From a virus (taxonomy: Duplodnaviria > Caudoviricetes), in IMG/VR virus record IMGVR_UViG_2841440409_000001, positions 903 to 64,902 of that record: DNA of 64,000 bases, one strand, 5' to 3'. The notes beneath the pieces are model-generated. The model did not search any database. It was not told where the DNA came from and saw nothing but the letters and a program-made list of their open reading frames with translations. Positions 1-64,000 of this stretch are shown here, piece after piece (positions within the stretch are counted from its first letter, which is position 1; each line of letters starts with the position of its first letter). A program made the translations under genes and the position numbers.

Positions 1-111
1 GAAGCGCTCGAACAAACCGAAAAGACGCGTGCCGAACAGAGCCATCGCCTCGCCCAGCGCGAGCATGATCTGCGGCGCCTCACTGAACGCGACAGGAAAC
101 CATCCACATGA
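1..111 (+). CDS. 3' end of an upstream gene (partial, coiled-coil-like)
   Basis: Open frame from base 1 (EALEQTEK...RKPST) whose TGA overlaps the parB ATG (ATGA). Confidence 0.5.
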   Translation, partial: EALEQTEKTRAEQSHRLAQREHDLRRLTERDRKPST

Positions 112-1418
112 CCGACACCGTCCTGAAATTCGCCAGCACGATGGCGCTCGCTCGCATCAAACCGGGCGCGAACCCCCGTCGCTATTTCGACCAGGCCAAG
201 CATGATGAGCTGGTCGCGTCGATCCGCCTGCGCGGCGTCATCCAGCCGCTGCTTATCCGCCCGGTGCCCGGCGCGGAAGGCGATTACAGCATTGTGGCGG
301 GCGAGCGGCGCTACAAGGCGGCGGCCGAGGCATTCGGCCCCGATGCTGATGTGCCGGTCCTGATCCGCGAAATGACCGATCAGGAGGCACTGGAAGCGGC
401 GATCGACGAGAACGACAATCGCGAGGATGCTTCGGAGACGGAGCAGGCCGACGCAGCGGTCCGTGTCCTCGCAGCGTGCCAGGGTGACCGGGCCGAGGCA
501 GCACGCCGGTTGGCATGGTCGCCGTCGAAGCTCGATCGGCGCCTCGCGCTCGCGAACCTTGCTGAGCGTGTGAAAGCCGCGCTTGACGAACGCATGATCA
601 AGGTCGGCCATGCCGAGCTGCTGGCGGCGGTACCGAACGACAAGCAGGAGAAGGCCCTCGACACGATATTGATCAACAGCCTCAGCGTCGCGAAGACGCG
701 CGAGCTGCTGATGCGCGTGACCCAGAGCCTTGCCGGTGCGCAGTTCGACAAGGACGAATGTACGACGTGCCCGTTCAACTCCGCCTCGCAGCGCGCGCTG
801 TTCGCCACCCATGTTGACGACGGCTATTGCACCAACCCCGGTTGTTTCCAGCTGAAGACGGAAGCCGAGGCCGCAGCAGTCGCCAAGGCCGAGGGCAAGA
901 GCAAGCCGGCCAAGAGTGCGAAGGTCGATGCCGCTCCCGCACTCGAAGGGGCCCCGGCCGCCGCACCGACGCCCGCGCCAGCCGCAAAGCCGGGGAAGGT
1001 CGCAACCACCGCGCCAGCCGCGTCCAAACCCGCCGTCACCACCGAGAGCATCGCCCGCCGCGTGTCGACGCAGCGAGAAGCCGCATGGAAGGCCGCGCTC
1101 ATCAAGGCGGTCGAAGGCGATCCCGATTTTGCATCCGCCTTCGATGCGACCCTGCGAGACGTGTGGAAGGTCGATCAATTCTTCCTGGCATGCTTCAACA
1201 AGGACGAGCTCAAGTTCGTGGCGCAGGAATGCGGCCTGGTCGATCATATGGGCGCGAAGGCGTTCGCCAAGCTGCTCGAATCGCCGCTCATCAAGATTGT
1301 CGACGGCATGTTGAACGCCACCGGCTTCAACTGGGCCGGCCGCCTGCCGAGCGCGATGACACTGGACGGCAGATACAGCCCGCCGCCGGCCGCCCCCGCA
1401 TTTTCCGAGAAGGATTGA
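108..1418 (+). CDS. PRTRC system ParB-family protein
   Basis: NPRRYFD and VAGERRYKAA ParB motifs, HTH region, CxxC..C..C cluster; first gene of a PRTRC-type cluster. Confidence 0.9.
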   Translation: MTDTVLKFASTMALARIKPGANPRRYFDQAKHDELVASIRLRGVIQPLLIRPVPGAEGDYSIVAGERRYKAAAEAFGPDADVPVLIREMTDQEALEAAIDENDNREDASETEQADAAVRVLAACQGDRAEAARRLAWSPSKLDRRLALANLAERVKAALDERMIKVGHAELLAAVPNDKQEKALDTILINSLSVAKTRELLMRVTQSLAGAQFDKDECTTCPFNSASQRALFATHVDDGYCTNPGCFQLKTEAEAAAVAKAEGKSKPAKSAKVDAAPALEGAPAAAPTPAPAAKPGKVATTAPAASKPAVTTESIARRVSTQREAAWKAALIKAVEGDPDFASAFDATLRDVWKVDQFFLACFNKDELKFVAQECGLVDHMGAKAFAKLLESPLIKIVDGMLNATGFNWAGRLPSAMTLDGRYSPPPAAPAFSEKD

Positions 1419-1422
1419 TCCC

Positions 1423-1839
1423 ATGCTGATTACCAGCCTGTTGCCGCTGCTGTCCCGCTATTCGCTTGGCCTTGACCTCGTCGCCGGGCCGGATGGCGCT
1501 GTCACCATGACCATCATGCCCCGGAAGGCCGAGGGCAGCGCCCATAAGCCCGAAGGTGGCGAGGTCCGACCGATATCGATCACGGCCACGGCCGCCGAAA
1601 TCGACGCGGAACTCGCGAAAGGCGCCGACGGCGCGCTGGGCCAGCTGATCGCCACCCGCAAGGCGCTGGCAGATCAGATTGCCGAACAGCGCGCGGCGGC
1701 CGAGACGGCGAAGACGGCGGCCAAGCCCAAGGCGAAAGCCGAGCCGGCCGCACCCAAGACGCCCGTCCCCGACGCGAAGTCGTCCAGCCCGCCGGCGGCA
1801 CCTGCACCGTCGGCCGGCGAAGTCGCCAGCCTGTGGTGA
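1423..1839 (+). CDS. PRTRC system protein E
   Basis: PISITATAAEIDAEL motif, Ala/Lys/Pro-rich tail ending SLW; position after ParB. Confidence 0.8.
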   Translation: MLITSLLPLLSRYSLGLDLVAGPDGAVTMTIMPRKAEGSAHKPEGGEVRPISITATAAEIDAELAKGADGALGQLIATRKALADQIAEQRAAAETAKTAAKPKAKAEPAAPKTPVPDAKSSSPPAAPAPSAGEVASLW

Positions 1840-1877
1840 CATCTCAACTTCTCTGAACTCTACGCCGGGAGGCACCC

Positions 1878-2084
1878 ATGCAAATCAATCATCTCACCCG
1901 CGCCTATCGCTACGACGGCATTGACCTGCCGATCCCGCCGCACTTGGCCGACGATCCGCAGGGCCTGCGCGCCTATCACGCGACCCTCTATCCCGCGATC
2001 CTCAATGCCGAGGCGGTCGATGCCGGCGTGACGAACAATGTCCACGTCACCGAGTACCGGCGCGCCGTCGGCACCAAGGGGTAG
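1878..2084 (+). CDS. PRTRC system protein C (prokaryotic ubiquitin-like)
   Basis: 68 aa, YPAILNA motif, C-terminal RAVGTKG; GGAGG RBS. Confidence 0.88.
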   Translation: MQINHLTRAYRYDGIDLPIPPHLADDPQGLRAYHATLYPAILNAEAVDAGVTNNVHVTEYRRAVGTKG

Positions 2085-2086
2085 GC

Positions 2087-2299
2087 GTGCCTCCCCAGAC
2101 CGGCGCGGCGATCCCAGCCGCGCCCCGCAAGACGCTTCTCGAATGGATCGAGCATGACGATGGCAACGAAACCAGTCCTTCCATCCCCAAGTGCAGTGAG
2201 CAGGCCTCAGCCCTTCACGCGCAAATCCTCGTCGCGCAGGAAGGCCGTGGCGAACCGATCCAGCCGCCTCCCGGCCTCCGTCTCGCCCCTCTCGGCTGA
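2087..2299 (+). CDS. Small hypothetical protein overlapping the 5' end of PRTRC F
   Basis: GTG 2 nt after the protein C stop; plausible composition. Confidence 0.4.
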   Translation: MPPQTGAAIPAAPRKTLLEWIEHDDGNETSPSIPKCSEQASALHAQILVAQEGRGEPIQPPPGLRLAPLG

Positions 2300-3269
2300 T
2301 CTGGCGGGGCGCACGGTCGCCCTGTCACCCGATGTGCAGACCGCATTCGACGGTCCGCTGGGCGCGCATCACAAGATGCTTGGTCGCTGGGTGGCCTCGC
2401 TCGACGAAGCGCCCCGGCTCTATACGCGCGGCGAAGCGCGGCAGCGGATCGAACGCCAGTTCAATTCGGCGGTGCTGGAAATCCTGAAGTCGATCGAGAT
2501 CGTGGATTTGCGGGCCACGGTGCTGGAAGGCGAGGACGGCCGCCCGCCCGCGATCGCGCTGATATGCGACAGCATCGGTCAGATGGATCTCGGCTGGATC
2601 GAGAAGTCCAATGTGCTGCGCAATGCCCTGTTCGAACAGGTCGCGCCGGTCGGCCTGCAGGCGGCGGCATATCAAGCGCTGGCAACGACGATTAACGCGG
2701 CCGTCCCCATGATCGGGTTCGAGGATCTGATGGAAGAGCTGTCCGCCTATTACTGGGACGGCTCGCAGGATGACGAAGGCGCGATCACCTCGATGAAGGA
2801 ATGGCGCGGCCTGGAGGATGACGAGATCGACGTCGAGCAACTGCCGTCTGGCGTGCTGGCGCGTCGCCCTCCATGGATGATCGCTGCCAACGCCTATCCA
2901 CTGAAGAAGCTGCCTACCGGTCTGGCGAATAGGATTCGCCGCCTGCGCAAAGCGAGCGAGGCGCTGGGTGCTCTGGAAATCACCGACAGCGCCTGGCGCT
3001 TCAACAGCGATTTCGTCCTCGAATATCTGCCCGAGTACGAGGATCGCGGCACGCTGCCATCGATGACGATCGTCCCGTTCGACGTGTTCGCGCGCGAAAT
3101 AGACGACGTCGCGCGTCCCTGCATGGAGCTGGGCTTTCACGATATCGTCAGCCTCTACCAGCTGCCGACCCCAGGCGCGATCGACCAATGGTTCACGTCC
3201 CTGAAGCTCGGCGCCGAGCTGCTGCTTGCTGCGCAGGATCTGATCGACACCCACCCCTTTCAACCGTGA
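2154..3269 (+). CDS. PRTRC system protein F (start uncertain)
   Basis: 371-aa ORF between C and B in canonical PRTRC order. Confidence 0.7.
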   Translation: MTMATKPVLPSPSAVSRPQPFTRKSSSRRKAVANRSSRLPASVSPLSADLAGRTVALSPDVQTAFDGPLGAHHKMLGRWVASLDEAPRLYTRGEARQRIERQFNSAVLEILKSIEIVDLRATVLEGEDGRPPAIALICDSIGQMDLGWIEKSNVLRNALFEQVAPVGLQAAAYQALATTINAAVPMIGFEDLMEELSAYYWDGSQDDEGAITSMKEWRGLEDDEIDVEQLPSGVLARRPPWMIAANAYPLKKLPTGLANRIRRLRKASEALGALEITDSAWRFNSDFVLEYLPEYEDRGTLPSMTIVPFDVFAREIDDVARPCMELGFHDIVSLYQLPTPGAIDQWFTSLKLGAELLLAAQDLIDTHPFQP

Positions 3270-3275
3270 GGCTCT

Positions 3276-4073
3276 ATGCCCAATCATTCCACACAATTTG
3301 ACGCGACCCCCGGCGGTATGGTCCTGACCAACGCCATCCTGCTCTACGGCGCGGAAGGTCGATATGGCGCCTCGCGCGAAGGCGGCGCGGCGTTCGCCAG
3401 CATCCACGAGGTCGAGCATCGTGACGCCGGGCCAATGATAGCGGCCGGCACTCCGTTGACCCGTGCGCATCTGCGCCAGTGGACCAAGGCGTTGGATCGC
3501 GCCGCGCCGCCCGAAATCCTGCCTGCCAATGTGCTGGTGGCCCACGCCGACCTTATCGCATGGTGGGTGCCGGCGCAGGTGCGACTGGCCTATTTCGATC
3601 TATCCCGCACGCCCGAGGGCCTGAAGGTGCTAAACCAGCGCACCAGCGTGCCGGTCCCATATCCGCCGCAACTGTTTGTCGCCAGCCGCAAGGGGTTCGG
3701 CGTCTATGCCCTGCCAGCAGACGAGCGACCAACCGCCGAGACGAAGCTACTCCATAGTCCGGTGCTGAACGTCTATCTCACCGGCCAACTATGCTGGGGC
3801 AACATCGCACGGCCCAAAGCGCTGACGGTCGCGTCGATGCCTGAATATGAGCGGGCGATTTTCGAGTCCTGGTCGACGCACCCCAATGTCGGACAGGAAT
3901 TGACCGTGACCGGCAGGGGCGGGCTCGTGAAGCTTTGGGACAACCTCGCTGCCTCCAGGTCGAAGCGCTTCCCGGTGAAGCGTCTGAAACCGTTCAATCC
4001 GAACAGCAATGGAAAGGCCTTGAAAGTGCCGGTCACGTTCGGCTCTCTCATAGCATCGAAGGTGGCGGCATGA
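3276..4073 (+). CDS. PRTRC system protein B (prokaryotic E2 family D)
   Basis: AWWVPA, PYPPQLF, PVLNVY..GQLCWG (candidate catalytic Cys), STHPN. Confidence 0.88.
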   Translation: MPNHSTQFDATPGGMVLTNAILLYGAEGRYGASREGGAAFASIHEVEHRDAGPMIAAGTPLTRAHLRQWTKALDRAAPPEILPANVLVAHADLIAWWVPAQVRLAYFDLSRTPEGLKVLNQRTSVPVPYPPQLFVASRKGFGVYALPADERPTAETKLLHSPVLNVYLTGQLCWGNIARPKALTVASMPEYERAIFESWSTHPNVGQELTVTGRGGLVKLWDNLAASRSKRFPVKRLKPFNPNSNGKALKVPVTFGSLIASKVAA

Positions 4074-4729
4074 TCGATCTCGCCGATGATGACACCGCCG
4101 CGGCCGTACTGGCGCAGGTGCCTTGCTATCCTGTCCCGCCGTCCGGCCGGTCGCCCGCGATCGACGCGCTGCGCGAAGCGCGCACTGGCCAGGGCCTTGC
4201 GATCGGGCAGGCGGGCGTGATGCTGATCCTGCGACGGCCGTGGTTGGCGCTAGACACCTATGTGACGCGGCCACCCTCCGCCTATCTGCCCTATGGCAAA
4301 GGCGATCAGGAACGGGCGGAGTTGCGCTGCGGGCTGGTTCCCCATGTGTTTTTGGAAATGGTGTTGCGCCATTTGCGCGCTGCTCTGCCCAATGAGGCGG
4401 CGGCGTTCGTGACGTGGAATGAGAAAACGCGCGCGTTCGCCGTGGAGTTTCCCGACATCGATGAGGCGACACCATCGCGGCTGGTCTACCGCACGCCGGT
4501 GCTGCCGCCCGACTGGCACGTCGTGTGCGACATCCACAGCCACGGCACAGGCCCAGCGTTCTTCAGCGCGACGGACAATGCCGATGACGCGCACGCGACG
4601 AAGATATCGCTCGTTTTCGGCCGGCTCGACCAGCCCGGGCACGAGGACATGGCATCGCGCCTCTGCGCCGCCGGCATGTTCCTGCCGATTCCTCGCAGCC
4701 CATTCCAGGGAGACGATCATGCAGCCTGA
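4070..4729 (+). CDS. PRTRC system protein A (JAB/MPN metallopeptidase)
   Basis: PNEAAA and DIHSHG...FFSATDNADD JAB motif; ATGA overlap with B. Confidence 0.88.
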   Translation: MIDLADDDTAAAVLAQVPCYPVPPSGRSPAIDALREARTGQGLAIGQAGVMLILRRPWLALDTYVTRPPSAYLPYGKGDQERAELRCGLVPHVFLEMVLRHLRAALPNEAAAFVTWNEKTRAFAVEFPDIDEATPSRLVYRTPVLPPDWHVVCDIHSHGTGPAFFSATDNADDAHATKISLVFGRLDQPGHEDMASRLCAAGMFLPIPRSPFQGDDHAA

Positions 4730-5510
4730 TCTACCGAACCGGCATTTCCTCCGCCCATCGCTCGGGAATCGCGCGATCAAAGTCCTGCTGGTCGGATGCG
4801 GCGGCAATGGCGCACAGATGCTCATGGGGCTGGCGTCGCTGGACACGGCCCTGCGGGCGATATCGTCGCGGTCCCTGCACGTCACCGTCGTGGACGACGA
4901 CACGGTGAGCGAGGCGAACCTTGGCCGCCAGCCGTTTTACCGTTGCGACCTGGGCAATTCGAAGGCTCGCACGCTGACGGAGCGGATCAACCTGGCGCAC
5001 GGCCTGACGTGGAATGCGGTTCATGGCCGAGCACCGGCCGACATCGGCGTCGCGGGGATGGATATCGTCATCACCTGTGTCGACACGGCCGGCGCACGGC
5101 GCGCGATCGGCGCGGCCATCGATGCTTGCGAGCCGGAGTTTCACAACCTCCAGCCTCCGGCCTATTGGCTCGACCTCGGCAACCGCGCGACCGACGGCCA
5201 GCTCATCATCGGGTGCCCGAAGGGGGCGGCTGGCGACAAGCCCGGACGCCTGCCGACCGTGATGGAATATTTCCCGGAACTGGCGGACGAGAGCGTGGCC
5301 GAAGATGACGCGCCCAGCTGCTCGGTTGCCGAGGCGCTGGAGAAGCAGTCGCTGTTCGTGAATCGCGTGGTAGCCAGCCACGCGCTGGCGCTGCTGTTCG
5401 ACCTGCTCGGGCGCGGCTCGATCGGCCACGCCGGCGCCTTCATCAATCTGGCGACGGGGCAGACACTGCCGATCCCGTTGCCAGCCGCGCCGGTCGAGGT
5501 GGCCGCATGA
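4719..5510 (+). CDS. PRTRC system ThiF-family (E1-like) protein
   Basis: VGCGGNG, DDDTVSEANLGRQ, CVD, WLDLGN, PSCSVAEAL; start at MQPDL after GGAG. Confidence 0.92.
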   Translation: MQPDLPNRHFLRPSLGNRAIKVLLVGCGGNGAQMLMGLASLDTALRAISSRSLHVTVVDDDTVSEANLGRQPFYRCDLGNSKARTLTERINLAHGLTWNAVHGRAPADIGVAGMDIVITCVDTAGARRAIGAAIDACEPEFHNLQPPAYWLDLGNRATDGQLIIGCPKGAAGDKPGRLPTVMEYFPELADESVAEDDAPSCSVAEALEKQSLFVNRVVASHALALLFDLLGRGSIGHAGAFINLATGQTLPIPLPAAPVEVAA

Positions 5511-5800
5511 CCGGAAGAGTCATTGTTCGCGGCGAAACCGAGATCATCGACGAGCGCATCGTTCACCATGACACGCCGTTGTCATGGGAGGAGGCGTACC
5601 AACGTGCCGGCTTCCGGCTCGATCGTCGCAAGGCCTGGGGGTTTGTCGAAGGCAGACTGTGCGAGGCGGTCAGCTGGACGGAATCCTGCTCGGGATGCTC
5701 CTACCCGGACGGCAGCAACGAAGGTTGCAGCGAGTGCGGCTATCACGGTCGCGTGCGCCGCGGCATGTGGGTTCCGTTCTTGCGCGGGAAGGCGGTATGA
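5507..5800 (+). CDS. Hypothetical protein with two CxxC pairs
   Basis: ATGA overlap with thiF; CSGC...CSECGYHG. Confidence 0.65.
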   Translation: MTGRVIVRGETEIIDERIVHHDTPLSWEEAYQRAGFRLDRRKAWGFVEGRLCEAVSWTESCSGCSYPDGSNEGCSECGYHGRVRRGMWVPFLRGKAV

Positions 5801-6198
5801 TCCCGCACATCTGCACCTTCAGCGATCCCGAGGACTTTCGCATCGCAAACGCCAGCGGAAAGCTGGTGTGGTTTTTCGACTGGAGCGACCGCTTTGGCCC
5901 CAGCCTGACGAACGGAAAAGGCGACATCCTCCCCGATCCATGGCCTAGCGAGCGCTCGCCGTTCTGGCGCGTGTTCCACCTTTGGCTGCGTCAGGGCAAG
6001 CGATGGGGGCCGTCGGGTGTGAAGGGCATCCGTGCCGCCATCTGGGATGAACCGCCGCCCGGACACTACGTGGTCGACCAGCGCGGCGTGATCATCGAGA
6101 CGAACGAGCCGGAAGGCTTCGACAGCGATTATACGCCGGTCGAGTTCGTCAACGAAGATGGATCACCCTATCGCCGTCGTAGAAAGGCACGCCCATGA
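5797..6198 (+). CDS. Hypothetical phage protein
   Basis: ATGA overlaps at both ends. Confidence 0.65.
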   Translation: MIPHICTFSDPEDFRIANASGKLVWFFDWSDRFGPSLTNGKGDILPDPWPSERSPFWRVFHLWLRQGKRWGPSGVKGIRAAIWDEPPPGHYVVDQRGVIIETNEPEGFDSDYTPVEFVNEDGSPYRRRRKARP

Positions 6199-6500
6199 TC
6201 GGCAAGGTCAAGTGCGCGGTGTCGGATTGTGACGCTCATACCACCCGCTACAGCCATTGGATTTGCACGCGGCACTGGCGAATGTGCTGCCCGCCGCGCT
6301 CGCCGCATCGGCGGACCTATCTGCGGTTCTTCCGCGAGGCGAAAAAGCTGGGCCTCACAAATGCAGACCGTTGGCCGGTTGAGCTTGAGCGTCGGTTCTG
6401 GCGCTTCTGGGACGGCCTCGTGCGTCGGGCGGCCCGCATAGATCGTGATGGGAGGCTGGATCAGTCTGAGATCGACAAGATGTTCGGGTGGGACGAATGA
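6195..6500 (+). CDS. Hypothetical Cys/His-rich protein
   Basis: ATGA overlap; CxxxxC...CxxHW. Confidence 0.65.
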   Translation: MIGKVKCAVSDCDAHTTRYSHWICTRHWRMCCPPRSPHRRTYLRFFREAKKLGLTNADRWPVELERRFWRFWDGLVRRAARIDRDGRLDQSEIDKMFGWDE

Positions 6501-6787
6501 GGTCGCTCCCCCAATCAATGCACGATCGAGCGCGCCGGTTGGCGGAAGTCCACCCGCTTGCGACCGTGGCCGAGCTGCTGCGCGTCCACCCGTCACAAGT
6601 GACCAGGATGAAGAAACGCCGGTGGATCGCGCCGCCAGACGGCCGGCCGGTGCGCACGATGCCGAGCGATTTTGCCATCCAGGCGGGGCACATGAACCAG
6701 CGCGAATTGGTCGACCACTACGGCGCCGGCTCGCACACGATCGTCCGCTGGTGCCGCGAGTTGCGGGAGAGGCGGGTGCATCCGTGA
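6497..6787 (+). CDS. Hypothetical HTH-like protein
   Basis: ATGA overlap; two HTH-like segments. Confidence 0.55.
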   Translation: MRSLPQSMHDRARRLAEVHPLATVAELLRVHPSQVTRMKKRRWIAPPDGRPVRTMPSDFAIQAGHMNQRELVDHYGAGSHTIVRWCRELRERRVHP

Positions 6788-6975
6788 AGCGACGCCGCCG
6801 GCCGCCACGCCCTCCCGCGCGCCCATGGACGCCCGAGGAAGACGCGAAGCTGCGCGAGGTCAACGATATCGACCTGCGCGTTGAATATTGGCAACTGGCA
6901 CTGCCCGAGCGGCTGGAAAGCGAAATGCTCAACCGCCGCTACGAGCTGGGCCTCAAACTCCCGAGGTTCCTATGA
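6784..6975 (+). CDS. Small protein with Myb/SANT-like WTPEED motif
   Basis: GTGA overlap; RPWTPEEDAKLRE. Confidence 0.55.
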   Translation: MKRRRRPPRPPARPWTPEEDAKLREVNDIDLRVEYWQLALPERLESEMLNRRYELGLKLPRFL

Positions 6976-7131
6976 GCTACGTGTTTATCATATTTTCAGC
7001 GATCGTGGTGGTGCGCCTTCTTCCCTATGACGGGATATCCTGGGGAGGAAAGAATAGCCCACATCCCGGCCTTTGGCTGACCAAAACGGTGACGGTTCAC
7101 GTGCGCAAGGTCGGGAGAAGAGGTCCGTCGA

Positions 7132-7482
7132 ATGAGGCCTGAAGAGCTCGCCCATCATCTGCGCCGGCAGCGATATCGCGTCGGGCAGGAAATCTGGCTC
7201 CAGGACGACATCGAGGCGAATCTACGCGCCCTGTCGATTGCCTTCGAGCGCGAGGCCCGCATGACGGCGCGCGATCGGATCGACTTCCTCGTCGACGGCG
7301 GCATCGGCATCGAGGCGAAGACGCGTTGCCCGCCGCGTCAGATATTCCGCCAGCTGGAGCGCTACGCCGAGCAGGAGGCCATCTCCTCGCTCATCCTCAT
7401 CACCGGCACCGCCATGGGTCTGCCGGACGCGGTCAAGGGCAAGCCGCTGTTTCTCGTTTCCACCGGGAGGGCATCATTGTGA
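7132..7482 (+). CDS. PD-(D/E)XK-type nuclease domain protein
   Basis: E...RIDFLVDGGIGIEAK...QLERY motif. Confidence 0.7.
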   Translation: MRPEELAHHLRRQRYRVGQEIWLQDDIEANLRALSIAFEREARMTARDRIDFLVDGGIGIEAKTRCPPRQIFRQLERYAEQEAISSLILITGTAMGLPDAVKGKPLFLVSTGRASL

Positions 7483-9125
7483 AATCCTACGGCCAACTGG
7501 AGCTGGACCGCGTCGCGCGGCGCTGGCGCATCACGCAGCTCGCGCCGCACGTCGCGATCGCCTTCAAGCGCATGTTCCCGCGCGTGCCCGTCACCTCGAT
7601 CGAGATCGGGATTAGCGACACCGACGAGGTGCGGGCGGATTTGCACTGGTTCATGTCGCGCTATCCCCTCGACCATGACGAATGGGATGAGCTCGACGCC
7701 GCGGTCGATCGGCTGGCCTACCGTGCGGCCGAGCGGGAACGCATCCTGTTGCCCACATGGAGGCCGGGCGAGCTCCAGGGCTTCAAGGAAGGGAAGGCCG
7801 CCTACCTCTACCAGACGCAGGCGGCGAAGATCGCGGTTGCGAACGGGGGGATGCTGCTGGGTGACGACGTCGGCCTCGGCAAGACGATCAGCGCGATCGC
7901 GGCGCTGCTGTTCGGCGCGCCGATGCCGGCGGCTATCGTCGTCCAGCCGCACCTGGCGGGACAATGGAAGAAGCGGATCGAGGAATTCTCGTCCTTGCGC
8001 GTCCACATCATCAAGGGACGCACGCCCTATGATCTGCCCGAAGCGGACGTCTATATCTTCAAATATAGCAACGCCGCCGGCTGGGTGGACATCATCAAAG
8101 AGGGACCGTTCCGCTCCGTCATCTATGATGAGATCCAGGAGCTTCGTCATGGGCGGGGAACGGCGAAAGGCGAGGCGGCCACGGTGCTGAGCAACCGGGC
8201 TGACTTCCGCATGGGGCTGACCGCGACGCCGGTCTACAATTATGGCGACGAAATGCACGCGGTGATGGAGTTCGTGAAGCCCGACCTGCTGGGCGACTGG
8301 AGCGAGTTCATCCGCGAATGGTGCAGCTCCGGCCGCATCGTCGGCAATCCCGACGGCCTTGGTTCCTATCTGCGCGACACCGGCTATTTCCTGCGGCGCA
8401 CGGAGGATGACCCGACCGTCGACGCATCGATGCCGCCGCCGAACATTCTGGAGTGGGAGATCGATCACGACCTGGCCGCCGTCGAGGGTGAGCAGGAGAT
8501 CGCGCGCCAGCTCGCCCAGACGGTGCTTCGGGGCAGCTTCGCCGAGGCCGGCCGCGCCGCGCGCGAGCTCGACATGAAGATGCGTCAGCTCACGGGAATA
8601 GCGAAGGCGCGGGCGGTTGCCGCCTATGTGTCGCTGTTGCTCAAGGACAGCCCGCGAGTGCTGCTCGCCGGCTGGCACCGCGAGGTCTACGACATCTGGC
8701 GGGAGGCGCTCGCGCCGTTCAACCCGGTGCTCTACACCGGCTCAGAGAGCGCGGCGGGCAAGCAGCGTAGCGTCGACGCATTCTGTGGCGGTGATTCCCG
8801 CGTCATGATGATGTCACTGCGATCCGGCGCCGGCCTCGACGGGCTGCAGTATCACTGCAATGATGCCGTCGTCGGCGAGCTCGATTGGTCGCCGCAGGTG
8901 CATTATCAGTTCTTCGGCCGCCTGCGTCGCCCAGGGCAGGAAAAGCAGGTGAACGCCCATTATCTCCACACGAACTGGGGCAGCGACCCGGTGCTGCTGG
9001 AGATGCTTGGGATCAAGGCTGATCAGTCGCGCGGCATCAACGATCCGGGAATCGCGCCGAAGCCGCGCATGACGGACGAGAGCCGGTTGAAGCTGCTCGC
9101 CCAGCATGTTCTGTCGAGCGCTTGA
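7479..9125 (+). CDS. SNF2-family (SF2) helicase
   Basis: GDDVGLGKT, DEIQ, LTATP, GAGLDGLQ, GRLRRPGQ; GTG start overlapping the nuclease stop. Confidence 0.9.
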   Translation: MKSYGQLELDRVARRWRITQLAPHVAIAFKRMFPRVPVTSIEIGISDTDEVRADLHWFMSRYPLDHDEWDELDAAVDRLAYRAAERERILLPTWRPGELQGFKEGKAAYLYQTQAAKIAVANGGMLLGDDVGLGKTISAIAALLFGAPMPAAIVVQPHLAGQWKKRIEEFSSLRVHIIKGRTPYDLPEADVYIFKYSNAAGWVDIIKEGPFRSVIYDEIQELRHGRGTAKGEAATVLSNRADFRMGLTATPVYNYGDEMHAVMEFVKPDLLGDWSEFIREWCSSGRIVGNPDGLGSYLRDTGYFLRRTEDDPTVDASMPPPNILEWEIDHDLAAVEGEQEIARQLAQTVLRGSFAEAGRAARELDMKMRQLTGIAKARAVAAYVSLLLKDSPRVLLAGWHREVYDIWREALAPFNPVLYTGSESAAGKQRSVDAFCGGDSRVMMMSLRSGAGLDGLQYHCNDAVVGELDWSPQVHYQFFGRLRRPGQEKQVNAHYLHTNWGSDPVLLEMLGIKADQSRGINDPGIAPKPRMTDESRLKLLAQHVLSSA

Positions 9126-9154
9126 CCGACTCGAGTATCGTTCTTCATATGTTC
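9122..9154 (+). promoter_or_regulatory. Putative promoter with alphaproteobacterial LexA box
   Basis: GTTC-TTCATAT-GTTC (GTTC-N7-GTTC) at 9140-9154 over the -10 region; TTGACC at 9122; AGGAG RBS before ATG 9171. Confidence 0.7.
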
Positions 9155-9170
9155 ACGCAGGAGAACAGCG

Positions 9171-9341
9171 ATGGAATTGATCGAACAGGTGCGCGCAGCC
9201 GTCGCTGACGCGCTGCAAGTGCGTGGGTTCAGCAACAAGGCGTTCCTGGTTGAGCTGCGCGAGGGCAAACGCGACGACAGCCCCTATATGGTTGGCGCGC
9301 TGGCATGGGCGGAAAGGGAGCAGGCATGGAAGACGAAGTGA
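9171..9341 (+). CDS. 56-aa hypothetical protein (not in ORF track)
   Basis: AGGAG RBS; MELIEQVRAAVADAL...WKTK. Confidence 0.65.
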   Translation: MELIEQVRAAVADALQVRGFSNKAFLVELREGKRDDSPYMVGALAWAEREQAWKTK

Positions 9342-9517
9342 AGGCGAAGTTTCGCGTGTTTGCTGATCGGTTCGCCAAGGATGCGCCAGTGCTAGATACT
9401 GGCCTTGTCGGCGCGGATCTGCATGAGATTGCCGATATGCTCGAAAGCGTAGTGGCGATCCCAGAGATAGACCTCCGCGACCTCGGGCGCTTCTGCAACC
9501 TCCGGCCGATCAGCTGA
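9326..9517 (+). CDS. Small hypothetical protein
   Basis: GGAG RBS; TGATG coupling to next gene. Confidence 0.55.
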   Translation: MEDEVKAKFRVFADRFAKDAPVLDTGLVGADLHEIADMLESVVAIPEIDLRDLGRFCNLRPIS

Positions 9518-9744
9518 TGGGCCGCATCGACTGGATCCCAATCGAGGATATCCCGGATCGCCTGAAAGACGGGCGCGATGTATTGTTCTGGAGCAACGAC
9601 GAGGCTGTGATTGCTATCTGGGATCGCTTTCTTGACGGCGAAGATGATTATTATGAAGATTGGGCAACGAGGGAGGGTGGCAACCTGATCGGTGCCACAC
9701 ACTTCGCCGAGATCAATGTGCCCGATTGTTTGAGCGCGGATTGA
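9517..9744 (+). CDS. Small acidic phage protein (WIPIE..P.DG motif)
   Basis: Motif common in phage accessory proteins; coupled start. Confidence 0.6.
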   Translation: MGRIDWIPIEDIPDRLKDGRDVLFWSNDEAVIAIWDRFLDGEDDYYEDWATREGGNLIGATHFAEINVPDCLSAD

Positions 9745-9762
9745 TGAGGAATAGAGGATTTT

Positions 9763-9939
9763 ATGGCTAGGTTCGTGAAGTTTCCGATTGATGGTGGCGA
9801 ATATTTCGTGAACCCGGAGGCAGTCTGTGGATTCCATAGGAAGAGCGCTAGTTACACCTCAGTCGCTCTTCTCAATGGCAAATTTTTTGATGCAAAGGCC
9901 ACGCCCGAAGAGGTGCTGCGTATCTTGACGCATCAGTAA
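9763..9939 (+). CDS. 58-aa hypothetical protein (not in ORF track)
   Basis: GAGGA RBS; MARFVKFP...LTHQ; lower GC. Confidence 0.55.
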   Translation: MARFVKFPIDGGEYFVNPEAVCGFHRKSASYTSVALLNGKFFDAKATPEEVLRILTHQ

Positions 9940-10460
9940 TCATTATCGGGACTGGATGCCGGCTGGTTGATCTGTGTCGCCCAGCCGTACGCGCCTTGGG
10001 CATAGGCAGTATTTTCAGCGCAGATGAGCGCGTCGCCCTGCGATATCAGGATGGTGCCGAAGGGGATTCCGTCACCGGTGCCGACAGGAAGGTCGGAATC
10101 TTCGGCGCCTTCAGCAGGAAGGCTGGCGTGATCGGCCGATCGGGGCAGATCGGCGCCGCGGCTCGAATGTCCAGCGGTTTGGGCCCGCACGAGGCGAGCA
10201 TAGCGCTCGCGCAAAGCGTCGTAGTCAGACTGAGCAGATTGAGCGGCTTTCGCATCTTTGGCCTCCTGTTTGGCTTTCTGGTCCAGCGCGTCCGCCTTCG
10301 CCTCTGCCTGGGCGTGCGCGACGGCCGTCTTCCAGAGTTCGAACTTGCCGCGCTCGTCGGCGAGTGTGGCACGCGTGAGCAGCAGCGCCGCCAGTAGCGC
10401 GACGATGACGACGCCGGCGGCGATCACGGCCACGAGGCGGATGCGGGGCAGGCCGATCAT
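9933..10460 (-). CDS. Rz-like inner-membrane spanin
   Basis: N-terminal TM helix then Ala/Lys/Gln coiled coil; ATGA overlap with endolysin. Confidence 0.75.
   Translation of the reverse strand: MIGLPRIRLVAVIAAGVVIVALLAALLLTRATLADERGKFELWKTAVAHAQAEAKADALDQKAKQEAKDAKAAQSAQSDYDALRERYARLVRAQTAGHSSRGADLPRSADHASLPAEGAEDSDLPVGTGDGIPFGTILISQGDALICAENTAYAQGAYGWATQINQPASSPDNDY
10046..10255 (-). CDS. Rz1-like outer-membrane lipoprotein spanin embedded in Rz
   Basis: MRKPLNLLSL...LASC lipobox, Pro-rich mature part, alternative frame inside Rz. Confidence 0.75.
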   Translation of the reverse strand: MRKPLNLLSLTTTLCASAMLASCGPKPLDIRAAAPICPDRPITPAFLLKAPKIPTFLSAPVTESPSAPS

Positions 10461-11053
10461 GCCGCGTCCTTCAGGCAGATAGCACGCTCGCGGCTTCGCC
10501 GGCCGGCCAGCCCGTTGCTCACGACCTTCTTGCCGTTCTTCGTCACCTTGTTCCAGGGCAGCAGGGCGTCGCAGCCTGCCGTGATCCTGCTGGCATTGAA
10601 CATCCGGCGTGCGGTCGAGCTGCACCAGTTCGCGACTCCGACATTGTAGGCCAGACTGACGGCCGCGAAACGCGCATGGTCGCGGCGCGGATAGGTTAGC
10701 GCCAGGCCGGGCGTGCATTGCATCACGCCCTTCGCATGGACGACGAGCTCTTCCTCCAGCATCGCGGTGCATTGCGCCTCGGTGAATTGGTCGGCGATCT
10801 TGATCTTGCGCCCATGATAGCTGGTAAGGCCATCGCAGGCCGTTGGGACGCCGACGATATCGAGATACGCGCGCAGATATTGGCGCCCACTGATATGCTG
10901 TACGGTCGCGGCGCCATCCGGCGCCATCTCGACCTTGACCGTGCGGCCGCTTTCCTCCTTGGGGATGTTGACCAGTAATAGGCTGGCGGTGGCGAGCCCG
11001 ACGATCGCGGCCAGACCGCGCCGCGGCGTCACGATCAGCTTGTCATTCGCCAT
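10457..11053 (-). CDS. GH24 lysozyme, probable SAR endolysin
   Basis: Gly/Ala-rich hydrophobic N-terminus; AYLDIVGVPTACDG, SLAYNVG, GLAGRRSRE. Confidence 0.88.
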   Translation of the reverse strand: MANDKLIVTPRRGLAAIVGLATASLLLVNIPKEESGRTVKVEMAPDGAATVQHISGRQYLRAYLDIVGVPTACDGLTSYHGRKIKIADQFTEAQCTAMLEEELVVHAKGVMQCTPGLALTYPRRDHARFAAVSLAYNVGVANWCSSTARRMFNASRITAGCDALLPWNKVTKNGKKVVSNGLAGRRSRERAICLKDAA

Positions 11054-11276
11054 CCTTCTTCTCCTTGGTCAGCACGCGGGCGAGGGGGATGATGACGAAC
11101 AGGACGAGCGCGATCGTGTCGGCGTGCGGGATCGAGGCGCGCACGTCTTCCGGGAGGCCTAACCATGTCTGGCCTGCGACCTCAGCTGCTACCATGAGCA
11201 GCGCGCCGGCCGCGCTGATGCGGACCGACGCCCACTTCCATGCCTGGCGCCATTCGTCGATGAGCTTGAACTTCAT
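11043..11276 (-). CDS. Holin-like protein
   Basis: 77 aa, two TM segments, charged C-terminus, directly upstream of endolysin. Confidence 0.75.
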   Translation of the reverse strand: MKFKLIDEWRQAWKWASVRISAAGALLMVAAEVAGQTWLGLPEDVRASIPHADTIALVLFVIIPLARVLTKEKKDGE

Positions 11277-11617
11277 TGGTCGCCCCCTCCGAGATTGTGA
11301 AAGCCCTCCAGCCGGCCGATGCGGCGATCGGCGTCGGCGAAGCGCGCGTCCTGGCTCTCGACCTGTGCTTTTTGCCGCTCGTCGATGCGGACGAGGGTCT
11401 GCTGCATGTCGTTGACCGTGGTGACGAGCCAGATGAAGATGCCTACGACGCCAGCCGTCATGACTGCGCTGATGATGCCTGCCGCCCACTTCATTGGTGC
11501 TGGGATGTCCACTACTGGTTCGGGAAGGGGGCGCTCATGTTTCGTTAGCGCGATGTCGGCAGCCTGCTCCGCGAGGATGCGGAGTTGCGCGAGCAATGCA
11601 GGATCGGTCCCGCCCAT
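11273..11617 (-). CDS. Single-TM coiled-coil protein heading the lysis cassette (start uncertain)
   Basis: One TM helix then coiled coil; ATGA overlap with holin. Confidence 0.6.
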   Translation of the reverse strand: MGGTDPALLAQLRILAEQAADIALTKHERPLPEPVVDIPAPMKWAAGIISAVMTAGVVGIFIWLVTTVNDMQQTLVRIDERQKAQVESQDARFADADRRIGRLEGFHNLGGGDQ

Positions 11618-11679
11618 GTCAGGCGGCTCCTGCAAGTATCAATGTCGAGAATTCCCAAGGCATCGTGCTGTCCTGATGG

Positions 11680-11740
11680 ACCGCACGTCATGCGCGATGG
11701 TTGATGGCCGCAATCTAGCCGATTGGCGTGAGTGTGCCAA
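11680..11740 (-). promoter_or_regulatory. Late-block promoter plus leader hairpin, copy 1
   Basis: TTGGCA-17-TAGATT followed by ATC-GCGC-ATGAC-GTGC-GGT. Confidence 0.65.
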
Positions 11741-11751
11741 TCGGCAATCTT

Positions 11752-14700
11752 TTACTCATCCTCGCTATACAGCAACGGCGCGGCCTCATCCTGTAGCCGC
11801 CCTGCGAGCTTCGGATTAAGGTAGACGCCGGTGGCCTTTCGCTCGCGCATTTGCTGCCGCGATTTCATCGATCGACGGATATCTCGGGCGCGCACTGGAT
11901 AATCAGGGTTCGCCTCGTTGAACTTGTCTATCCGCTCAGCGATGGCGGCCGTATCCCGGCCCTCACGCTGTGCTTGATCGAAGTCGGCAAGGATATTGCT
12001 CCGCTGATCGAGGATACGCTGCTCCTTGTTCTTCATTGCGCGGTTCTGGTCGTAGCGTTCCGCCAACTCGGCCGGGGTGAAGCCCAGCGCCTGCTTGATC
12101 GCGTCGGCGGCACCCATGTCCTCAATGATCGGATCGCCCTTCAACGTCTGCGCGCCCTCGCTCATATAGCGATAGGACCGCATGATATCCTTCGCGAACT
12201 TTGGCATGATCGTCTCGATGCCACGATAGACGTGACCGTCGGCAATCATCGACGCACCGGTCCAGGCATTGCGAAGAATACCCACGCCAGCGCCGAGCAC
12301 CTGCATGGCCCAATAGTCGAATTCCGTGGCACCCTCCAACTGCCGGTCCGGCGAGCGGAACCACAGGTCGGGCATGCCCACGCGCTCAGAGATGTCGATG
12401 CCAAGAACGTCGCCGGGCACGCCATTGAGGGCCATGCCGCCAGCCCGCCGTCCAAGCGCCGCGATCAGCAGCTTGGCAAAGTCGTCCTCGGCGTCGTCTC
12501 CGAAGAACATGGATGCGAGCATCATAGCGATGCCGTACATCCAAGTGCCCCTGATGCCTGCGGTCAGCATCATCATGCCTGTCACCCCCGCCAGCTGCGT
12601 GCGCGCCTCGCGCCGCTCCTGGGCGGTGGCGCCTTTTACGGCCTGATGCGTGTCGCGAAACAGTCGCCAGAGCATGTTGACCTGGAAATTGCGGAAAGTG
12701 AGCAGAACTTTGGCGGTGTCCGACTGCATGATGCGAGGACGGCTCGTGTTCTGATAATCGAAATGGATCTTCCAGGTCAGTTCGGAAGCCCGGCCAATCG
12801 CCATGTTGTGCGGCTCACCCTTGCGCCGGGCCATGCGATAGGCCGCGAGGAACGTCACTTCGCGGTTCATACGCTCGGTGTGATGGAACGCCCAGCTGAT
12901 GGCACCCATCACTTTCGTCCGGATCGGACTGTATTCGACGCCCGTTTCGCCAACGCCCGCCAGATCGTGAGATTGCGTGCGCTCGATCAGGCCAGTCTCA
13001 TAGGCCTGCTCCATCGCATCGCGCTCCTGGGCGCTGAGCGCGCCCGCCCGGGCCGCGTGGCCCTTGCCAGCCGTGAAGTCGCGCAATGCCTTGCCCAGCT
13101 CGAACGCGGCGCGCCCTGCGCCGCGCCCGGCGCTGCCTTCATAGGCGGCAAGGATCGGCACACCCATCACTGCGGTCTGGGCGGTGTTCACCAGCGCGGC
13201 GGCCGGACTGACGGATAGGTGATATACGAACGCGGCCGATGTCAGCGTCTGCGCCAGCGGGCCGCCGGTAGGGTTCATGATGAACTGGTTCCGGCGCGTC
13301 ATTTCGTTGACGATGAGACCGGCGCGCACAGGGTCGGGCATCGTCTTCGCCTGATCACGCGCGAGAGCGATCGTCTCGTCCAGATCGAGCGCATATTTAA
13401 GGCGCGCGAGCTGGTGGGAGCCGTGGAACATGTGATGGCCAAAGACGCGGATCGCGTCCGACGAAAAGCCCGCGCGCCCCTTTCTGTGGATGCGGCTCGT
13501 GCGGATCGACATGTCTGGCATCGTTTCGAGCCAGCGCTGCCAAACTGCGTCGCGCACGGAGTCGCTGACGTCGGCGCCTTCAAGGATGGATTCGATGTCG
13601 GTGACGAAGCGCGCATCGACCTGCGCCTTGAGCGCGCCGCCGTCTTCGAGAACGCCGATCACCGCGATGTGCCCGGCATCGCGCATTTGCTTGGCGAATG
13701 CCTGCTGCTCGCCGGGCCTTTCGAAGCGCGAGAAGCTGATGACCTGGTCCGTTTTCTGGTCACGCACCGTCACGAAGAAGTTGCCGAACCGGGACAGAGG
13801 GAAATAGGGGCCGGACAGATTGTTGGTTTCGAAGAAGTTCCTCAGGCGCGTCATACGCGCGCCCTTGGCCCACCCTTGAAGCTGACGCTGCTTGGCCCAT
13901 TCTCGCTCGGCCTTCGCCACCGCAAGCTCGCGGGCGTCGGCCGCCATGTCGGTGTCGGCAATCCGGATCAGTTCTGCGTCATACGCGCGCTTCGCCTGCC
14001 GGAACTTGATGTCGAGCGCCTTGGAGAGATTGTCGAGCAACACTTGCTCGAAAGCGTCCGATAGCGCGCGATACGTGTCGCGCACGTCGACATAGATGTT
14101 CCGGGCATCCGCCGGCAGGGCCGTGAAAGCCGCCGAGAGACGCGCGTGGGCAGACATGCGAGCCTGGTCACGCTGCCACTTTTCAGCCGCGGCATCATAC
14201 GCGTCGGTCCCAGGCTTCCCACGCAATGTCTGTCGATCGACCTTCGTGAGAATCGACGTGAATTTCTTCGCAGGATCGACGCCCGAGAGTGTGGCGTCGT
14301 GCATGATGTTCATGAGCTTCTGGTTTTCCGCTCGGTTGAGCACGCGGAATTTGAGCCATGGCTGGGCGACAGCATCTGACCGGGCATGCCACTGATCGCG
14401 CAGCGCATCCATGGCCTGCTTGAGGTCCAGATATTCACGCGCGGCCGGAATGCGCGAAGCCATCTCCGTCAGCAGCGGGCGGAGCGGAATCACGCCCAAC
14501 ACACTCGCTTTGCCATCCATTGCCTTAGTGACGAGGTTCGCGATCATGCCAGGAGTGACGACATCGACCTGTCGTTCGGAAGGGACGACGCGGCTGAAAG
14601 CGGTGTTCGAGTTCGGTGCCGTTATCCCTGATCGCAGGGCGGCAGCAGCGAGCGCCTGCAGCTGGGCGGGGGTGACACTGCCCAGCTGCACGCCAAATCG

Positions 14701-17700
14701 ACGCAGAAGCCACGCCTTGAGCGCGCCGACGAGGCGGTCCGCCGCCTCCCGCACGCCAGCCGGCGCCTGCGCGCGCTCCTCGACGGCGTAGGCTGCGAAC
14801 TCCTCAACTTCCATGCCCAGTTGGGGATGGGCTGCGTCGACCCTTTCAAGGGCTCGTCGCCAAAAAGCCGTATTGCCGCGATCGGCCGTCGATTCGCGGA
14901 GCTCGGCCGAACGATAGAGCGCGTTGATCCGTGCAAGGGCAGCTTCCCAGTTCGCGTTGCCGATCAGCGGACGTACGCCGGCATGGAACATTTCGTGGAG
15001 CAGGACCGGCATCGCCGTGTCACTCGTGAGCTTGTCCGCCACGAGATGAATGCGGCCGTCCCGGCTGGTCATGCCCTGGACCACGTCGTGTCCGCCATCA
15101 GGGTTGGCGGTGAAAATGTTGTGGAGTATAGTGCGAATTGCTCCGGCACCCGCTCCAGAACGCATCCCAGCTTCGGCTGCATCTGCACTGGTCTTGAAGG
15201 CGGGCTGTCGGAGCACCTCTCTCAGAGCCACCTCGTGCACGTACATCCGCTTGGCGTTGATGTCCGATCGTACCATGACGATCGCGACCATGTCCTGATT
15301 GCCCATGCGGATCGGCGCTGCGACGAAATGCGCCATGCCGCCGTCACGCGAGCCGGCAAGCGGTTCGCTATGAACGATCCGGCCATGTCGAAGCACGTCG
15401 GGCACGGCCGCGAAGGCGGACGCCTTATTTCGGCTCAGGCCGTGCGACACGGAATTTTTCACGGCTTTAGCATCCAGCGACACCGCACCGATGCCGGGCG
15501 TTTGGACGATCTGATGATCGTTGTCAGCATACCAGCGCGCCACCTTGGCGGTAAGCGGCTGGCCGTCCGGTGCGAACTCGTCGCCCTTGAGCGTCACGAT
15601 CGGCTCGCCCTCCAGATAGGCGCGAATATTGGCGCGCGAAGCGCTTGCAGGGAGGGTGTCGCCATTTGCGTGAAGCACGATCTTCCCAGCGTCGATAAGC
15701 GCCGTGATCGATGGTCCCAGACGTCCTTCGTCCAAGTGCCGGCGCAAGCCGTCAACCGATGTGAACCCGCCCCCTGCCGGTGCCGCGATACTGTGTGCCG
15801 CTGGGCTGTCGGCTGGCTGCGCGGGATCTGCCTTGACCTCCTTTTCGACCAGCTGCGGCGCTTCAAACGGCCGCTCCTCGTAAATAGCGATCCCCTGGTC
15901 ATCTCGCGCTTCGGCATAGGGTATCGTGACCGTGCCTCGCTCGTCGTTTGCAAGAACGAACCAGCCGTCCGGGGCCCAGCGATGCCCAGCGACGGTGAAC
16001 TCGGCGCCGTTCCAGTGGATGGAGGTGTCTACAGGCGCGCCGGTGCGCAGCCAGGCCGGGGGCGGCACCGGGTTTGCCTGGATGTCGGCCTCCAGATCGG
16101 TCAACGCCTTGCCATAGCGTTCGAGTTCAGCCGAAAGGTGGAACGGCTCCTGTGTCAGAGCCTCCAGCCGCGTGATCGTCGCCCGCTGCTCCTCCATCTG
16201 GGCGCGTCGGCGCGCGGTGTCGGGCGCGAGGCGCCGAAGCGACTGCTCCATGCCTTGCACGCTCGTGCCGGTGAATACTTTGCCATCGATGACGACGCGC
16301 AACTCGGGGCTCTTGGAAAGACCGGGCCAGCCGACGAGCAGTTCGTAACGTCCGAAGCTGCCGATCGCCACCGGCGCGTCGCCCATCCGCAGATTGTGCG
16401 CCGCCCAGGCGTTTATGGCCTCGTCAGCCTCCTTGCGCTTGTCGTAGGGCTTGCCGTCGATGGTGATGGCGAAGCCCTTGCCGGCATTGGCCGCGACGAG
16501 GCTCTCCGTGGCCTCGACGGTGCCACGCTTGTCGAGTTCAGCCAGATCCGTCTCGGTGTCGCTGACGAAGCCTCGCAACATGCGAGCCTGCCCGATGGCA
16601 TTGGCGATCCCCTGGGTATGCAGGCGCTCTCGGCGCTGGACGCCGTCGAGCTGCTTGCGAAGCTTTTCCCGGATCAGGATGCGCGGATCGCCCGCCGCCT
16701 CGGCAAAGGACTGGAGGATATCGCTCTGCTCGTCGGCCGCCGCTTCACCTTCAATGGTGCGCGCGCTGTCATCGGCCTTGAGGAAGGCGGTGATGAAACG
16801 CTGCTTGATAGCGAGCACCTGCCAACGCCGGCCGTCGAGACGATCGGTGAGATACCGATATTCCAGCACGGTGTTCCACTGGTTGCCCTGACGCTGCCCG
16901 CGCCCGTTGCGTTGCTCCAGGTCGCCCGGCATCCATGGAGCGTCCATGTGGTGCATGGCGCGGAGGTTGCGCTGCATGTTGACGCCCACGCCCAGGGTCG
17001 CGGTAGAGCCGATGACGACGCGCACTTTGCCGCTGTTCATCGCGACGGCGATCTCTTTGCGCTTGTCCTTTGAGGTCGATCCGTCGACCACGGCTATCTG
17101 CGCGCGCGGGATGCCCTGGGCGGCAAGCCGCTCGACAATGTCGCGGATCGTCGAGAAGTAGGGAATGCTCTTTGTGCGCTTCGCTCCGCTATCGTCTCGG
17201 CCGAGGCTGCGGGTGACCCGATTGGAGAACCCCTGCTCGGCAAAAATGACCTGTGTCGCAAGCGGGTGGCTGTCATAGATTTCCTTGACGTTGGCGACGA
17301 CGCGCGACGCCTTGCTGCCCGGATCGTCTATCGCCTTGCCTTCCTGGCCGGCGAGCGACTCCCCGTCATAAAGACGAACGTCGAAGCTCGCTTTGGTCGC
17401 AAGGCCTTCCGTGATGATTGGGGACTCCGGCGAACCGGCGGCCATGGCTTCCTTTTTCTGCTTGCCGGTCATCGAGCGCCAGGCGCGCGCATAGCCGCGC
17501 AGCTCGTCGAATATCACGCGCTGTTGTGGCGTGAGGTCGGAGGTGACGTTGATGACCCGCTTGTAGGGGCGATCCTTCGCGCCCTCCGTCCGGCCGTTGA
17601 GCAGCTCGGCGCGCTCGGCCTCCGTCAGCTCGTCGGCCATCGTTTTGCCGGACGCTGTCCTGCGCGGCTGCATCTCGGGCATATCTGCGGCGAACACGGT

Positions 17701-20700
17701 GTCCATATACTGGCCGATCATTCGGCGCAGTTCGGGCACGTTGATGAACCCGGCGAGGCGCGTGACAGCTTCGTATTCGGCCGCCGCATTCTGCTCGACG
17801 TCCATGACCTCGCGTGCGAACGAGCCAAACCAGCCGTCCCACTGATCGATGCCGGCCGCCTGCATTTCTTCCTGCATGATGTAGCGCATCATGTGGAAGA
17901 CTTCCGTCAGCGTGTTCGTGATCGGCGTGCCGGTGAAAAGATGGACGTTGCCGCCCGCATTCTGCGCCCGGATGTACCGGGTCATGAACGACAAGGAGAT
18001 GGACCGGTCCGACGTCGAGGTGTTGAGCCCCTTCATCTTCATCCTGGTGCTGATTGGCGGCTTCTTGAATTCGTGCGCTTCATCGACCAGGACCATGTCC
18101 ACGCCTAGATCCTCGAAGGCGATCGCGCCCTCGCGCGATGCGCGGTGCGACTGCTTGCGGATGGTCTCGATGATGCGCTGGCGCATCTTCACCAGTTCCT
18201 TGGCCGTCGGCGAGCGCAGTTTCTTCAGGGCCTCGGGATCGTCGAGCATCTCCTCCTTGAGGTCGGCGCCGTCATCGGCGGCGGCGGCATAAGCCTCCTC
18301 TTCGAGCGCCGCGATTTCCTCGCGCGCCATCTCCATCAAGGTTTCCTCCTTGAAGGCGAAGCGATCGATCAGGCTGTGCGGCACGACGACAGCGTCCCAG
18401 TCGTCGTTCGCAATCTGGCGCATTTTGACGTCGATCGTCGCCGGGGAGAGATTGTCGATGTAGAGGATCTTCGCGGCAGGGTACATCTGCTGGATCTCGG
18501 CGCCGACCGTCTTGCTGTTCGCGTTGTGGGCGAGGATCAGCGGCTTGCGCGCAATGCCATATCGACGGCTTTCGACCGCAATGCCGCCCATGGTGAACGT
18601 CTTGCCGGTGCCCACTTCATGCGCATTGAGCGAGCGGCGCGATACGAGCGCGCGCCAGATTGCATCCTGTTGATGCTGACGCAGGTCGAACGGACCGGTC
18701 CCGAGCGAGAGCGCCATACCTTCGAACCGTAGAAACGAGCCGTCGAAGCGCGGGGTCGCATAGGCGTTGCGCACCTCATTATATTCCGCCTCGACCGCAA
18801 CGCGCCGCTCGGGATCGCTCCAGAGCCAATCGGCAAATTTCGTGCGCATCTCTGCGATCTTGCCGTTAACCTCTTCGGTCGCGGCGTGATCGACATAGGA
18901 TGTGCCGTCGCTGTCCTTGCGGCGGATTGTCACGGCCTGGTTGCTGAACGCCGCGTTGACGAGCCGCTGGAAGCCATATTCATCGGTACCGAAACCGGTG
19001 CGAGCCTCGGTCCGCGATTTGAGCCTGTCCTCCATCCGGACTGTCCAGCGCCCGCCATTGTAGCGGACCTCGACGCCCTTGCCGTCGGGCATGCCGAGCA
19101 TGTGGCCGACGAACTCACCGTAGATCTGGGGTGAAACCCACGTTGCGCCCAGCTGCGTCTCGATCTTGAAATAGGGGACGTCGGCCGGAACGACCTCGGT
19201 GAGCGCGTCCACATTGCGCTCCATGTGCGTCATGCCTTCCGCCACGGCCGCCTTGGCCTGGCGCAGCTTCTCACGGACATTGCCGGCGAGATAGATGTCG
19301 CTGGGCACGATATCGCCGCCGGGCAACTCGAACACGGCACCGCTTTCTAGCAGCTGCGCCTTGGCCTCGTCCTGCGGCACGCCGGCCCGCGCTGCGATCG
19401 CATCGAGTGACGGATTAACCGCGGCGTTGCGTTCGAGCACGAACGCTTCGCTCACATTGGGATTGTCGATCGAGGGGGCAGGGCGGGTGGTGCTGCGCGT
19501 GAGGATCGCGGCGCCTTTGCCATCTATCTCCAGCGCTGCGAGCGACGGGTAGAATGGATCGTCGATCTTGCGCATGTATGCGAGGCCGAACGATTCGTTG
19601 AGACGGCCATGCTGCCTGACGAACGCGTCGTAGCTCGACTTGAGCGCTTTGCGGGCGGCGGTGGTGTCGCCGTTGCGCTCTGCGTCGATCAGGTCGGCAT
19701 ATTTGCGGCGCATGTCGACGAGCTGCCCGAGCTGAGCTTCTCTCTGGGCGGTTTTCGCCGGATCCTTCAGGGCAAAGCGTTCGACCTCGGCAGCCGGTGC
19801 CAGATGCTCGCCGCGCACGACAAACAGACCGTCCTTCGTCTGGGTGAGTGCGCCCTCGCGGTCGGCGGTGTGGTTGGCAACATAGCTGATATGCTGCGCG
19901 CGAGCCTCATTGGTATAGGCGCTTTCCGGAACCAGTGCGACGATACGCTGCAACTGCTGAGCCATGTCGTCCGGTCGATGGACGATCATGCCCGGCCGGC
20001 CGCGCGTCGTGCCATGTCCAAAATCGAGCTGCCCGATGACGTGGCCCGGGTTCGCGACATAATATTCGTTCAGCGAGATCTCGCCGCCCGGCGTCTGGAA
20101 GGGGACACTGCCCACCCAGCCTTCGCCATCCGCCAGGCTGATGGGCTCGGCCCGCTTGCGCAGGATGATGATGTCCGTGACGACTTTCGTTCCAGCATAA
20201 TCTGCAAAAGCGCCGGATGGCAGACGGAACGCCGCCACGAGTTCAGCCTTCTTCGCCAGTTCACGCCGAATAGCCGATGCCTTCTTGTCCATCGTGCCGG
20301 ACGAAGTGATGCCCATGACGATCCCGCCCGCGCGCACCTGATCGACGGCCTTCAGGAAGAAATAGTCGTGCAGGAACGGGGACAGGCGATCATATCGCCG
20401 ATCGGCGATCACGGTGTTCTCGAACGGCCAGTTGCCGATGACGGCATCGTAGAAGCCGTCAGGCGTCTTGCTCTCCTGATAGGGCATCACGCGCACGTTG
20501 GCGTCGGGGTAAAGCAGTTGCGCCATGCCGCCGGTCAGGCTGTCGAGTTCTATGCCAGCGAGGCGTGAACGCGCCGCGATTTCAGCTGGCATCATGCCGA
20601 AGAAGTTGCCGATCCCCATGGACGGCTCAAGGACTCGTCCACCCTGGAATCCCATGCGGGCCATCATGTCCCACATGGCCATGACGGTCGGGGGATCGGT

Positions 20701-23700
20701 GTAGTGGGCATTCGTGATCGAGCGCTGAGCGCTTTCCCATTCCTCACGGCCCAGATGCTCCCGCAGCCAGCGGTCACGCTCCTGCCAGCCGTCCCGAGGC
20801 ATGGGGCGATCCCAAGTGCCCTGGAAGAGCTCCTGCCCGAAGCTGCCCCAGCCAGTATAGCCGGCAAGCGTGCGCTGTTCATCCGCCGTAGCCTGACGGC
20901 CCTCGTCGCGAACTTCCAGATAGGTTTCGATCGCCTGACGGTTTCGGTCAAAGCGCGCCACCGGGCCGCCGCCCACAATTTCGAGCGGATTTGCGATATG
21001 GAAATTACCGGGCCCTGGATGCGCAGGACTCGTCGCCGAGCTTAGCTCGTTGGCGTCGGCACTTCGTCCTCGTACTCGGCCGCTACCGCCATCTCCTGCC
21101 GGTACCGGTCCTTCAGGTTCTGCGGCGCGTCCTGTAGCGTCGTCGGCAGATCGCTGTCGTCCTGCAGCGGCACTTCCGGTTCCAGCATCAACTCCTCGCG
21201 CTCCGCTATCTCGCGAGCGTCCGTTATCGGGAAGCCTTCCTTCAGCAGCTCCTGTTGGCGATCCCACATCCGGCTCTGCGCCAGAAACGCCATCTTCGCC
21301 GTCAATCCTTGCGCCTGCAGGTTCGCCCACATCCTCGGACTGTCCTGTTCCCAGCTCGCCAGTATCCGGTCGCGCAGCACGAAGTTCTCCGTCACTCCGC
21401 TCGCCTTCAGCTGGCGATACTCCGCGTCGATCGCGGCGCTGTTCAGCAGGTTCGGGTTCTCGGACATTACGCGTCAGCTCCGGCTCACCCCGAGTGACTT
21501 CCCAGGCAATCGTATCGGCCAGATCGATTGCAGACAGGTCAGCGGGTGCCCAACGGTTTACACCAGCCGTAGCCTGCTTGTCTCCGTCTTTTCGCGACAC
21601 ACGGTACATCAGGGACACGCCGGCGGCATTGGTCGGGACCGCACCGCGCAGGGAGCTTGCCCCGACCGTGGCAAAGACGTTGGCTCCGCTCTCCACGTGG
21701 CGCAAATGGAGCGTGACGTCGCCTGAAACCGCCATCCCGCCAGCATTGCGCGCGACCGGATTCGCCGACTTTCCTTTTGTCGTGGCGTGCGGTTCGAAGC
21801 CCAGAGGGCGTAGCGCCGCCGCGACCGCTCGCATATAGGCGGTAGCATCGCCGAGAAACGCGTCCTTGAGCCCGCCTTTCAGGCCTTCGTCGGTCTGCTG
21901 GTTCGCACCGCCATCGATCGGCGTCCAGCCGTCGATATGATCGACGCCCCAGTCTTCACGTAACTTGCGTGATCCAGCCGGCGCTGCCTTCTCACGCTTG
22001 GGTTTTGCGACCTCGCTGCCGAGAGCCCGTGTCTCATCGGCGGGTAACCCGCCCTTGAGCAACCCAACATGCAGCGTACGCGATTCCGCTGGCGTCGACA
22101 TGCCGGCTGTATCGAGACCAGGATAGTTCCGCGCCCCTTCCCAGAAGGACAGCAGGTAGGGCGTGATCCGCTCGCCGAAGTCGGCACGCATCGCGGCGGC
22201 ATAATCGGCGAATTTGCGTACCCCCGCCTCGATGTAAGCGCCGGCAATCGTCATGCCGTCGACCAGCACTTCGGGGTCGATGCCCGAATTGATGCGGTTC
22301 ATCTTTTCGCGCAGACGCGCACGCGCTGCTTCGACCTTGTCGGCGGTGAAAAGCTTGTTACTGCTGAAGACGTCGTCAGTCGTTCGCGCAGGTTCGGCTG
22401 GCGGCACCGGCTCGGCGGTTGCCGCCGGCGTTGCATCTAGGGTCGCACCTTGCTCCGCCGGCGACCCTTCACCAACCGCCCGATCCGCTTCAGGTTCCGC
22501 AACGGCAACCACTTCCGGCGCGATGGACATGACGTCATCGCGCATCGCGCGTTCGATCACATAGTTCTGGAGCGTCGTGCCGCCGCCACGATCCACGTTG
22601 CGGAAATAGGCGCTGCGCTTTCCGGCGCTCTCGATCTCATAGGTCGCGCCAGCCGACAGATAATCAACGTCCTGCGACACCGTGTAGCGCTCGCCATTGC
22701 GGACGAACGGGTTCGCGTTCTTCTTGTCGGTCGGGCGACGCTCAACTGCGGGCCGGGTCACCGTCGGCGCAGAAGTCGGGGGGGGGGTCTCCGACGCCGA
22801 CGGCTCCTCAACAACGGTCGCAGTGCCTTGAGGTTCCACGACTTTTGCGGCGGCAACCTTCGTGCCCGCTGGCGCGATCGTACGCGCGGGATCTTTCACC
22901 CAGGCGCGGAAATCCTCGAACGACATCTCCGTGATGTCGCCAAGGCCAGTCCACCCCTTCTCGTAGTTGGCGAGGTAGCCGCGACGAGCAGCGCCCTTGT
23001 CGCCGAACCCGACCATCACTTTGTGTTCGTCAAAGCTCCCATCAGCATTGACCTGATCGACGATGAACACCGGGTTGGCAGGATCAGCGGCCTTGGGCCC
23101 AAGGAATACGTCGACATGATCGCCGTCGGCGCCCTCGGAGCGCTTCACATAGCCATAGGTGTGCTTGAGCGGTGGCCACTCAGGGCGGCGGCTGGTGCCG
23201 GCCGGGTTCTCGATCGTGACGTCGAGGCCGCCGATCGACACATGACCCTTGGAATAATTACCAGCGTCCTTCTGCGCCTCGGTAGGCTCGGGTAGGTCGT
23301 TGAGCGGCGACGTCGCCGCCTGCGCCTCGGCTGCCTTGATCGCGTCGGCCGGCGCGGCCTTCGCTGCGTTGATGGCATCGATCGCCTCTTCAACGCGTTT
23401 CTTTTCGGCAAGCAGCGGCTTAGTCCAGCCGGCGTTGGTGCGAGCCTGCGAGGCGAGATAGCGCAGGCGCGCGCGCAGTTCGTCTTCCGACGCTTCGTTG
23501 GCGGGCGCCGCCGGGCTCTGCGCCGGCTTGGGAGGTTCGGCGATGATTTCTCCGGTTTCAGGGTCGACATGCTCGCTCGCGTCGTTCCGCTGATCCTGCG
23601 GCGAACCTGTAAGCTTTTCTTTCAGGTTGCTCGGAGACTGCGGCTGCGGCGCCGACACGATCGCCTCCTGCGGCTCATCGGACGGGGCGGGGGCCTCAGT

Positions 23701-25716
23701 CGTCAAGGCTGGCTTGACAGCTGCCGGATCGACCAGACGGGCGTGGCCGGCCTCGATGTCGGCGCGCGGGATCTGGAGCTCCTCACCGGATTCCGTCTTT
23801 ACCCAGATTGCGTCTTCCGTCTCGCCCAGGAGGCGTACGGGATATTCTCCGGCCTCGGTAGCCAGCACCAACGGCTGGAGGGGCGCATTGGGAGCAATGG
23901 GTGAGGGGACGCTCGCGCTTTCGGTAGGCGTCGTCGGCGCCTGAGCGCGCGCGAGCGATCGGCCCAGTGGGCCGGTCGGCTCCGGCGCGGGTGGAGCTGC
24001 CGCCTCCGGCTGGATCGACGTTGCTTCCGGCGCCGACGGGGCCGGGACTGGCGGCTGCACCGGCTGTCCATCTCCGTCGGGTGCCGGCGTCTGAGGCATG
24101 CCAAGCGATTGGGACACGTCCTCGCGTGCAAGGCGGCCAAGTGCTGCGTTCGCGCCAGCGAAGGCTCCACTCTGCATGAGCGTGGCCACGGCTGTCTTGC
24201 CCGCAGCATCAAGCCGTTCATTCCAGAAATCGCCCCACGTCTTGTCCGGGTTGGCGATTGCGGTGTCGATCGCATCCTGAAGGAAGGTCGCTGCCTGCTC
24301 CGTGGGCATCTCGCGCAGGAGATATTCGGAAAGGAACTTGCGCATGCCGACCTTGCCGAACTTGTCAGCGAGCCAGCCCATGGGGATCATCTCGGTGCCG
24401 GCTTCGACGATACCCTCGCCCGCGCCGCCAGCCAGCGCCATGCCGGGCGTTGCTCCACGCGCGCGATACTTGGCGTAGGACTGGGCTTCCGTTTGCCCCC
24501 CGAGGATCGATAGGCCGGCGGCAGGCCCCAGAACCACGCCGGCCGCGACGCCGGGCGTGGTCTGAATGAGGCTTTGCAGACCGCCGTAAGCTGCATCTGC
24601 CCACCAGGACTCGAACTGCGGCGTTGCGGCATTCGTGCGCGCCTGCGAGCGTTCAAATTCGGCCTGCGTATTGGTGCGCCCGAACGCTTCACGCTGCCCC
24701 TCAAGGCTGAGCCCCGGCGAATTGGGCATGTTCCGGTCGATCCATCGATCGAGCGCCGGCCCGGCTGCATCCTCGAACTGCATGCGGATGCCTTGACCCG
24801 CCTGGCGGAAGGCTTCGCGGCTGGATGTTGCGGCGCCTGCCAGAGCATTGCCGAACGACCCTTCCGGCTGCCGGACCTCCGACAGGGAGCCCTCGTCGGG
24901 CTTGCGCTGAGCCTCGCTCTCATGGCGCGCGATGATGTTGCGCAGATCGTTCGGGTTTTCGATCGTGTCGGCGAGGCGCGGCGGCTTCGTGCGCGAAGGC
25001 TTGCCGACGAGCGCGGCGACCGCATCCGCCGATACCTCGCCGGCACCCGCGCCATTGTCGGCACCTGGAGCGTACCAAGGGCCGCCGCTGGGCGGCCGTC
25101 CTGCGTAACGAGGGGCCAACTCACCCTTTAGGCGGGCGGCGCGCGCAAGCACTTCCTCGCCGTAACGCGCCGTCTTCACGCCCCACTTCTTGCGATCGGG
25201 CCCGGCGAAATGCTCCTTCACCGCATCCGCCATCGAATAGCCGCGGTTGAGGCGGTCGCGTAGCTGCATGGCAGCCGCATCGATCGACTGCAGGGGATCG
25301 AACGGGTTGATGCCCAGCCGCGCGGCCGTGCTGTCGAGGAACTGCATCAGGCCCTTGGCGCGCCCCCACTGCGTGGGCGTGCCTAGCGCTGCTGGGTTGT
25401 ACCGCGATTCCTGCTCGCCCAGCGCCATGATGACGTTGAGCGGGATGTCATATTTGAGTGCAGCGCTCTCGAAAGCCGCGACGAGGGCGGGTGTGGCCTT
25501 GGCCGCTGCTGGCATGCGACCGTCCGAACGCGGCGACGACGCGGCCGGCGCAGCTGGCGGAGGCGGCACATCGATGTCGGGCAGCGATGGCGCGGACAGG
25601 TCGATGACGCCGAGCGCGTCGGACTGGCGGTTGATTTCGGCATCGAGCGGCGAAAGCTGGAAGATGGACTTTGCCAAGGCATGCACTCGCGATGAGGGGT
25701 CTGTGTCAGACCACAC
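11752..25716 (-). CDS. Giant DarB-like polyvalent virion protein (SLT transglycosylase, iPPase-like domain, N6 MTase, SNF2 helicase, LPD3-like, HExxH peptidase, PLxRFG domain); start uncertain
   Basis: QESRYNP/GLMQF; HTYGY..GADGDHVDVF; LEPSMGIG/IGNWPF; HEVGTGKT, DEAHEFK, TGTP, QRNGRGQRQGN; LLHEMFH; YFPLSRFG. Confidence 0.88.
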   Translation of the reverse strand: MWSDTDPSSRVHALAKSIFQLSPLDAEINRQSDALGVIDLSAPSLPDIDVPPPPAAPAASSPRSDGRMPAAAKATPALVAAFESAALKYDIPLNVIMALGEQESRYNPAALGTPTQWGRAKGLMQFLDSTAARLGINPFDPLQSIDAAAMQLRDRLNRGYSMADAVKEHFAGPDRKKWGVKTARYGEEVLARAARLKGELAPRYAGRPPSGGPWYAPGADNGAGAGEVSADAVAALVGKPSRTKPPRLADTIENPNDLRNIIARHESEAQRKPDEGSLSEVRQPEGSFGNALAGAATSSREAFRQAGQGIRMQFEDAAGPALDRWIDRNMPNSPGLSLEGQREAFGRTNTQAEFERSQARTNAATPQFESWWADAAYGGLQSLIQTTPGVAAGVVLGPAAGLSILGGQTEAQSYAKYRARGATPGMALAGGAGEGIVEAGTEMIPMGWLADKFGKVGMRKFLSEYLLREMPTEQAATFLQDAIDTAIANPDKTWGDFWNERLDAAGKTAVATLMQSGAFAGANAALGRLAREDVSQSLGMPQTPAPDGDGQPVQPPVPAPSAPEATSIQPEAAAPPAPEPTGPLGRSLARAQAPTTPTESASVPSPIAPNAPLQPLVLATEAGEYPVRLLGETEDAIWVKTESGEELQIPRADIEAGHARLVDPAAVKPALTTEAPAPSDEPQEAIVSAPQPQSPSNLKEKLTGSPQDQRNDASEHVDPETGEIIAEPPKPAQSPAAPANEASEDELRARLRYLASQARTNAGWTKPLLAEKKRVEEAIDAINAAKAAPADAIKAAEAQAATSPLNDLPEPTEAQKDAGNYSKGHVSIGGLDVTIENPAGTSRRPEWPPLKHTYGYVKRSEGADGDHVDVFLGPKAADPANPVFIVDQVNADGSFDEHKVMVGFGDKGAARRGYLANYEKGWTGLGDITEMSFEDFRAWVKDPARTIAPAGTKVAAAKVVEPQGTATVVEEPSASETPPPTSAPTVTRPAVERRPTDKKNANPFVRNGERYTVSQDVDYLSAGATYEIESAGKRSAYFRNVDRGGGTTLQNYVIERAMRDDVMSIAPEVVAVAEPEADRAVGEGSPAEQGATLDATPAATAEPVPPAEPARTTDDVFSSNKLFTADKVEAARARLREKMNRINSGIDPEVLVDGMTIAGAYIEAGVRKFADYAAAMRADFGERITPYLLSFWEGARNYPGLDTAGMSTPAESRTLHVGLLKGGLPADETRALGSEVAKPKREKAAPAGSRKLREDWGVDHIDGWTPIDGGANQQTDEGLKGGLKDAFLGDATAYMRAVAAALRPLGFEPHATTKGKSANPVARNAGGMAVSGDVTLHLRHVESGANVFATVGASSLRGAVPTNAAGVSLMYRVSRKDGDKQATAGVNRWAPADLSAIDLADTIAWEVTRGEPELTRNVREPEPAEQRRDRRGVSPAEGERSDGELRAARPDTGELGTGQSEDVGEPAGARIDGEDGVSGAEPDVGSPTGAAEGRLPDNGRSRDSGARGVDAGTGSAAAGRQRSADDATGRAAEPEGPVPAGDGGSGRVRGRSADANELSSATSPAHPGPGNFHIANPLEIVGGGPVARFDRNRQAIETYLEVRDEGRQATADEQRTLAGYTGWGSFGQELFQGTWDRPMPRDGWQERDRWLREHLGREEWESAQRSITNAHYTDPPTVMAMWDMMARMGFQGGRVLEPSMGIGNFFGMMPAEIAARSRLAGIELDSLTGGMAQLLYPDANVRVMPYQESKTPDGFYDAVIGNWPFENTVIADRRYDRLSPFLHDYFFLKAVDQVRAGGIVMGITSSGTMDKKASAIRRELAKKAELVAAFRLPSGAFADYAGTKVVTDIIILRKRAEPISLADGEGWVGSVPFQTPGGEISLNEYYVANPGHVIGQLDFGHGTTRGRPGMIVHRPDDMAQQLQRIVALVPESAYTNEARAQHISYVANHTADREGALTQTKDGLFVVRGEHLAPAAEVERFALKDPAKTAQREAQLGQLVDMRRKYADLIDAERNGDTTAARKALKSSYDAFVRQHGRLNESFGLAYMRKIDDPFYPSLAALEIDGKGAAILTRSTTRPAPSIDNPNVSEAFVLERNAAVNPSLDAIAARAGVPQDEAKAQLLESGAVFELPGGDIVPSDIYLAGNVREKLRQAKAAVAEGMTHMERNVDALTEVVPADVPYFKIETQLGATWVSPQIYGEFVGHMLGMPDGKGVEVRYNGGRWTVRMEDRLKSRTEARTGFGTDEYGFQRLVNAAFSNQAVTIRRKDSDGTSYVDHAATEEVNGKIAEMRTKFADWLWSDPERRVAVEAEYNEVRNAYATPRFDGSFLRFEGMALSLGTGPFDLRQHQQDAIWRALVSRRSLNAHEVGTGKTFTMGGIAVESRRYGIARKPLILAHNANSKTVGAEIQQMYPAAKILYIDNLSPATIDVKMRQIANDDWDAVVVPHSLIDRFAFKEETLMEMAREEIAALEEEAYAAAADDGADLKEEMLDDPEALKKLRSPTAKELVKMRQRIIETIRKQSHRASREGAIAFEDLGVDMVLVDEAHEFKKPPISTRMKMKGLNTSTSDRSISLSFMTRYIRAQNAGGNVHLFTGTPITNTLTEVFHMMRYIMQEEMQAAGIDQWDGWFGSFAREVMDVEQNAAAEYEAVTRLAGFINVPELRRMIGQYMDTVFAADMPEMQPRRTASGKTMADELTEAERAELLNGRTEGAKDRPYKRVINVTSDLTPQQRVIFDELRGYARAWRSMTGKQKKEAMAAGSPESPIITEGLATKASFDVRLYDGESLAGQEGKAIDDPGSKASRVVANVKEIYDSHPLATQVIFAEQGFSNRVTRSLGRDDSGAKRTKSIPYFSTIRDIVERLAAQGIPRAQIAVVDGSTSKDKRKEIAVAMNSGKVRVVIGSTATLGVGVNMQRNLRAMHHMDAPWMPGDLEQRNGRGQRQGNQWNTVLEYRYLTDRLDGRRWQVLAIKQRFITAFLKADDSARTIEGEAAADEQSDILQSFAEAAGDPRILIREKLRKQLDGVQRRERLHTQGIANAIGQARMLRGFVSDTETDLAELDKRGTVEATESLVAANAGKGFAITIDGKPYDKRKEADEAINAWAAHNLRMGDAPVAIGSFGRYELLVGWPGLSKSPELRVVIDGKVFTGTSVQGMEQSLRRLAPDTARRRAQMEEQRATITRLEALTQEPFHLSAELERYGKALTDLEADIQANPVPPPAWLRTGAPVDTSIHWNGAEFTVAGHRWAPDGWFVLANDERGTVTIPYAEARDDQGIAIYEERPFEAPQLVEKEVKADPAQPADSPAAHSIAAPAGGGFTSVDGLRRHLDEGRLGPSITALIDAGKIVLHANGDTLPASASRANIRAYLEGEPIVTLKGDEFAPDGQPLTAKVARWYADNDHQIVQTPGIGAVSLDAKAVKNSVSHGLSRNKASAFAAVPDVLRHGRIVHSEPLAGSRDGGMAHFVAAPIRMGNQDMVAIVMVRSDINAKRMYVHEVALREVLRQPAFKTSADAAEAGMRSGAGAGAIRTILHNIFTANPDGGHDVVQGMTSRDGRIHLVADKLTSDTAMPVLLHEMFHAGVRPLIGNANWEAALARINALYRSAELRESTADRGNTAFWRRALERVDAAHPQLGMEVEEFAAYAVEERAQAPAGVREAADRLVGALKAWLLRRFGVQLGSVTPAQLQALAAAALRSGITAPNSNTAFSRVVPSERQVDVVTPGMIANLVTKAMDGKASVLGVIPLRPLLTEMASRIPAAREYLDLKQAMDALRDQWHARSDAVAQPWLKFRVLNRAENQKLMNIMHDATLSGVDPAKKFTSILTKVDRQTLRGKPGTDAYDAAAEKWQRDQARMSAHARLSAAFTALPADARNIYVDVRDTYRALSDAFEQVLLDNLSKALDIKFRQAKRAYDAELIRIADTDMAADARELAVAKAEREWAKQRQLQGWAKGARMTRLRNFFETNNLSGPYFPLSRFGNFFVTVRDQKTDQVISFSRFERPGEQQAFAKQMRDAGHIAVIGVLEDGGALKAQVDARFVTDIESILEGADVSDSVRDAVWQRWLETMPDMSIRTSRIHRKGRAGFSSDAIRVFGHHMFHGSHQLARLKYALDLDETIALARDQAKTMPDPVRAGLIVNEMTRRNQFIMNPTGGPLAQTLTSAAFVYHLSVSPAAALVNTAQTAVMGVPILAAYEGSAGRGAGRAAFELGKALRDFTAGKGHAARAGALSAQERDAMEQAYETGLIERTQSHDLAGVGETGVEYSPIRTKVMGAISWAFHHTERMNREVTFLAAYRMARRKGEPHNMAIGRASELTWKIHFDYQNTSRPRIMQSDTAKVLLTFRNFQVNMLWRLFRDTHQAVKGATAQERREARTQLAGVTGMMMLTAGIRGTWMYGIAMMLASMFFGDDAEDDFAKLLIAALGRRAGGMALNGVPGDVLGIDISERVGMPDLWFRSPDRQLEGATEFDYWAMQVLGAGVGILRNAWTGASMIADGHVYRGIETIMPKFAKDIMRSYRYMSEGAQTLKGDPIIEDMGAADAIKQALGFTPAELAERYDQNRAMKNKEQRILDQRSNILADFDQAQREGRDTAAIAERIDKFNEANPDYPVRARDIRRSMKSRQQMRERKATGVYLNPKLAGRLQDEAAPLLYSEDE
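21042..21467 (-). CDS. Probable overprinted 141-aa gene inside the giant ORF
   Basis: GGAG 10 nt before ATG; GC3-rich codons in this frame; the giant-protein frame is R/G/D-rich low complexity over the same span. Confidence 0.6.
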   Translation of the reverse strand: MSENPNLLNSAAIDAEYRQLKASGVTENFVLRDRILASWEQDSPRMWANLQAQGLTAKMAFLAQSRMWDRQQELLKEGFPITDAREIAEREELMLEPEVPLQDDSDLPTTLQDAPQNLKDRYRQEMAVAAEYEDEVPTPTS

Positions 25717-25763
25717 TCATGCGCGGCGCACGCATCCTAGCGCGTTCGCCGGGGCGCTGTCAC
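25710..25763 (-). promoter_or_regulatory. Late-block promoter plus leader hairpin, copy 2
   Basis: GTGACA-18-TAGGAT followed by GCC-GCGC-ATGA-GTGT-GGT. Confidence 0.65.
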
Positions 25764-26983
25764 CACAGCTTTGGAATGCCACGCCCCTGATTGCTGTCGG
25801 GCGCCGCGCCCTGGATCACGCCACGCGCCGCCGTGCTCTGCTGGCTGTAGATGTTGGTCGCCTGCTTGACCTGTTCGTCGACGGGCTTCGAGTTGAAGCC
25901 GCCTTTGCCTCCTAGATCGCTCTCCGACAATGTCTTCCAGATCGCGCTGATCGCCTTGCGCGCGTCTTCCGGAGTGTCACCTTTGACCTTTGCCGCCTCC
26001 ATCGCGGGCGCGAGGGCCGCGTCCAGCTGCTTGGAGGTCATGATCTTCTCAAGGTCATAGCCCTGCTGGGTCGCGTCGCGCTGCGTCGTCTGCCCGAACT
26101 CGCGGTCGCTGCGGATCATCTGCCGCGTGTGCTGACGCGCGTCCCGCTGATCGTCGATCGCCGCACCCATGCGTTTGAGCGCAACATCCTGCCGGAATTC
26201 GCGATCATCCTTCGCCGCCGCCGCGCGTGCGGCGCTCGCCTTGTCGAGCTCCGAGAAGGCGCGGCCGACGAACTTGTCAGGCGACAAAGTCATCATCGCC
26301 GTCTGATAGAGATCATCGGAGCTCGTGAAATCGTGGCTCACCTCCTCGCCATCGGCGTTGCGCAGTTTCAAGCGCACGCCGGCCGGCCGGGTGCCGTTCT
26401 CGATGCGGATCGTCTCGCCGGTGCCCGGAAGTGTCCGCTCCTCGAAATTCGGCTCTGTGATGTCCTCCATCCCGACATATTTCGAGCCCGGCTCCAGCTT
26501 CTCGTAGAGCTTGCCGAACTTGCGCATGGCGCCCTTGGTGTCGCCAAGCATCGCCAGCCGCGCACCCCGGGCCCAGTCGCGCGTAATCCCTTCCGCCTCG
26601 CGCGTTTCCATCCATGACTGGAGCTGCTGCGCCTTGTCCGGATCGCCGATATCTAGATAGCCCTGGATTAGCTTGGGCACAGTCGTCTGGCGGTAGAAGT
26701 CCATCACCGACCCGACCTGCTGCGCGGCGGCATTCTTGGCCTTGCCCTGGTCGCTGAACGTCTGGTCGCCGACCTTGAAGGACTGGGTGCCGTCCGCATT
26801 GCTGGTGGTTTCGATCGCACTGTTGATCGCCCCCTCGCGTGCGGCATTGGCCTCAGCCTGTCCGTCCTTGGCGAGGTTGCGCATCTTTCGCTGATCGATG
26901 ACGCCCTTGATCTGGGAACCCATCTGCATGCCCTGTCCAAGGCCCTGCGCGAAGGAACCCAGCCCGACGGAGAAATTCACCAT
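25760..26983 (-). CDS. Probable internal virion/ejection protein
   Basis: Gly-rich N-terminus, Q/A-rich helical body, upstream of giant protein; AGGAGG RBS. Confidence 0.65.
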   Translation of the reverse strand: MVNFSVGLGSFAQGLGQGMQMGSQIKGVIDQRKMRNLAKDGQAEANAAREGAINSAIETTSNADGTQSFKVGDQTFSDQGKAKNAAAQQVGSVMDFYRQTTVPKLIQGYLDIGDPDKAQQLQSWMETREAEGITRDWARGARLAMLGDTKGAMRKFGKLYEKLEPGSKYVGMEDITEPNFEERTLPGTGETIRIENGTRPAGVRLKLRNADGEEVSHDFTSSDDLYQTAMMTLSPDKFVGRAFSELDKASAARAAAAKDDREFRQDVALKRMGAAIDDQRDARQHTRQMIRSDREFGQTTQRDATQQGYDLEKIMTSKQLDAALAPAMEAAKVKGDTPEDARKAISAIWKTLSESDLGGKGGFNSKPVDEQVKQATNIYSQQSTAARGVIQGAAPDSNQGRGIPKLW

Positions 26984-26992
26984 ATTTGCCTC

Positions 26993-28090
26993 CTATGCGG
27001 CCTTTCGGCCATCTTTGCGGATGACGCCGCGCTCGAGCTTGCTGACCTTGTCGTCGAGCTCGCGGATCGCGCCGAGCGTGACGCCGATCGCATCTACGAC
27101 GGGGATGGACTTGCCGTCGCCCTTGCCGGTCGCGGCCTGGAAGTCCTCGGCATAGGGACCGATGTGGCGGCCTTCGTCGGCGATGCCAGGACGATAGGTC
27201 CATTCTTCCACCGGCATTTTCCTGACAGCCTCCAGCACGCCACGCGCTGGCTTCTTCTCGGTTTTGTAGTCCTTCGAGCTTGCCATGATGGCGGCGCCCG
27301 CGACGGTGCCGAGTGTGTTGAAGATGCCGCCACTCGCCTGCTGCTGCGCCTGCCAGGCGCTCAGCTGGTTCTGATACAGGCTGTTGAGCGTGTTGGCCTG
27401 GCCCGCATAGCCGTTCATGGCGGTTCCATAGCCGCCCTGCAGGACGCCGAGCGACTGGTTCGCGGTCGAAATCGGCACGGTTGATGTGCTGACCGCGCTG
27501 CTGCCTGCGGTCACGCCGAGGCCCAGCGACCCGGCGGCCGACGAGGGCAGGCCGTTGCCCAGATTGATCGAGTCCGCCTTCAGCGCGAGGCCCTTGTCGC
27601 GCGCGAGCTGGCGCGCGTTGTTCTCCGCGCCGGCTGCGCCCAGCGACACCTGCACGTCGGACGCGCGCTCGATCCCGGCGTAACGGCCGCTCGTAGGCGA
27701 AATGCCCATGGATGCCATCTGCCGCTGACGCTGCTGCGCCTGGCCGGTCGCCGCGTTGATGACGTCGGCCCTGGCTTTGGATGCAGCCTGGTCCTGATAC
27801 GCTTCGCTGCCGTATTTATTGGCTTCGGCGATGAACTCGTCCTGGAGCGGCTGGAACACGGACTTGTAGCGGTCGCGATCTTCCGACGCCCATTCCTGCG
27901 CCTGCGTCGAGGCATCGAGCTGGGCGTTGGCGACGCGGGTCGAGAGATCGTCGAGCTTGTCATTGCGCGCATTCTGCGTCGCATATTGCTCCTTCGAGAA
28001 GTTGAGGAACTCCTTACCGAGCTCAGCCTGCATGATCGCGGCGCGTCCGATCTGCGGATCGGGGCTGGGGGAACTGCCTTTACTGCTCAT
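26993..28090 (-). CDS. Ejection-type virion protein with C-terminal peptidase S74-like domain
   Basis: A/Q/G-rich; SSKDYK...WTY...IGPYAEDF. Confidence 0.7.
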   Translation of the reverse strand: MSSKGSSPSPDPQIGRAAIMQAELGKEFLNFSKEQYATQNARNDKLDDLSTRVANAQLDASTQAQEWASEDRDRYKSVFQPLQDEFIAEANKYGSEAYQDQAASKARADVINAATGQAQQRQRQMASMGISPTSGRYAGIERASDVQVSLGAAGAENNARQLARDKGLALKADSINLGNGLPSSAAGSLGLGVTAGSSAVSTSTVPISTANQSLGVLQGGYGTAMNGYAGQANTLNSLYQNQLSAWQAQQQASGGIFNTLGTVAGAAIMASSKDYKTEKKPARGVLEAVRKMPVEEWTYRPGIADEGRHIGPYAEDFQAATGKGDGKSIPVVDAIGVTLGAIRELDDKVSKLERGVIRKDGRKAA

Positions 28091-28532
28091 GGAGCATGTC
28101 CTTTGCGATGAAGGGGCACTCCTCACGGAGCATACCCATGACGATCATGTCGCCGCCGTCGTTCGCGCCGCGGCGAAGCGCACCCTCGATCCTGAAACCG
28201 AAATGCTGGTTGAGCCGAAGTGCGCGCTTGTTCGATGCGGGGACGAGCCCGGTCATGCGCTGCAGGCCACCGACGATGAACGGATAGGTGAAGCCAGCGG
28301 CGATGAACCTGCGCGACAGCCATCCGGGGCGCTGGTCGCTGACAAGATGGACGCTGCAATCCGTGCCGGTCCATCGCTCGTAGATGGCGACGGCGCGGAT
28401 ATCGTCGAGCGTGCCCCAGCCGATCGCGCGCGCGTCGGAGAAGAAATTGAGCCCGAACTGCTTCGTCGCCCAGGCGATGAGGCGGTCAGGTTCGTCGAGA
28501 ATGATGCCGGGTGCAGACATGCGCGGATCCAT
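28080..28532 (-). CDS. GNAT-family acetyltransferase
   Basis: VPASNKRALRLNQHFGFRIEG...GMLREEC. Confidence 0.8.
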   Translation of the reverse strand: MDPRMSAPGIILDEPDRLIAWATKQFGLNFFSDARAIGWGTLDDIRAVAIYERWTGTDCSVHLVSDQRPGWLSRRFIAAGFTYPFIVGGLQRMTGLVPASNKRALRLNQHFGFRIEGALRRGANDGGDMIVMGMLREECPFIAKDMLHEQ

Positions 28533-28541
28533 GAACAGGGA

Positions 28542-28570
28542 GCCGCACTCATGCGCGTCGCAGCACTATA
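28542..28570 (-). promoter_or_regulatory. Late-block -10 element plus leader hairpin, copy 3
   Basis: GC-TATAGT, 8 nt, GCGCATGAGTGC. Confidence 0.65.
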
Positions 28571-28583
28571 GCGCAGGACTCGC

Positions 28584-29165
28584 CTAAGAGGAAACCGCCG
28601 TCCGCATCGCGACGAGGGCGGCGCGCATGGCCGCGACATCGGCCCGTAGCAGATTATGCTCGGCGGCTGTGGGCGCTGCCATGACGTCGCTTGAGGTGAG
28701 GTCGGGAATGGCGACCGCGCCGGCGGCCGACTGCAGCGAGGCGAGATCCTGCGCGACGGCCGCGCCGCTCTGGTCGAGCGCGTCGATGGCCGATTGCGCA
28801 AGCGCGATCGCCTGCTGCACCGACGTTAACGTCTCCTGAAGGCCGCCGAGCTGCTCCTGCGCCGCCGCCAGGCCCTGCTGGGTGGTTTCCAGCTCGCCTT
28901 TCGTTTCGTCGAGGCTGGCGCTGATCGTGTCGAGATTGTCGGACAGCTGCTCGAGCGTGGCGACGGCATCGGCCAGATCCTTCTGCACGTCAGCCGTGCC
29001 CTTGCGCAGATTGGCGATGAACTCGCGCAAATCCTGCGCGTCGCCTTCGCGCATAGCCGCCTTGCGCCGATCGCCGCGCTCGCCGTTGAGAATGCCGACC
29101 TTCTCGTTAAGGAGGCGGAACGCCTGATTGTTCTCGACCGACGAGTTTGCGCCGCGCGGCGTCAT
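28584..29165 (-). CDS. Coiled-coil tail-associated protein
   Basis: ILNGERGD motif, heptad pattern; ATGA overlap. Confidence 0.65.
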   Translation of the reverse strand: MTPRGANSSVENNQAFRLLNEKVGILNGERGDRRKAAMREGDAQDLREFIANLRKGTADVQKDLADAVATLEQLSDNLDTISASLDETKGELETTQQGLAAAQEQLGGLQETLTSVQQAIALAQSAIDALDQSGAAVAQDLASLQSAAGAVAIPDLTSSDVMAAPTAAEHNLLRADVAAMRAALVAMRTAVSS

Positions 29166-30736
29166 GCCGACAGCTCCGTGGGCGAGAATGCGAGGGCGAT
29201 GGCGGTGACCTTCGCATTGCTCTCGACCTCTATCTCCCAGTTGCGCGCGAGGAAGCCGGACGGCAGGCGCGCGACCTGGTTGACGGTCTGCACGCTGGCG
29301 ACCTGACGGCCGTCGGCGATGATGCGGGCGGTGAAGCTGAGCGTGGTTGCGCCCGCTATCTGCTCCACGTCTGCGAGGAAGCAGGAGAAGTTCACATGGC
29401 CCGCCAGCGCGAAAATCTTCGAGCGCCAGGTGCACATGTCGGGCGCGGCGGTGAGCGCGTCCCATTCGAGGATCTCGAGGCCCTCGGCGTAGAAGAGGCG
29501 GCTGGTTTCGATGTCATAATACATCGCGGTTGCGTGGGCGTCGGCGTGCGTGATGAACGGCTGCTCGCCGCTGAGGTCGATGACGAGCGTCGCGGGTGGT
29601 CCCGAGATCGGCGTGTAGGACGTCACATAGCGTCCGGAATGGACGCTGGCGACGAAGGAGGCGGGCTTCAGCCGCTGCCACTGGTCGCGCGTGATGAGGT
29701 TGCGCGACACCAGCTGCGCGCCCGACGTGTTGATGACGACGAGCCCTTCGGGCGAGGGATAGGCGATGGAATAGCCCAGATCGACGATGCCGCGCGCTGA
29801 GACGCAGGGGAGATTCACCTCCAGCTTCTCCATGGACATGGTGTCGGGCGCGGTGCCGGCGACGATATAGGGCTGGCCGCGCGTCATGACGGCGACGGCC
29901 GAGCCGAACACGCCGAGGCCCACAATCTCATAATCCATGGTCAGGATATATTTCTCGGGCCAAGCGTGGGGGCGGTACGGCTCGCAGAAATAGAGCTTCT
30001 TGCCGACGAACGCGGCCATCATGCCATTTGGCATCGGCACGAGGCCGGAGAGGTTGGCGGGCGGCGCATTATAGTCGAGGGAGGGAAGCTGCTCCTGGAT
30101 GTCGTTCTCGCCAGCAAGATCCGTGAAACCGGACGCGGATACGGCGCGCTCCTTGATGAGATAGAGGAGCGTTTCGCCGAGCGCGCTGGTCTGCGAGCGA
30201 TAGATGCGCATGCGGTCGATCGGCCGGCCGGCGGGCGGCAGCGCGAAGCCGGACAGCACGACATTCAGTCCCTCGCTCCAGAGCAGGGCATTGCTGAGCG
30301 GGGCAGGCTCCGATTCCTCGTCGAGCGTCGTCACCCATGTATAGGTGTAGAGGATGGTGGAGCTGAGCTCGGGATCAGGCGTGCCAGTCTGGATCGAGGC
30401 GACGAGCGCTCGTGAGGGCGCGGGCACCGCGAGCGGGTAGGTGACGCCAGCCGCGATGACCTTGGGCGCGCCGTTGCCTGTCACATAGAGGCGATCCTCG
30501 GCGATCGGCGCGGGCACGACGGACACGACGGCCGACCAGGTCAACCAGTCGTCACCGTCGAGGAAGATGGTAAGCGCGGTGGACGACAGCGCTTTCGCGA
30601 GCGTGGGGACGCGCAGCGGCGTGATCGAGCCATCCTCTAGCTTGACCGTGCGCGCAACCTGCGCCGCACTGTTGGCGAGGAGGCGCGCCTCGACGCGAGG
30701 TATTTCGCCGCCGAAGCCCGTGATGCTGATCGCCAT
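29162..30736 (-). CDS. Podovirus tail tube/nozzle (stabilisation) protein
   Basis: FGGEIPR N-terminus, EESEPAP, PHAWP; position in tail block. Confidence 0.7.
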   Translation of the reverse strand: MAISITGFGGEIPRVEARLLANSAAQVARTVKLEDGSITPLRVPTLAKALSSTALTIFLDGDDWLTWSAVVSVVPAPIAEDRLYVTGNGAPKVIAAGVTYPLAVPAPSRALVASIQTGTPDPELSSTILYTYTWVTTLDEESEPAPLSNALLWSEGLNVVLSGFALPPAGRPIDRMRIYRSQTSALGETLLYLIKERAVSASGFTDLAGENDIQEQLPSLDYNAPPANLSGLVPMPNGMMAAFVGKKLYFCEPYRPHAWPEKYILTMDYEIVGLGVFGSAVAVMTRGQPYIVAGTAPDTMSMEKLEVNLPCVSARGIVDLGYSIAYPSPEGLVVINTSGAQLVSRNLITRDQWQRLKPASFVASVHSGRYVTSYTPISGPPATLVIDLSGEQPFITHADAHATAMYYDIETSRLFYAEGLEILEWDALTAAPDMCTWRSKIFALAGHVNFSCFLADVEQIAGATTLSFTARIIADGRQVASVQTVNQVARLPSGFLARNWEIEVESNAKVTAIALAFSPTELSA

Positions 30737-30783
30737 TATTCCCTCTTGCTCTCAGTCTGTTCAGCGCGGTTGCGGTTGCCGGC

Positions 30784-30822
30784 GATCCCGGCGCCAGCCC
30801 TAGTGCGGGAGGCGCCGGGATC
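30784..30822 (-). terminator. Intergenic 12-bp inverted repeat (hairpin)
   Basis: GATCCCGGCGCC ... GGCGCCGGGATC. Confidence 0.4.
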
Positions 30823-30828
30823 ATTGGG

Positions 30829-31785
30829 TTAGGCAAAATCGCCCCGCGCCTGCACCGTCGCGTAATCGGCATCCAGGACGGCAAGCGGGTCGCGGCCCGA
30901 TCGCGCGAGGTTTTCGATGAAACCGCGATACAGGCGAAACCCGTTGAACATGTCCCCGGCGTTTGAACTGAATGCGCCCGTGCGCCCCATGGCAAAGCTC
31001 TTGGCCGAGAAGTCCTGCGAGTTGTTGGGGCCAAGCGCCGCCGTGGCCGTTTTCGCGGGTAGCCCGCTGGTCAGGCTCCGCAAACGCAGTCCTTGCCCTG
31101 CCGCATTACGCCACGCGGCGATTTGGCAGATGGTGCCAAAATCACCGTCATCCGCCTTTACAGTCATGGATGTTTCGACGGTGCCTGCGCCGGTCTGTCG
31201 GCGGACCTGCAACCGGCCTACGTTGACCGCGCCAAGCTGAAAACCGAGGTTAATCATCGACGGGGCAGCATTGTAAGCGTCGTCCGAGGCGATGGTGATA
31301 AGGCCCGCCTGCGTGTTGTCCATGTTGGCCTTAGAGGCCAACTTTACATACATACAGAGCAGGTAATGCTGCGAAGCACCGCCATAGGCTGCGAAGATGT
31401 CAGCGAGCACTGACGCAGGAATAATTACCCCTTTAGCGCTGGCGGTGGTTCCAGCGCCACCAGTCAGAGGATTTTCGGTCCCGGTGTAATCGAACCCGCC
31501 ACCGGCATAGGTCACAAGCGCACCACCTGACGCGGCAATCTGGTCAAGCCGCCCGTTAGCGTGCTCGGTCATGTCATAGATGATTGCACCGTTGCTCGGA
31601 TTGCCTGCGGCCGGACGCGTGGCCGGATCGCCGCCGGGATAGCTCCACGGGAAAGCCAGATCGAACATAAAACGCACACCGTCATTGGGCACGTCCTTGA
31701 GCGTTGCGTCGCGCCAACGCTTGGGGCGGGTGACATCCTCGGCAACGCCGGTAGCCTTGAGGTTGGGAACGCCAATAGCTGCCAT
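30829..31785 (-). CDS. Tail/receptor-binding-associated beta-rich protein
   Basis: 318 aa in tail block; more A/T third positions than neighbours. Confidence 0.65.
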   Translation of the reverse strand: MAAIGVPNLKATGVAEDVTRPKRWRDATLKDVPNDGVRFMFDLAFPWSYPGGDPATRPAAGNPSNGAIIYDMTEHANGRLDQIAASGGALVTYAGGGFDYTGTENPLTGGAGTTASAKGVIIPASVLADIFAAYGGASQHYLLCMYVKLASKANMDNTQAGLITIASDDAYNAAPSMINLGFQLGAVNVGRLQVRRQTGAGTVETSMTVKADDGDFGTICQIAAWRNAAGQGLRLRSLTSGLPAKTATAALGPNNSQDFSAKSFAMGRTGAFSSNAGDMFNGFRLYRGFIENLARSGRDPLAVLDADYATVQARGDFA

Positions 31786-31790
31786 TTTTC

Positions 31791-32039
31791 TTACTCCATG
31801 TCTTCGAGGGGTTCCCAGACACAGAAGGTCTGGCTGTCGGGGTCGCGATCGTCGCGGAAGGGGACGTCAGCGATCTGGAACGGGTCCACGCCTTCGCTCT
31901 TGGGAAAGACCACAAGGTCTACGAGGCCGCTGGCTTTGACGCCCAGCACCATCGCAAGGGCGGTGTAGTCCTTATCGGGGGCGGTCACCGGGTTTTGCAG
32001 AACCCGGTAGCGCACCCGGTCATTCTCGGCCGGAATCAT
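31791..32039 (-). CDS. Small hypothetical protein
   Basis: ATGA overlap with upstream gene. Confidence 0.6.
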   Translation of the reverse strand: MIPAENDRVRYRVLQNPVTAPDKDYTALAMVLGVKASGLVDLVVFPKSEGVDPFQIADVPFRDDRDPDSQTFCVWEPLEDME

Positions 32040-34234
32040 GCTGCTTTCCTCATCGGTGGGTAGAAGCTCTCGATACGACGCTGGGCCATCGCCCATCCCC
32101 CGAGGCCGGTGGTCGGGTGGATCCTGTCGCTGTGGTAGAACCTGAGATTGGGGTTGGGATTGGTGTCGCCGTACTCAGCCGGATTGGCGCCATCGCCGAA
32201 GCTGTCCTGATCGCTATCGACCGCGATCCTCAGCGTAAGGGCGCGTTTGCGCAGTTCACGCTCGTAGTCGGCGATCGCGATGACGTTGGTGTCGCGCTGG
32301 TTCTCGGCCGGTGTGTCGCAGGCTATATCGACGCCGGGCAGCGCGGTACGAATGCCGCCCACCAGTGTCGTGATTTGGTCGCCCCAGGTCGTGGCGGCGA
32401 TGTTAGCGCCCTGCGAGTTGGTGCCGTCCATGTAGAGAACGCCGGTGATGTCGCACATCTGCAGCGACAGGCGGAAATTGGCGGTGCTGGCGACGGCTGC
32501 GTACTGGCCCACGCGCGAGCCGGTGGCGGCCAGCTTGTTGAAGACATAGCCGGATGCGGCGCGGCAGAACGTCCCCCAGATCGCGCAGGACCCCGACACC
32601 CATTCGATGCGGATAGTGCCGGCGCTCGCAGGCAACAGGGCGGCGATGTCGATGTACTGGAACACGCCCGGATTGGTCGACAGATCGAGGGCGGTCCACG
32701 TCGTGCCGCCGTCACGCGTGATCCGCGCCGCTGCCCCGGCCGCAGCGATGTAGCCGAGGCGGGCGACGGTGTTGGGATGATTGGCGGGGAAATCCTGCTC
32801 AATCGCGTCGCCTGCCTGCGTAAGCGTGGCCATCGACAGGTCGGCAGTCTGCGCGCTGTAGTACGTGCCGACGACGTTACCGTAGTGGCGCACCGCGTAT
32901 GCCGCGCGGACATTGCCCTGTTTGAAGTTCGGCTGATTGCCGACCACCCATGGCGCGGTGTTGCTGGAGGTGAGGAAACCGAAGCCGGTAAAACCGGCGC
33001 CGCCATCGCCGAAGCGCGCGAAACCTTCATTGGCGAACTTGGCGCACCAGCGGTCGGGATTGTGGGTGTAGCTGTCGCCCATGCCCGCGAGGCTGACGAG
33101 CGGAAGGAGGCCGGTGGAGTTGAGCGCCGTGCCGGCCTGCAGCATCGCCAGCATTGCCTTGGTCTGGCGCATCAGGCGCGGGCGGTAGGCACCGATTGCG
33201 GGGGCGCCGTCGGGTGTCGTGATTGCCGACACGCGCGAGGTCAGGGCGGCAACCGCCGACGTGTTGGTCGCGACCGCCAGAGCGAGCGCGGGATCGGTGG
33301 TGTAGATCGCCTGTATGACACGATCGCCAGCGTCCGTAACTATGAGGGAGATCGACGTATCGAGCGTTTCAAAGCCGGTGAGAGCGGAGCCTGTCGCCTG
33401 CAAGTTGGCGATTGCTGCTGAGTGGGCCTGCACCGTCGCGTAGTCAGCAAGCTGGCCGACCACGCGCAGACCGGCGTCGAGCATCCACAAGACCGCGCTA
33501 GCGTCCAGGGTCTCGAAGATATCCGAGGTGGTAGCGGTCTCCTGCAAGTCCACCGTGATCGGATCGGGCAGCATGAACATGATGCGCCCGCCCTCATCGG
33601 TCACAAACAGCACTGCCGATGTATCGAGCGTCTCGAACGTAGAAACATCGATGCCGGCAAGGTGCGCGCGCTCCCCCACCGTCATGCTGACATTGGCGGT
33701 GCCGTCGGCTATCTGATCTGCACTAACTTCTTGCCTCTGGATCGCAGTGTATCCCGGCGCGCCAGCAATCCGTCGATAGACCCACTGCGTTCCACCGTCT
33801 CCAGCGTTCGGCGCCAGAAAATAGGTGTCGACCGGAAGGTCTGCGCCATCGGCTGGCGTTGGACGATAGGAAGACGACGAAAGCGCGCCCGATAGGGCGG
33901 TCTCAACGTCATCCTGGCGCGCCTCTACAGCAGCAACGGCCGCCTGGTTCTGCGCGGCGGAAGCGTTGATCTGCGCTTGCGTGCCCGGTGCGGCGGCATC
34001 GCCCTGGTCCTGATAGTAGGGTGCAACGTCGATGCGCAGGAAAAGACGCTTCTTGCCCACATTGGGATCGCCAAGCGGCGCGATCGCATAGAAGAGTTTG
34101 CCCACCGCGACTTCCGCGACGGCCGTCGCCATGCTCATGAACATCGGCGCGCTGCCGTCTTCGAACAGAGGCGCAGCCTGCTCCACCATGAGCTGGATAG
34201 TACGGCGATTGGCAGTGGTGTAGCCGACCGGCAT
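32036..34234 (-). CDS. Tailspike/fibre with SGNH/GDSL hydrolase-like domain
   Basis: GDSY, GTN and DRIHP blocks; three internal FETLD repeats. Confidence 0.75.
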   Translation of the reverse strand: MPVGYTTANRRTIQLMVEQAAPLFEDGSAPMFMSMATAVAEVAVGKLFYAIAPLGDPNVGKKRLFLRIDVAPYYQDQGDAAAPGTQAQINASAAQNQAAVAAVEARQDDVETALSGALSSSSYRPTPADGADLPVDTYFLAPNAGDGGTQWVYRRIAGAPGYTAIQRQEVSADQIADGTANVSMTVGERAHLAGIDVSTFETLDTSAVLFVTDEGGRIMFMLPDPITVDLQETATTSDIFETLDASAVLWMLDAGLRVVGQLADYATVQAHSAAIANLQATGSALTGFETLDTSISLIVTDAGDRVIQAIYTTDPALALAVATNTSAVAALTSRVSAITTPDGAPAIGAYRPRLMRQTKAMLAMLQAGTALNSTGLLPLVSLAGMGDSYTHNPDRWCAKFANEGFARFGDGGAGFTGFGFLTSSNTAPWVVGNQPNFKQGNVRAAYAVRHYGNVVGTYYSAQTADLSMATLTQAGDAIEQDFPANHPNTVARLGYIAAAGAAARITRDGGTTWTALDLSTNPGVFQYIDIAALLPASAGTIRIEWVSGSCAIWGTFCRAASGYVFNKLAATGSRVGQYAAVASTANFRLSLQMCDITGVLYMDGTNSQGANIAATTWGDQITTLVGGIRTALPGVDIACDTPAENQRDTNVIAIADYERELRKRALTLRIAVDSDQDSFGDGANPAEYGDTNPNPNLRFYHSDRIHPTTGLGGWAMAQRRIESFYPPMRKAA

Positions 34235-34246
34235 TGTCGTTCTCCG

Positions 34247-36967
34247 TTAAGGTGTGGGCGTGTCGGTCTGGTCGCCGACGGCAATGCCATCGTCGTCAGA
34301 TGTCGGCCGAGTGGATTTGACGCGGATGACCTGATCTTCCGACATCCAGAGCCAGCCAATGGTCGCGCCGGCCGCAATGGGCCGGATCGCGATCGGGTTC
34401 TGCCAGCCCGAGTTGGTGACGAGATGCCCGTCGTTCGAAACGATGATGGGCGTCCCGACGGCGACACCGTCGTCATACATGTTGATCTGGAAGTCACCGG
34501 CCGCGACCTGATGCAGCTGCACCTCGAGACCACCGGCATCCATGAAGTTGATCTTGCGTGCGGTACCGTCGGGCGATTTCAGATTGACGTTGAGATCGCC
34601 GTCGGTGCTCCGGAAGGTGATATCGCCTTCCGTCTCGAACCCGGCCGTCGGACTGAAGGGAATGTTCGGCTCGAGGCGGCGGTCCGCCTGGTCGATGAGG
34701 CCCATGTCGATGGCGTTGCCGCCGACATTCTCCCACTTGGCCGTGAGCATGCCCGTCGTCGATCCGGAAACGCGGGCGGGGAAATCGACGCTGGTATTGA
34801 TGTAAACCGCGTGCGTCATCTGACGCGCGGCGCCTGCACGGCTTTCCACCGCCTGGACATCGATGGAGAGCGGTCCACGCTGCCCGAAGACGGTGACAGC
34901 CGAGGAATTCTCGGGATGGTCCGCTGTGATCGTTCCCACATTCTCGATGTCCGCGACGACGCGCCCGCCGCACGCCTCCAGACGAATGCCGGCGTCGCGT
35001 CCGCCCGTGATCTGCGCCGACACATTGGCCTTGCGGAAGCCGCTGAACAGCATAGTTGGCGCGGCCATGTCGTGGTTGACGATCGCGTTGGCGACCGACA
35101 CCTGATCGAATCCGGTGATATCAAGGCCGCCCTCTGCCGGCGTGACGCGGATCGCTTCAGCGGCGCGCGGCCACTGCTTGCTGATATCCTCATAGGTGGA
35201 TTCAAGGATTGGGCTGTCGATGACGATACGATCGGTGCCGGTGCAGACGATGTTGGACTGCCACAGCTTGGGGTGAATGACCGAGACGCGGCCGCGCTGG
35301 CGCTGGAACTTGTCATCGGCCGGACGCGTGTACCAGTTGCCCGACAGCACGAAGCCGCGGCGGAAGTGCACGCGCGCGGCTAGCGCGGCCTCGCTGTCCG
35401 TGTCGTAGCCTGGAGGCGCATTGCCCGACCAGTTCGTCGTCGCGATCACGGTCGACAGGCCATCACGGCCGTCGAAGATGTCGTTGATCGAGACGATGTC
35501 GAAGAATTCCTCGTCTTCGCCATGCACCTCGATGTTTGGCCCGAGCGCCGTCCAGCCGCCGTCGCCGTGATAGAAATTCCGCTCCGAGTAGAAGCGGTTC
35601 ATCGCGATCTGCGCGCCGCCCTGCATATTATTGTAGATGTCGCAGCCGATCATGGACCAGTCGTTGGACGTCTTGCCGAAGTCGAGCGCTCCCCAGCCGA
35701 ACACGGCATGGCCCCACCAGCCGTGAATAGCGCATTCATAGACCTGAAGGCCGTGGACGGCGCCGCCCGAGATCGCGTGGCCCTGGATCCACATATTGCC
35801 GTCGGACGTGCCGGCGACATAAGCGGAATAGGTCTGGTTCGCCTCATTTCCGTCGATGTCGAGCCACCTAAACCCGACCTTCGATACCTTGTCGTCGGGA
35901 AGCTCTTCCCAGAAGGGCACGTAGAACAGGCCGCCCGGATTATGGTCGCCAGGCGCAGCGAGGAACTTCGCCTTTGACGTGCGCGAATTGCCGCGCAGCT
36001 CGACGCCCGACACGAGCGGGATGCGGCCACGACGGAAGGCAAAGGGCGCGTCGGCTAGCCCCTTCTCCTTGAGGATCAGATAGCCATAGGTCTCGTAATC
36101 GCCGCCGCAGACATAGGTGCGATCATCGCCGCCGCAGTTGATCACGCCGACGCCCCAGGACGCGGCATCCTCCATGACGTTCTTGATCGCGTCGGTCGTG
36201 GCGACCATATCCGCCGGATCAGTCGATCCGTTGCGGCTGGCCTCCTCCCAGAGGTTGATGCCGTTGTTGCGCAGATAGGCCCGCGTCGTGAACACGGCCA
36301 CCTTGACGCCAACGCCGCCGATCTTCTGCGCCGCGAAGAATTCGCCGTCTGGCGTGCAGACATAGAATCCTTCGCCCTCGTCGACGTCGGCCGCCCCGGC
36401 CGCGAGGCTTTCGTACCAGCCGCCGGCCGGGCCGCCGGTCGCCGCCAGGCGCTGGAACAGCGCGTTGGGATCATCGGCATCGATGAGACCGGCGTCGAAC
36501 ATCTGCGTAGTGGCGGAAAGGCCGTCGTCGCCCGCATCGCCTTTTTGATCGGCGAGCCACTGCTCGGCGGTGCCGGTATAGCCTTGCAGCTTGGCGAGCT
36601 CATATGCGGACAGGCCGTCCGGACCGTTAGCGACGGTGACCGAGGTGACGACGGCGTCGTCCTGGTCGATGACGCGAATGACCGCATTGAGTAGCGACGT
36701 GCCCAGGATCGCATCGGGCGCGGGGAAGAGACGGATGCGGAAGGTGCGCACCGACGTGTCGCCAGGCGCGCGGCCATACACCAGCACCTGCACCGTCTTT
36801 TCCGTTTCACCCGGGAGAAAGGTCTCGTCGCCGGCTGCCTCGGCATAGTCCCGGCCCGGTACCGCGGTGACCGCTTCCGTTGCCCACTGGACGGTGACCG
36901 CTTCCTCCGGGCTCTGCGAGAGCCGGATCAGGAAGGTAGCGTAAGAGGAGCCTTCAAGGATGGGCAT
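34247..36967 (-). CDS. Tailspike with N-terminal Calx-beta domain and probable pectin-lyase-like beta-helix
   Basis: TA..GRDY...FLPGETEKTV Calx-beta pattern; DATDAI-like entry and G/N-rich beta repeats. Confidence 0.72.
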   Translation of the reverse strand: MPILEGSSYATFLIRLSQSPEEAVTVQWATEAVTAVPGRDYAEAAGDETFLPGETEKTVQVLVYGRAPGDTSVRTFRIRLFPAPDAILGTSLLNAVIRVIDQDDAVVTSVTVANGPDGLSAYELAKLQGYTGTAEQWLADQKGDAGDDGLSATTQMFDAGLIDADDPNALFQRLAATGGPAGGWYESLAAGAADVDEGEGFYVCTPDGEFFAAQKIGGVGVKVAVFTTRAYLRNNGINLWEEASRNGSTDPADMVATTDAIKNVMEDAASWGVGVINCGGDDRTYVCGGDYETYGYLILKEKGLADAPFAFRRGRIPLVSGVELRGNSRTSKAKFLAAPGDHNPGGLFYVPFWEELPDDKVSKVGFRWLDIDGNEANQTYSAYVAGTSDGNMWIQGHAISGGAVHGLQVYECAIHGWWGHAVFGWGALDFGKTSNDWSMIGCDIYNNMQGGAQIAMNRFYSERNFYHGDGGWTALGPNIEVHGEDEEFFDIVSINDIFDGRDGLSTVIATTNWSGNAPPGYDTDSEAALAARVHFRRGFVLSGNWYTRPADDKFQRQRGRVSVIHPKLWQSNIVCTGTDRIVIDSPILESTYEDISKQWPRAAEAIRVTPAEGGLDITGFDQVSVANAIVNHDMAAPTMLFSGFRKANVSAQITGGRDAGIRLEACGGRVVADIENVGTITADHPENSSAVTVFGQRGPLSIDVQAVESRAGAARQMTHAVYINTSVDFPARVSGSTTGMLTAKWENVGGNAIDMGLIDQADRRLEPNIPFSPTAGFETEGDITFRSTDGDLNVNLKSPDGTARKINFMDAGGLEVQLHQVAAGDFQINMYDDGVAVGTPIIVSNDGHLVTNSGWQNPIAIRPIAAGATIGWLWMSEDQVIRVKSTRPTSDDDGIAVGDQTDTPTP

Positions 36968-36987
36968 ATGTGCAGCCTTTGAGAAAG

Positions 36988-37020
36988 ACCGCACTCATGC
37001 GCGATGGACGGGGCATTATA
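36988..37020 (-). promoter_or_regulatory. Late-block -10 element plus leader hairpin, copy 4
   Basis: GC-TATAAT, 12 nt, GCGCATGAGTGC within ATC...GGT stem. Confidence 0.7.
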
Positions 37021-37022
37021 GC

Positions 37023-37667
37023 CTAAGTCGCGCGTCCTGAAAGGGGTAAGGTGGCCGCGACATTGCCGTCGATCACGAGCGTTGCGTTCCGGTTGCCGAC
37101 TATCGTCGGCGCGAACCGGACCTGGAGCGTGAAGCTTTCGCCGGGTGCGAGCCTGCCGCTCGTATCGCTGGTGAAGGTGAAGGGTGCGCCGATCGTGATG
37201 GACTGGATCGAGGCCTGCTCTGCGCCGACATTCGTGACCTCGACGGCGATCGGCGCGGACGTCGCGCCAACGGCTGTTGCGGGGAAGCTGACGCTGGAAG
37301 GGGCGAACGCATATTGCGCGATGACGCCGGCGCCGACGCTGTCGGCGAGCTGCTCGGCGCTGATCTCGACGATCTCGACCGGCGCAGCATCGCCATGCGT
37401 GACGATGGCAAAGCGAATGAGCCAGCGACGCTTGCCGCTCGTCGTGACGGTCGTGGCGACGACATAGCGCACCTCGTCCTGACCGCCCGAGAGCCAGACG
37501 ATGACGGCGTCCGCGCCATATTCCATGCGCACGATGCCCATGGCGGGATCGGTGACCGGGGAGATGGTGGCCACCGCGCCGGTAACGGTCTCGCCTTCGA
37601 GCAGATAGCGGCGCATGTCGATGGTGTAGGAATAGGCGCGGTCCGCGTCCTTTTCGTACAGTTCCAT
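37023..37667 (-). CDS. Fibre-adaptor-like protein with C-terminal Ig-like (ASH-type) domain; start uncertain
   Basis: KD....YTID..WLSGG adaptor pattern; TNVG...LAPGESFTLQVRFAPT. Confidence 0.6.
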   Translation of the reverse strand: MELYEKDADRAYSYTIDMRRYLLEGETVTGAVATISPVTDPAMGIVRMEYGADAVIVWLSGGQDEVRYVVATTVTTSGKRRWLIRFAIVTHGDAAPVEIVEISAEQLADSVGAGVIAQYAFAPSSVSFPATAVGATSAPIAVEVTNVGAEQASIQSITIGAPFTFTSDTSGRLAPGESFTLQVRFAPTIVGNRNATLVIDGNVAATLPLSGRAT

Positions 37668-37755
37668 GGCACCGGGACCGCGATCGGAGACCTCACGGTC
37701 CGGCGCGTAGGGCAGGCGTGCATATTGGAGCGGGATCGCCGTAAACGGCGCGCTC

Positions 37756-38352
37756 TCAGAAATAGCGGGCTCGGGTTCGGACGGGGGCACGCTGCTGACC
37801 TCGCTTGCTGACGTTGAAGTTGCTGTCCTTCGCCTGGATGAAGCGCCCGCGCCGGTAGGCCGCGTTGGTAAGGTCGCTATAGGGCTGGCCGGGAATCTCG
37901 AGGATGGCGGCGAGCGCACCGTCCGCGATAATCTCGCCATACACATCGTACAGGAAGTCGGGCAGCTCGTCGGCATGCTGGGACGGCATGAGGAAGAGGG
38001 ATAGATGCAGCGCGCCGGCAGCGTGCGGGATCAATCGCACGCTGTTGAGCTCCGCCTGCGTGATCGCACGCGGCAGGCCGGCTTCGCTCGGCGATACGTC
38101 GGCATAGGCGATGCGCTCGAGCGGCATGCCGTTGAACTGCGCGGCCTCGATCTCGAACAGCATCGCGTCCTGCGGCACGCAAATGACCTCCGGAACGTCG
38201 TCGGTCGTGGTGAGCGTGTCGACGAGGCGCCAGCAACGCGTCGCCTTGCAGAAGTCGCGGGCAGCGGTCAGCACATGGCTTTCGGCCAACGGCTCGGGGC
38301 AGGCGGTGGCGTAGGGCAACACCCAGCGCAGGAAGTCGGCGAGCTGGCGCAT
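37756..38352 (-). CDS. Head-tail adaptor-type protein
   Basis: AARDFCKATRCW; TGATG coupling; position. Confidence 0.65.
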   Translation of the reverse strand: MRQLADFLRWVLPYATACPEPLAESHVLTAARDFCKATRCWRLVDTLTTTDDVPEVICVPQDAMLFEIEAAQFNGMPLERIAYADVSPSEAGLPRAITQAELNSVRLIPHAAGALHLSLFLMPSQHADELPDFLYDVYGEIIADGALAAILEIPGQPYSDLTNAAYRRGRFIQAKDSNFNVSKRGQQRAPVRTRARYF

Positions 38353-39065
38353 CAGTCAGCGCCCGTCCGAGGCGACTGGTTCGGGCTGGCAAGTGCCTCC
38401 TGGTTGAACTTGATGCCGATCGCGTTGGCGAATTGCTGATAGTGGAGCGCCGCGCGCTGCGCGTTGCCGGCATATTGCGCATCCTTGGCGAAGGCGCGGT
38501 AGCAGACATAATCGACCAGCGCGTTGGCGTAGATGCCCGCGAGCGTGAGCGCGACGGCATAGGCTTCGATATCGTCAGTGGCTTTGCCGCGCACCGGCTC
38601 TATTCGGGGCGGATCGATCGCGAGCACCGCCTCGATTTTGCCGGTACCGTCGTTGCCGGGGTAGACGTAGAAGGAGCGGGTGTCCTCCTCGTCGTAGACA
38701 TAGTGCTTGACCGTCCGGCTGTAGCGGACGTCGCGGCTGTCATGCCAATTGCGGTTCTGCGCGTCGAGGATGTCGCGCGAGCAGATGCGGATGACGGGGC
38801 CGCCATTGCGGGCACCGTTCGCGTCGATCGACTGGATGTTGCGGGTGACGCGGAGCAGCTGGATGGCACCCTCTGGCAACTGCTGGAGCGTGCCGGCCTG
38901 GAGGTCGAGCACGCGATTGTCGCTGGCGGCGCTGGGCTTCTGCAGCGCGATCTCACGCTGGCCGTCGTCAAGCCACAGGGCGAGCTCGATGAGCGGCCAG
39001 CGGACGCTGGTCTCGTCCTGGATCAGGCGGCGCGCACGATCCAGGACTTCCGAAGCCAGCGCCAT
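38352..39065 (-). CDS. Head-tail adaptor/tail tubular protein
   Basis: VRWP..EL..WLDDG, FYVYP, ALVDY..YRAF.KDA. Confidence 0.7.
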   Translation of the reverse strand: MALASEVLDRARRLIQDETSVRWPLIELALWLDDGQREIALQKPSAASDNRVLDLQAGTLQQLPEGAIQLLRVTRNIQSIDANGARNGGPVIRICSRDILDAQNRNWHDSRDVRYSRTVKHYVYDEEDTRSFYVYPGNDGTGKIEAVLAIDPPRIEPVRGKATDDIEAYAVALTLAGIYANALVDYVCYRAFAKDAQYAGNAQRAALHYQQFANAIGIKFNQEALASPNQSPRTGAD

Positions 39066-39069
39066 GAGG

Positions 39070-39819
39070 TCAGCCCGCCTTGTGCTCGGCGAGGGCGGCG
39101 GCGATCTTCTCGGCGCTCCAGCGCCCGTTCGGGCGATGGCCGATCAGCTCGTCATACTCTTTCGCAAGCGCTTCGCGATCGAGTTCACCCGAGGGCGGCG
39201 GCGGGGGAGGAGCCTGCTGCTCCTCATCTTCCTCGTCGCCGTCCTCTTCTTCCTCGTCGGTATCGGAGCCGGCGCCACCCGCCGCGCCGGCTCCGCCGTC
39301 ACCAGTGTCCTGCAAACCGCCGGTGTCGCTGCCGGGGGAGTCCGCCTGGTTGGGGACGATGCTGTTGGCGGGCGCCTGCGGAGAGGAGAGCTCCGTTGGC
39401 GCCCGCACGCCGGCGAGCAGGCTCGCGGGCGAAACTGGGACCTTGCGGGGGTCGGGCAGGGGGAAGCCGTCGAGATTGGCCTCGCCTGCCGCGATCTTGT
39501 CGATGAGCAGTACGAGCTCGCCCGGCTCGGCCTGCATGTCGGGGATAGCGCGCACGAAGTCGTGGAAGGCCTCGATATCCTGCGGGCCGCGGAAGATGAA
39601 ATAGGCGCCTTCGATCACGGGCAGATCGCCGGCGGTCGACAGGATGCTGCCATCGGCCAGGCGGAAGCCCTCCTTGATGGCGAGCAGGGTGGCGATATCG
39701 CGCTCGTCCTCGACCTCGGCAACATGCTTGCCCTCGGCGTTGGCGCGGAAATGATAGGTGCCGGCGAGGAGCGTGACCTTCGTCCCGAGCTGGCGCTTGA
39801 TGATGGATTCGATGAGCAT
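39070..39819 (-). CDS. Hypothetical protein with acidic linker and short C-terminal helical domain
   Basis: 249 aa with AGGAG RBS. Confidence 0.65.
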   Translation of the reverse strand: MLIESIIKRQLGTKVTLLAGTYHFRANAEGKHVAEVEDERDIATLLAIKEGFRLADGSILSTAGDLPVIEGAYFIFRGPQDIEAFHDFVRAIPDMQAEPGELVLLIDKIAAGEANLDGFPLPDPRKVPVSPASLLAGVRAPTELSSPQAPANSIVPNQADSPGSDTGGLQDTGDGGAGAAGGAGSDTDEEEEDGDEEDEEQQAPPPPPPSGELDREALAKEYDELIGHRPNGRWSAEKIAAALAEHKAG

Positions 39820-39844
39820 GGGTGGCTCCTTCCGGCGGGAAACG

Positions 39845-39878
39845 GAAAAGAGGCGGGAGGGGTGCAGCCCTCCCGCCC
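39845..39878 (-). terminator. Rho-independent terminator after capsid/decoration genes
   Basis: GGCGGGAGGG/CCCTCCCGCC stem followed by TCTTTT on the minus strand. Confidence 0.6.
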
Positions 39879-39883
39879 TCGTC

Positions 39884-40327
39884 TTACTGCGTGTAGAAGA
39901 CGATCAGGGTCAGCTTCTTCGTCGGGTCGGCTGCGACCTGAGCGCTGAACTGAAGCCCGATGCCGCGTGCCGCCTCGACGGGCGCGACATTGTAGGCAGC
40001 TGCCTTGTCCGGAGCCGCAACCGCATTGAGCGCGGTGGCAGCCGAGAACAGTTCGGTGCCAGCAACGCGGGTGTCGTCGTCGGCGCCCAGCTCGCCGGTC
40101 ATGACCCCGCCACTGGCGGTGACCGCCCCGAAATCGCCTTCGGGGATCAGCTTGTAGCCCACGATCTGGGCATATGCCGGCAGCACGCCCAGTTCGAGGA
40201 TTGCCGCTGCCGCCAGCGCTGCCGTGAAGGTGTGGCGAAACTTCACGGCATGAACGGCGCCGGCCGTCTGAGGGCGCGGCGTGGCGGCCGTGCCCTGCGC
40301 ATGACGGGAGTGGATGATGGTTGCCAT
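39884..40327 (-). CDS. Probable capsid decoration/cement protein
   Basis: Ala-rich 147 aa immediately after capsid; AAGGAG RBS. Confidence 0.6.
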   Translation of the reverse strand: MATIIHSRHAQGTAATPRPQTAGAVHAVKFRHTFTAALAAAAILELGVLPAYAQIVGYKLIPEGDFGAVTASGGVMTGELGADDDTRVAGTELFSAATALNAVAAPDKAAAYNVAPVEAARGIGLQFSAQVAADPTKKLTLIVFYTQ

Positions 40328-40339
40328 GTGCCCTGCTCC

Positions 40340-41440
40340 TTATGCGGCCGGGTTCTTGGCATAGGTGTCCAGCGCCATGACGCCGAAATCCTTGCCGTTG
40401 AACCGGGTCTTCTTGACGCCGATGATGGTGCCCGCGACGACGGTCGGCTCGTTGCCGTAGTCGTCCACTTCCTCCTTCCAGGTGAAGCGCAGGCCGCCTG
40501 CCGTGCCATAGGCGACAACGCCTGCCTGGCGGCCCATGAACAGGGCGCGCGCGGCGGGCAGGTTGGTGCCTGCACCATAGTCGCTGAACCGGATCGTCGA
40601 TTCATGGCTGTGCAGCACGGCATTGTTGATCATGCCGAGGCCACCCTTGAAGATCGGCGAGTTGCGCGCCTCGGCGGCGGCAGCAGCCTTCTGGATCTCC
40701 AGCCAGCCGGCTGCGCCCGCTTCGGTCCGCATGTTATACTCCTGGAAGGGAGACATGAGGATGACGTAGTGGCGCTCGCCGTTGAGATCGACGGGCAGCA
40801 TGTTGGCCGTCTTGGGATTGAGGGCGCGCATCATGCGTGCGCGGACGGTGGCGCGTTCGACCAGCTCGCGATTGAAGCCGTCGTCGGTGCTGATCGTTGC
40901 CTTCGAGGTGGCATCGCCGCCGAACAGGATATGCTCGGCATCCGGCGCCTGGATCAGGTTGCCGGCGTGGCCGGTCCAGTCCGTGTCTTCGATGAAGTCC
41001 TCGTTGATGCCGCGCGCGCCCGACAGATAGATGAAGTTCATCTCGTCGATATACTGCGACCAATAGTCGGACAGGCGATCCTTCGCGACGTTGCGCAGGT
41101 TGTGCGCGGTGCGCTTGCGCGTCATGCGACCGCCGGCCGAAACCGCGTGACGGGTCTGGTCGATCGCCACTTCGTCCGTATAGAACTTGAGGTTCTCTTC
41201 CTTGCCCTTGACGCGATTATCGCCCTGCGTCGGCTTGCCGCGCAGCTGGACGGAAAGGTCATAGCTGATGCGGTCGCCCGCGTCGGAATCCAGCTCGGTC
41301 TTGCGCTGGATGATGTTGTTTTCGCCTTCGCCGACGAACTTGCGCTGGAAGTAGCTCTTCTTCGCCGTGTCGATGAAGAGCTTGCCCGACCACTTCTTCT
41401 GCGCCTTGGCGTCGCCGAAGGGGATGACAGTCTGTCCCAT
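40340..41440 (-). CDS. Major capsid protein, N4-gp56 family
   Basis: GD...KKWS, GKEENLKFY, IDQTRHAV, LSGARG, KKTRFNGKDFGV. Confidence 0.88.
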   Translation of the reverse strand: MGQTVIPFGDAKAQKKWSGKLFIDTAKKSYFQRKFVGEGENNIIQRKTELDSDAGDRISYDLSVQLRGKPTQGDNRVKGKEENLKFYTDEVAIDQTRHAVSAGGRMTRKRTAHNLRNVAKDRLSDYWSQYIDEMNFIYLSGARGINEDFIEDTDWTGHAGNLIQAPDAEHILFGGDATSKATISTDDGFNRELVERATVRARMMRALNPKTANMLPVDLNGERHYVILMSPFQEYNMRTEAGAAGWLEIQKAAAAAEARNSPIFKGGLGMINNAVLHSHESTIRFSDYGAGTNLPAARALFMGRQAGVVAYGTAGGLRFTWKEEVDDYGNEPTVVAGTIIGVKKTRFNGKDFGVMALDTYAKNPAA

Positions 41441-41469
41441 TGGTGCCCTCGTGGAGTTAAATCCCGCAG

Positions 41470-41525
41470 AGCACTCATGCGCTTATGCCGACGCGGATTT
41501 TGCCCTATCCGCGTGACACTTGCAA
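41470..41525 (-). promoter_or_regulatory. Capsid promoter plus leader hairpin, copy 5
   Basis: TTGCAA-17-CAAAAT then GCGCATGAGTGC at 41471-41482. Confidence 0.65.
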
Positions 41526-41532
41526 CAGCTTC

Positions 41533-41706
41533 CTAAGATTGGGTCTGAACCGGGATGCCGGGGAGCCCCGGCATCCGCCTGATCTTCAGTCCGGGGTCCG
41601 CGCGGATCGCTATCCGTGCGAGCTGACCGGACTTCTTTTCGAGGGTGAGGACGACACCGTCCCCAATCTCGACGCTTTCGCCCACACGGACATCGAGTTT
41701 CAACAT
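41533..41706 (-). CDS. CsrA-like (carbon storage regulator fold) protein, 57 aa, not in ORF track
   Basis: MLKLDVRVGESVEIGDGVVLTLEKKSGQLARIAIRADPGLKIRR follows the CsrA pattern ML.L.RR.GESI.IGD.I...V.....QVRIGI.AP....I.R. Confidence 0.75.
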   Translation of the reverse strand: MLKLDVRVGESVEIGDGVVLTLEKKSGQLARIAIRADPGLKIRRMPGLPGIPVQTQS

Positions 41707-41737
41707 GGTCCCCGCTTCCTTCTGGTAGAGCGGCGCC

Positions 41738-42664
41738 TCAGGCGCGGCTCAGATAGTCCTGCTGGTCGGCTTCACTGAGCTTGGCGAGCGCATCCTCATA
41801 TTCGATGGTCATGCCCTTCTCGAGCAGGCCATCGAGATACGAATATTTGCCATCGTCCCCGACCTCGATGTCGGCGGCCGGCAGATTGTGCAGCGTCGGC
41901 GGCAGCTCGGGCTTGGGTTTCGGTTTGGGCTTCGCTGCCTTTCCAGCCTCCTTGCCCTCGGCTTTGGGCTCATCCTTGGCGGCCGGCTTGATGCCCATCT
42001 CCTCCTGCCAGATGGCATGCGCCTTCTCGAGCTGCTTGCGGTTGGAGAGGCCCGCGCTTTCCGGATCGGCCGTCACGCGCCGCACGACGGTGTCGAACGA
42101 CTGCAACCGCGTCTGGTTGGCATTGAGCTCGGGGTTCTTGGTCAGGAACTTCTGCACATCGCCATACCATGCGGTCTGCACGGCCTCGTCCTGCTCGGCC
42201 TGGCGCGCCAGCTTGCCCGAAAGCTCGACCTTCTGTTCGGTCAGCTTGTCGATCCCGGCGATATATTCCTTGGTCGTGATCTCGCCATCGTCGAGCTGCT
42301 TTTCGAGCGCGTCCTTCTGGGTGTCGAGTTCGCTCAGCTTGCCGTTGATCTCGTCGGCGTTGACGCGCTCGCCGGTCGGACGAGGCGAGGGGGTATCGTC
42401 GTCGTCATCGCCATCGTCGCGACCTTCCTCGCCGGCCCCTTTGTCAGCGGCGCCCGCGTTTGCGCCTTCGTCGGCTGCGCCGGCGTCAGCGTCATCGGCA
42501 CCCTCGTCGCCTTCATCGTCACCGGCACCGTCGTCATCGCCTGCGTCGTCATCGCCGTCCTGGTTGTCGTCGCCTTCTTCGCCCTCGTCATCGTCGGCGA
42601 GGCCTGCGCGCTCTTCGTCGGTGAGGAGGTTGAGATCCTCGTCTTTCAAATCGTCGGTGTTCAT
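41738..42664 (-). CDS. Probable scaffolding protein
   Basis: Very acidic N-terminus, PPTL motif, between portal and capsid; AAGGA RBS. Confidence 0.72.
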   Translation of the reverse strand: MNTDDLKDEDLNLLTDEERAGLADDDEGEEGDDNQDGDDDAGDDDGAGDDEGDEGADDADAGAADEGANAGAADKGAGEEGRDDGDDDDDTPSPRPTGERVNADEINGKLSELDTQKDALEKQLDDGEITTKEYIAGIDKLTEQKVELSGKLARQAEQDEAVQTAWYGDVQKFLTKNPELNANQTRLQSFDTVVRRVTADPESAGLSNRKQLEKAHAIWQEEMGIKPAAKDEPKAEGKEAGKAAKPKPKPKPELPPTLHNLPAADIEVGDDGKYSYLDGLLEKGMTIEYEDALAKLSEADQQDYLSRA

Positions 42665-42689
42665 TGTTCTGTCCTTTCTCGGGGGATGG

Positions 42690-45005
42690 TTATGCGCCGC
42701 CCATCGGCGCGGGTGGTTGATCCACGCCGGGTTCACCGGCCGCTTGCGCCTGCTGTTGCGCGAGCTGCTGCTCCTGCGCCGCCTGGATCGCGGCGGCCTG
42801 ATCGGCTTCAGCCTCACCCTGCATTACGCCCTGGATGCGCGCGTCCTCTTCCTGCTCGGAACGTGATTGGAAGCCGGACTCGCGCAACAGTTCGTCGGCA
42901 ACCGGCACGGCGATTGGCGCGGCGAGCATCTGGAGCGCCGTTTCCAGCGCGGCGCGTGTCGCGGCGATGTTGCCTTCCGCGATGGCGGTCTGTGCTTTCT
43001 GAGCCTCCTGCGCGAGCTTCTGCGCCTGCGCCGCCTTCTGCTGAGCGCTCGCCTGCTTGTCGGCGATCGTCGCGTCCGTGAGCGCGTCCTGCCGCTGCTG
43101 GGCGGCCTGCTGCGCCTGGTCGCGCGCGATCTCTTCGGGCGTCGGCTCCTCGGCGTCAGGATCGCGCATGCCGGTGATGGAGCGAATGCGGCGGACGAGC
43201 TCGTCTCGCTGCGGCACGTCCATGCCTTCGACGACGAGGTCGAGCATCACGAGCGCTACCTGCGGATTGACCGGGGCCAGCTGCTGGAGGAGCGCGAGCA
43301 GCTCGTCGACCTGCGCCTGACGGACGGACGCGCGCCAGTCCTGCTCGCTTATGACATAGTCGGCCTTGGCGGCGATGATGTCATTCTCGGGCATGCCGTC
43401 GTTGACCGTCACATATTCGGGCGTCCCGCGCATGTTCGTGATCCGGAACGCCTTCTCCTCGGTCATGTACTGCTCGACCGTGGACAACTGCTTTTCGCCC
43501 TGCACCTGGGCTGCAAAGCGCAGATTGTCGAAGATGCCGGCGGTCGCCATCGCGCCCTGCTCCTGACGGCGGCCGATCGCGATGCCCGAACTGGCGTTGG
43601 TGCGTCGTCCGAGATTCTCGTCGGTAACGCCACTCTGCTGCTGGATCATCACGATGGAGCGGCTCATCAGGTCGAGATGCGCCGGCGCTAACTCGCGATC
43701 GGCATTGATGTTCAGCTCCTTGCCCTGCTTCTTGACGATGATGCCATCTGGGCGCGACACCTCCTCGGCAAACTCGTCGAGATCGGGGACGGCGCCCTCG
43801 TCCATAATCGTCTTATTCGACGAGAGGATGTGTAGGGCTTTGCTGGCGCGCTTGTTGATGTCGCGCTGGATGTCCTTCATGCCCCGGACCATGCCGTAGG
43901 GCATGTTGTCGCGGCCGCGCCGGTAGCACCAGATCGGCGTGAACGGGAAACGGTTGTGCCTATATGGGCTGGGCCCGACATAGAGCAGGGCGTTCTCGGT
44001 CATGATCGCGACGTGCATGCGCATCATGGTCCGGTTGATGAGCGTGGCGAGGCCCTCGTCGAGCTGGCGCTGATGCGGCTCATAATTGGCGTCGAACACC
44101 TCGCCGCGGAAGTCGCCACCGCGCAGGGACTGCACCTGCGTCGGTTTGCGGAACCAGCATTCGATCGCGCGGAAGCGATCCCGGTTCATTGCGAGGTTTT
44201 CGAGCGTGCCCTCGGCGATCGCGTCTTCGAGGCTGTCCATCGCGTCATCGCCGAACAGCCAGTCGGTGCCGAACGCGCCGGCCTCGCGGCATGCTTCGCG
44301 CAGATGCGTACGGCGCTTGGGGAAGAGCGCTGCGCCGACGTCATAGTCGAGCCACTTCGACCGGAACATGTAGCGGCCGTCGGACAGGTCATATTCCGTC
44401 GCGGCGCTGTCCCAGAGCATATTGCGCCAGCTCTCGTAGCGCGAATAGATCGGCTCGCCGTCATCCTCGTCCTGGACGCCATCCTCCAGCCAGCCAACGC
44501 CGACCTTCACCGTGTCCTCGAATGCGCGCGAGCGATGGAAGGGCGTGCGGTTGACGTCGCTCAGATATTTGAGGATTTGCGTCTTGCGCTCGGCTGGCTT
44601 GCCTTCGGCCTTGCGGCGGGGCAGCACCTTGAAGTCGGTGCGGCTGCGCTTCTCGGTGCCGAGCACCCAATTCACCGTCGTCGAGATGACGTTGTAGACC
44701 AACGGCTCCTGACCGCGATCGCGCAGCGTGGCCTTGTCGGCCTGCGTCCACTGCTCGTTGTCGTAGAAATCCTCATCCTCGACCATCTCGGCGCGGTTGA
44801 TCGCCTGCCGCTCGAGCTCGCGCTGGTAATAGCCGATGAGCTTGCGATGCAGGGCGATGCCCTGCGCGCTGTCGAGGTTCGACGTGGTGCGGTCAGACTT
44901 GACCGGCAGCATGTTGGTGCTGTCGGGATAGAGGCGCTCTTCGGGATTGCCCTGGCGGACCTTCCCGAATTCGATGCCTTTGGATTGGGGAGCGTCGTCA
45001 AACAC
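42690..45005 (-). CDS. Portal protein (P22-like); GTG start approximate
   Basis: DFYDNEQW, RGQEPLVYN, GVGW, PYGMVR..KDIQ, SGIAI..RQEQG, Q-rich C-terminus. Confidence 0.88.
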   Translation of the reverse strand: MFDDAPQSKGIEFGKVRQGNPEERLYPDSTNMLPVKSDRTTSNLDSAQGIALHRKLIGYYQRELERQAINRAEMVEDEDFYDNEQWTQADKATLRDRGQEPLVYNVISTTVNWVLGTEKRSRTDFKVLPRRKAEGKPAERKTQILKYLSDVNRTPFHRSRAFEDTVKVGVGWLEDGVQDEDDGEPIYSRYESWRNMLWDSAATEYDLSDGRYMFRSKWLDYDVGAALFPKRRTHLREACREAGAFGTDWLFGDDAMDSLEDAIAEGTLENLAMNRDRFRAIECWFRKPTQVQSLRGGDFRGEVFDANYEPHQRQLDEGLATLINRTMMRMHVAIMTENALLYVGPSPYRHNRFPFTPIWCYRRGRDNMPYGMVRGMKDIQRDINKRASKALHILSSNKTIMDEGAVPDLDEFAEEVSRPDGIIVKKQGKELNINADRELAPAHLDLMSRSIVMIQQQSGVTDENLGRRTNASSGIAIGRRQEQGAMATAGIFDNLRFAAQVQGEKQLSTVEQYMTEEKAFRITNMRGTPEYVTVNDGMPENDIIAAKADYVISEQDWRASVRQAQVDELLALLQQLAPVNPQVALVMLDLVVEGMDVPQRDELVRRIRSITGMRDPDAEEPTPEEIARDQAQQAAQQRQDALTDATIADKQASAQQKAAQAQKLAQEAQKAQTAIAEGNIAATRAALETALQMLAAPIAVPVADELLRESGFQSRSEQEEDARIQGVMQGEAEADQAAAIQAAQEQQLAQQQAQAAGEPGVDQPPAPMGGA

Positions 45006-45423
45006 GATCACGGATCTCCGAATGATGCTCCTTGCCGTTGCTGTCGCGGCGGAACGCGTCCGCCACGACGGCTGTCTCGAAGGGAGCAGGGGGGATTGAG
45101 AGGAGGTCGCCGATGTGATCGCGGATGATCGACGTGATGCGGATGCAGGCGTTGGGGTCGGGATTGATGCGCAGATACTGGCAGAACTGGTACGATGTGC
45201 GGGCGCAATGGGCGCCATCACCCAACGCCTCGGACCAGATCCAGGCGGCTTTCATGGGTACGATGCACGGCGTCACTTTCTCATGGCCTTCGTGATGCGC
45301 CGGCACGACGACAAGGCACGGCTCGAGCTCGTTGCCGAACCAGGTCAGGAACACGGCCAGGTCGCCATGCTGGTAGCGGGCGTGATACCGCGTGAGATCG
45401 AGGGCGAATTCGCGTCGTGCCAT
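44998..45423 (-). CDS. Hypothetical protein between terminase and portal
   Basis: Fills the gap with overlap into the portal start. Confidence 0.65.
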   Translation of the reverse strand: MARREFALDLTRYHARYQHGDLAVFLTWFGNELEPCLVVVPAHHEGHEKVTPCIVPMKAAWIWSEALGDGAHCARTSYQFCQYLRINPDPNACIRITSIIRDHIGDLLSIPPAPFETAVVADAFRRDSNGKEHHSEIRDRV

Positions 45424-45425
45424 GT

Positions 45426-46997
45426 TCAAGCTGCCATTGCTGAGGGGCGCCGCTTGCGGCTGGGCCGCGATCCGGCTGGAGTTGCGGGTTCGGACCAGCC
45501 CTGGGCGAACTGGCGGAAGGCGTCGGCGGCTTCGCTGTGGATGTCGTGACGCGGTGTTGGCTTCCAGACGCCGAGCCGCTCGTCGCGCTCCTTGCTGTAG
45601 CTCCCGAGATGCGCGAGGCCTTCTGCGCAGGCGACCTCATCGAACCAGCACTGGCTGAAGATGGATCGTACCTGCTGGATGCCGTGCGTGATGTCTGCAA
45701 CGCGCGGCACGATCTCGAAGCGCCATGTCGGACGCAATTCTTCCAGCATCGAGAGCGGCGCTGCGACGGTCGTTACGAGCTGGCGCTTGTGCGTGGCGTC
45801 GTGCGGGAGATAGTGCGTGCCCCAGAGATAGCCGAGCTGCTCCATCTCCTTGACGAAATAGTCATATGGCTCGCCCCAGCCTTCGATGAAGCCGACGAAG
45901 CGATGCTCGAGGCCTACGCGCTGGTGAAGCCAGATTGCCGTTCCGTCGCCGGCGCCGATATCCCAGAAGCTGTTGACCGGCACGTGGCTGACAAGCGGCA
46001 CGTTGCCGACACGGCCGCCCTTGCGCGCGGCGCTGAGCTGCTTGGCGAAATAGCAGCCCTCGGTCGACTGCTGGAAGGCTTCCTTCGATGTGGACGGGTA
46101 TTCCTGCCACATCTTCTCGTCGTCGCCGGAGAAGTCGCTGTCGCGCGTGGCGATGTACCATGCGCGCTGGCGCAAGCTGAGCTCGGTGTTGCACGCCGCT
46201 TCGACGGTGTCGAAATAGTCGTGCTCCTTGGCGGTGATGATGACCCCCGCCGGGTCCATCTGATAGTCTTCGTTCTTCCACCAGGGCTCGAAGTTGAACC
46301 GCCACTCGCGCTGATGGAGTGGTCGATCGATCTGGGAGCGCGCCTCCGCCTTGACCGACTTGTCGTGGAAGTCGCCGCCCTGGCCTTCGGCGGTGCTCTC
46401 GATGATGGCGATGCCGTTGAGCGGCACGGCCGGGAGCGAGCCAGTGACGACTTCGCGGGCCTTGTCGGGATATTTGGCGCAAATCTTTCCATATTCGGAG
46501 ATGTGCAGCCGGTGGATCGTGCCCGACCGCATCGATGTCGCGACGCGGATCGAGCTATTATTATGGGCGAACAGCAACTCCTTGGCGCTGTCGCGCGCCA
46601 GCGGCATCAACTGGCGGAGATGGTCGGGCAGATTGTCGTAGGCGAAACGCACCTTGTCGCGGAAGATATTCTCGGCCGCGTCGCGATCGTGGGCGATGAT
46701 GCCGCAACGCTGGTTGGCGACGAACAACGCGTGGTCGAGCCACATGATGGCGATGAGAGTCGTGAACCCAAGCTGCCGCGCCTTAAGAATCAGCGTGCGG
46801 TACCAGAGCCGCTTGAGGAGGCGACGCTGGGCTCGATTGGGGCGGAAAGGCATCACGCTCATGCCGTCGGCGAGCGTGTCGTCCTTGATCATGATCTTGT
46901 AGAGCTGGCCCGAGCAGACGCGCCACATCGGGTCGGCGAGACACTCGGTCAGCTCGGCCTGCGTCGAAGGGACGAAGTCGTGTGAGATCGCGTTCAC
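45426..46997 (-). CDS. Terminase large subunit
   Basis: ILKARQLGFTT, HISE, IESTAEG, WDIG.GD.TAIW, LPHD, SEAADAFR. Confidence 0.92.
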   Translation of the reverse strand: MNAISHDFVPSTQAELTECLADPMWRVCSGQLYKIMIKDDTLADGMSVMPFRPNRAQRRLLKRLWYRTLILKARQLGFTTLIAIMWLDHALFVANQRCGIIAHDRDAAENIFRDKVRFAYDNLPDHLRQLMPLARDSAKELLFAHNNSSIRVATSMRSGTIHRLHISEYGKICAKYPDKAREVVTGSLPAVPLNGIAIIESTAEGQGGDFHDKSVKAEARSQIDRPLHQREWRFNFEPWWKNEDYQMDPAGVIITAKEHDYFDTVEAACNTELSLRQRAWYIATRDSDFSGDDEKMWQEYPSTSKEAFQQSTEGCYFAKQLSAARKGGRVGNVPLVSHVPVNSFWDIGAGDGTAIWLHQRVGLEHRFVGFIEGWGEPYDYFVKEMEQLGYLWGTHYLPHDATHKRQLVTTVAAPLSMLEELRPTWRFEIVPRVADITHGIQQVRSIFSQCWFDEVACAEGLAHLGSYSKERDERLGVWKPTPRHDIHSEAADAFRQFAQGWSEPATPAGSRPSRKRRPSAMAA

Positions 46998-47692
46998 TCG
47001 GCGTCGTCCTCGTCGTCCGCATGATCCACTGGCGTGAAGCCGATGGCGCGGCCCTGCAGGTCGCGCATGACCATGGTCAGCGGGTTCTCAGGCGTGCCGA
47101 GCTGGGCGGGTTCCTTTTTCCACCCCATGAGGTTGACGATGCTGTCGAGCGCATCCTTCTTGCGCTGGTACTTGATCTTGACGGTGCGCCCGACTGCCAG
47201 CGTCTTGGCGTGCTGGCGTTTCAGCTTTCCGCCATGCGCCTGGTCCTCCATCTCAACGTCGGGCTCGTCGCCGATAAACTCTTCCTCGACGTCATAGCCG
47301 GTGAGTGCGGCCGCCTCGGCATCGCCCAGCTCGGTCGGCAGCTTGAGCGTGCCGTCGTCATTGTAGAATTTGCGCGGGTCGAAGAATGCGAGCTTGGCAT
47401 ATTCTTCGAGCACGCGTTCGCGCGTCACCTCGAACTTGGCGGCGTCCTTCGCGCGGATCTCGGCGATGGCGGCCTGGATGGCTGGTTGCTTGAGAAGGCG
47501 GGCGGCGGCAGTGCGCGCCGCCTGGCCGACCGCCTTGTAACCGGCGCGAGCGTAGGCGGCGGTGGCGTTGTGCGGCGTTTCGGCGAGATACTCGTGAACG
47601 AACCTCTCCTGCTGCATGGAGAGGCGTTGCGTTGCCGCGTTCTTCGGCCGCCCTTTCCGGGAAGCCTTCCTTGGCTTTTGTCCCTGTTTCAT
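46994..47692 (-). CDS. Terminase small subunit
   Basis: QERFVHEYL..NATAAYARAGY...AARLL. Confidence 0.88.
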   Translation of the reverse strand: MKQGQKPRKASRKGRPKNAATQRLSMQQERFVHEYLAETPHNATAAYARAGYKAVGQAARTAAARLLKQPAIQAAIAEIRAKDAAKFEVTRERVLEEYAKLAFFDPRKFYNDDGTLKLPTELGDAEAAALTGYDVEEEFIGDEPDVEMEDQAHGGKLKRQHAKTLAVGRTVKIKYQRKKDALDSIVNLMGWKKEPAQLGTPENPLTMVMRDLQGRAIGFTPVDHADDEDDAE

Positions 47693-48042
47693 GCGCCCGT
47701 CGCCTTTGTCTTCGCCGCGAATCTCGCGCGTCTGGCGTAGGGTTGGCAAGCATTATCAGTATGATGCTGCTGAAAGTTCAGATTAAATCTAGCTGATCGA
47801 CACTAAGATGTTGATTTTCCATGTTGGTTGCGCGCTGTCGGGGTGCTGCTGTGTTAGCAGGAATTGCCCGTGGTCTTTGGCGGTCGCGTGGCGGCGTAAC
47901 ATCGCGGGGCGTGATGTGAACGTGGTGAGCCGGTTTGATCCCGCGATCGAAGCGACCCATCTCATTTTCGCCGCAGCTCCAGCAGAAGCGAGGGCAGGGC
48001 GCGTCGTCGTCCGGCTCGCGCGCGCCGCAAAGGCAGGCGCGT

Positions 48043-48450
48043 TCAATCAATGACGGGGTTGCTCGGATCGAGCGGATCACCAAAGATCGCGCCGCTGGCG
48101 AATGCGCGCCTGACCGTGGACGCAGGCTTTGTTGCGCTGGGACTATTTAAGCTCACGCTCCAAAATTTATCGAACATCCATCTGGCGGTGAAGTCGTCGT
48201 ACGGGAAGTCGTTGCGCATGAAACAAGCGGAAAAGTCTCCCCCCAACACCAATATATCGTCGTCCGATGGGAGCGGCGGGATGATCTTCTTCGCATCGCG
48301 CTCAGCGCGGTCCGCCAGCGCGATCAGCTCGTGCGCCTTGTCCTCGTAGCAGCTGGCGCGGATCAGCGCGTCATTGGCCGCCTGCCGCTCTGACTGGGCG
48401 TCGGCCATGGCGCGATCGGCGAGCGCGCGGATTTCTTCGACGGGTGTCAT
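48043..48450 (-). CDS. Hypothetical protein
   Basis: ATGA overlap with replication gene. Confidence 0.55.
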   Translation of the reverse strand: MTPVEEIRALADRAMADAQSERQAANDALIRASCYEDKAHELIALADRAERDAKKIIPPLPSDDDILVLGGDFSACFMRNDFPYDDFTARWMFDKFWSVSLNSPSATKPASTVRRAFASGAIFGDPLDPSNPVID

Positions 48451-49517
48451 GCTAGCGGCCTTTCGTGATGGAAGCGAAGTTCGGCGTCCGGGCCCAGCAC
48501 GGCGTGCATGGCGCGAGCGATGTCGTTGGCGAAATTGTCGCGCTGGTAGTTCGAGGCAAAGGCGCTGATCGCCACGAGTGTGAGCTTGTCGGCCTGGAGG
48601 TCGAGGCGAGACGGCGCGATCCACTGGTCATAAACCTGATCACCGAGCAGCTTGCGGACGCCGTCGCGGATCTTGCGGGCGCCGGCATTTTCGCGGCTGG
48701 TGTCGTGGACGCGCAGCGGTCCGGCTGGGGCCTGTGCTGGCGATTTGGGCGCGGCCACCTTCACGCCGGCCCTGGCGTCGCGTAGCACACGGCCCGTGAT
48801 CTCGTTGATCCGGTTGCACCAGGCGCGGTTCCAGTCGCTTTTGCGAGATCCTGCCCGGCTTTCGCCGAGCCAGAAGCTGTGGAACGCTTCGGCCTCGGCC
48901 TCGTAGGCACCGGCTGGCCATTGCTCAGCTTTTGCCCTCGCTGCCGGTGGCAGTTCGCTGATGGGGGGCGGTGTCCAATCCTCCGGGATCCGTGACCCCC
49001 GATTTCTTTTCGAACCAGCATCTCCCGCCCCCTCGGGGGGGCTAGAGCCGTTAGGCTCTAAGGGGGAATCTGGTTTATATAATGGTTTGGGTGCACGTCG
49101 TGCGGGGGTTGGCGCACCAGATGCACCGGTGCATTTCGTGCGGGGGTGCACGTCGTGCGGGGGTTTGGCGTCAGAAAGCGCTTGAGAACCGGTGTCATTT
49201 TCTCCAGCAACCGGTGCATTTCGTGCGGGGGTGCATTTCGTGCGGGGGTGGAGCGTGTACATGACGCCGCGCCCGGGGCGTTCGTCGCGAGTGACATGGC
49301 CGGCGGTTTCGAGGCTGCGCAGGCAGTTCTGGACGGCGCGCTCGCTCAGCGACGTCTTCTTCATGATGCTGCGCTTGTCGGCGCGCCCCTTGATCGGGAT
49401 CCAGGTGACGCCGTCATCATTGGCGGAGTCAGCGAGCACTAGCAGCACATAGCGTTCGGTCGTTGAGAGATGGTCCATGTCGGCACCGAGGACGACGTTC
49501 ATCAGCCGGATGCTCAT
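48447..49517 (-). CDS. Phage replication initiator (N-terminal winged HTH, C-terminal DnaA-N-like domain)
   Basis: VLLVLADSANDDG..SLSERAVQNCLRSLE; internal iterons; VYDQWIAP...SAFASNY. Confidence 0.78.
   Translation of the reverse strand: MSIRLMNVVLGADMDHLSTTERYVLLVLADSANDDGVTWIPIKGRADKRSIMKKTSLSERAVQNCLRSLETAGHVTRDERPGRGVMYTLHPRTKCTPARNAPVAGENDTGSQALSDAKPPHDVHPRTKCTGASGAPTPARRAPKPLYKPDSPLEPNGSSPPEGAGDAGSKRNRGSRIPEDWTPPPISELPPAARAKAEQWPAGAYEAEAEAFHSFWLGESRAGSRKSDWNRAWCNRINEITGRVLRDARAGVKVAAPKSPAQAPAGPLRVHDTSRENAGARKIRDGVRKLLGDQVYDQWIAPSRLDLQADKLTLVAISAFASNYQRDNFANDIARAMHAVLGPDAELRFHHERPLA
49091..49248. repeat. Five 17-bp iterons GTGCA(CG/TT)TCGTGCGGGG, probable origin
   Basis: Copies at 49091, 49129, 49146, 49214 and 49231; adjacent TTTATATAAT tract and TAGAGCC/GGCTCTA palindrome. 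Confidence 0.8.
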
Positions 49518-49954
49518 CAGACGTCCTTGATCGTCCAACCGCCACCCTTGGCCGGGAAAGCGTACTGGAACAGGAAGGGATATTGGTCGGCGGCGACGCG
49601 CATCTTCACGCGTGCGTCCTCTTGGACGACGGCAGCGCCGCCTTTGACGTCGATCATGGTCAGCACGCCGCTGGATGGCAGCACGGCATAGTCCACGGTC
49701 AGGAAGGTATTGTCCGCAAGGCGGAGCTTTACGCCCTCGAATCGATACCATGATATTTCGCCGGCAAGCAGGAGTGGCCGGAGATACTCGTCTTCGAACC
49801 GCTGCTCCGTCTGGTTCTTCTCGCCCACCTTCATGCGCCCGAGCGCGAAGAGCCGATCCTTGCCGTTCTTGGCAGCAGGCTCTTTCTTCGGGGACAATTT
49901 CCCCTCGGCGATGAGGCGCGCCTCCAGGCGGGAGCGCATTGTCTTGCGTGTCAC
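49517..49954 (-). CDS. PD-(D/E)XK nuclease-like protein (DUF1064-like)
   Basis: NQTE.RF...TVDY...IDVKG. Confidence 0.65.
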
Positions 49955-50649
49955 GTCGATGCGCCCTCGCGTTGCTCACGGGCGGCCTTGTTCTCGAACA
50001 GCACCTGCCCATCGCCGGTCGACACGGTCATCGGCATCACGTTGTCGTCGAGCGTCTTCGCCGCTGCCAGCACGGCCGCGCCTACGCGTTGCTTGAGCGA
50101 GCGCCCAGTCTTGGAAGGTGCCACCTCGCCCTCGGGCGCCACGAGCACGTCGCGCTTGCCGACATGGTTTGGCGGCCCCACGACGCCGCGCTTCTCGAGA
50201 TCCTCGATCAGCTTGGAGGCGCGGTTGTAGCCGATGCGCATCTGGCGCTGGAGCCAGGATGCCGACGCGTTCTGATGATCGACCACGAGATTGAGCGCGG
50301 TCACGAACAGTTCGTCAGCGCTGGCGCCGGGCGAGGGGGCAGGCGTGGACGGGTCGGGTCGGCCGTCATGGCCATCGAACATGCTGGGCGCGCTCTCGTC
50401 GCGGAAGCTGTCCATGCCGAGCGCCGCCATGTAGGTCTGGAGCACGGCTTCCATCTCGCGCCGATCGTGCGGCTGCATCTTACGCAGGCGGATGATCTGC
50501 CGCATCATCTTCGGGTCGTACCGGGTCGCCTTGGCTTCCAGATAGACGTCCTTGATGTCGTCGCCGATGCCCTTCTTCTCTTCCTCGAGCCGCTCGATGC
50601 GCTCGATCAGGAGGCGCAGCTGGTCGGCCGCTATGTTGCCTTCGGACAT
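49951..50649 (-). CDS. GapR (DUF2312) fused to FtsK-gamma domain
   Basis: [28 protein letters not shown]; [30 protein letters not shown]. Confidence 0.85.
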
Positions 50650-50804
50650 TATGTGCTCCTGCTATCGGACGCGATGCCGCAGCGCGCGAACTTGCTTCGC
50701 ACTGACGCGGTAGGCGCTGTTGGAGACGCGGCGGGCGATATGCTCGTCGCACGGGAAGATCGGCAGCATCTGGCGCACTGCATCGCGGGTGAAGGGGCAG
50801 CGGA

Positions 50805-51149
50805 TCATGCGTCCACTCCCGTTTTCGCCGGCTTGCGCACGATGAGGCCCATCAACGCCTTGAACTCTGTCGAGCATTCCTCGGCGTCGGGCTGCACCTT
50901 GCGGAAGGCCTCGGCATGGAAATAGGAGAGCCAGGGTTGCAGCTGCAGCCCCCAGACCGGCTCGTTCGTCTTCTTCAGATGGCCTTCAACCACGGCGGTG
51001 ACGCGATGGATCGAGCCGTATGTCGGCCCGATGCCGCCGGTCCAGCCGCCATCCATGATGCATGCGGCGAGGTCGCCGACGCGCCAATCCTCGTTGATCG
51101 GCGGCAATTGTCCTGTCGGGCGCTTCCTGCGCCTGAAGGGCCAGATCAT
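50805..51149 (-). CDS. Hypothetical phage protein
   Basis: ATGA overlap; WRVGDLAACI. Confidence 0.55.
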   Translation of the reverse strand: MIWPFRRRKRPTGQLPPINEDWRVGDLAACIMDGGWTGGIGPTYGSIHRVTAVVEGHLKKTNEPVWGLQLQPWLSYFHAEAFRKVQPDAEECSTEFKALMGLIVRKPAKTGVDA

Positions 51150-51844
51150 GCGGCGTCCCTCCCATCTTCTCGATATGCGGCTGTGATCCGCTCCACGGCG
51201 GTGCGGAAATGCGTTTCGTTCCACTCGATGCCTGTGAACTGTTTGCCCGCGCGAACAGCGGCAACGCCGGTAGAGCCGGTGCCCATGAACGGGTCGCAAA
51301 TTGTCCGGCCGCCCACATTCTTCACGATCTTCGACATCACCGCGTCGGGCTTCACCGTGGGGTGGCCGTAGAGTTTCGAGGGCTGCGAGCTGGCGCTGAT
51401 CCACCGATGCATGTCGTGATGATCGCCGACGGGCGGGAGTTCACGGTTCCACGCGTGAATGTAGGGCTCGGTGTCGGCCAGATAATGCTTGTTCCGATGC
51501 GGCGACGGGTTCGGCTTCGCCCAGAAATTGACGACGCAGCGATGGAAGCTGCCGTTGAGATAAGGCAGCAGCTCGGGCAACTGATCGTTATGGCAGAAGG
51601 TGACGACGGCGCCGCACATCAGCGGGTTGATGATGCTATGGTCAAAGCCCTGGTCGAGGCCTTCCTCCACGATCTGGTCGCTCGCGCCGCGTGCTGCGCG
51701 GAACGCCCCGCCGCCCGAGTTGTCGAACTCATATTGCGGGTCCATCACGAGCACGTCGCACCAGCCGAGCGTGGGCAGCAGCTCGTACGCGTCAGCCAGG
51801 TAGAGCGTGGCGTCGCCGATATGGACGGTGGCGCGGGCAATCAT
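51146..51844 (-). CDS. Orphan beta-class N6/N4 DNA methyltransferase
   Basis: DPQY (motif IV variant), HPTVKP, DPFMGTGSTG, GIE. Confidence 0.85.
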   Translation of the reverse strand: MIARATVHIGDATLYLADAYELLPTLGWCDVLVMDPQYEFDNSGGGAFRAARGASDQIVEEGLDQGFDHSIINPLMCGAVVTFCHNDQLPELLPYLNGSFHRCVVNFWAKPNPSPHRNKHYLADTEPYIHAWNRELPPVGDHHDMHRWISASSQPSKLYGHPTVKPDAVMSKIVKNVGGRTICDPFMGTGSTGVAAVRAGKQFTGIEWNETHFRTAVERITAAYREDGRDAA

Positions 51845-51981
51845 GCCGCTGCGCTTCCGTCGTCGGCGCCGAATTCAGCGTGCCGCTTGTCGATGCGCAG
51901 CACCGTGAACAGGCCGCCGACGCACAGACCGATGGTGAAGGCGACAGCGCTGCAGGCTATCGCAATGAAGAAGGTGCCCAT
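51841..51981 (-). CDS. 46-aa single-TM protein (not in ORF track)
   Basis: GAGGAG RBS; MGTFFIAIACSAVAFTIG; ATGA overlap with MTase. Confidence 0.55.
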   Translation of the reverse strand: MGTFFIAIACSAVAFTIGLCVGGLFTVLRIDKRHAEFGADDGSAAA

Positions 51982-52109
51982 TTCCACTCTCCTCGGATGG
52001 ACGAAAATAAAACGAAACGGCTTGGCAGGTGTCAGGCCGAAGTGTTAGTTGGTGCAGCAATCAAGCGGCGGGCCAGTATTCCGCCCTGTTCTGAGGTTCT
52101 GCATGCGTA

Positions 52110-52313
52110 TCACTGCGTCACGTCCAATCTTGAAGACCGCCAAGTAGACGCAGGAACCCTCCCGCCTGTGGCTTCATCTATGGCCAAGGCCAAATCCAGG
52201 CCGGGCCGCAGGGTGCCGCTGATCAAACGCGAAATTGTAGCTGGCGTCGTGCGGACACGCTCCGCGAACTCTGCCTGCGTTTGATTTTCGGCTTCGAGAT
52301 AGGATTTGAGCAT
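52110..52313 (-). CDS. Cro-like HTH regulator
   Basis: TQAEFAERV...ATISRL.SG...I..ATGG.V; divergent from cI. Confidence 0.82.
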   Translation of the reverse strand: MLKSYLEAENQTQAEFAERVRTTPATISRLISGTLRPGLDLALAIDEATGGRVPASTWRSSRLDVTQ

Positions 52314-52321
52314 GACGCTCA

Positions 52322-52349
52322 ATATTACGCATTGCGAAAGTTTGCGCAA
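52322..52349 (-). promoter_or_regulatory. PR/OR-like promoter-operator
   Basis: Minus strand TTGCGC-16-TAATAT overlapping TTACGCATTGCGAAA; 8 nt from the cro ATG. Confidence 0.65.
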
Positions 52350-52407
52350 CACTCGGGTTTCGTATGGCGGCATGGTGCCGCCTAAGCCTGTCGGCGACGA
52401 TAGGCGA

Positions 52408-53028
52408 ATGGAACGAAAAGGCCTCAAATCGGCGCGGAAGCGCGCAAATCTCACTCAGGAAGCCGTCGCGGAAGCGATGGGGGTTTCTGTTCCACAGGTG
52501 TCGCGCTGGGAGAATGGAAAGGACGGCATCCCAAGTCAGAGGCTGCAGGCGCTGGCTGGAGCTTATCGGGCCTCCCTGGAAGAGCTATTGGGCGCTGACG
52601 AGGTAGAGCAACTTCCTATCGTCATGGTCGAGCAACTGCCGACTACGGTTGGCGCCGGTGGCGGGGGGCTTGGCGTGGGCGACTATAAGGCGGTGCCGGT
52701 TGCGCGAGCGCTTGTAGAGCACGAGCTTCGCGTGGTGCCGGATGATCTGCTGTCCGTCGAGGTCGAGGGCGATAGTATGGTCCCGGAGTTTTTGCCTGGC
52801 GACCAGCTGCTCATCAACAAGCGGAAGGTGTCATTGTCGCAGCCAGGGGCGTTCTGCCTGTGGGATGGCGACGGGTACGTCATCAAATATTTGGAGAAGG
52901 TGTATGACACCGACCCTCAGCGCATCCGGGTGATGAGCAGGAATGACCGCTACAAGCCGGTCGAGAGACTTGCTGAAGAGGTTCGTATTATGGGCCGGGT
53001 CGTATGGGTCGGTCGCCGAGTTGGATAA
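52408..53028 (+). CDS. CI-like repressor (XRE HTH plus S24 peptidase)
   Basis: LTQEAVAEAMGVS..QVSRWENG; AG cleavage site, GDSM Ser, IK Lys. Confidence 0.9.
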   Translation: MERKGLKSARKRANLTQEAVAEAMGVSVPQVSRWENGKDGIPSQRLQALAGAYRASLEELLGADEVEQLPIVMVEQLPTTVGAGGGGLGVGDYKAVPVARALVEHELRVVPDDLLSVEVEGDSMVPEFLPGDQLLINKRKVSLSQPGAFCLWDGDGYVIKYLEKVYDTDPQRIRVMSRNDRYKPVERLAEEVRIMGRVVWVGRRVG

Positions 53029-53038
53029 GGGGCGAGCT

Positions 53039-53188
53039 ATGAGTGACGCTGTTAAAATTGCTCTGATTGCGGCGGGCGCTGCTGTTCTGATCGCTGGGCT
53101 AGTTATCTACTTTTCCCCTTATCACAGCTGTGTCCGGGGTGGGTTTCAGGCTCCTTACTGCGTAGGAGGAGCCCCTTCGCGGCGATAA
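53039..53188 (+). CDS. 49-aa membrane protein downstream of cI
   Basis: One TM helix, two Cys. Confidence 0.5.
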   Translation: MSDAVKIALIAAGAAVLIAGLVIYFSPYHSCVRGGFQAPYCVGGAPSRR

Positions 53189-53190
53189 AA

Positions 53191-53241
53191 TTACGCAATG
53201 CGAAATTTTTCTCTTGCGCAAAGTTTCGCATTACGTAAATT
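53191..53241 (+). promoter_or_regulatory. PL/OL-like promoter-operator
   Basis: TTACGCAATGCGAAA and TTTCGCATTACGTAA sites; TTGCGC-16-TAAATT. Confidence 0.65.
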
Positions 53242-53268
53242 CCTTCCCGTAACAACCGGGAGGGACGA

Positions 53269-53718
53269 ATGTCGTCGCACACTGCATCTACCGCATTCTG
53301 CACCGCGCCTTCGCCCTTTGGGGCGCTGTCGTCGGTGCCGGTCCGCAACGCGACGGACACGGCCGCGCTCGACCGGCTTGATCATCTTTGGCAGCACGTC
53401 ATATCGTTCGGCGACGTGTCGGATGCGTCGACCTTCTCGTCTTTCAGCACGGCCTATCGCCTGCTCGAGGCGCAGGCGCTGCGCTTCGGCATGCCCGAGG
53501 ATTGCGACGACGCTGCCGACTGGGCGGAGCAGTTCCTCACGCGCGTCGCCGCGTCCCCCGCATTCACGCCTGGCACGGCTGAGTATCGCGCCCGCCTGAT
53601 CTCGCGCATCTGGCACAAGCAGCTGTGGCACGAAGTCGTGATGGTCGCGGCTGGCGTGATCTCGATCGGCCTGCTCTTCTTCGCCATCGCCCGGAGCGTC
53701 GCGTCGTGGGCGCTGTAA
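53269..53718 (+). CDS. Hypothetical protein with C-terminal TM
   Basis: GGAGG RBS; first gene after PL. Confidence 0.65.
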   Translation: MSSHTASTAFCTAPSPFGALSSVPVRNATDTAALDRLDHLWQHVISFGDVSDASTFSSFSTAYRLLEAQALRFGMPEDCDDAADWAEQFLTRVAASPAFTPGTAEYRARLISRIWHKQLWHEVVMVAAGVISIGLLFFAIARSVASWAL

Positions 53719-53907
53719 AGACCGCCCTTGCGGACCAGCCGATCGTCCATGGCGGCGGCGCGGTGGCGACGTTGCTCGCTCGCGCGCTTGACCGCGTGAT
53801 GAGCGTGACGATCGACGCGCAGACCGCATCGGGCGAGGAATTGTCCATCGCCCAGGCCGGTGCCCGTGAGCAGGCGCTTGAGGCCCTGGAAGCATGGAGC
53901 GCCAGCC

Positions 53908-54645
53908 GTGGTTGATCTCGCCGCCCTTCAGGCGCCGTTCGCGCCCAATGAGCATAGCTGGCGTGCGCAGCAGGTGTCCCGCGACGGACGCCGCGCGATG
54001 GCGCTGTGCTACATCACCTCGCGCTCGGTGCAGAACCGGCTGGACGACGTGTGCGGTCCGGCTGGGTGGGAGAGCAGTTTTTCCGAGACGGCGGCCGGTC
54101 GCGTGATCGCGACGATCGCGATCGACATGGGCACGCGCTGGGTGTCGAAGAGCGACGGCGCGGGCGCGACGGCGATGGAAGGCGAGAAGGGCGGGCTTTC
54201 GGGTGCGTTCAAGCGTGCCGCCGTCATGTGGGGCATCGGACGCTACCTCTATGAGCTGCCGGCCGTCTGGGCCGAGTGTGAGAGCTACGAGCGCAACGGC
54301 AAGCATGTGTGGAAGTGCTGGACCGGCTCCGGAATTGGCGAACTGGAGCGCGCGCTGCGCAACCTGTTCGACCGCATGAATAACCAGCCGACGGCAGAGC
54401 CCGTTCGGGTCGCAGGGCGGCGGGCGCAGGAATTGCTCCCGCCGCCCAATAACTCCGGCATCGGCCTGGCGCCGGCATTCCGCCAGCCGCTCGTGGTGAA
54501 GGAACTGATCGACGGCCTGCCCAAGGCAATGCTGGACGGACGGGCTGAGCAGTTCTGGACGAAGCACTGGCGTGACGTGCCCGAAATGTGGCGCCCGTTC
54601 GTCATGGCTGAGCGCGATCGCCTCAAGCACGAGGCTGGGCTGTGA
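53908..54645 (+). CDS. Rad52/Rad22 (Sak-like) single-strand annealing protein
   Basis: YITSRSVQNRLDDVCG..GW, KSDGA, EKGG.S.AFKRAAV.WGIGRYLY. Confidence 0.88.
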   Translation: MVDLAALQAPFAPNEHSWRAQQVSRDGRRAMALCYITSRSVQNRLDDVCGPAGWESSFSETAAGRVIATIAIDMGTRWVSKSDGAGATAMEGEKGGLSGAFKRAAVMWGIGRYLYELPAVWAECESYERNGKHVWKCWTGSGIGELERALRNLFDRMNNQPTAEPVRVAGRRAQELLPPPNNSGIGLAPAFRQPLVVKELIDGLPKAMLDGRAEQFWTKHWRDVPEMWRPFVMAERDRLKHEAGL

Positions 54646-54778
54646 TCGCCCGGCCGCGCGGCAAGGAGCTCGAGCCGCTCCCACGGAAAGGTCGTGACCA
54701 TTGGGGTCAGGTCCATGTCGACGCCGATCAGCGCAAGCCGCTGCCGCGCATCATCCCCCAGTCGCAGAGGAAGCGCTG

Positions 54779-55084
54779 ATGTCATCCAATATTCGCTTCG
54801 CGCAGCCGGTCATGACGCTGATGCGCTGTGAGACAGTCAAGCCGATGGTGCTGGAGCGCCTGTCGTCGAGCGGGATCGAAGATGACGCGGGCGCTGCTGG
54901 CGTCGGCGTCGATGTCGTCGACGGTGAGCCGATGCTGTTCGTGTCGCTGCACACTGGGGAGCGCGAGGCGCTGTTTGCCCGGTTCGACCTGGACGGCGCG
55001 CAGGCTTTCGTCGGCCTGCTGATCCGCACGCTTGGTGATTTTGCCCGCAACGGCCGCGGCGCGCCTGCGGAGCGCATGAATTGA
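54779..55084 (+). CDS. Hypothetical protein
   Basis: GAGG RBS before MSSNIRF. Confidence 0.55.
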   Translation: MSSNIRFAQPVMTLMRCETVKPMVLERLSSSGIEDDAGAAGVGVDVVDGEPMLFVSLHTGEREALFARFDLDGAQAFVGLLIRTLGDFARNGRGAPAERMN

Positions 55085-55199
55085 TGAGCCCCCAAAGCCT
55101 CGGACGCCACGCCCCCGGCGTCACCTACCCCCCAATAGCTGGGCCGGCCGTCGAGGCCGGTCGGTCCAGCATCCTCGCAGATAACAGGACGGCGGCATA

Positions 55200-55793
55200 A
55201 TGGCGCAGGCATATCCTCTTGCATGGCCGATTGGCATCCCGCGCACCGACGCCGGCCGCCGCGGCGCGTCGCAATTCAAGACGGCGCTCGATCCGGCGCT
55301 CAAGAACGTGAGCAATTCGCTCCGTCGGTTCGGCGAGGCTACGGGAAAGACGGTCAGCAACATCGTCATCTCGACGAACTACACGCTGGGCGATCGCAGT
55401 CCGTCGGACCCTGGTGTCGCTGTCTGGTTCCTGTGGGATGGCAGCGAGCGCTGCATCGCGGTCGATCGATATCCGAAGATCGAGCACAACTTGCAGGCGA
55501 TCCACCATGTGCTTGAGGCGCGAGTGGTCGAGGCCCGCCATGGCGGCCTGCAGATCGTGCGTCAGACCTTTACCGGGTTCGTCGCGCTGCCGTCGCCCGA
55601 GATGTTCGGCGGCAAGACACCGGGCCAGTTGCTGGGGCTCGATGTGCCTGGGCGGATCTACACCCGCGACGAAATCATCGCCGCGCACCGCGATCTGGCG
55701 AAAACGGCGCATCCCGACCGTGCGGGCGATGGCGGCGACATGGCGGTGCTCAACGCCGCACGCGACGCGATGCTGAAAGGATTGCCGGCATGA
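55200..55793 (+). CDS. Phage protein with C-terminal J-domain
   Basis: AYPLAWP, DPGVAVWF, HRDLAKTAHPDR..MAVLNAA. Confidence 0.82.
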   Translation: MAQAYPLAWPIGIPRTDAGRRGASQFKTALDPALKNVSNSLRRFGEATGKTVSNIVISTNYTLGDRSPSDPGVAVWFLWDGSERCIAVDRYPKIEHNLQAIHHVLEARVVEARHGGLQIVRQTFTGFVALPSPEMFGGKTPGQLLGLDVPGRIYTRDEIIAAHRDLAKTAHPDRAGDGGDMAVLNAARDAMLKGLPA

Positions 55794-56383
55794 CCTCCGC
55801 CATTAACCAACATGTGCTGTCCGGCGTGATCGAGCTGGCCGAAGAGGCGCTGGACACGAAGGTGGGCCTCGGCTCGATCCGGCAGATCGATCGCGATGAT
55901 CTGTCCGTCCTGATTGCGGCGGCGCGCACTGTTCTCGCCGCCGCTCCGGGGCCTGATCTCGTCGAGCATGTCGCAGGCTTGATCGCCGACGAGGCGGGGG
56001 GCGATTTCGGCGCGCCCGGCGCTGAGGAGCGCGATGCGGCTGAGCGCGTCATTTCCTACTTCGCCGCGCGCTGGCACCCGATGGACCAGCCGCCGTGCGT
56101 GGATGATGGCCGCGAACTGCGCGTCATCGCATGCTGGAAGAGCAATGACGGGCTGGCACGCGTCGCGTCTGGCGAGATCTACTATCTCAACCGCGTCCAT
56201 CTCGATTGGGATGACGAAGGTCGGAGGGCTGAGGTCTGCGCCGCCGATGGCACCAGCTCGGGCTGGTTCGAGCGCTACGAGGGCATCGATGGTGCCGTGA
56301 CGTTTGAGCCCATATCGGATCAGTTCGTCACGCACCTGGCCTGGACTGACATGCCGATCATGCCGGAGGCCAGCCGTGGCTGA
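55790..56383 (+). CDS. Hypothetical phage protein
   Basis: ATGA overlap; operon context. Confidence 0.6.
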   Translation: MTSAINQHVLSGVIELAEEALDTKVGLGSIRQIDRDDLSVLIAAARTVLAAAPGPDLVEHVAGLIADEAGGDFGAPGAEERDAAERVISYFAARWHPMDQPPCVDDGRELRVIACWKSNDGLARVASGEIYYLNRVHLDWDDEGRRAEVCAADGTSSGWFERYEGIDGAVTFEPISDQFVTHLAWTDMPIMPEASRG

Positions 56384-57365
56384 TCGCACCTCAATCGAAT
56401 GGACCGACGCGAGTTGGACGCCAGTCAAGGGCTGCTCGCGCGCGTCCCATGGCTGCATCAACTGCTACGCCGAGATCATGGCCGCGCGCTTCTCGCAGCC
56501 TGGCATGTGGGGCGAGGGGCTGGCGCAGATCGTCACGACGCCGTCTGGCAAGGATCATCGTTGGACGGGCGTCACCCGCTTCGACGCAAACGAACTCGCC
56601 CAGCCGCTGCGGTGGAAGAAGTCGCGTCGCATTTTCGTGTGTTCTACGTCCGACCTCTTTCACGAGAGCGTGCCTGACGAATGGATCGATCAGTGCTTCG
56701 CGATCATGGCGATGTGCCCCCAGCACACCTTCCAGGTGCTGACAAAGCGCGCGGAGCGCATGCGTCGTTACCTGTCGGCGCCGGACCAGGCGCGGCGCGT
56801 GAGCGATATCGTCAATGCGTGGCCAGCCGCCGCGATCGGGCACGGGAACGAATTCACCGCCGATGTTCGGTTGCTGGCCGCCGATCCGCTGCCCAACGTG
56901 TGGCTTGGCGTCTCCGCCGAGGATCAGAAGCACTATGATGAGCGCTGGGCGGTGCTGGCGCAGGTGCCGGCGGCGGTCCGCTGGGTCAGTGCTGAGCCGC
57001 TTCTCGGGCACATCGATATCCTTGCGCACGCCGCCTTGCCCGATTGGGTCGTTGCTGGCGGTGAAAGCGGCCTTGGCGCGCGTCCGATGCATCCCGACTG
57101 GGCCCGTAGCTTGCGCGATCAGTGCGCGGCGGTCGGGATCGCGTTCCTTTTCAAGCAGTGGGGCGCATGGGCTGCGGAGGGTCAACGCACGGCCGGGCCG
57201 GTCCGCCTCAACCTGCATCGCCGTCGATGGTGCACCTTTGAGGATGGCGAGAACCGCTACGCACGCATGGCCGCTGCGATGCACCCCATAGGCAAGAAGA
57301 AGGCGGGACGCTTCCTCGACGGCACGCTCCACGATGCAATGCCGGAGGCAGCGCATGTCAGATAA
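56376..57365 (+). CDS. Phage gp37/gp68 (DUF5131) family protein
   Basis: IEWTD.SW.P..GC.R.S.GC.NCYAE, SDLFH, QVLTKR, SAEPLLG, GGESG, FKQWG. Confidence 0.9.
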   Translation: MADRTSIEWTDASWTPVKGCSRASHGCINCYAEIMAARFSQPGMWGEGLAQIVTTPSGKDHRWTGVTRFDANELAQPLRWKKSRRIFVCSTSDLFHESVPDEWIDQCFAIMAMCPQHTFQVLTKRAERMRRYLSAPDQARRVSDIVNAWPAAAIGHGNEFTADVRLLAADPLPNVWLGVSAEDQKHYDERWAVLAQVPAAVRWVSAEPLLGHIDILAHAALPDWVVAGGESGLGARPMHPDWARSLRDQCAAVGIAFLFKQWGAWAAEGQRTAGPVRLNLHRRRWCTFEDGENRYARMAAAMHPIGKKKAGRFLDGTLHDAMPEAAHVR

Positions 57366-57561
57366 TCTCACGCTGCAGCAATTGGGCCAACCAGACCTTG
57401 GCGGCCCAAACGTCATCACCGCGCGCTGCGGTAGCAACGCCTGCAGGCACGAGTGGATCGTCGCTCATCTCCCCATGCCGCTCGACAAGGCGGCGATGCT
57501 GATGGCGCGCGCAGCTTGCCCTAAATGTGCCCACGATCGCCCGGTGCTGGCCCATGACTGA
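57355..57561 (+). CDS. Small zinc-ribbon-like protein
   Basis: CxxxxC..HEW...CPKC; GGAGG RBS. Confidence 0.55.
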   Translation: MSDNLTLQQLGQPDLGGPNVITARCGSNACRHEWIVAHLPMPLDKAAMLMARAACPKCAHDRPVLAHD

Positions 57562-57775
57562 GCTGTCGATGTGGGTGGTCACCCAGAACCCTTCCGACTT
57601 TCCCGGCAAGTTCGTCGCGCGCGAATGGCTGATCGGGGCCGGCTGTCAGGCGGTGACGCTCAATCATCACGTCGCCGACACGCTTGAAGCGGTTCGCGCA
57701 ATGCTGCCGGCCGGGCTCGTTGTTCTGCCGCGCGACCCGAGCGACGATGCTGTGATTGTGGAGAGCTGGATATGA
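57554..57775 (+). CDS. Small phage protein
   Basis: PSDFPGKFVAR...DD.VIVESWI. Confidence 0.6.
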   Translation: MTELSMWVVTQNPSDFPGKFVAREWLIGAGCQAVTLNHHVADTLEAVRAMLPAGLVVLPRDPSDDAVIVESWI

Positions 57776-58215
57776 AGGGCGCCGACCAATGCCCGCGCTG
57801 CGCCTCGCGCCGGACTGCCGACATCGACGCGCCAAGCCCGGATGGGTTTTACGCGCGCGTCATCCGTGGCTGTTACAACTGCCAGACCATCTGGGAGCCC
57901 TACGACCCAGCCGACACGATCGACCCGAGCGAGCGCTACGCCTCTTTCATCGAGCCCTGCAACAACTGCGCGTTTCGGCCCGGCTCGCCTGAGCAGGCCG
58001 ACACAGAAGAGTGGAAGGCGACGATGGCGTCGCTCAAGGCTGGCGGTCAGTTCTATTGCCACAAGGGCGTGCCGATCGACCCGCAGAACGACAACGGGTT
58101 CGCTTACCCGGCTGACGGCAAGGACAAGGCGAAGATGCGGCTGTGCCGGGGCTTCCTGAACATGTGGGGCGCGAACATCCTCAAGCAAATGAATGCGGAG
58201 ACGTCGCATGTCTGA
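57772..58215 (+). CDS. Cys-rich hypothetical protein
   Basis: CPRC, CYNC, CNNCAFRP, FYCHKG, LCRG. Confidence 0.65.
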   Translation: MKGADQCPRCASRRTADIDAPSPDGFYARVIRGCYNCQTIWEPYDPADTIDPSERYASFIEPCNNCAFRPGSPEQADTEEWKATMASLKAGGQFYCHKGVPIDPQNDNGFAYPADGKDKAKMRLCRGFLNMWGANILKQMNAETSHV

Positions 58216-58501
58216 CCTGTTCGACCAGGCGGTGACCTTTGTCCGGTCGCCCAAATACATCGAGATTACGCCACGTCAGCTCGCCATCATGGGCGTGGCG
58301 ATGAGCGAGCGCTATCCGATGCGCGTGCGGGACATGGCGATGTCGCTCAACGTCTCCAAACCCGTAGTGTCGCGCGCGGTGGCTGCGCTGGAGGGGCACG
58401 GCTTCGTCGAGCGACGCCGCGGAGAGGACGGGCGGGATCGGTTCATCGTCGTCACGGACGCGGGTGTGGCCTTCCGCCGCTCGATCGGTGGGCTGGCGTG
58501 A
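58208..58501 (+). CDS. MarR-type HTH regulator
   Basis: VRDMA..LNVSKPVVSRAV..LE..GFVERR...DGR....VT..G. Confidence 0.8.
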   Translation: MSDLFDQAVTFVRSPKYIEITPRQLAIMGVAMSERYPMRVRDMAMSLNVSKPVVSRAVAALEGHGFVERRRGEDGRDRFIVVTDAGVAFRRSIGGLA

Positions 58502-58941
58502 TCCCCGACCGCGCCATAAGCGTCCGCGCGCCTTGGTGGACGGCTATCCTGCATCTGGGCAAGGATATCGAGAACCGGCCGCGCCACTGGCATTACCGGG
58601 GCCGCGTCTGGCTGCATGCCAGCTCCTGGTGGAGCACCAAGGAGGTGCAGGAAACCTGGTGGGACGAGGTTCGTCATTGCTACATGGCATCGCCGGCATG
58701 GAACCGGCCTCGCCCGGACGTCGGCAGCTGGACCGCGATGAAGGAAGGCTGCGGCGCGATCGTCGGCAGCGTCGAGCTTCTGGGTTCGGTCGAGCAGAGC
58801 AGCAGCCCGTGGTTCTTCGGCCCGGTTGGCATCAAGCTTGCCCAGCCGGTGGCGCTGAAGACGCCGGTGCCGTGCAAGGGCGCGCTCGGCCTGTTCCGGC
58901 TACCGGCCGATGTCATGGAGTTGCTGGCTCATGCAAAATGA
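58498..58941 (+). CDS. ASCH-domain protein
   Basis: ISVRAPW...I...GKDIENR.....RG...LHAS; KGALGLF. Confidence 0.8.
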   Translation: MIPDRAISVRAPWWTAILHLGKDIENRPRHWHYRGRVWLHASSWWSTKEVQETWWDEVRHCYMASPAWNRPRPDVGSWTAMKEGCGAIVGSVELLGSVEQSSSPWFFGPVGIKLAQPVALKTPVPCKGALGLFRLPADVMELLAHAK

Positions 58942-59122
58942 CCTCGCATACCAGGTCGCCGCGATCCTCGATCCGAAAGCATGGGACGGCCAAGAGCGTC
59001 CCAGCGAGCGCCTGCGCGTGCAAATCCGGCATCGTCAGACGTCGTCGCTAAAGCGCGCACGGGCTGTGCTCGCTGTCGTCGCCTCGCATCTGACGATCGG
59101 GGAGGAAACGCGGGATGCGTGA
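58931..59122 (+). CDS. Small hypothetical protein
   Basis: Overlapping start and stop with neighbours. Confidence 0.5.
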   Translation: MQNDLAYQVAAILDPKAWDGQERPSERLRVQIRHRQTSSLKRARAVLAVVASHLTIGEETRDA

Positions 59123-59522
59123 CGGTGTGCAAGTGCGCCGCGACTGGATCGACGTGCGCCACGAGTATCTGCAGGCTGACGGCCGCTGGATGGCGGGCAA
59201 GTGCGCGATCGACGGTTGGTGCCGTGATTGCAACGCCGACGGCGAGGTGCCGCCAGCCGAATTCATCGCTGTGGCCTTTCGCGCTGGCCAGCATGAGTTG
59301 CGGGCGGCTCGCACGATCGTTGCGGCGCATCTGCACATTCCGTTCAACGACGCCACTGATGACCGGCCGCTGGTGGCGACACCATTCCGGCGGTTGTGGA
59401 TCGCCTATCATCTCCAGATCATCCGTGGCGAGGAGGTCGACGACGAGGCTGCACTATCAGCCAAGACGATCGGCGACATGATCGCGCTCGTCCTGGAGCC
59501 AGCGGAGGAGCCTTCATCATGA
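59115..59522 (+). CDS. Hypothetical protein with degenerate acyl-carrier-protein-like C-terminal domain
   Basis: IVAAHL...EVDDEAALSAKTIGDMIALV resembles ACP; GGAGG RBS. Confidence 0.6.
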   Translation: MRDGVQVRRDWIDVRHEYLQADGRWMAGKCAIDGWCRDCNADGEVPPAEFIAVAFRAGQHELRAARTIVAAHLHIPFNDATDDRPLVATPFRRLWIAYHLQIIRGEEVDDEAALSAKTIGDMIALVLEPAEEPSS

Positions 59523-59941
59523 GCGCCGCTCTGCCCGAACTCGCCGAGCGGATGCAGCGCGCCATTGTGAATGGACGCGGCATCCGCTTCGAAGCCGGCG
59601 ATCTCGATCTGCTGGTCGCGATCGGCGTCAATGACCTCGTCCAGACCGAAAACGCCAAATTGCTGAGAGAACAATGCCTGACCCGCACCATGAAGAGCCG
59701 CTCTATTCCAGGGGGACAACCAAGCTCGGAGGGCCAAAATACTGGCTCGGGCGGGACCGGCGGTCGGACGGATCGCTTCGCTCCCCCAACCTCTACATCT
59801 TCTGGTACGACGCCGATAAGGGACACGTCCGGTCTCGCTCGACGCGCACAACGGATGTCGGGCAGGCAGAAGAAAGGCTCGACGCCCTCTTCCTCGAACG
59901 GGAGCGAGGGCAGCGCATCTGCGACCAGTGCGGACAGTTGA
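59519..59941 (+). CDS. Hypothetical protein overlapping the integrase 5' end
   Basis: GGAGGAG RBS, ATGA overlap; S/G/T-rich tail in the overlap. Confidence 0.5.
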   Translation: MSAALPELAERMQRAIVNGRGIRFEAGDLDLLVAIGVNDLVQTENAKLLREQCLTRTMKSRSIPGGQPSSEGQNTGSGGTGGRTDRFAPPTSTSSGTTPIRDTSGLARRAQRMSGRQKKGSTPSSSNGSEGSASATSADS

Positions 59942-60984
59942 TCGTGGGCGCGCCGCCGCATCCGCTGGTCGACGCCATGTCCAACTATCTGATCTCGGTG
60001 CGCAAGAAGCCGTCGCTGACGTCCATCAAGGCGCGGCTGGCGCATGTGTCGAACTATCTTATCGAGACTGAGCGGCTGGGTACCACCTGCGACCAGGTCA
60101 ACGAGGAGTGGATCGACGATTTCCGGGACTGGGCTTTCGAGGTGCCTGTGGTGTCGACGGCCGGCAAGGTGCTGGGCGATCGCAGCGCCGGCACCGTGGA
60201 AGGGTCGGTGCGCGCGCTGAGCGCCGCGATCAACCACGCCAACGGCCGGGGCGATACGCCCTATGCCGCAGCCTTCCAGGCGAAGAAGCCGGACGAGGTC
60301 AGCGAGACGCCGGCATATCGCGCCGACATCGCCAAGCTGGCCGAGATGTTCAACTATTGCCTCCGGCCACCGCGCGCCGCCGGCATGAGCGACAAGGCCT
60401 ATGATCGGCAACTGGCTTACCGAGAGGCGCTGCTCCGCTTCCTGCGCGTGAGCGTCGCGACCTGGTGCAGGCCCGACGCCGCCTATGACGTGTCGACCGA
60501 TCCAGAGCGCCGGCAGTGGTACCCGGATATCCGCGCCCTCGCGCTCAACCCGCGCGGCCGGCCGCAGACGAAGAAATATCGTCCGGTCGTGCCGGTCGCC
60601 CATCAGCTGGTCGAGCACCTGAAGGCGGCGCCTGTCGGCTTCTATGTCGGACCCCAGTCGATTCGCACGGCGTTCGAGGGGATGCAGGACGAGCTGCGCC
60701 TGCCGCGCGATGGCGAGACGGGGCAGAAGCTGATTCGCCGGTCGATCGCGAAGCTCGCGCGGAGCCGCCTTGGCGAGGCGCTATGGGTGGAAGGGCAGAT
60801 GATGCTCGGCCATCGCGTCCACTCGAAAACGTCCGACATCTATGCGGCGTTCGAGGCGGGTTACCTCACCAATGCCCTAGCCGTGACAGAGCAGATTATT
60901 GACGAGATTGAGGTGAAGGCTCCCGGCGCCTTTCGCCGGAGCATCACCGGACTTAAAATCATCCATGGAGGACGAAATGCTTAA
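59674..60984 (+). CDS. int: Tyrosine recombinase/integrase
   Basis: WCRPDA (Arg I), KLIRRS (Arg II), MLGH, SDIYA (Tyr); adjacent to tRNA 3' end. Confidence 0.85.
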   Translation: MPDPHHEEPLYSRGTTKLGGPKYWLGRDRRSDGSLRSPNLYIFWYDADKGHVRSRSTRTTDVGQAEERLDALFLERERGQRICDQCGQLIVGAPPHPLVDAMSNYLISVRKKPSLTSIKARLAHVSNYLIETERLGTTCDQVNEEWIDDFRDWAFEVPVVSTAGKVLGDRSAGTVEGSVRALSAAINHANGRGDTPYAAAFQAKKPDEVSETPAYRADIAKLAEMFNYCLRPPRAAGMSDKAYDRQLAYREALLRFLRVSVATWCRPDAAYDVSTDPERRQWYPDIRALALNPRGRPQTKKYRPVVPVAHQLVEHLKAAPVGFYVGPQSIRTAFEGMQDELRLPRDGETGQKLIRRSIAKLARSRLGEALWVEGQMMLGHRVHSKTSDIYAAFEAGYLTNALAVTEQIIDEIEVKAPGAFRRSITGLKIIHGGRNA

Positions 60985-60990
60985 TAAATG

Positions 60991-61067
60991 TGGTCGGGGA
61001 AAGAGGATTCGAACCTCCGGCCCCTGCCTCCCGAAGACAGTGCTCTACCAGGCTGAGCTATTCCCCG
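60991..61067 (-). tRNA. tRNA-Pro(CGG), probable attachment site
   Basis: CGGGGAATAGCTCAGCCTGGTAGAGCACTGTC-TTCGGGA-GGCAG...GGTTCGAATCC...CCCCGACCA; 77 nt with encoded CCA. Confidence 0.96.
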
Positions 61068-61171
61068 ACCGGTGCCGAAGCCGCTTTTGGGGCGGCCCCG
61101 TAAGGCAGGAGTGCGCCTATAGAGAGGGGTTTGAGGGCTGGCAAGCCACCTGATGCGCTTTTTTGAAAATT

Positions 61172-61447
61172 CTACAAAAGACCCGCATCGCGGAAGCTGA
61201 AACAGCCGGTTGGCGTGTCGATCCGATGGTCGGCCAGGTGGATGTCGAGCGCTCGCAGCCGGCGGTGCAGGCTACGGGTCAGGGCGATATCGACCGGCTG
61301 CGGCGCCGCAGTGTGCCGCCGCTGGTGCAGGATGACCCGTCGCGCATCGCTGGCCAGCAGATGCGCGACCAGGCAGGGCCAGTTGCCATCGGGGTGCAGC
61401 CGGTCGCGCGGCTGGCCGTCCTCGTCGAGAATCACCAATGTCAGCAT
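61172..61447 (-). CDS. Short degenerate RadC-like JAB-domain protein
   Basis: D..LT..L...L..LDI.L.DH.I...SFRDAGLL RadC C-terminal signature; HNHPSG not conserved. Confidence 0.6.
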   Translation of the reverse strand: MLTLVILDEDGQPRDRLHPDGNWPCLVAHLLASDARRVILHQRRHTAAPQPVDIALTRSLHRRLRALDIHLADHRIDTPTGCFSFRDAGLL

Positions 61448-61651
61448 CGCACCCCCTGGGCACGCAGCCTGTCAGCAATGAGCGGGGAGTGGAGACGCGG
61501 AATGATCCGTAGTGGCGGAACGGGGCAGGCCGGGCCGGCAGTCGCATCCGTTATGGCGCGACCTTTGGTCGGGACAGCGGGGCAGGGGGGATGCTACATG
61601 GACGTGACGCCCAGATTCATTCCCATCCCAGGATCATCGACCTTGCACGCC

Positions 61652-62587
61652 ATGTCGCCGCAGCCGCCCCATTATGAAGAGCAATATCTCGACCTGATGC
61701 GCCATATCTGGCGCCATGGCGACGAGCGGATCGACCGCACCGGCGTTGGCACCCGCTCGATCCTGGGCGCGACCCTGCGATTCTCGCTGGCGGACGATGC
61801 GGTGCCGCTGCTCACCACCAAGCGGGTCTACTGGAAGGTCGCGGCGCGGGAAATGCTGTGGTTTCTGACCGGCGACACCAATATCCGCGAACTGGTGAAG
61901 CAGAATGTCCATATCTGGACCGACTGGCCGCTCGACAGCTATCGCAAGGCGACCGGCGAGGATATCGACCGCGACGCGTTCGAGGCGCGAATCATCGAGG
62001 ATGAAGCCTTTGCCCGGCAATGGGGTGATCTCGGTCCGGTCTATGGCGCCCAATGGGTGAACTGGCCGCGCTACGAGCCGGCCGGCGACGGCCTGTTCCG
62101 CCGGGCAGCACAGGGCCACAACCAGATCGCCGCGCTGGTCGATGCGATTCGCACCAACCCCGGTTCGCGCCGCCTGCTCTTCACCGGCTGGAATGTCGCG
62201 GAAGTCGCGCAGATGGCCTTGCCGCCCTGCCATATGACCTATCAGTTCCAGGTGTCGGACGGCCGCCTCAACGGCCTGCTCTTCCAGCGCAGTTGCGACC
62301 TGGGATTGGGCTTTGCCTTCAACATCTTCGGCCTGTCGATGATCACCCGGATGCTGGCCCAGCAATGCGATCTGGAACCGGGCGAGGTGGTCTGGCAGGG
62401 CGGCGACGTCCATCTCTACCTCAACCATGCCGATCTGGTGGAGGAGCAGATCAGCCGCACCCCGGCTGGCGTGCCGAAGCTGCGGATCAATCGCCGGCCT
62501 TCGAGCATTTTCGACTATGGCATCGAGGATTTCGAGGTGCAGGATTATGCGCCGCAGGCCCATATTTCCGCGCCTGTCGCTGTTTAA
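61652..62587 (+). CDS. thyA: Thymidylate synthase
   Basis: DRTGVGT, PLLTTK, ELW/IW, LGPVYGAQW, MALPPCH, QRSCD, DVHLYLNH, APVAV. Confidence 0.96.
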   Translation: MSPQPPHYEEQYLDLMRHIWRHGDERIDRTGVGTRSILGATLRFSLADDAVPLLTTKRVYWKVAAREMLWFLTGDTNIRELVKQNVHIWTDWPLDSYRKATGEDIDRDAFEARIIEDEAFARQWGDLGPVYGAQWVNWPRYEPAGDGLFRRAAQGHNQIAALVDAIRTNPGSRRLLFTGWNVAEVAQMALPPCHMTYQFQVSDGRLNGLLFQRSCDLGLGFAFNIFGLSMITRMLAQQCDLEPGEVVWQGGDVHLYLNHADLVEEQISRTPAGVPKLRINRRPSSIFDYGIEDFEVQDYAPQAHISAPVAV

Positions 62588-62704
62588 GGTGACAGCGAAG
62601 GCGACAGGCGAAAAGGAATTGGGTCAGTAAGGCTTGCCTTGCGCGGCGTTGAAATATAATAATTGCAACAAGCAATATTATTGCAACGCACAATAGGAGG
62701 CAGG

Positions 62705-64000
62705 ATGACCGATTCGATCGAATCCGGCGCTGTGACGGACGGGCAGGGGCGCAACCTGCCGCTGCTGCAGCTGCATGTGCCCGAGCCGCCCGCGCGGCCC
62801 GGTGAAAGCGCGGACTTCACCCATTTCGACATTCCCGCGGCCGACGCGGCGCCGCGCCCGGACGAGGCGACCCACCCGTCGCAGATGCGCGACTTCGCCT
62901 ATGGGCTGGTCCGCGTACTGGATGAGGATGGCCATGCGGTCGGCGCCTGGGATCCCAAGCTGCCGGCGGACACGCTGCTCAAAATGCTGCGCTACATGGC
63001 GCTGACCCGCGCCTTTGACGGCCGCATGTTCCGCGCCCAGCGCCAGGGCAAGACCAGCTTCTACATGAAGTCGACCGGCGAGGAGGCGGTGTCGATCGGC
63101 GCCGCGCTTGCCCTGTCGCGCGACGACATGTGCTTCCCCTCCTATCGCCAGCAGGGCATATTGATCGCGCGCGACTGGTCCATCGTCGACATGATGAACC
63201 AGATCTATTCGAACAAGGGCGACCGGATGAAGGGGCGCCAGCTGCCGATCATGTATTCGGCGCGCGAGGCCGGCTTCTTCTCCATTTCCGGCAATCTCAC
63301 CACCCAATATCCACAGGCCGTGGGCTGGGCGATGGCGAGCGCGGCCAAGGGCGACACCCGCATCGCCGCCACCTGGTGCGGCGAGGGCTCGACCGCGGAG
63401 GGCGACTTCCATTCGGCCTGCACCTTCGCCAGCGTCTATCGCGCCCCGGTCATCATGAATGTGGTGAACAACCAGTGGGCGATCAGCAGCTTTTCCGGCT
63501 TTGCCGGGGCAGAGGCGACCACCTTCGCCGCGCGCGCGATCGGCTATGGCATTGCCGGGCTGCGCGTCGATGGCAATGACGTGCTGGCCGTCTATGCCGC
63601 CACCCGCTGGGCCGCGGATCGCGCCCGCGCCAATGGCGGCCCGACCCTGATCGAACATTTCACCTATCGCGTCGAAGGACACAGCACGTCCGACGATCCG
63701 ACCGCCTATCGCTCGGCCGAGGAAAGCAGCAAATGGCCGCTCGGCGATCCGATCGCGCGGCTGAAACAGCATTGCATCACGCTGGGCATCTGGGACGAGG
63801 AACGCCACGCCGCGATGGACCAGGAACTGGCCGAGATGGTCCGCGACGCCGCGCGCGAGGCCGAAAAGAACGGCATATTGGGCCATGGCCTCCACCATCC
63901 GATGGAAAGCATGTTCCAGGACGTGTTCGAGGACATGCCCTGGCACCTGAAAGAACAGCAGCAGCAGATGCTGGACGAATGGAAGGCGGCAGGGCTGTGA
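62705..64000 (+). CDS. bkdA1: 2-oxoisovalerate dehydrogenase E1 alpha subunit
   Basis: QRQGKTSFY, SYRQQG, GRQLPIMYS, GEGSTAEGDF...NNQWAIS TPP motif, HSTSDDP. Confidence 0.92.
   Translation: MTDSIESGAVTDGQGRNLPLLQLHVPEPPARPGESADFTHFDIPAADAAPRPDEATHPSQMRDFAYGLVRVLDEDGHAVGAWDPKLPADTLLKMLRYMALTRAFDGRMFRAQRQGKTSFYMKSTGEEAVSIGAALALSRDDMCFPSYRQQGILIARDWSIVDMMNQIYSNKGDRMKGRQLPIMYSAREAGFFSISGNLTTQYPQAVGWAMASAAKGDTRIAATWCGEGSTAEGDFHSACTFASVYRAPVIMNVVNNQWAISSFSGFAGAEATTFAARAIGYGIAGLRVDGNDVLAVYAATRWAADRARANGGPTLIEHFTYRVEGHSTSDDPTAYRSAEESSKWPLGDPIARLKQHCITLGIWDEERHAAMDQELAEMVRDAAREAEKNGILGHGLHHPMESMFQDVFEDMPWHLKEQQQQMLDEWKAAGL

What the first reader, a model, noticed from the sequence alone, without database searches (positions are those of the whole stretch)
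11680..41706. Phage CsrA-like protein with five cognate leader hairpins: candidate RNA-level late-gene control system
Seen: the minus-strand motif GCGC-ATGA-GTGC occurs exactly at 28545-28556, 36991-37002 and 41471-41482, as GCGCATGAGTGT at 25713-25724, and as GCGCATGACGTGC at 11683-11695. Each copy lies in the gap ahead of a late gene block (lysis, giant DarB-like, GNAT/ejection, tailspike, capsid), 8-16 nt downstream of a -10 hexamer (TAGATT, TAGGAT, TATAGT, TATAAT, CAAAAT). Flanks differ but keep pairing (AUC/GGU, GCC/GGU, A/U, C/G). The G-U pairs work only in the minus-strand transcript, which favours an RNA hairpin with an AUGA(C) loop over a DNA palindrome. A 57-aa CsrA-fold gene (41533-41706) sits directly above the capsid copy. 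Known: CsrA/RsmA binds CA-(N)GGA-UG hairpin loops in leaders, csrA is uncommon in Alphaproteobacteria, and CsrA-like genes occur near capsid genes in Bcep22-like phages. Inference: this protein has shifted specificity (UGA instead of GGA) and coordinates late expression through these hairpins. No Q-like antiterminator was recognised in the window.
Basis: partly seen in the sequence, partly recalled or inferred. Interest (0 to 1): 0.85.

Follow-up and report, generated by a model that had tools for sequence, protein, structure and literature searches.

The report
Phage CsrA-like gene with leader hairpins
A prophage carries its own small CsrA-type RNA-binding protein and a conserved 12-13 letter RNA motif at the start of five late-gene messages, which is probably that protein's docking site and would give these long-unexplained phage genes a testable job.

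Summary
GCGCATGA(C)GTG[CT] occurs five times, always on the minus strand, in the gap ahead of the lysis, polyvalent-protein, GNAT, tailspike and capsid genes (expected 0.22). A covariance model ranks these five sites first in the window. The 57-aa gene at 41533-41706 has CsrA sequence and fold.

The motif belongs to a family, GCGC-ANGA-(N)-GUGC. I found it in 108 of 110 related capsid leaders. The second loop letter is U, G or A, and the G form looks like a classical CsrA site. A CsrA-like gene was present wherever I could look.

- The motif can also pair with the spacer and start codon of the first gene. That closed fold is 5-15 kcal/mol more stable than the small hairpin.
- The loop letter changes often and does not track the protein. 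"Shifted specificity" is therefore not shown.

Best reading (0.55): the CsrA-like protein binds these leaders and switches late-gene translation. The direction of the switch is unresolved. Binding, transcript starts and expression are all untested.

This scan has noted the same system on other DNA. I found no paper describing it.

The parts
41533..41706 (-). CsrA-like gene (57 aa), last gene of the terminase-portal-scaffold block
   Evidence: PF02599 30.6 bits against cut-off 27. A profile of the phage homologues hits RsmE 2jpp at E 3e-9 over residues 1-44, with Arg at position 44. The AF2 model (pLDDT 85) superposes on CsrA/RsmE chains at TM 0.74, rmsd 0.6 A over 44 residues.
41435..41502 (-). 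Capsid leader: -10-like CAAAAT (41497-41502), motif copy 41471-41482, 3' arm and AUG at 41440
   Evidence: (E 3.8e-4).
40340..41440 (-). Major capsid gene
   Evidence: PF13252 Phage_capsid_3, E 7e-66.
39851..39878 (-). Terminator-like hairpin closing the short capsid transcript
   Evidence: 11-bp stem with 9 GC pairs and a T-rich tail.
36962..37020 (-). Tailspike/tail-protein leader: TATAAT (37015-37020), motif 36991-37002, AUG at 36967
   Evidence: z -2.5; best model hit, E 2.3e-6.
28515..28570 (-). GNAT/virion-protein leader: TATAGT (28565-28570), motif 28545-28556, AUG at 28532 or 28520
   Evidence: (E 6.6e-6).
25672..25763 (-). Polyvalent (DarB-like) protein leader: GTGACA-18-TAGGAT (25734-25763), motif 25713-25724, probable GTG/TTG start at 25686/25677
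   Evidence: E 3.9e-3, not in training set; promoter-like.
11617..11745 (-). Lysis leader: 10-bp inverted repeat (11718-11745) overlapping TTGGCA, TAGATT (11712-11717), 13-mer motif 11683-11695, 14-codon mini-ORF from 11663 whose stop overlaps the next ATG (11617)
   Evidence: (E 4.7e-3, not in training set).
10457..11635 (-). Lysis genes (unknown ORF, holin, endolysin)
   Evidence: phrog_1356 holin and phrog_7 endolysin.
11752..25686 (-). Giant polyvalent virion protein
   Evidence: LPD39, LPD3, InPase, SLT and Helicase_C domains. Homologous genes are annotated DarB-like in PBC5 and POI1126.
41738..47749 (-). Upstream block that would deliver the CsrA-like protein: small and large terminase, P22-like portal, scaffold-like protein

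Best explanation
The five motifs lie in the 5' leaders of five late transcription units. On the RNA each leader has two mutually exclusive folds. One is a small hairpin, GCGC-AUGA(C)-GUGC, of the kind CsrA proteins dock on. The other is a longer, more stable stem in which the same letters pair with the spacer and start codon of the first gene. The phage's own CsrA-like protein is made from the terminase-portal-scaffold block just upstream. I propose that it binds the small hairpin and so sets how much of each late message is translated.

I lean to activation: binding frees the start codon. Repression, by bridging the 5' site and the Shine-Dalgarno GGAG, is not excluded.

Shown here:
- The motif is real, strand-specific and placed in leaders.
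- It is conserved across alpha-, beta- and gamma-proteobacterial relatives.
- It co-occurs with a gene of CsrA sequence and fold.
- Both folds are possible.

Inferred: that transcripts start just upstream of the motif, that the protein binds it, and what binding does.
For: 1. Five copies against 0.22 expected, all sense to the downstream gene. The model ranks them 1 to 5.

2. The same motif stands before the capsid, virion, polyvalent-protein and lysis genes of Sinorhizobium phage PBC5 (4 leaders) and Ochrobactrum phage POI1126 (5 leaders).

3. Of 110 related capsid loci, 108 carry the motif or a one-letter variant, 1 locus is cut off and 1 (L163) has none.

4. Among 64 distinct capsid leaders the loop is AUGA in 31, AGGA in 20, AAGA in 12 and ACGA in 1. 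The AGGA form is a GGA presented in a hairpin loop, the classical CsrA target (recalled knowledge).

5. 118 of 120 distinct leader sequences can form all 4 pairs of the small hairpin. The regex that found them fixed only the first 8 letters. RNAalifold finds this hairpin, with two double changes: A-U in L137/GP4 and U-A in L156.

6. CsrA-like gene presence:
- A local HMM found it in 65 of 111 sources.
- It lies elsewhere in 5 of 5 complete PBC5-like proviruses.
- It was found in 3 of 5 further records.
- It was seen by eye in L129, L151 and L222.

7. F116 has a more distant capsid. Its 'unknown' gene 47 is CsrA-like (E 1e-11). It has three exact GCGCAGGAGTGC copies: one at the end of that gene, and two that serve as the ribosome site 3 nt (33966) and 3 nt (39450) ahead of an ATG.

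8. Phages 24B and K249 have neither the gene nor a GTGC-type motif, and only 20-23 nt lie between their scaffold and capsid genes.

9. Long-range pairing:
- Own motif against own start region gives -14.2 kcal/mol, against -8.4 +/- 2.8 for shuffled regions.
- The leader's own arm is best or tied for best in 28 of 64, against 6.5 +/- 2.2 with permuted labels (maximum 15 in 2000).
- ACGTC occurs in 15 of 36 C-insert leaders and 0 of 58 others. ACATC occurs in 7 of 11 T-insert leaders and 2 of 83 others.

10. -10-like hexamers end 5-20 nt before the motif in 52 of 98 leaders, against 25 in shuffles.
Against: - No binding, expression or transcript-start data exist. No RNA run was listed.
- In the window itself the motif/start-region duplexes (-8.5 to -11.7) are only about 1 SD better than 25 other gene starts (-7.8 +/- 2.4, best -14.0). 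Whole-leader z-scores are -2.5 to +0.6.
- On the model-fitted alignment the shuffle control of the count of structure pairs is not exceeded (75.6% paired against 75.9% shuffled). Only the register control speaks for the pairing (20-45% paired when slid).
- Independent-pair tests on the capsid tree have 3-6 usable pairs and p >= 0.25.
- The loop letter does not track the protein.
- The window's loop is UGA, which classical CsrA is not known to bind (recalled knowledge).
- The protein lacks the C-terminal helix.
- Only two CsrA-free relatives were examined, and both are distant.
- Four of the five -10-like hexamers fail the tool's promoter scan.
Confidence: 0.55

Rival explanations
1. The element works in cis only. 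It is a 5'-terminal stem-loop that stabilises late mRNAs, tunes their translation, or is cut by a host RNase such as RNase III to free the start codon. The CsrA-like protein acts on host mRNAs, or on something else.
For: The closed leader fold is the predicted ground state. The leaders fold into stems of roughly 16-22 bp with internal loops. The 3' arm covaries with the motif. The literature treats phage csrA as a host-directed 'moron' (PMC9144972 and PMC10269572, passages read).
Against: A structure-only element would not keep 12 letters nearly invariant across hosts of 41-69% GC and capsids down to 48% identity. The first letters GCG are often unpaired in the long fold yet are conserved, and A1/U12 and U2/A11 change together. 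In F116 two copies have no distal partner and are themselves the ribosome site. The tight linkage with the CsrA-like gene would be left unexplained.
Confidence: 0.22
2. The motif is read as DNA. It would be an asymmetric operator or promoter-proximal element just downstream of late promoters, bound by a repressor, an activator or RNA polymerase (stoperator-like or Q-site-like).
For: It lies 8-16 nt after -10-like hexamers, which are enriched in relatives. It is asymmetric and has one orientation relative to transcription.
Against: - Its distance to the -10 varies from 8 to 20 nt.
- In F116 it lies inside a coding sequence or 3 nt before an ATG.
- The stem keeps a G-U pair, and its variants (GCGT, GCGC, GTGT) keep RNA pairing only.
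- The complementary arm sits at the start codon.
- No DNA-binding candidate co-occurs with it.
- No Q-like protein was found among the 20 ORFs scanned.
Confidence: 0.1
3. A host factor common to all these hosts (ribosome, another RNA-binding protein) reads the motif, and the phage protein is unrelated to it.
For: The AGGA-type motif resembles a Shine-Dalgarno sequence and is used as one in F116 and L151.
Against: The U- and A-type loops are not Shine-Dalgarno-like, yet keep the same stem and place. The hosts span three proteobacterial classes. Many are reported to lack chromosomal csrA (PMC7366521, passages read).
Confidence: 0.08

Closest known systems
CsrA/RsmA/RsmE translational regulators with hairpin operators in mRNA leaders (RsmE-hcnA, PDB 2jpp)
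   Same: The protein has the same family and fold over residues 1-44, with Arg44 kept. The target is a short hairpin in a 5' leader. In 20 of 64 relatives its loop is AGGA, and in F116 it is the ribosome site itself.
   Different: - The regulator is encoded by the phage, next to its presumed targets.
- The window's loop is AUGA, not GGA.
- The stem sequence is fixed as GCGC/GUGC.
- The protein has no C-terminal helix.
- The site competes with a long-range stem that covers the start codon.
- Binding is untested.
CsrA-mediated activation by remodelling a leader (E. coli ymdA, flhDC; recalled, not read here)
   Same: The binding site lies at the extreme 5' end of a leader, and an inhibitory structure would be opened or protected.
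   Different: Here the inhibitory stem is built from the binding site itself. The system is multi-copy and phage-borne. The direction of regulation is only inferred.
Annotated 'CsrA-like regulator' / 'carbon storage regulator' genes of Bcep22-, GP4- and DC1-like podophages
   Same: The window's gene is a homologue in the same place, between the scaffold and capsid genes.
   Different: Those papers call it a moron of unknown role (PMC9144972, PMC10269572, PMC7366521; passages read). Only a knock-down phenotype is published, small plaques in phage PTXU04 (PMC11879866, passages read). None of the passages I read mentions a cognate RNA motif.
Mycobacteriophage stoperators (recalled)
   Same: Asymmetric 12-13 bp sites, multi-copy, with one orientation relative to transcription.
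   Different: Here there are only five, all in late leaders. They show RNA-type pairing and have a complementary arm at the start codon.

Membership tests
CsrA/RsmA protein family (PF02599) | Sequence match above Pfam's gathering score | tested here: met
   30.6 bits against 27, residues 1-44. A profile of 14 phage homologues hits RsmE/CsrA chains at E 3e-9 to 1e-3.
CsrA/RsmA protein family (PF02599) | Five-stranded beta core | tested here: met
   AF2 model with mean pLDDT 85. The top 15 Foldseek hits are all CsrA/RsmA/RsmE, at TM about 0.74 and rmsd 0.6 A over 44 residues. E is only 4e-3 because the protein is small.
CsrA/RsmA protein family (PF02599) | Arg44, needed for RNA binding (its role is recalled knowledge) | tested here: met
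   The ungapped alignment to RsmE places Arg at position 44 of the window protein. Several relatives (PBC5, POI1126) have a hydrophobic residue there in the MAFFT alignment.
CsrA/RsmA protein family (PF02599) | C-terminal alpha-helix | tested here: not met
   Residues 45-57 are Pro-rich, have pLDDT 56-77 and show no helix in the model. The matches end at residue 44.
CsrA/RsmA protein family (PF02599) | Interlocked homodimer | not testable with these tools
CsrA-type RNA operator | GGA triplet in the recognition loop | tested here: not met
   All five window copies read AUGA. The homologous loop is AGGA in 20 of 64 distinct related capsid leaders.
CsrA-type RNA operator | Triplet presented in the loop of a short hairpin | tested here: met
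   All 4 stem pairs are possible in 118 of 120 distinct leaders. RNAalifold predicts the hairpin. In the window, however, it is 5-15 kcal/mol less stable than the long-range fold.
CsrA-type RNA operator | Position in a 5' leader, with a second site at the Shine-Dalgarno sequence | tested here: inconclusive
   The leader position is met. GGAG-type ribosome sites lie 20-35 nt downstream, but whether they are bound cannot be told.
Csr/Rsm decoy sRNAs (CsrB, RsmZ type) | Arrays of many GGA hairpins on a non-coding RNA | tested here: not met
   There is one motif per leader, each followed by a gene. Rfam finds only a tRNA in the window.
Lambda-type Q antitermination | A Q-family gene upstream of a single late promoter | tested here: not met
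   No such PHROG hit among the 20 early and packaging ORFs scanned. There are five separate leaders rather than one.

The most novel reading that the evidence does not exclude
Late gene expression in this phage group is gated on the RNA rather than by a Q protein or a late sigma factor. Each late message locks its own start codon with its 5' end. The phage's private CsrA-like protein is the key that opens all the locks at once. The second loop letter of the operator is left free, so that it can pair with the start codon. The result is an orthogonal protein-RNA switch that works even in hosts without a Csr system.
Probability: 0.3. Interest if true: 0.85.

Novelty: new variant of a known kind. 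Interest (0 to 1): 0.7.

Why it matters
CsrA-like genes have been annotated in Bcep22-, GP4- and F116-type phages for years. They are described as host-directed morons of unknown role, and the only functional datum I found is a small-plaque knock-down phenotype (PMC11879866, passages read). A conserved RNA motif that always travels with the gene, and sits on the phage's own capsid, tail, polyvalent-protein and lysis leaders, gives the gene a concrete and easily tested target. If the link holds, it would be a post-transcriptional late-gene switch in temperate phages. It would also be a CsrA relative that tolerates or reads non-GGA loops, and a compact orthogonal protein-RNA pair for hosts that lack CsrA.

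Tried and rejected
- **14-mer scan of viral contigs.** It returned at least 119 mostly single, scattered matches. It was useful only because it pointed to PBC5.
- **The search for related loci with the scaffold protein.** It gave only 3 loci, so I used a capsid alignment instead.
- **RNA evidence.** No RNA holder was listed for window:36000-42000.
- **Rfam at gathering threshold.** It found only a tRNA.
- **The count of structure pairs on the model-fitted alignment A5.** The shuffle control was not exceeded. The columns are almost invariant, and 13-mer leaders are out of register in that alignment.
- **Independent pairs on the capsid tree.** There were too few pairs (3-6), and p >= 0.25.
- **A link between loop letter and the beta5 residues of the protein.** G-type leaders mostly go with a '...P-I/V-x-R' strand, and several U/A types with 'R-hydrophobic'. 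But L200 against L189/L201, and the window's own protein (which keeps Arg44), break the rule. I make no claim here.
- **Chance.** Rejected.
- **Leaderless-mRNA reading of the ATG inside the motif.** Rejected for the window. The frames from that ATG are short or are not the gene's frame. In PBC5 and L134, however, that ATG is the integrase start.
- **GP4.** It has only one leader copy, at the capsid, so multi-copy use is not universal.
- **Papers.** PMC3187461 (the Bcep22 genome paper) is not held, so I could not check whether it mentions the motif. Supplements were not opened. Five text searches found no paper describing a cognate RNA motif for phage CsrA.
Full report
**What the window is.** It is an IMG/VR provirus record of 64.9 kb with 64% GC.
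- The minus strand carries, in one direction: an HTH regulator, a methylase, a replication initiator, small and large terminase, a P22-like portal, a scaffold-like protein, a 57-aa ORF, the capsid, virion and tail genes, a GNAT, a 4.6-kaa polyvalent protein and a lysis cassette.
- An integrase (59674-60984, +) and a tRNA (60994-61067, -) mark one end.
- The closest named phages by capsid are Bcep22/GP4-type podophages. Among alphaproteobacterial phages these are Ochrobactrum phage POI1126 and Sinorhizobium phage PBC5, both at 67% identity.

- GCGCATGAN{0,1}GTGY gives five matches, all on the minus strand, against 0.22 expected. None of 100 shuffles reaches five. With one mismatch allowed, the 12-mer alone was not significant.
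- Each copy lies in an intergenic gap, sense to the next gene, 8-16 nt after a -10-like hexamer.
- Only the polyvalent-gene site passes the sigma-70 scan. A strong terminator-like hairpin (39851-39878) closes the short capsid transcript.
- I built a covariance model from 57 related leaders. Run unfiltered over both strands, it ranks the five sites first. Two of them had not been used in training.

**The protein.** The ORF at 41533-41706 passes Pfam's CsrA threshold. A profile of 14 phage homologues finds RsmE and CsrA structures over residues 1-44, ending at a conserved Arg44. The AF2 model (pLDDT 85) superposes on CsrA/RsmE chains with rmsd 0.6 A over 44 residues. The Pro-rich tail has no helix.

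**The motif is a family.**
- PBC5 and POI1126 carry it before the same classes of late genes. PBC5 has 4 leaders and POI1126 has 5. POI1126 uses the 13-mer form throughout.
- Capsid-anchored searches gave 28 genome loci and 80 viral loci.
- Of 110 capsid loci, 108 have the motif or a one-letter variant, one is cut off and one (L163) has none.
- The consensus is GCGC-A-N-G-A-(0-2 letters)-GUGC. Among 64 distinct capsid leaders N is U in 31, G in 20, A in 12 and C in 1.
- The G form occurs in a 41% GC contig, in Methylophilaceae, Caballeronia, GP4 and F116. It is a GGA in a tetraloop, the kind of site classical CsrA binds (recalled knowledge).

**Linkage with the gene.**
- A local HMM finds a CsrA-like ORF in 65 of 111 sources. 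The 46 misses are mainly PBC5-like prophages, where the capsid has been moved next to the lysis genes, and short contigs.
- All 5 complete PBC5-like proviruses I tested have the gene elsewhere in the record, and so do 3 of 5 other records.
- L129, L151 and L222 show it by eye.
- In F116 the 'unknown' gene 47 is CsrA-like. An exact GCGCAGGAGTGC lies at its 3' end, before gene 48. Two more copies stand directly before an ATG, as the ribosome site.
- The Stx phage 24B and Vibrio phage K249 have distant capsid homologues. They have neither the gene nor the motif, and their scaffold and capsid genes almost abut.
- That is only two negative cases, and both are distant.

**Two folds.** RNAfold does not give the small hairpin as the ground state. 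In most leaders the motif pairs with the spacer and AUG of the first gene, around an inner stem-loop that carries the GGAG site.

Across relatives this long-range pairing is supported in three ways:
- Duplex energy of own motif with own start region is -14.2 kcal/mol, against -8.4 +/- 2.8 for shuffled regions.
- The leader's own arm is best or tied for best in 28 of 64, against 6.5 +/- 2.2 for permuted labels.
- The extra letter covaries. ACGTC occurs in 15 of 36 C-insert leaders and 0 of 58 others. ACATC occurs in 7 of 11 T-insert leaders and 2 of 83 others. This holds even within POI1126.

The small hairpin is also kept:
- 118 of 120 distinct leaders can form all four pairs, although the search fixed only the 5' half.
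- Two lineages show double changes, A-U and U-A, at positions that the long fold leaves unpaired.

For the window, forcing the small hairpin costs 5.2-14.5 kcal/mol.

**Weak points.**
- In the window the motif/start duplexes are only about one SD better than other gene starts. Leader z-scores are modest.
- The tool's shuffle control is not exceeded on the near-invariant alignment.
- Tree-aware pair tests are underpowered.
- The loop letter changes at least 18 times on an 85-row capsid tree. Near-identical proteins accompany G- and U-type leaders. The position may be unread, or may be set by pairing with the start codon.
- Nothing is known about binding, transcript starts or expression.

**Mechanism.**
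- I commit at 0.55 to the CsrA-like protein binding the 5' hairpin of these leaders and so controlling late translation.
- I lean to activation. A stable stem over the AUG of a gene as heavily used as the capsid needs an opener, and the binding site and the lock are the same letters.
- Repression remains possible, as at the F116 ribosome-site copies, or by bridging to GGAG.
- The rivals are a cis-only stability or processing element (0.22), a DNA operator (0.10) and a host factor (0.08).

**Literature.**
- Sobrero and Valverde list 30 csrA-bearing phages and call for loss-of-function tests (PMC7366521, passages read).
- The JC1 and CSP3 papers call the gene a moron (PMC9144972 and PMC10269572, passages read).
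- CRISPRi-ART reports small plaques on knock-down in PTXU04, and states that the role had not been tested before (PMC11879866, passages read).
- The POI1126 paper contains neither the word 'promoter' nor 'motif' (PMC5492332, term search).
- Five text searches found no description of the RNA element.
- The Bcep22 paper and all supplements could not be seen.

**Earlier notes of this scan.** They describe the same kind of system in other genomes: 112 notes in at least 97 genomes. I read them after my own analysis. They agree with it, but they are not independent evidence.

Noticed in passing
L124 (PBC5) 961-972 (+); L134 253-264 (+): An exact copy of the 12-mer overlaps the integrase start codon, so the ATG of the motif is the annotated start. 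If the protein binds the motif, it could also shut off integrase translation. The two prophages are close relatives, so this counts as one event.
   Followed up: partly
F116 record 33363-33569, 33966-33977, 39450-39461, 16466-16600 (L243, L247-L249): F116 gene 47, annotated 'unknown', is CsrA-like (E 1e-11). A second, weaker CsrA-like match lies at 16466-16600 (E 1.5e-6). Three exact GCGCAGGAGTGC copies occur, and two of them act as ribosome sites.
   Followed up: partly
window 11718-11745 (-): A perfect 10-bp inverted repeat with an 8-nt spacer lies between the stop of the polyvalent gene and the lysis -10 hexamer, overlapping the TTGGCA -35-like hexamer. It could be a terminator, an attenuator or an operator.
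   Followed up: no
window 11619-11663 (-): A 14-codon mini-ORF with its own AGGA site. Its AUG lies in the 3' arm of the lysis leader, and its stop overlaps the next ATG (TGAcATG). This suggests translational coupling into the lysis cassette.
   Followed up: no
window 39851-39878 (-): A strong terminator-like hairpin lies after the capsid and the next virion gene. This implies a short, separately transcribed capsid message.
   Followed up: no
window 59674-61067: An integrase is followed directly by a tRNA gene on the opposite strand (60994-61067), and then by a thymidylate-synthase-like ORF. This is the likely attachment end of the prophage.
   Followed up: no
L151 2365, 5131, 5480 (+): In a Xenophilus prophage, GCGCAGGAGCG[CT]-type copies stand 3-4 nt before the ATG of three other genes. 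There the motif doubles as the ribosome site outside the capsid leader.
   Followed up: no
L163 (IMG/VR locus), capsid leader: This is the only one of the 110 capsid loci with a CsrA-like ORF but no recognisable motif. Its leader carries a different palindromic sequence.
   Followed up: no
window 1219-1253 (+): The sixth covariance-model hit (E 0.043) lies inside a plus-strand ORF outside the late region. It is probably chance.
   Followed up: no
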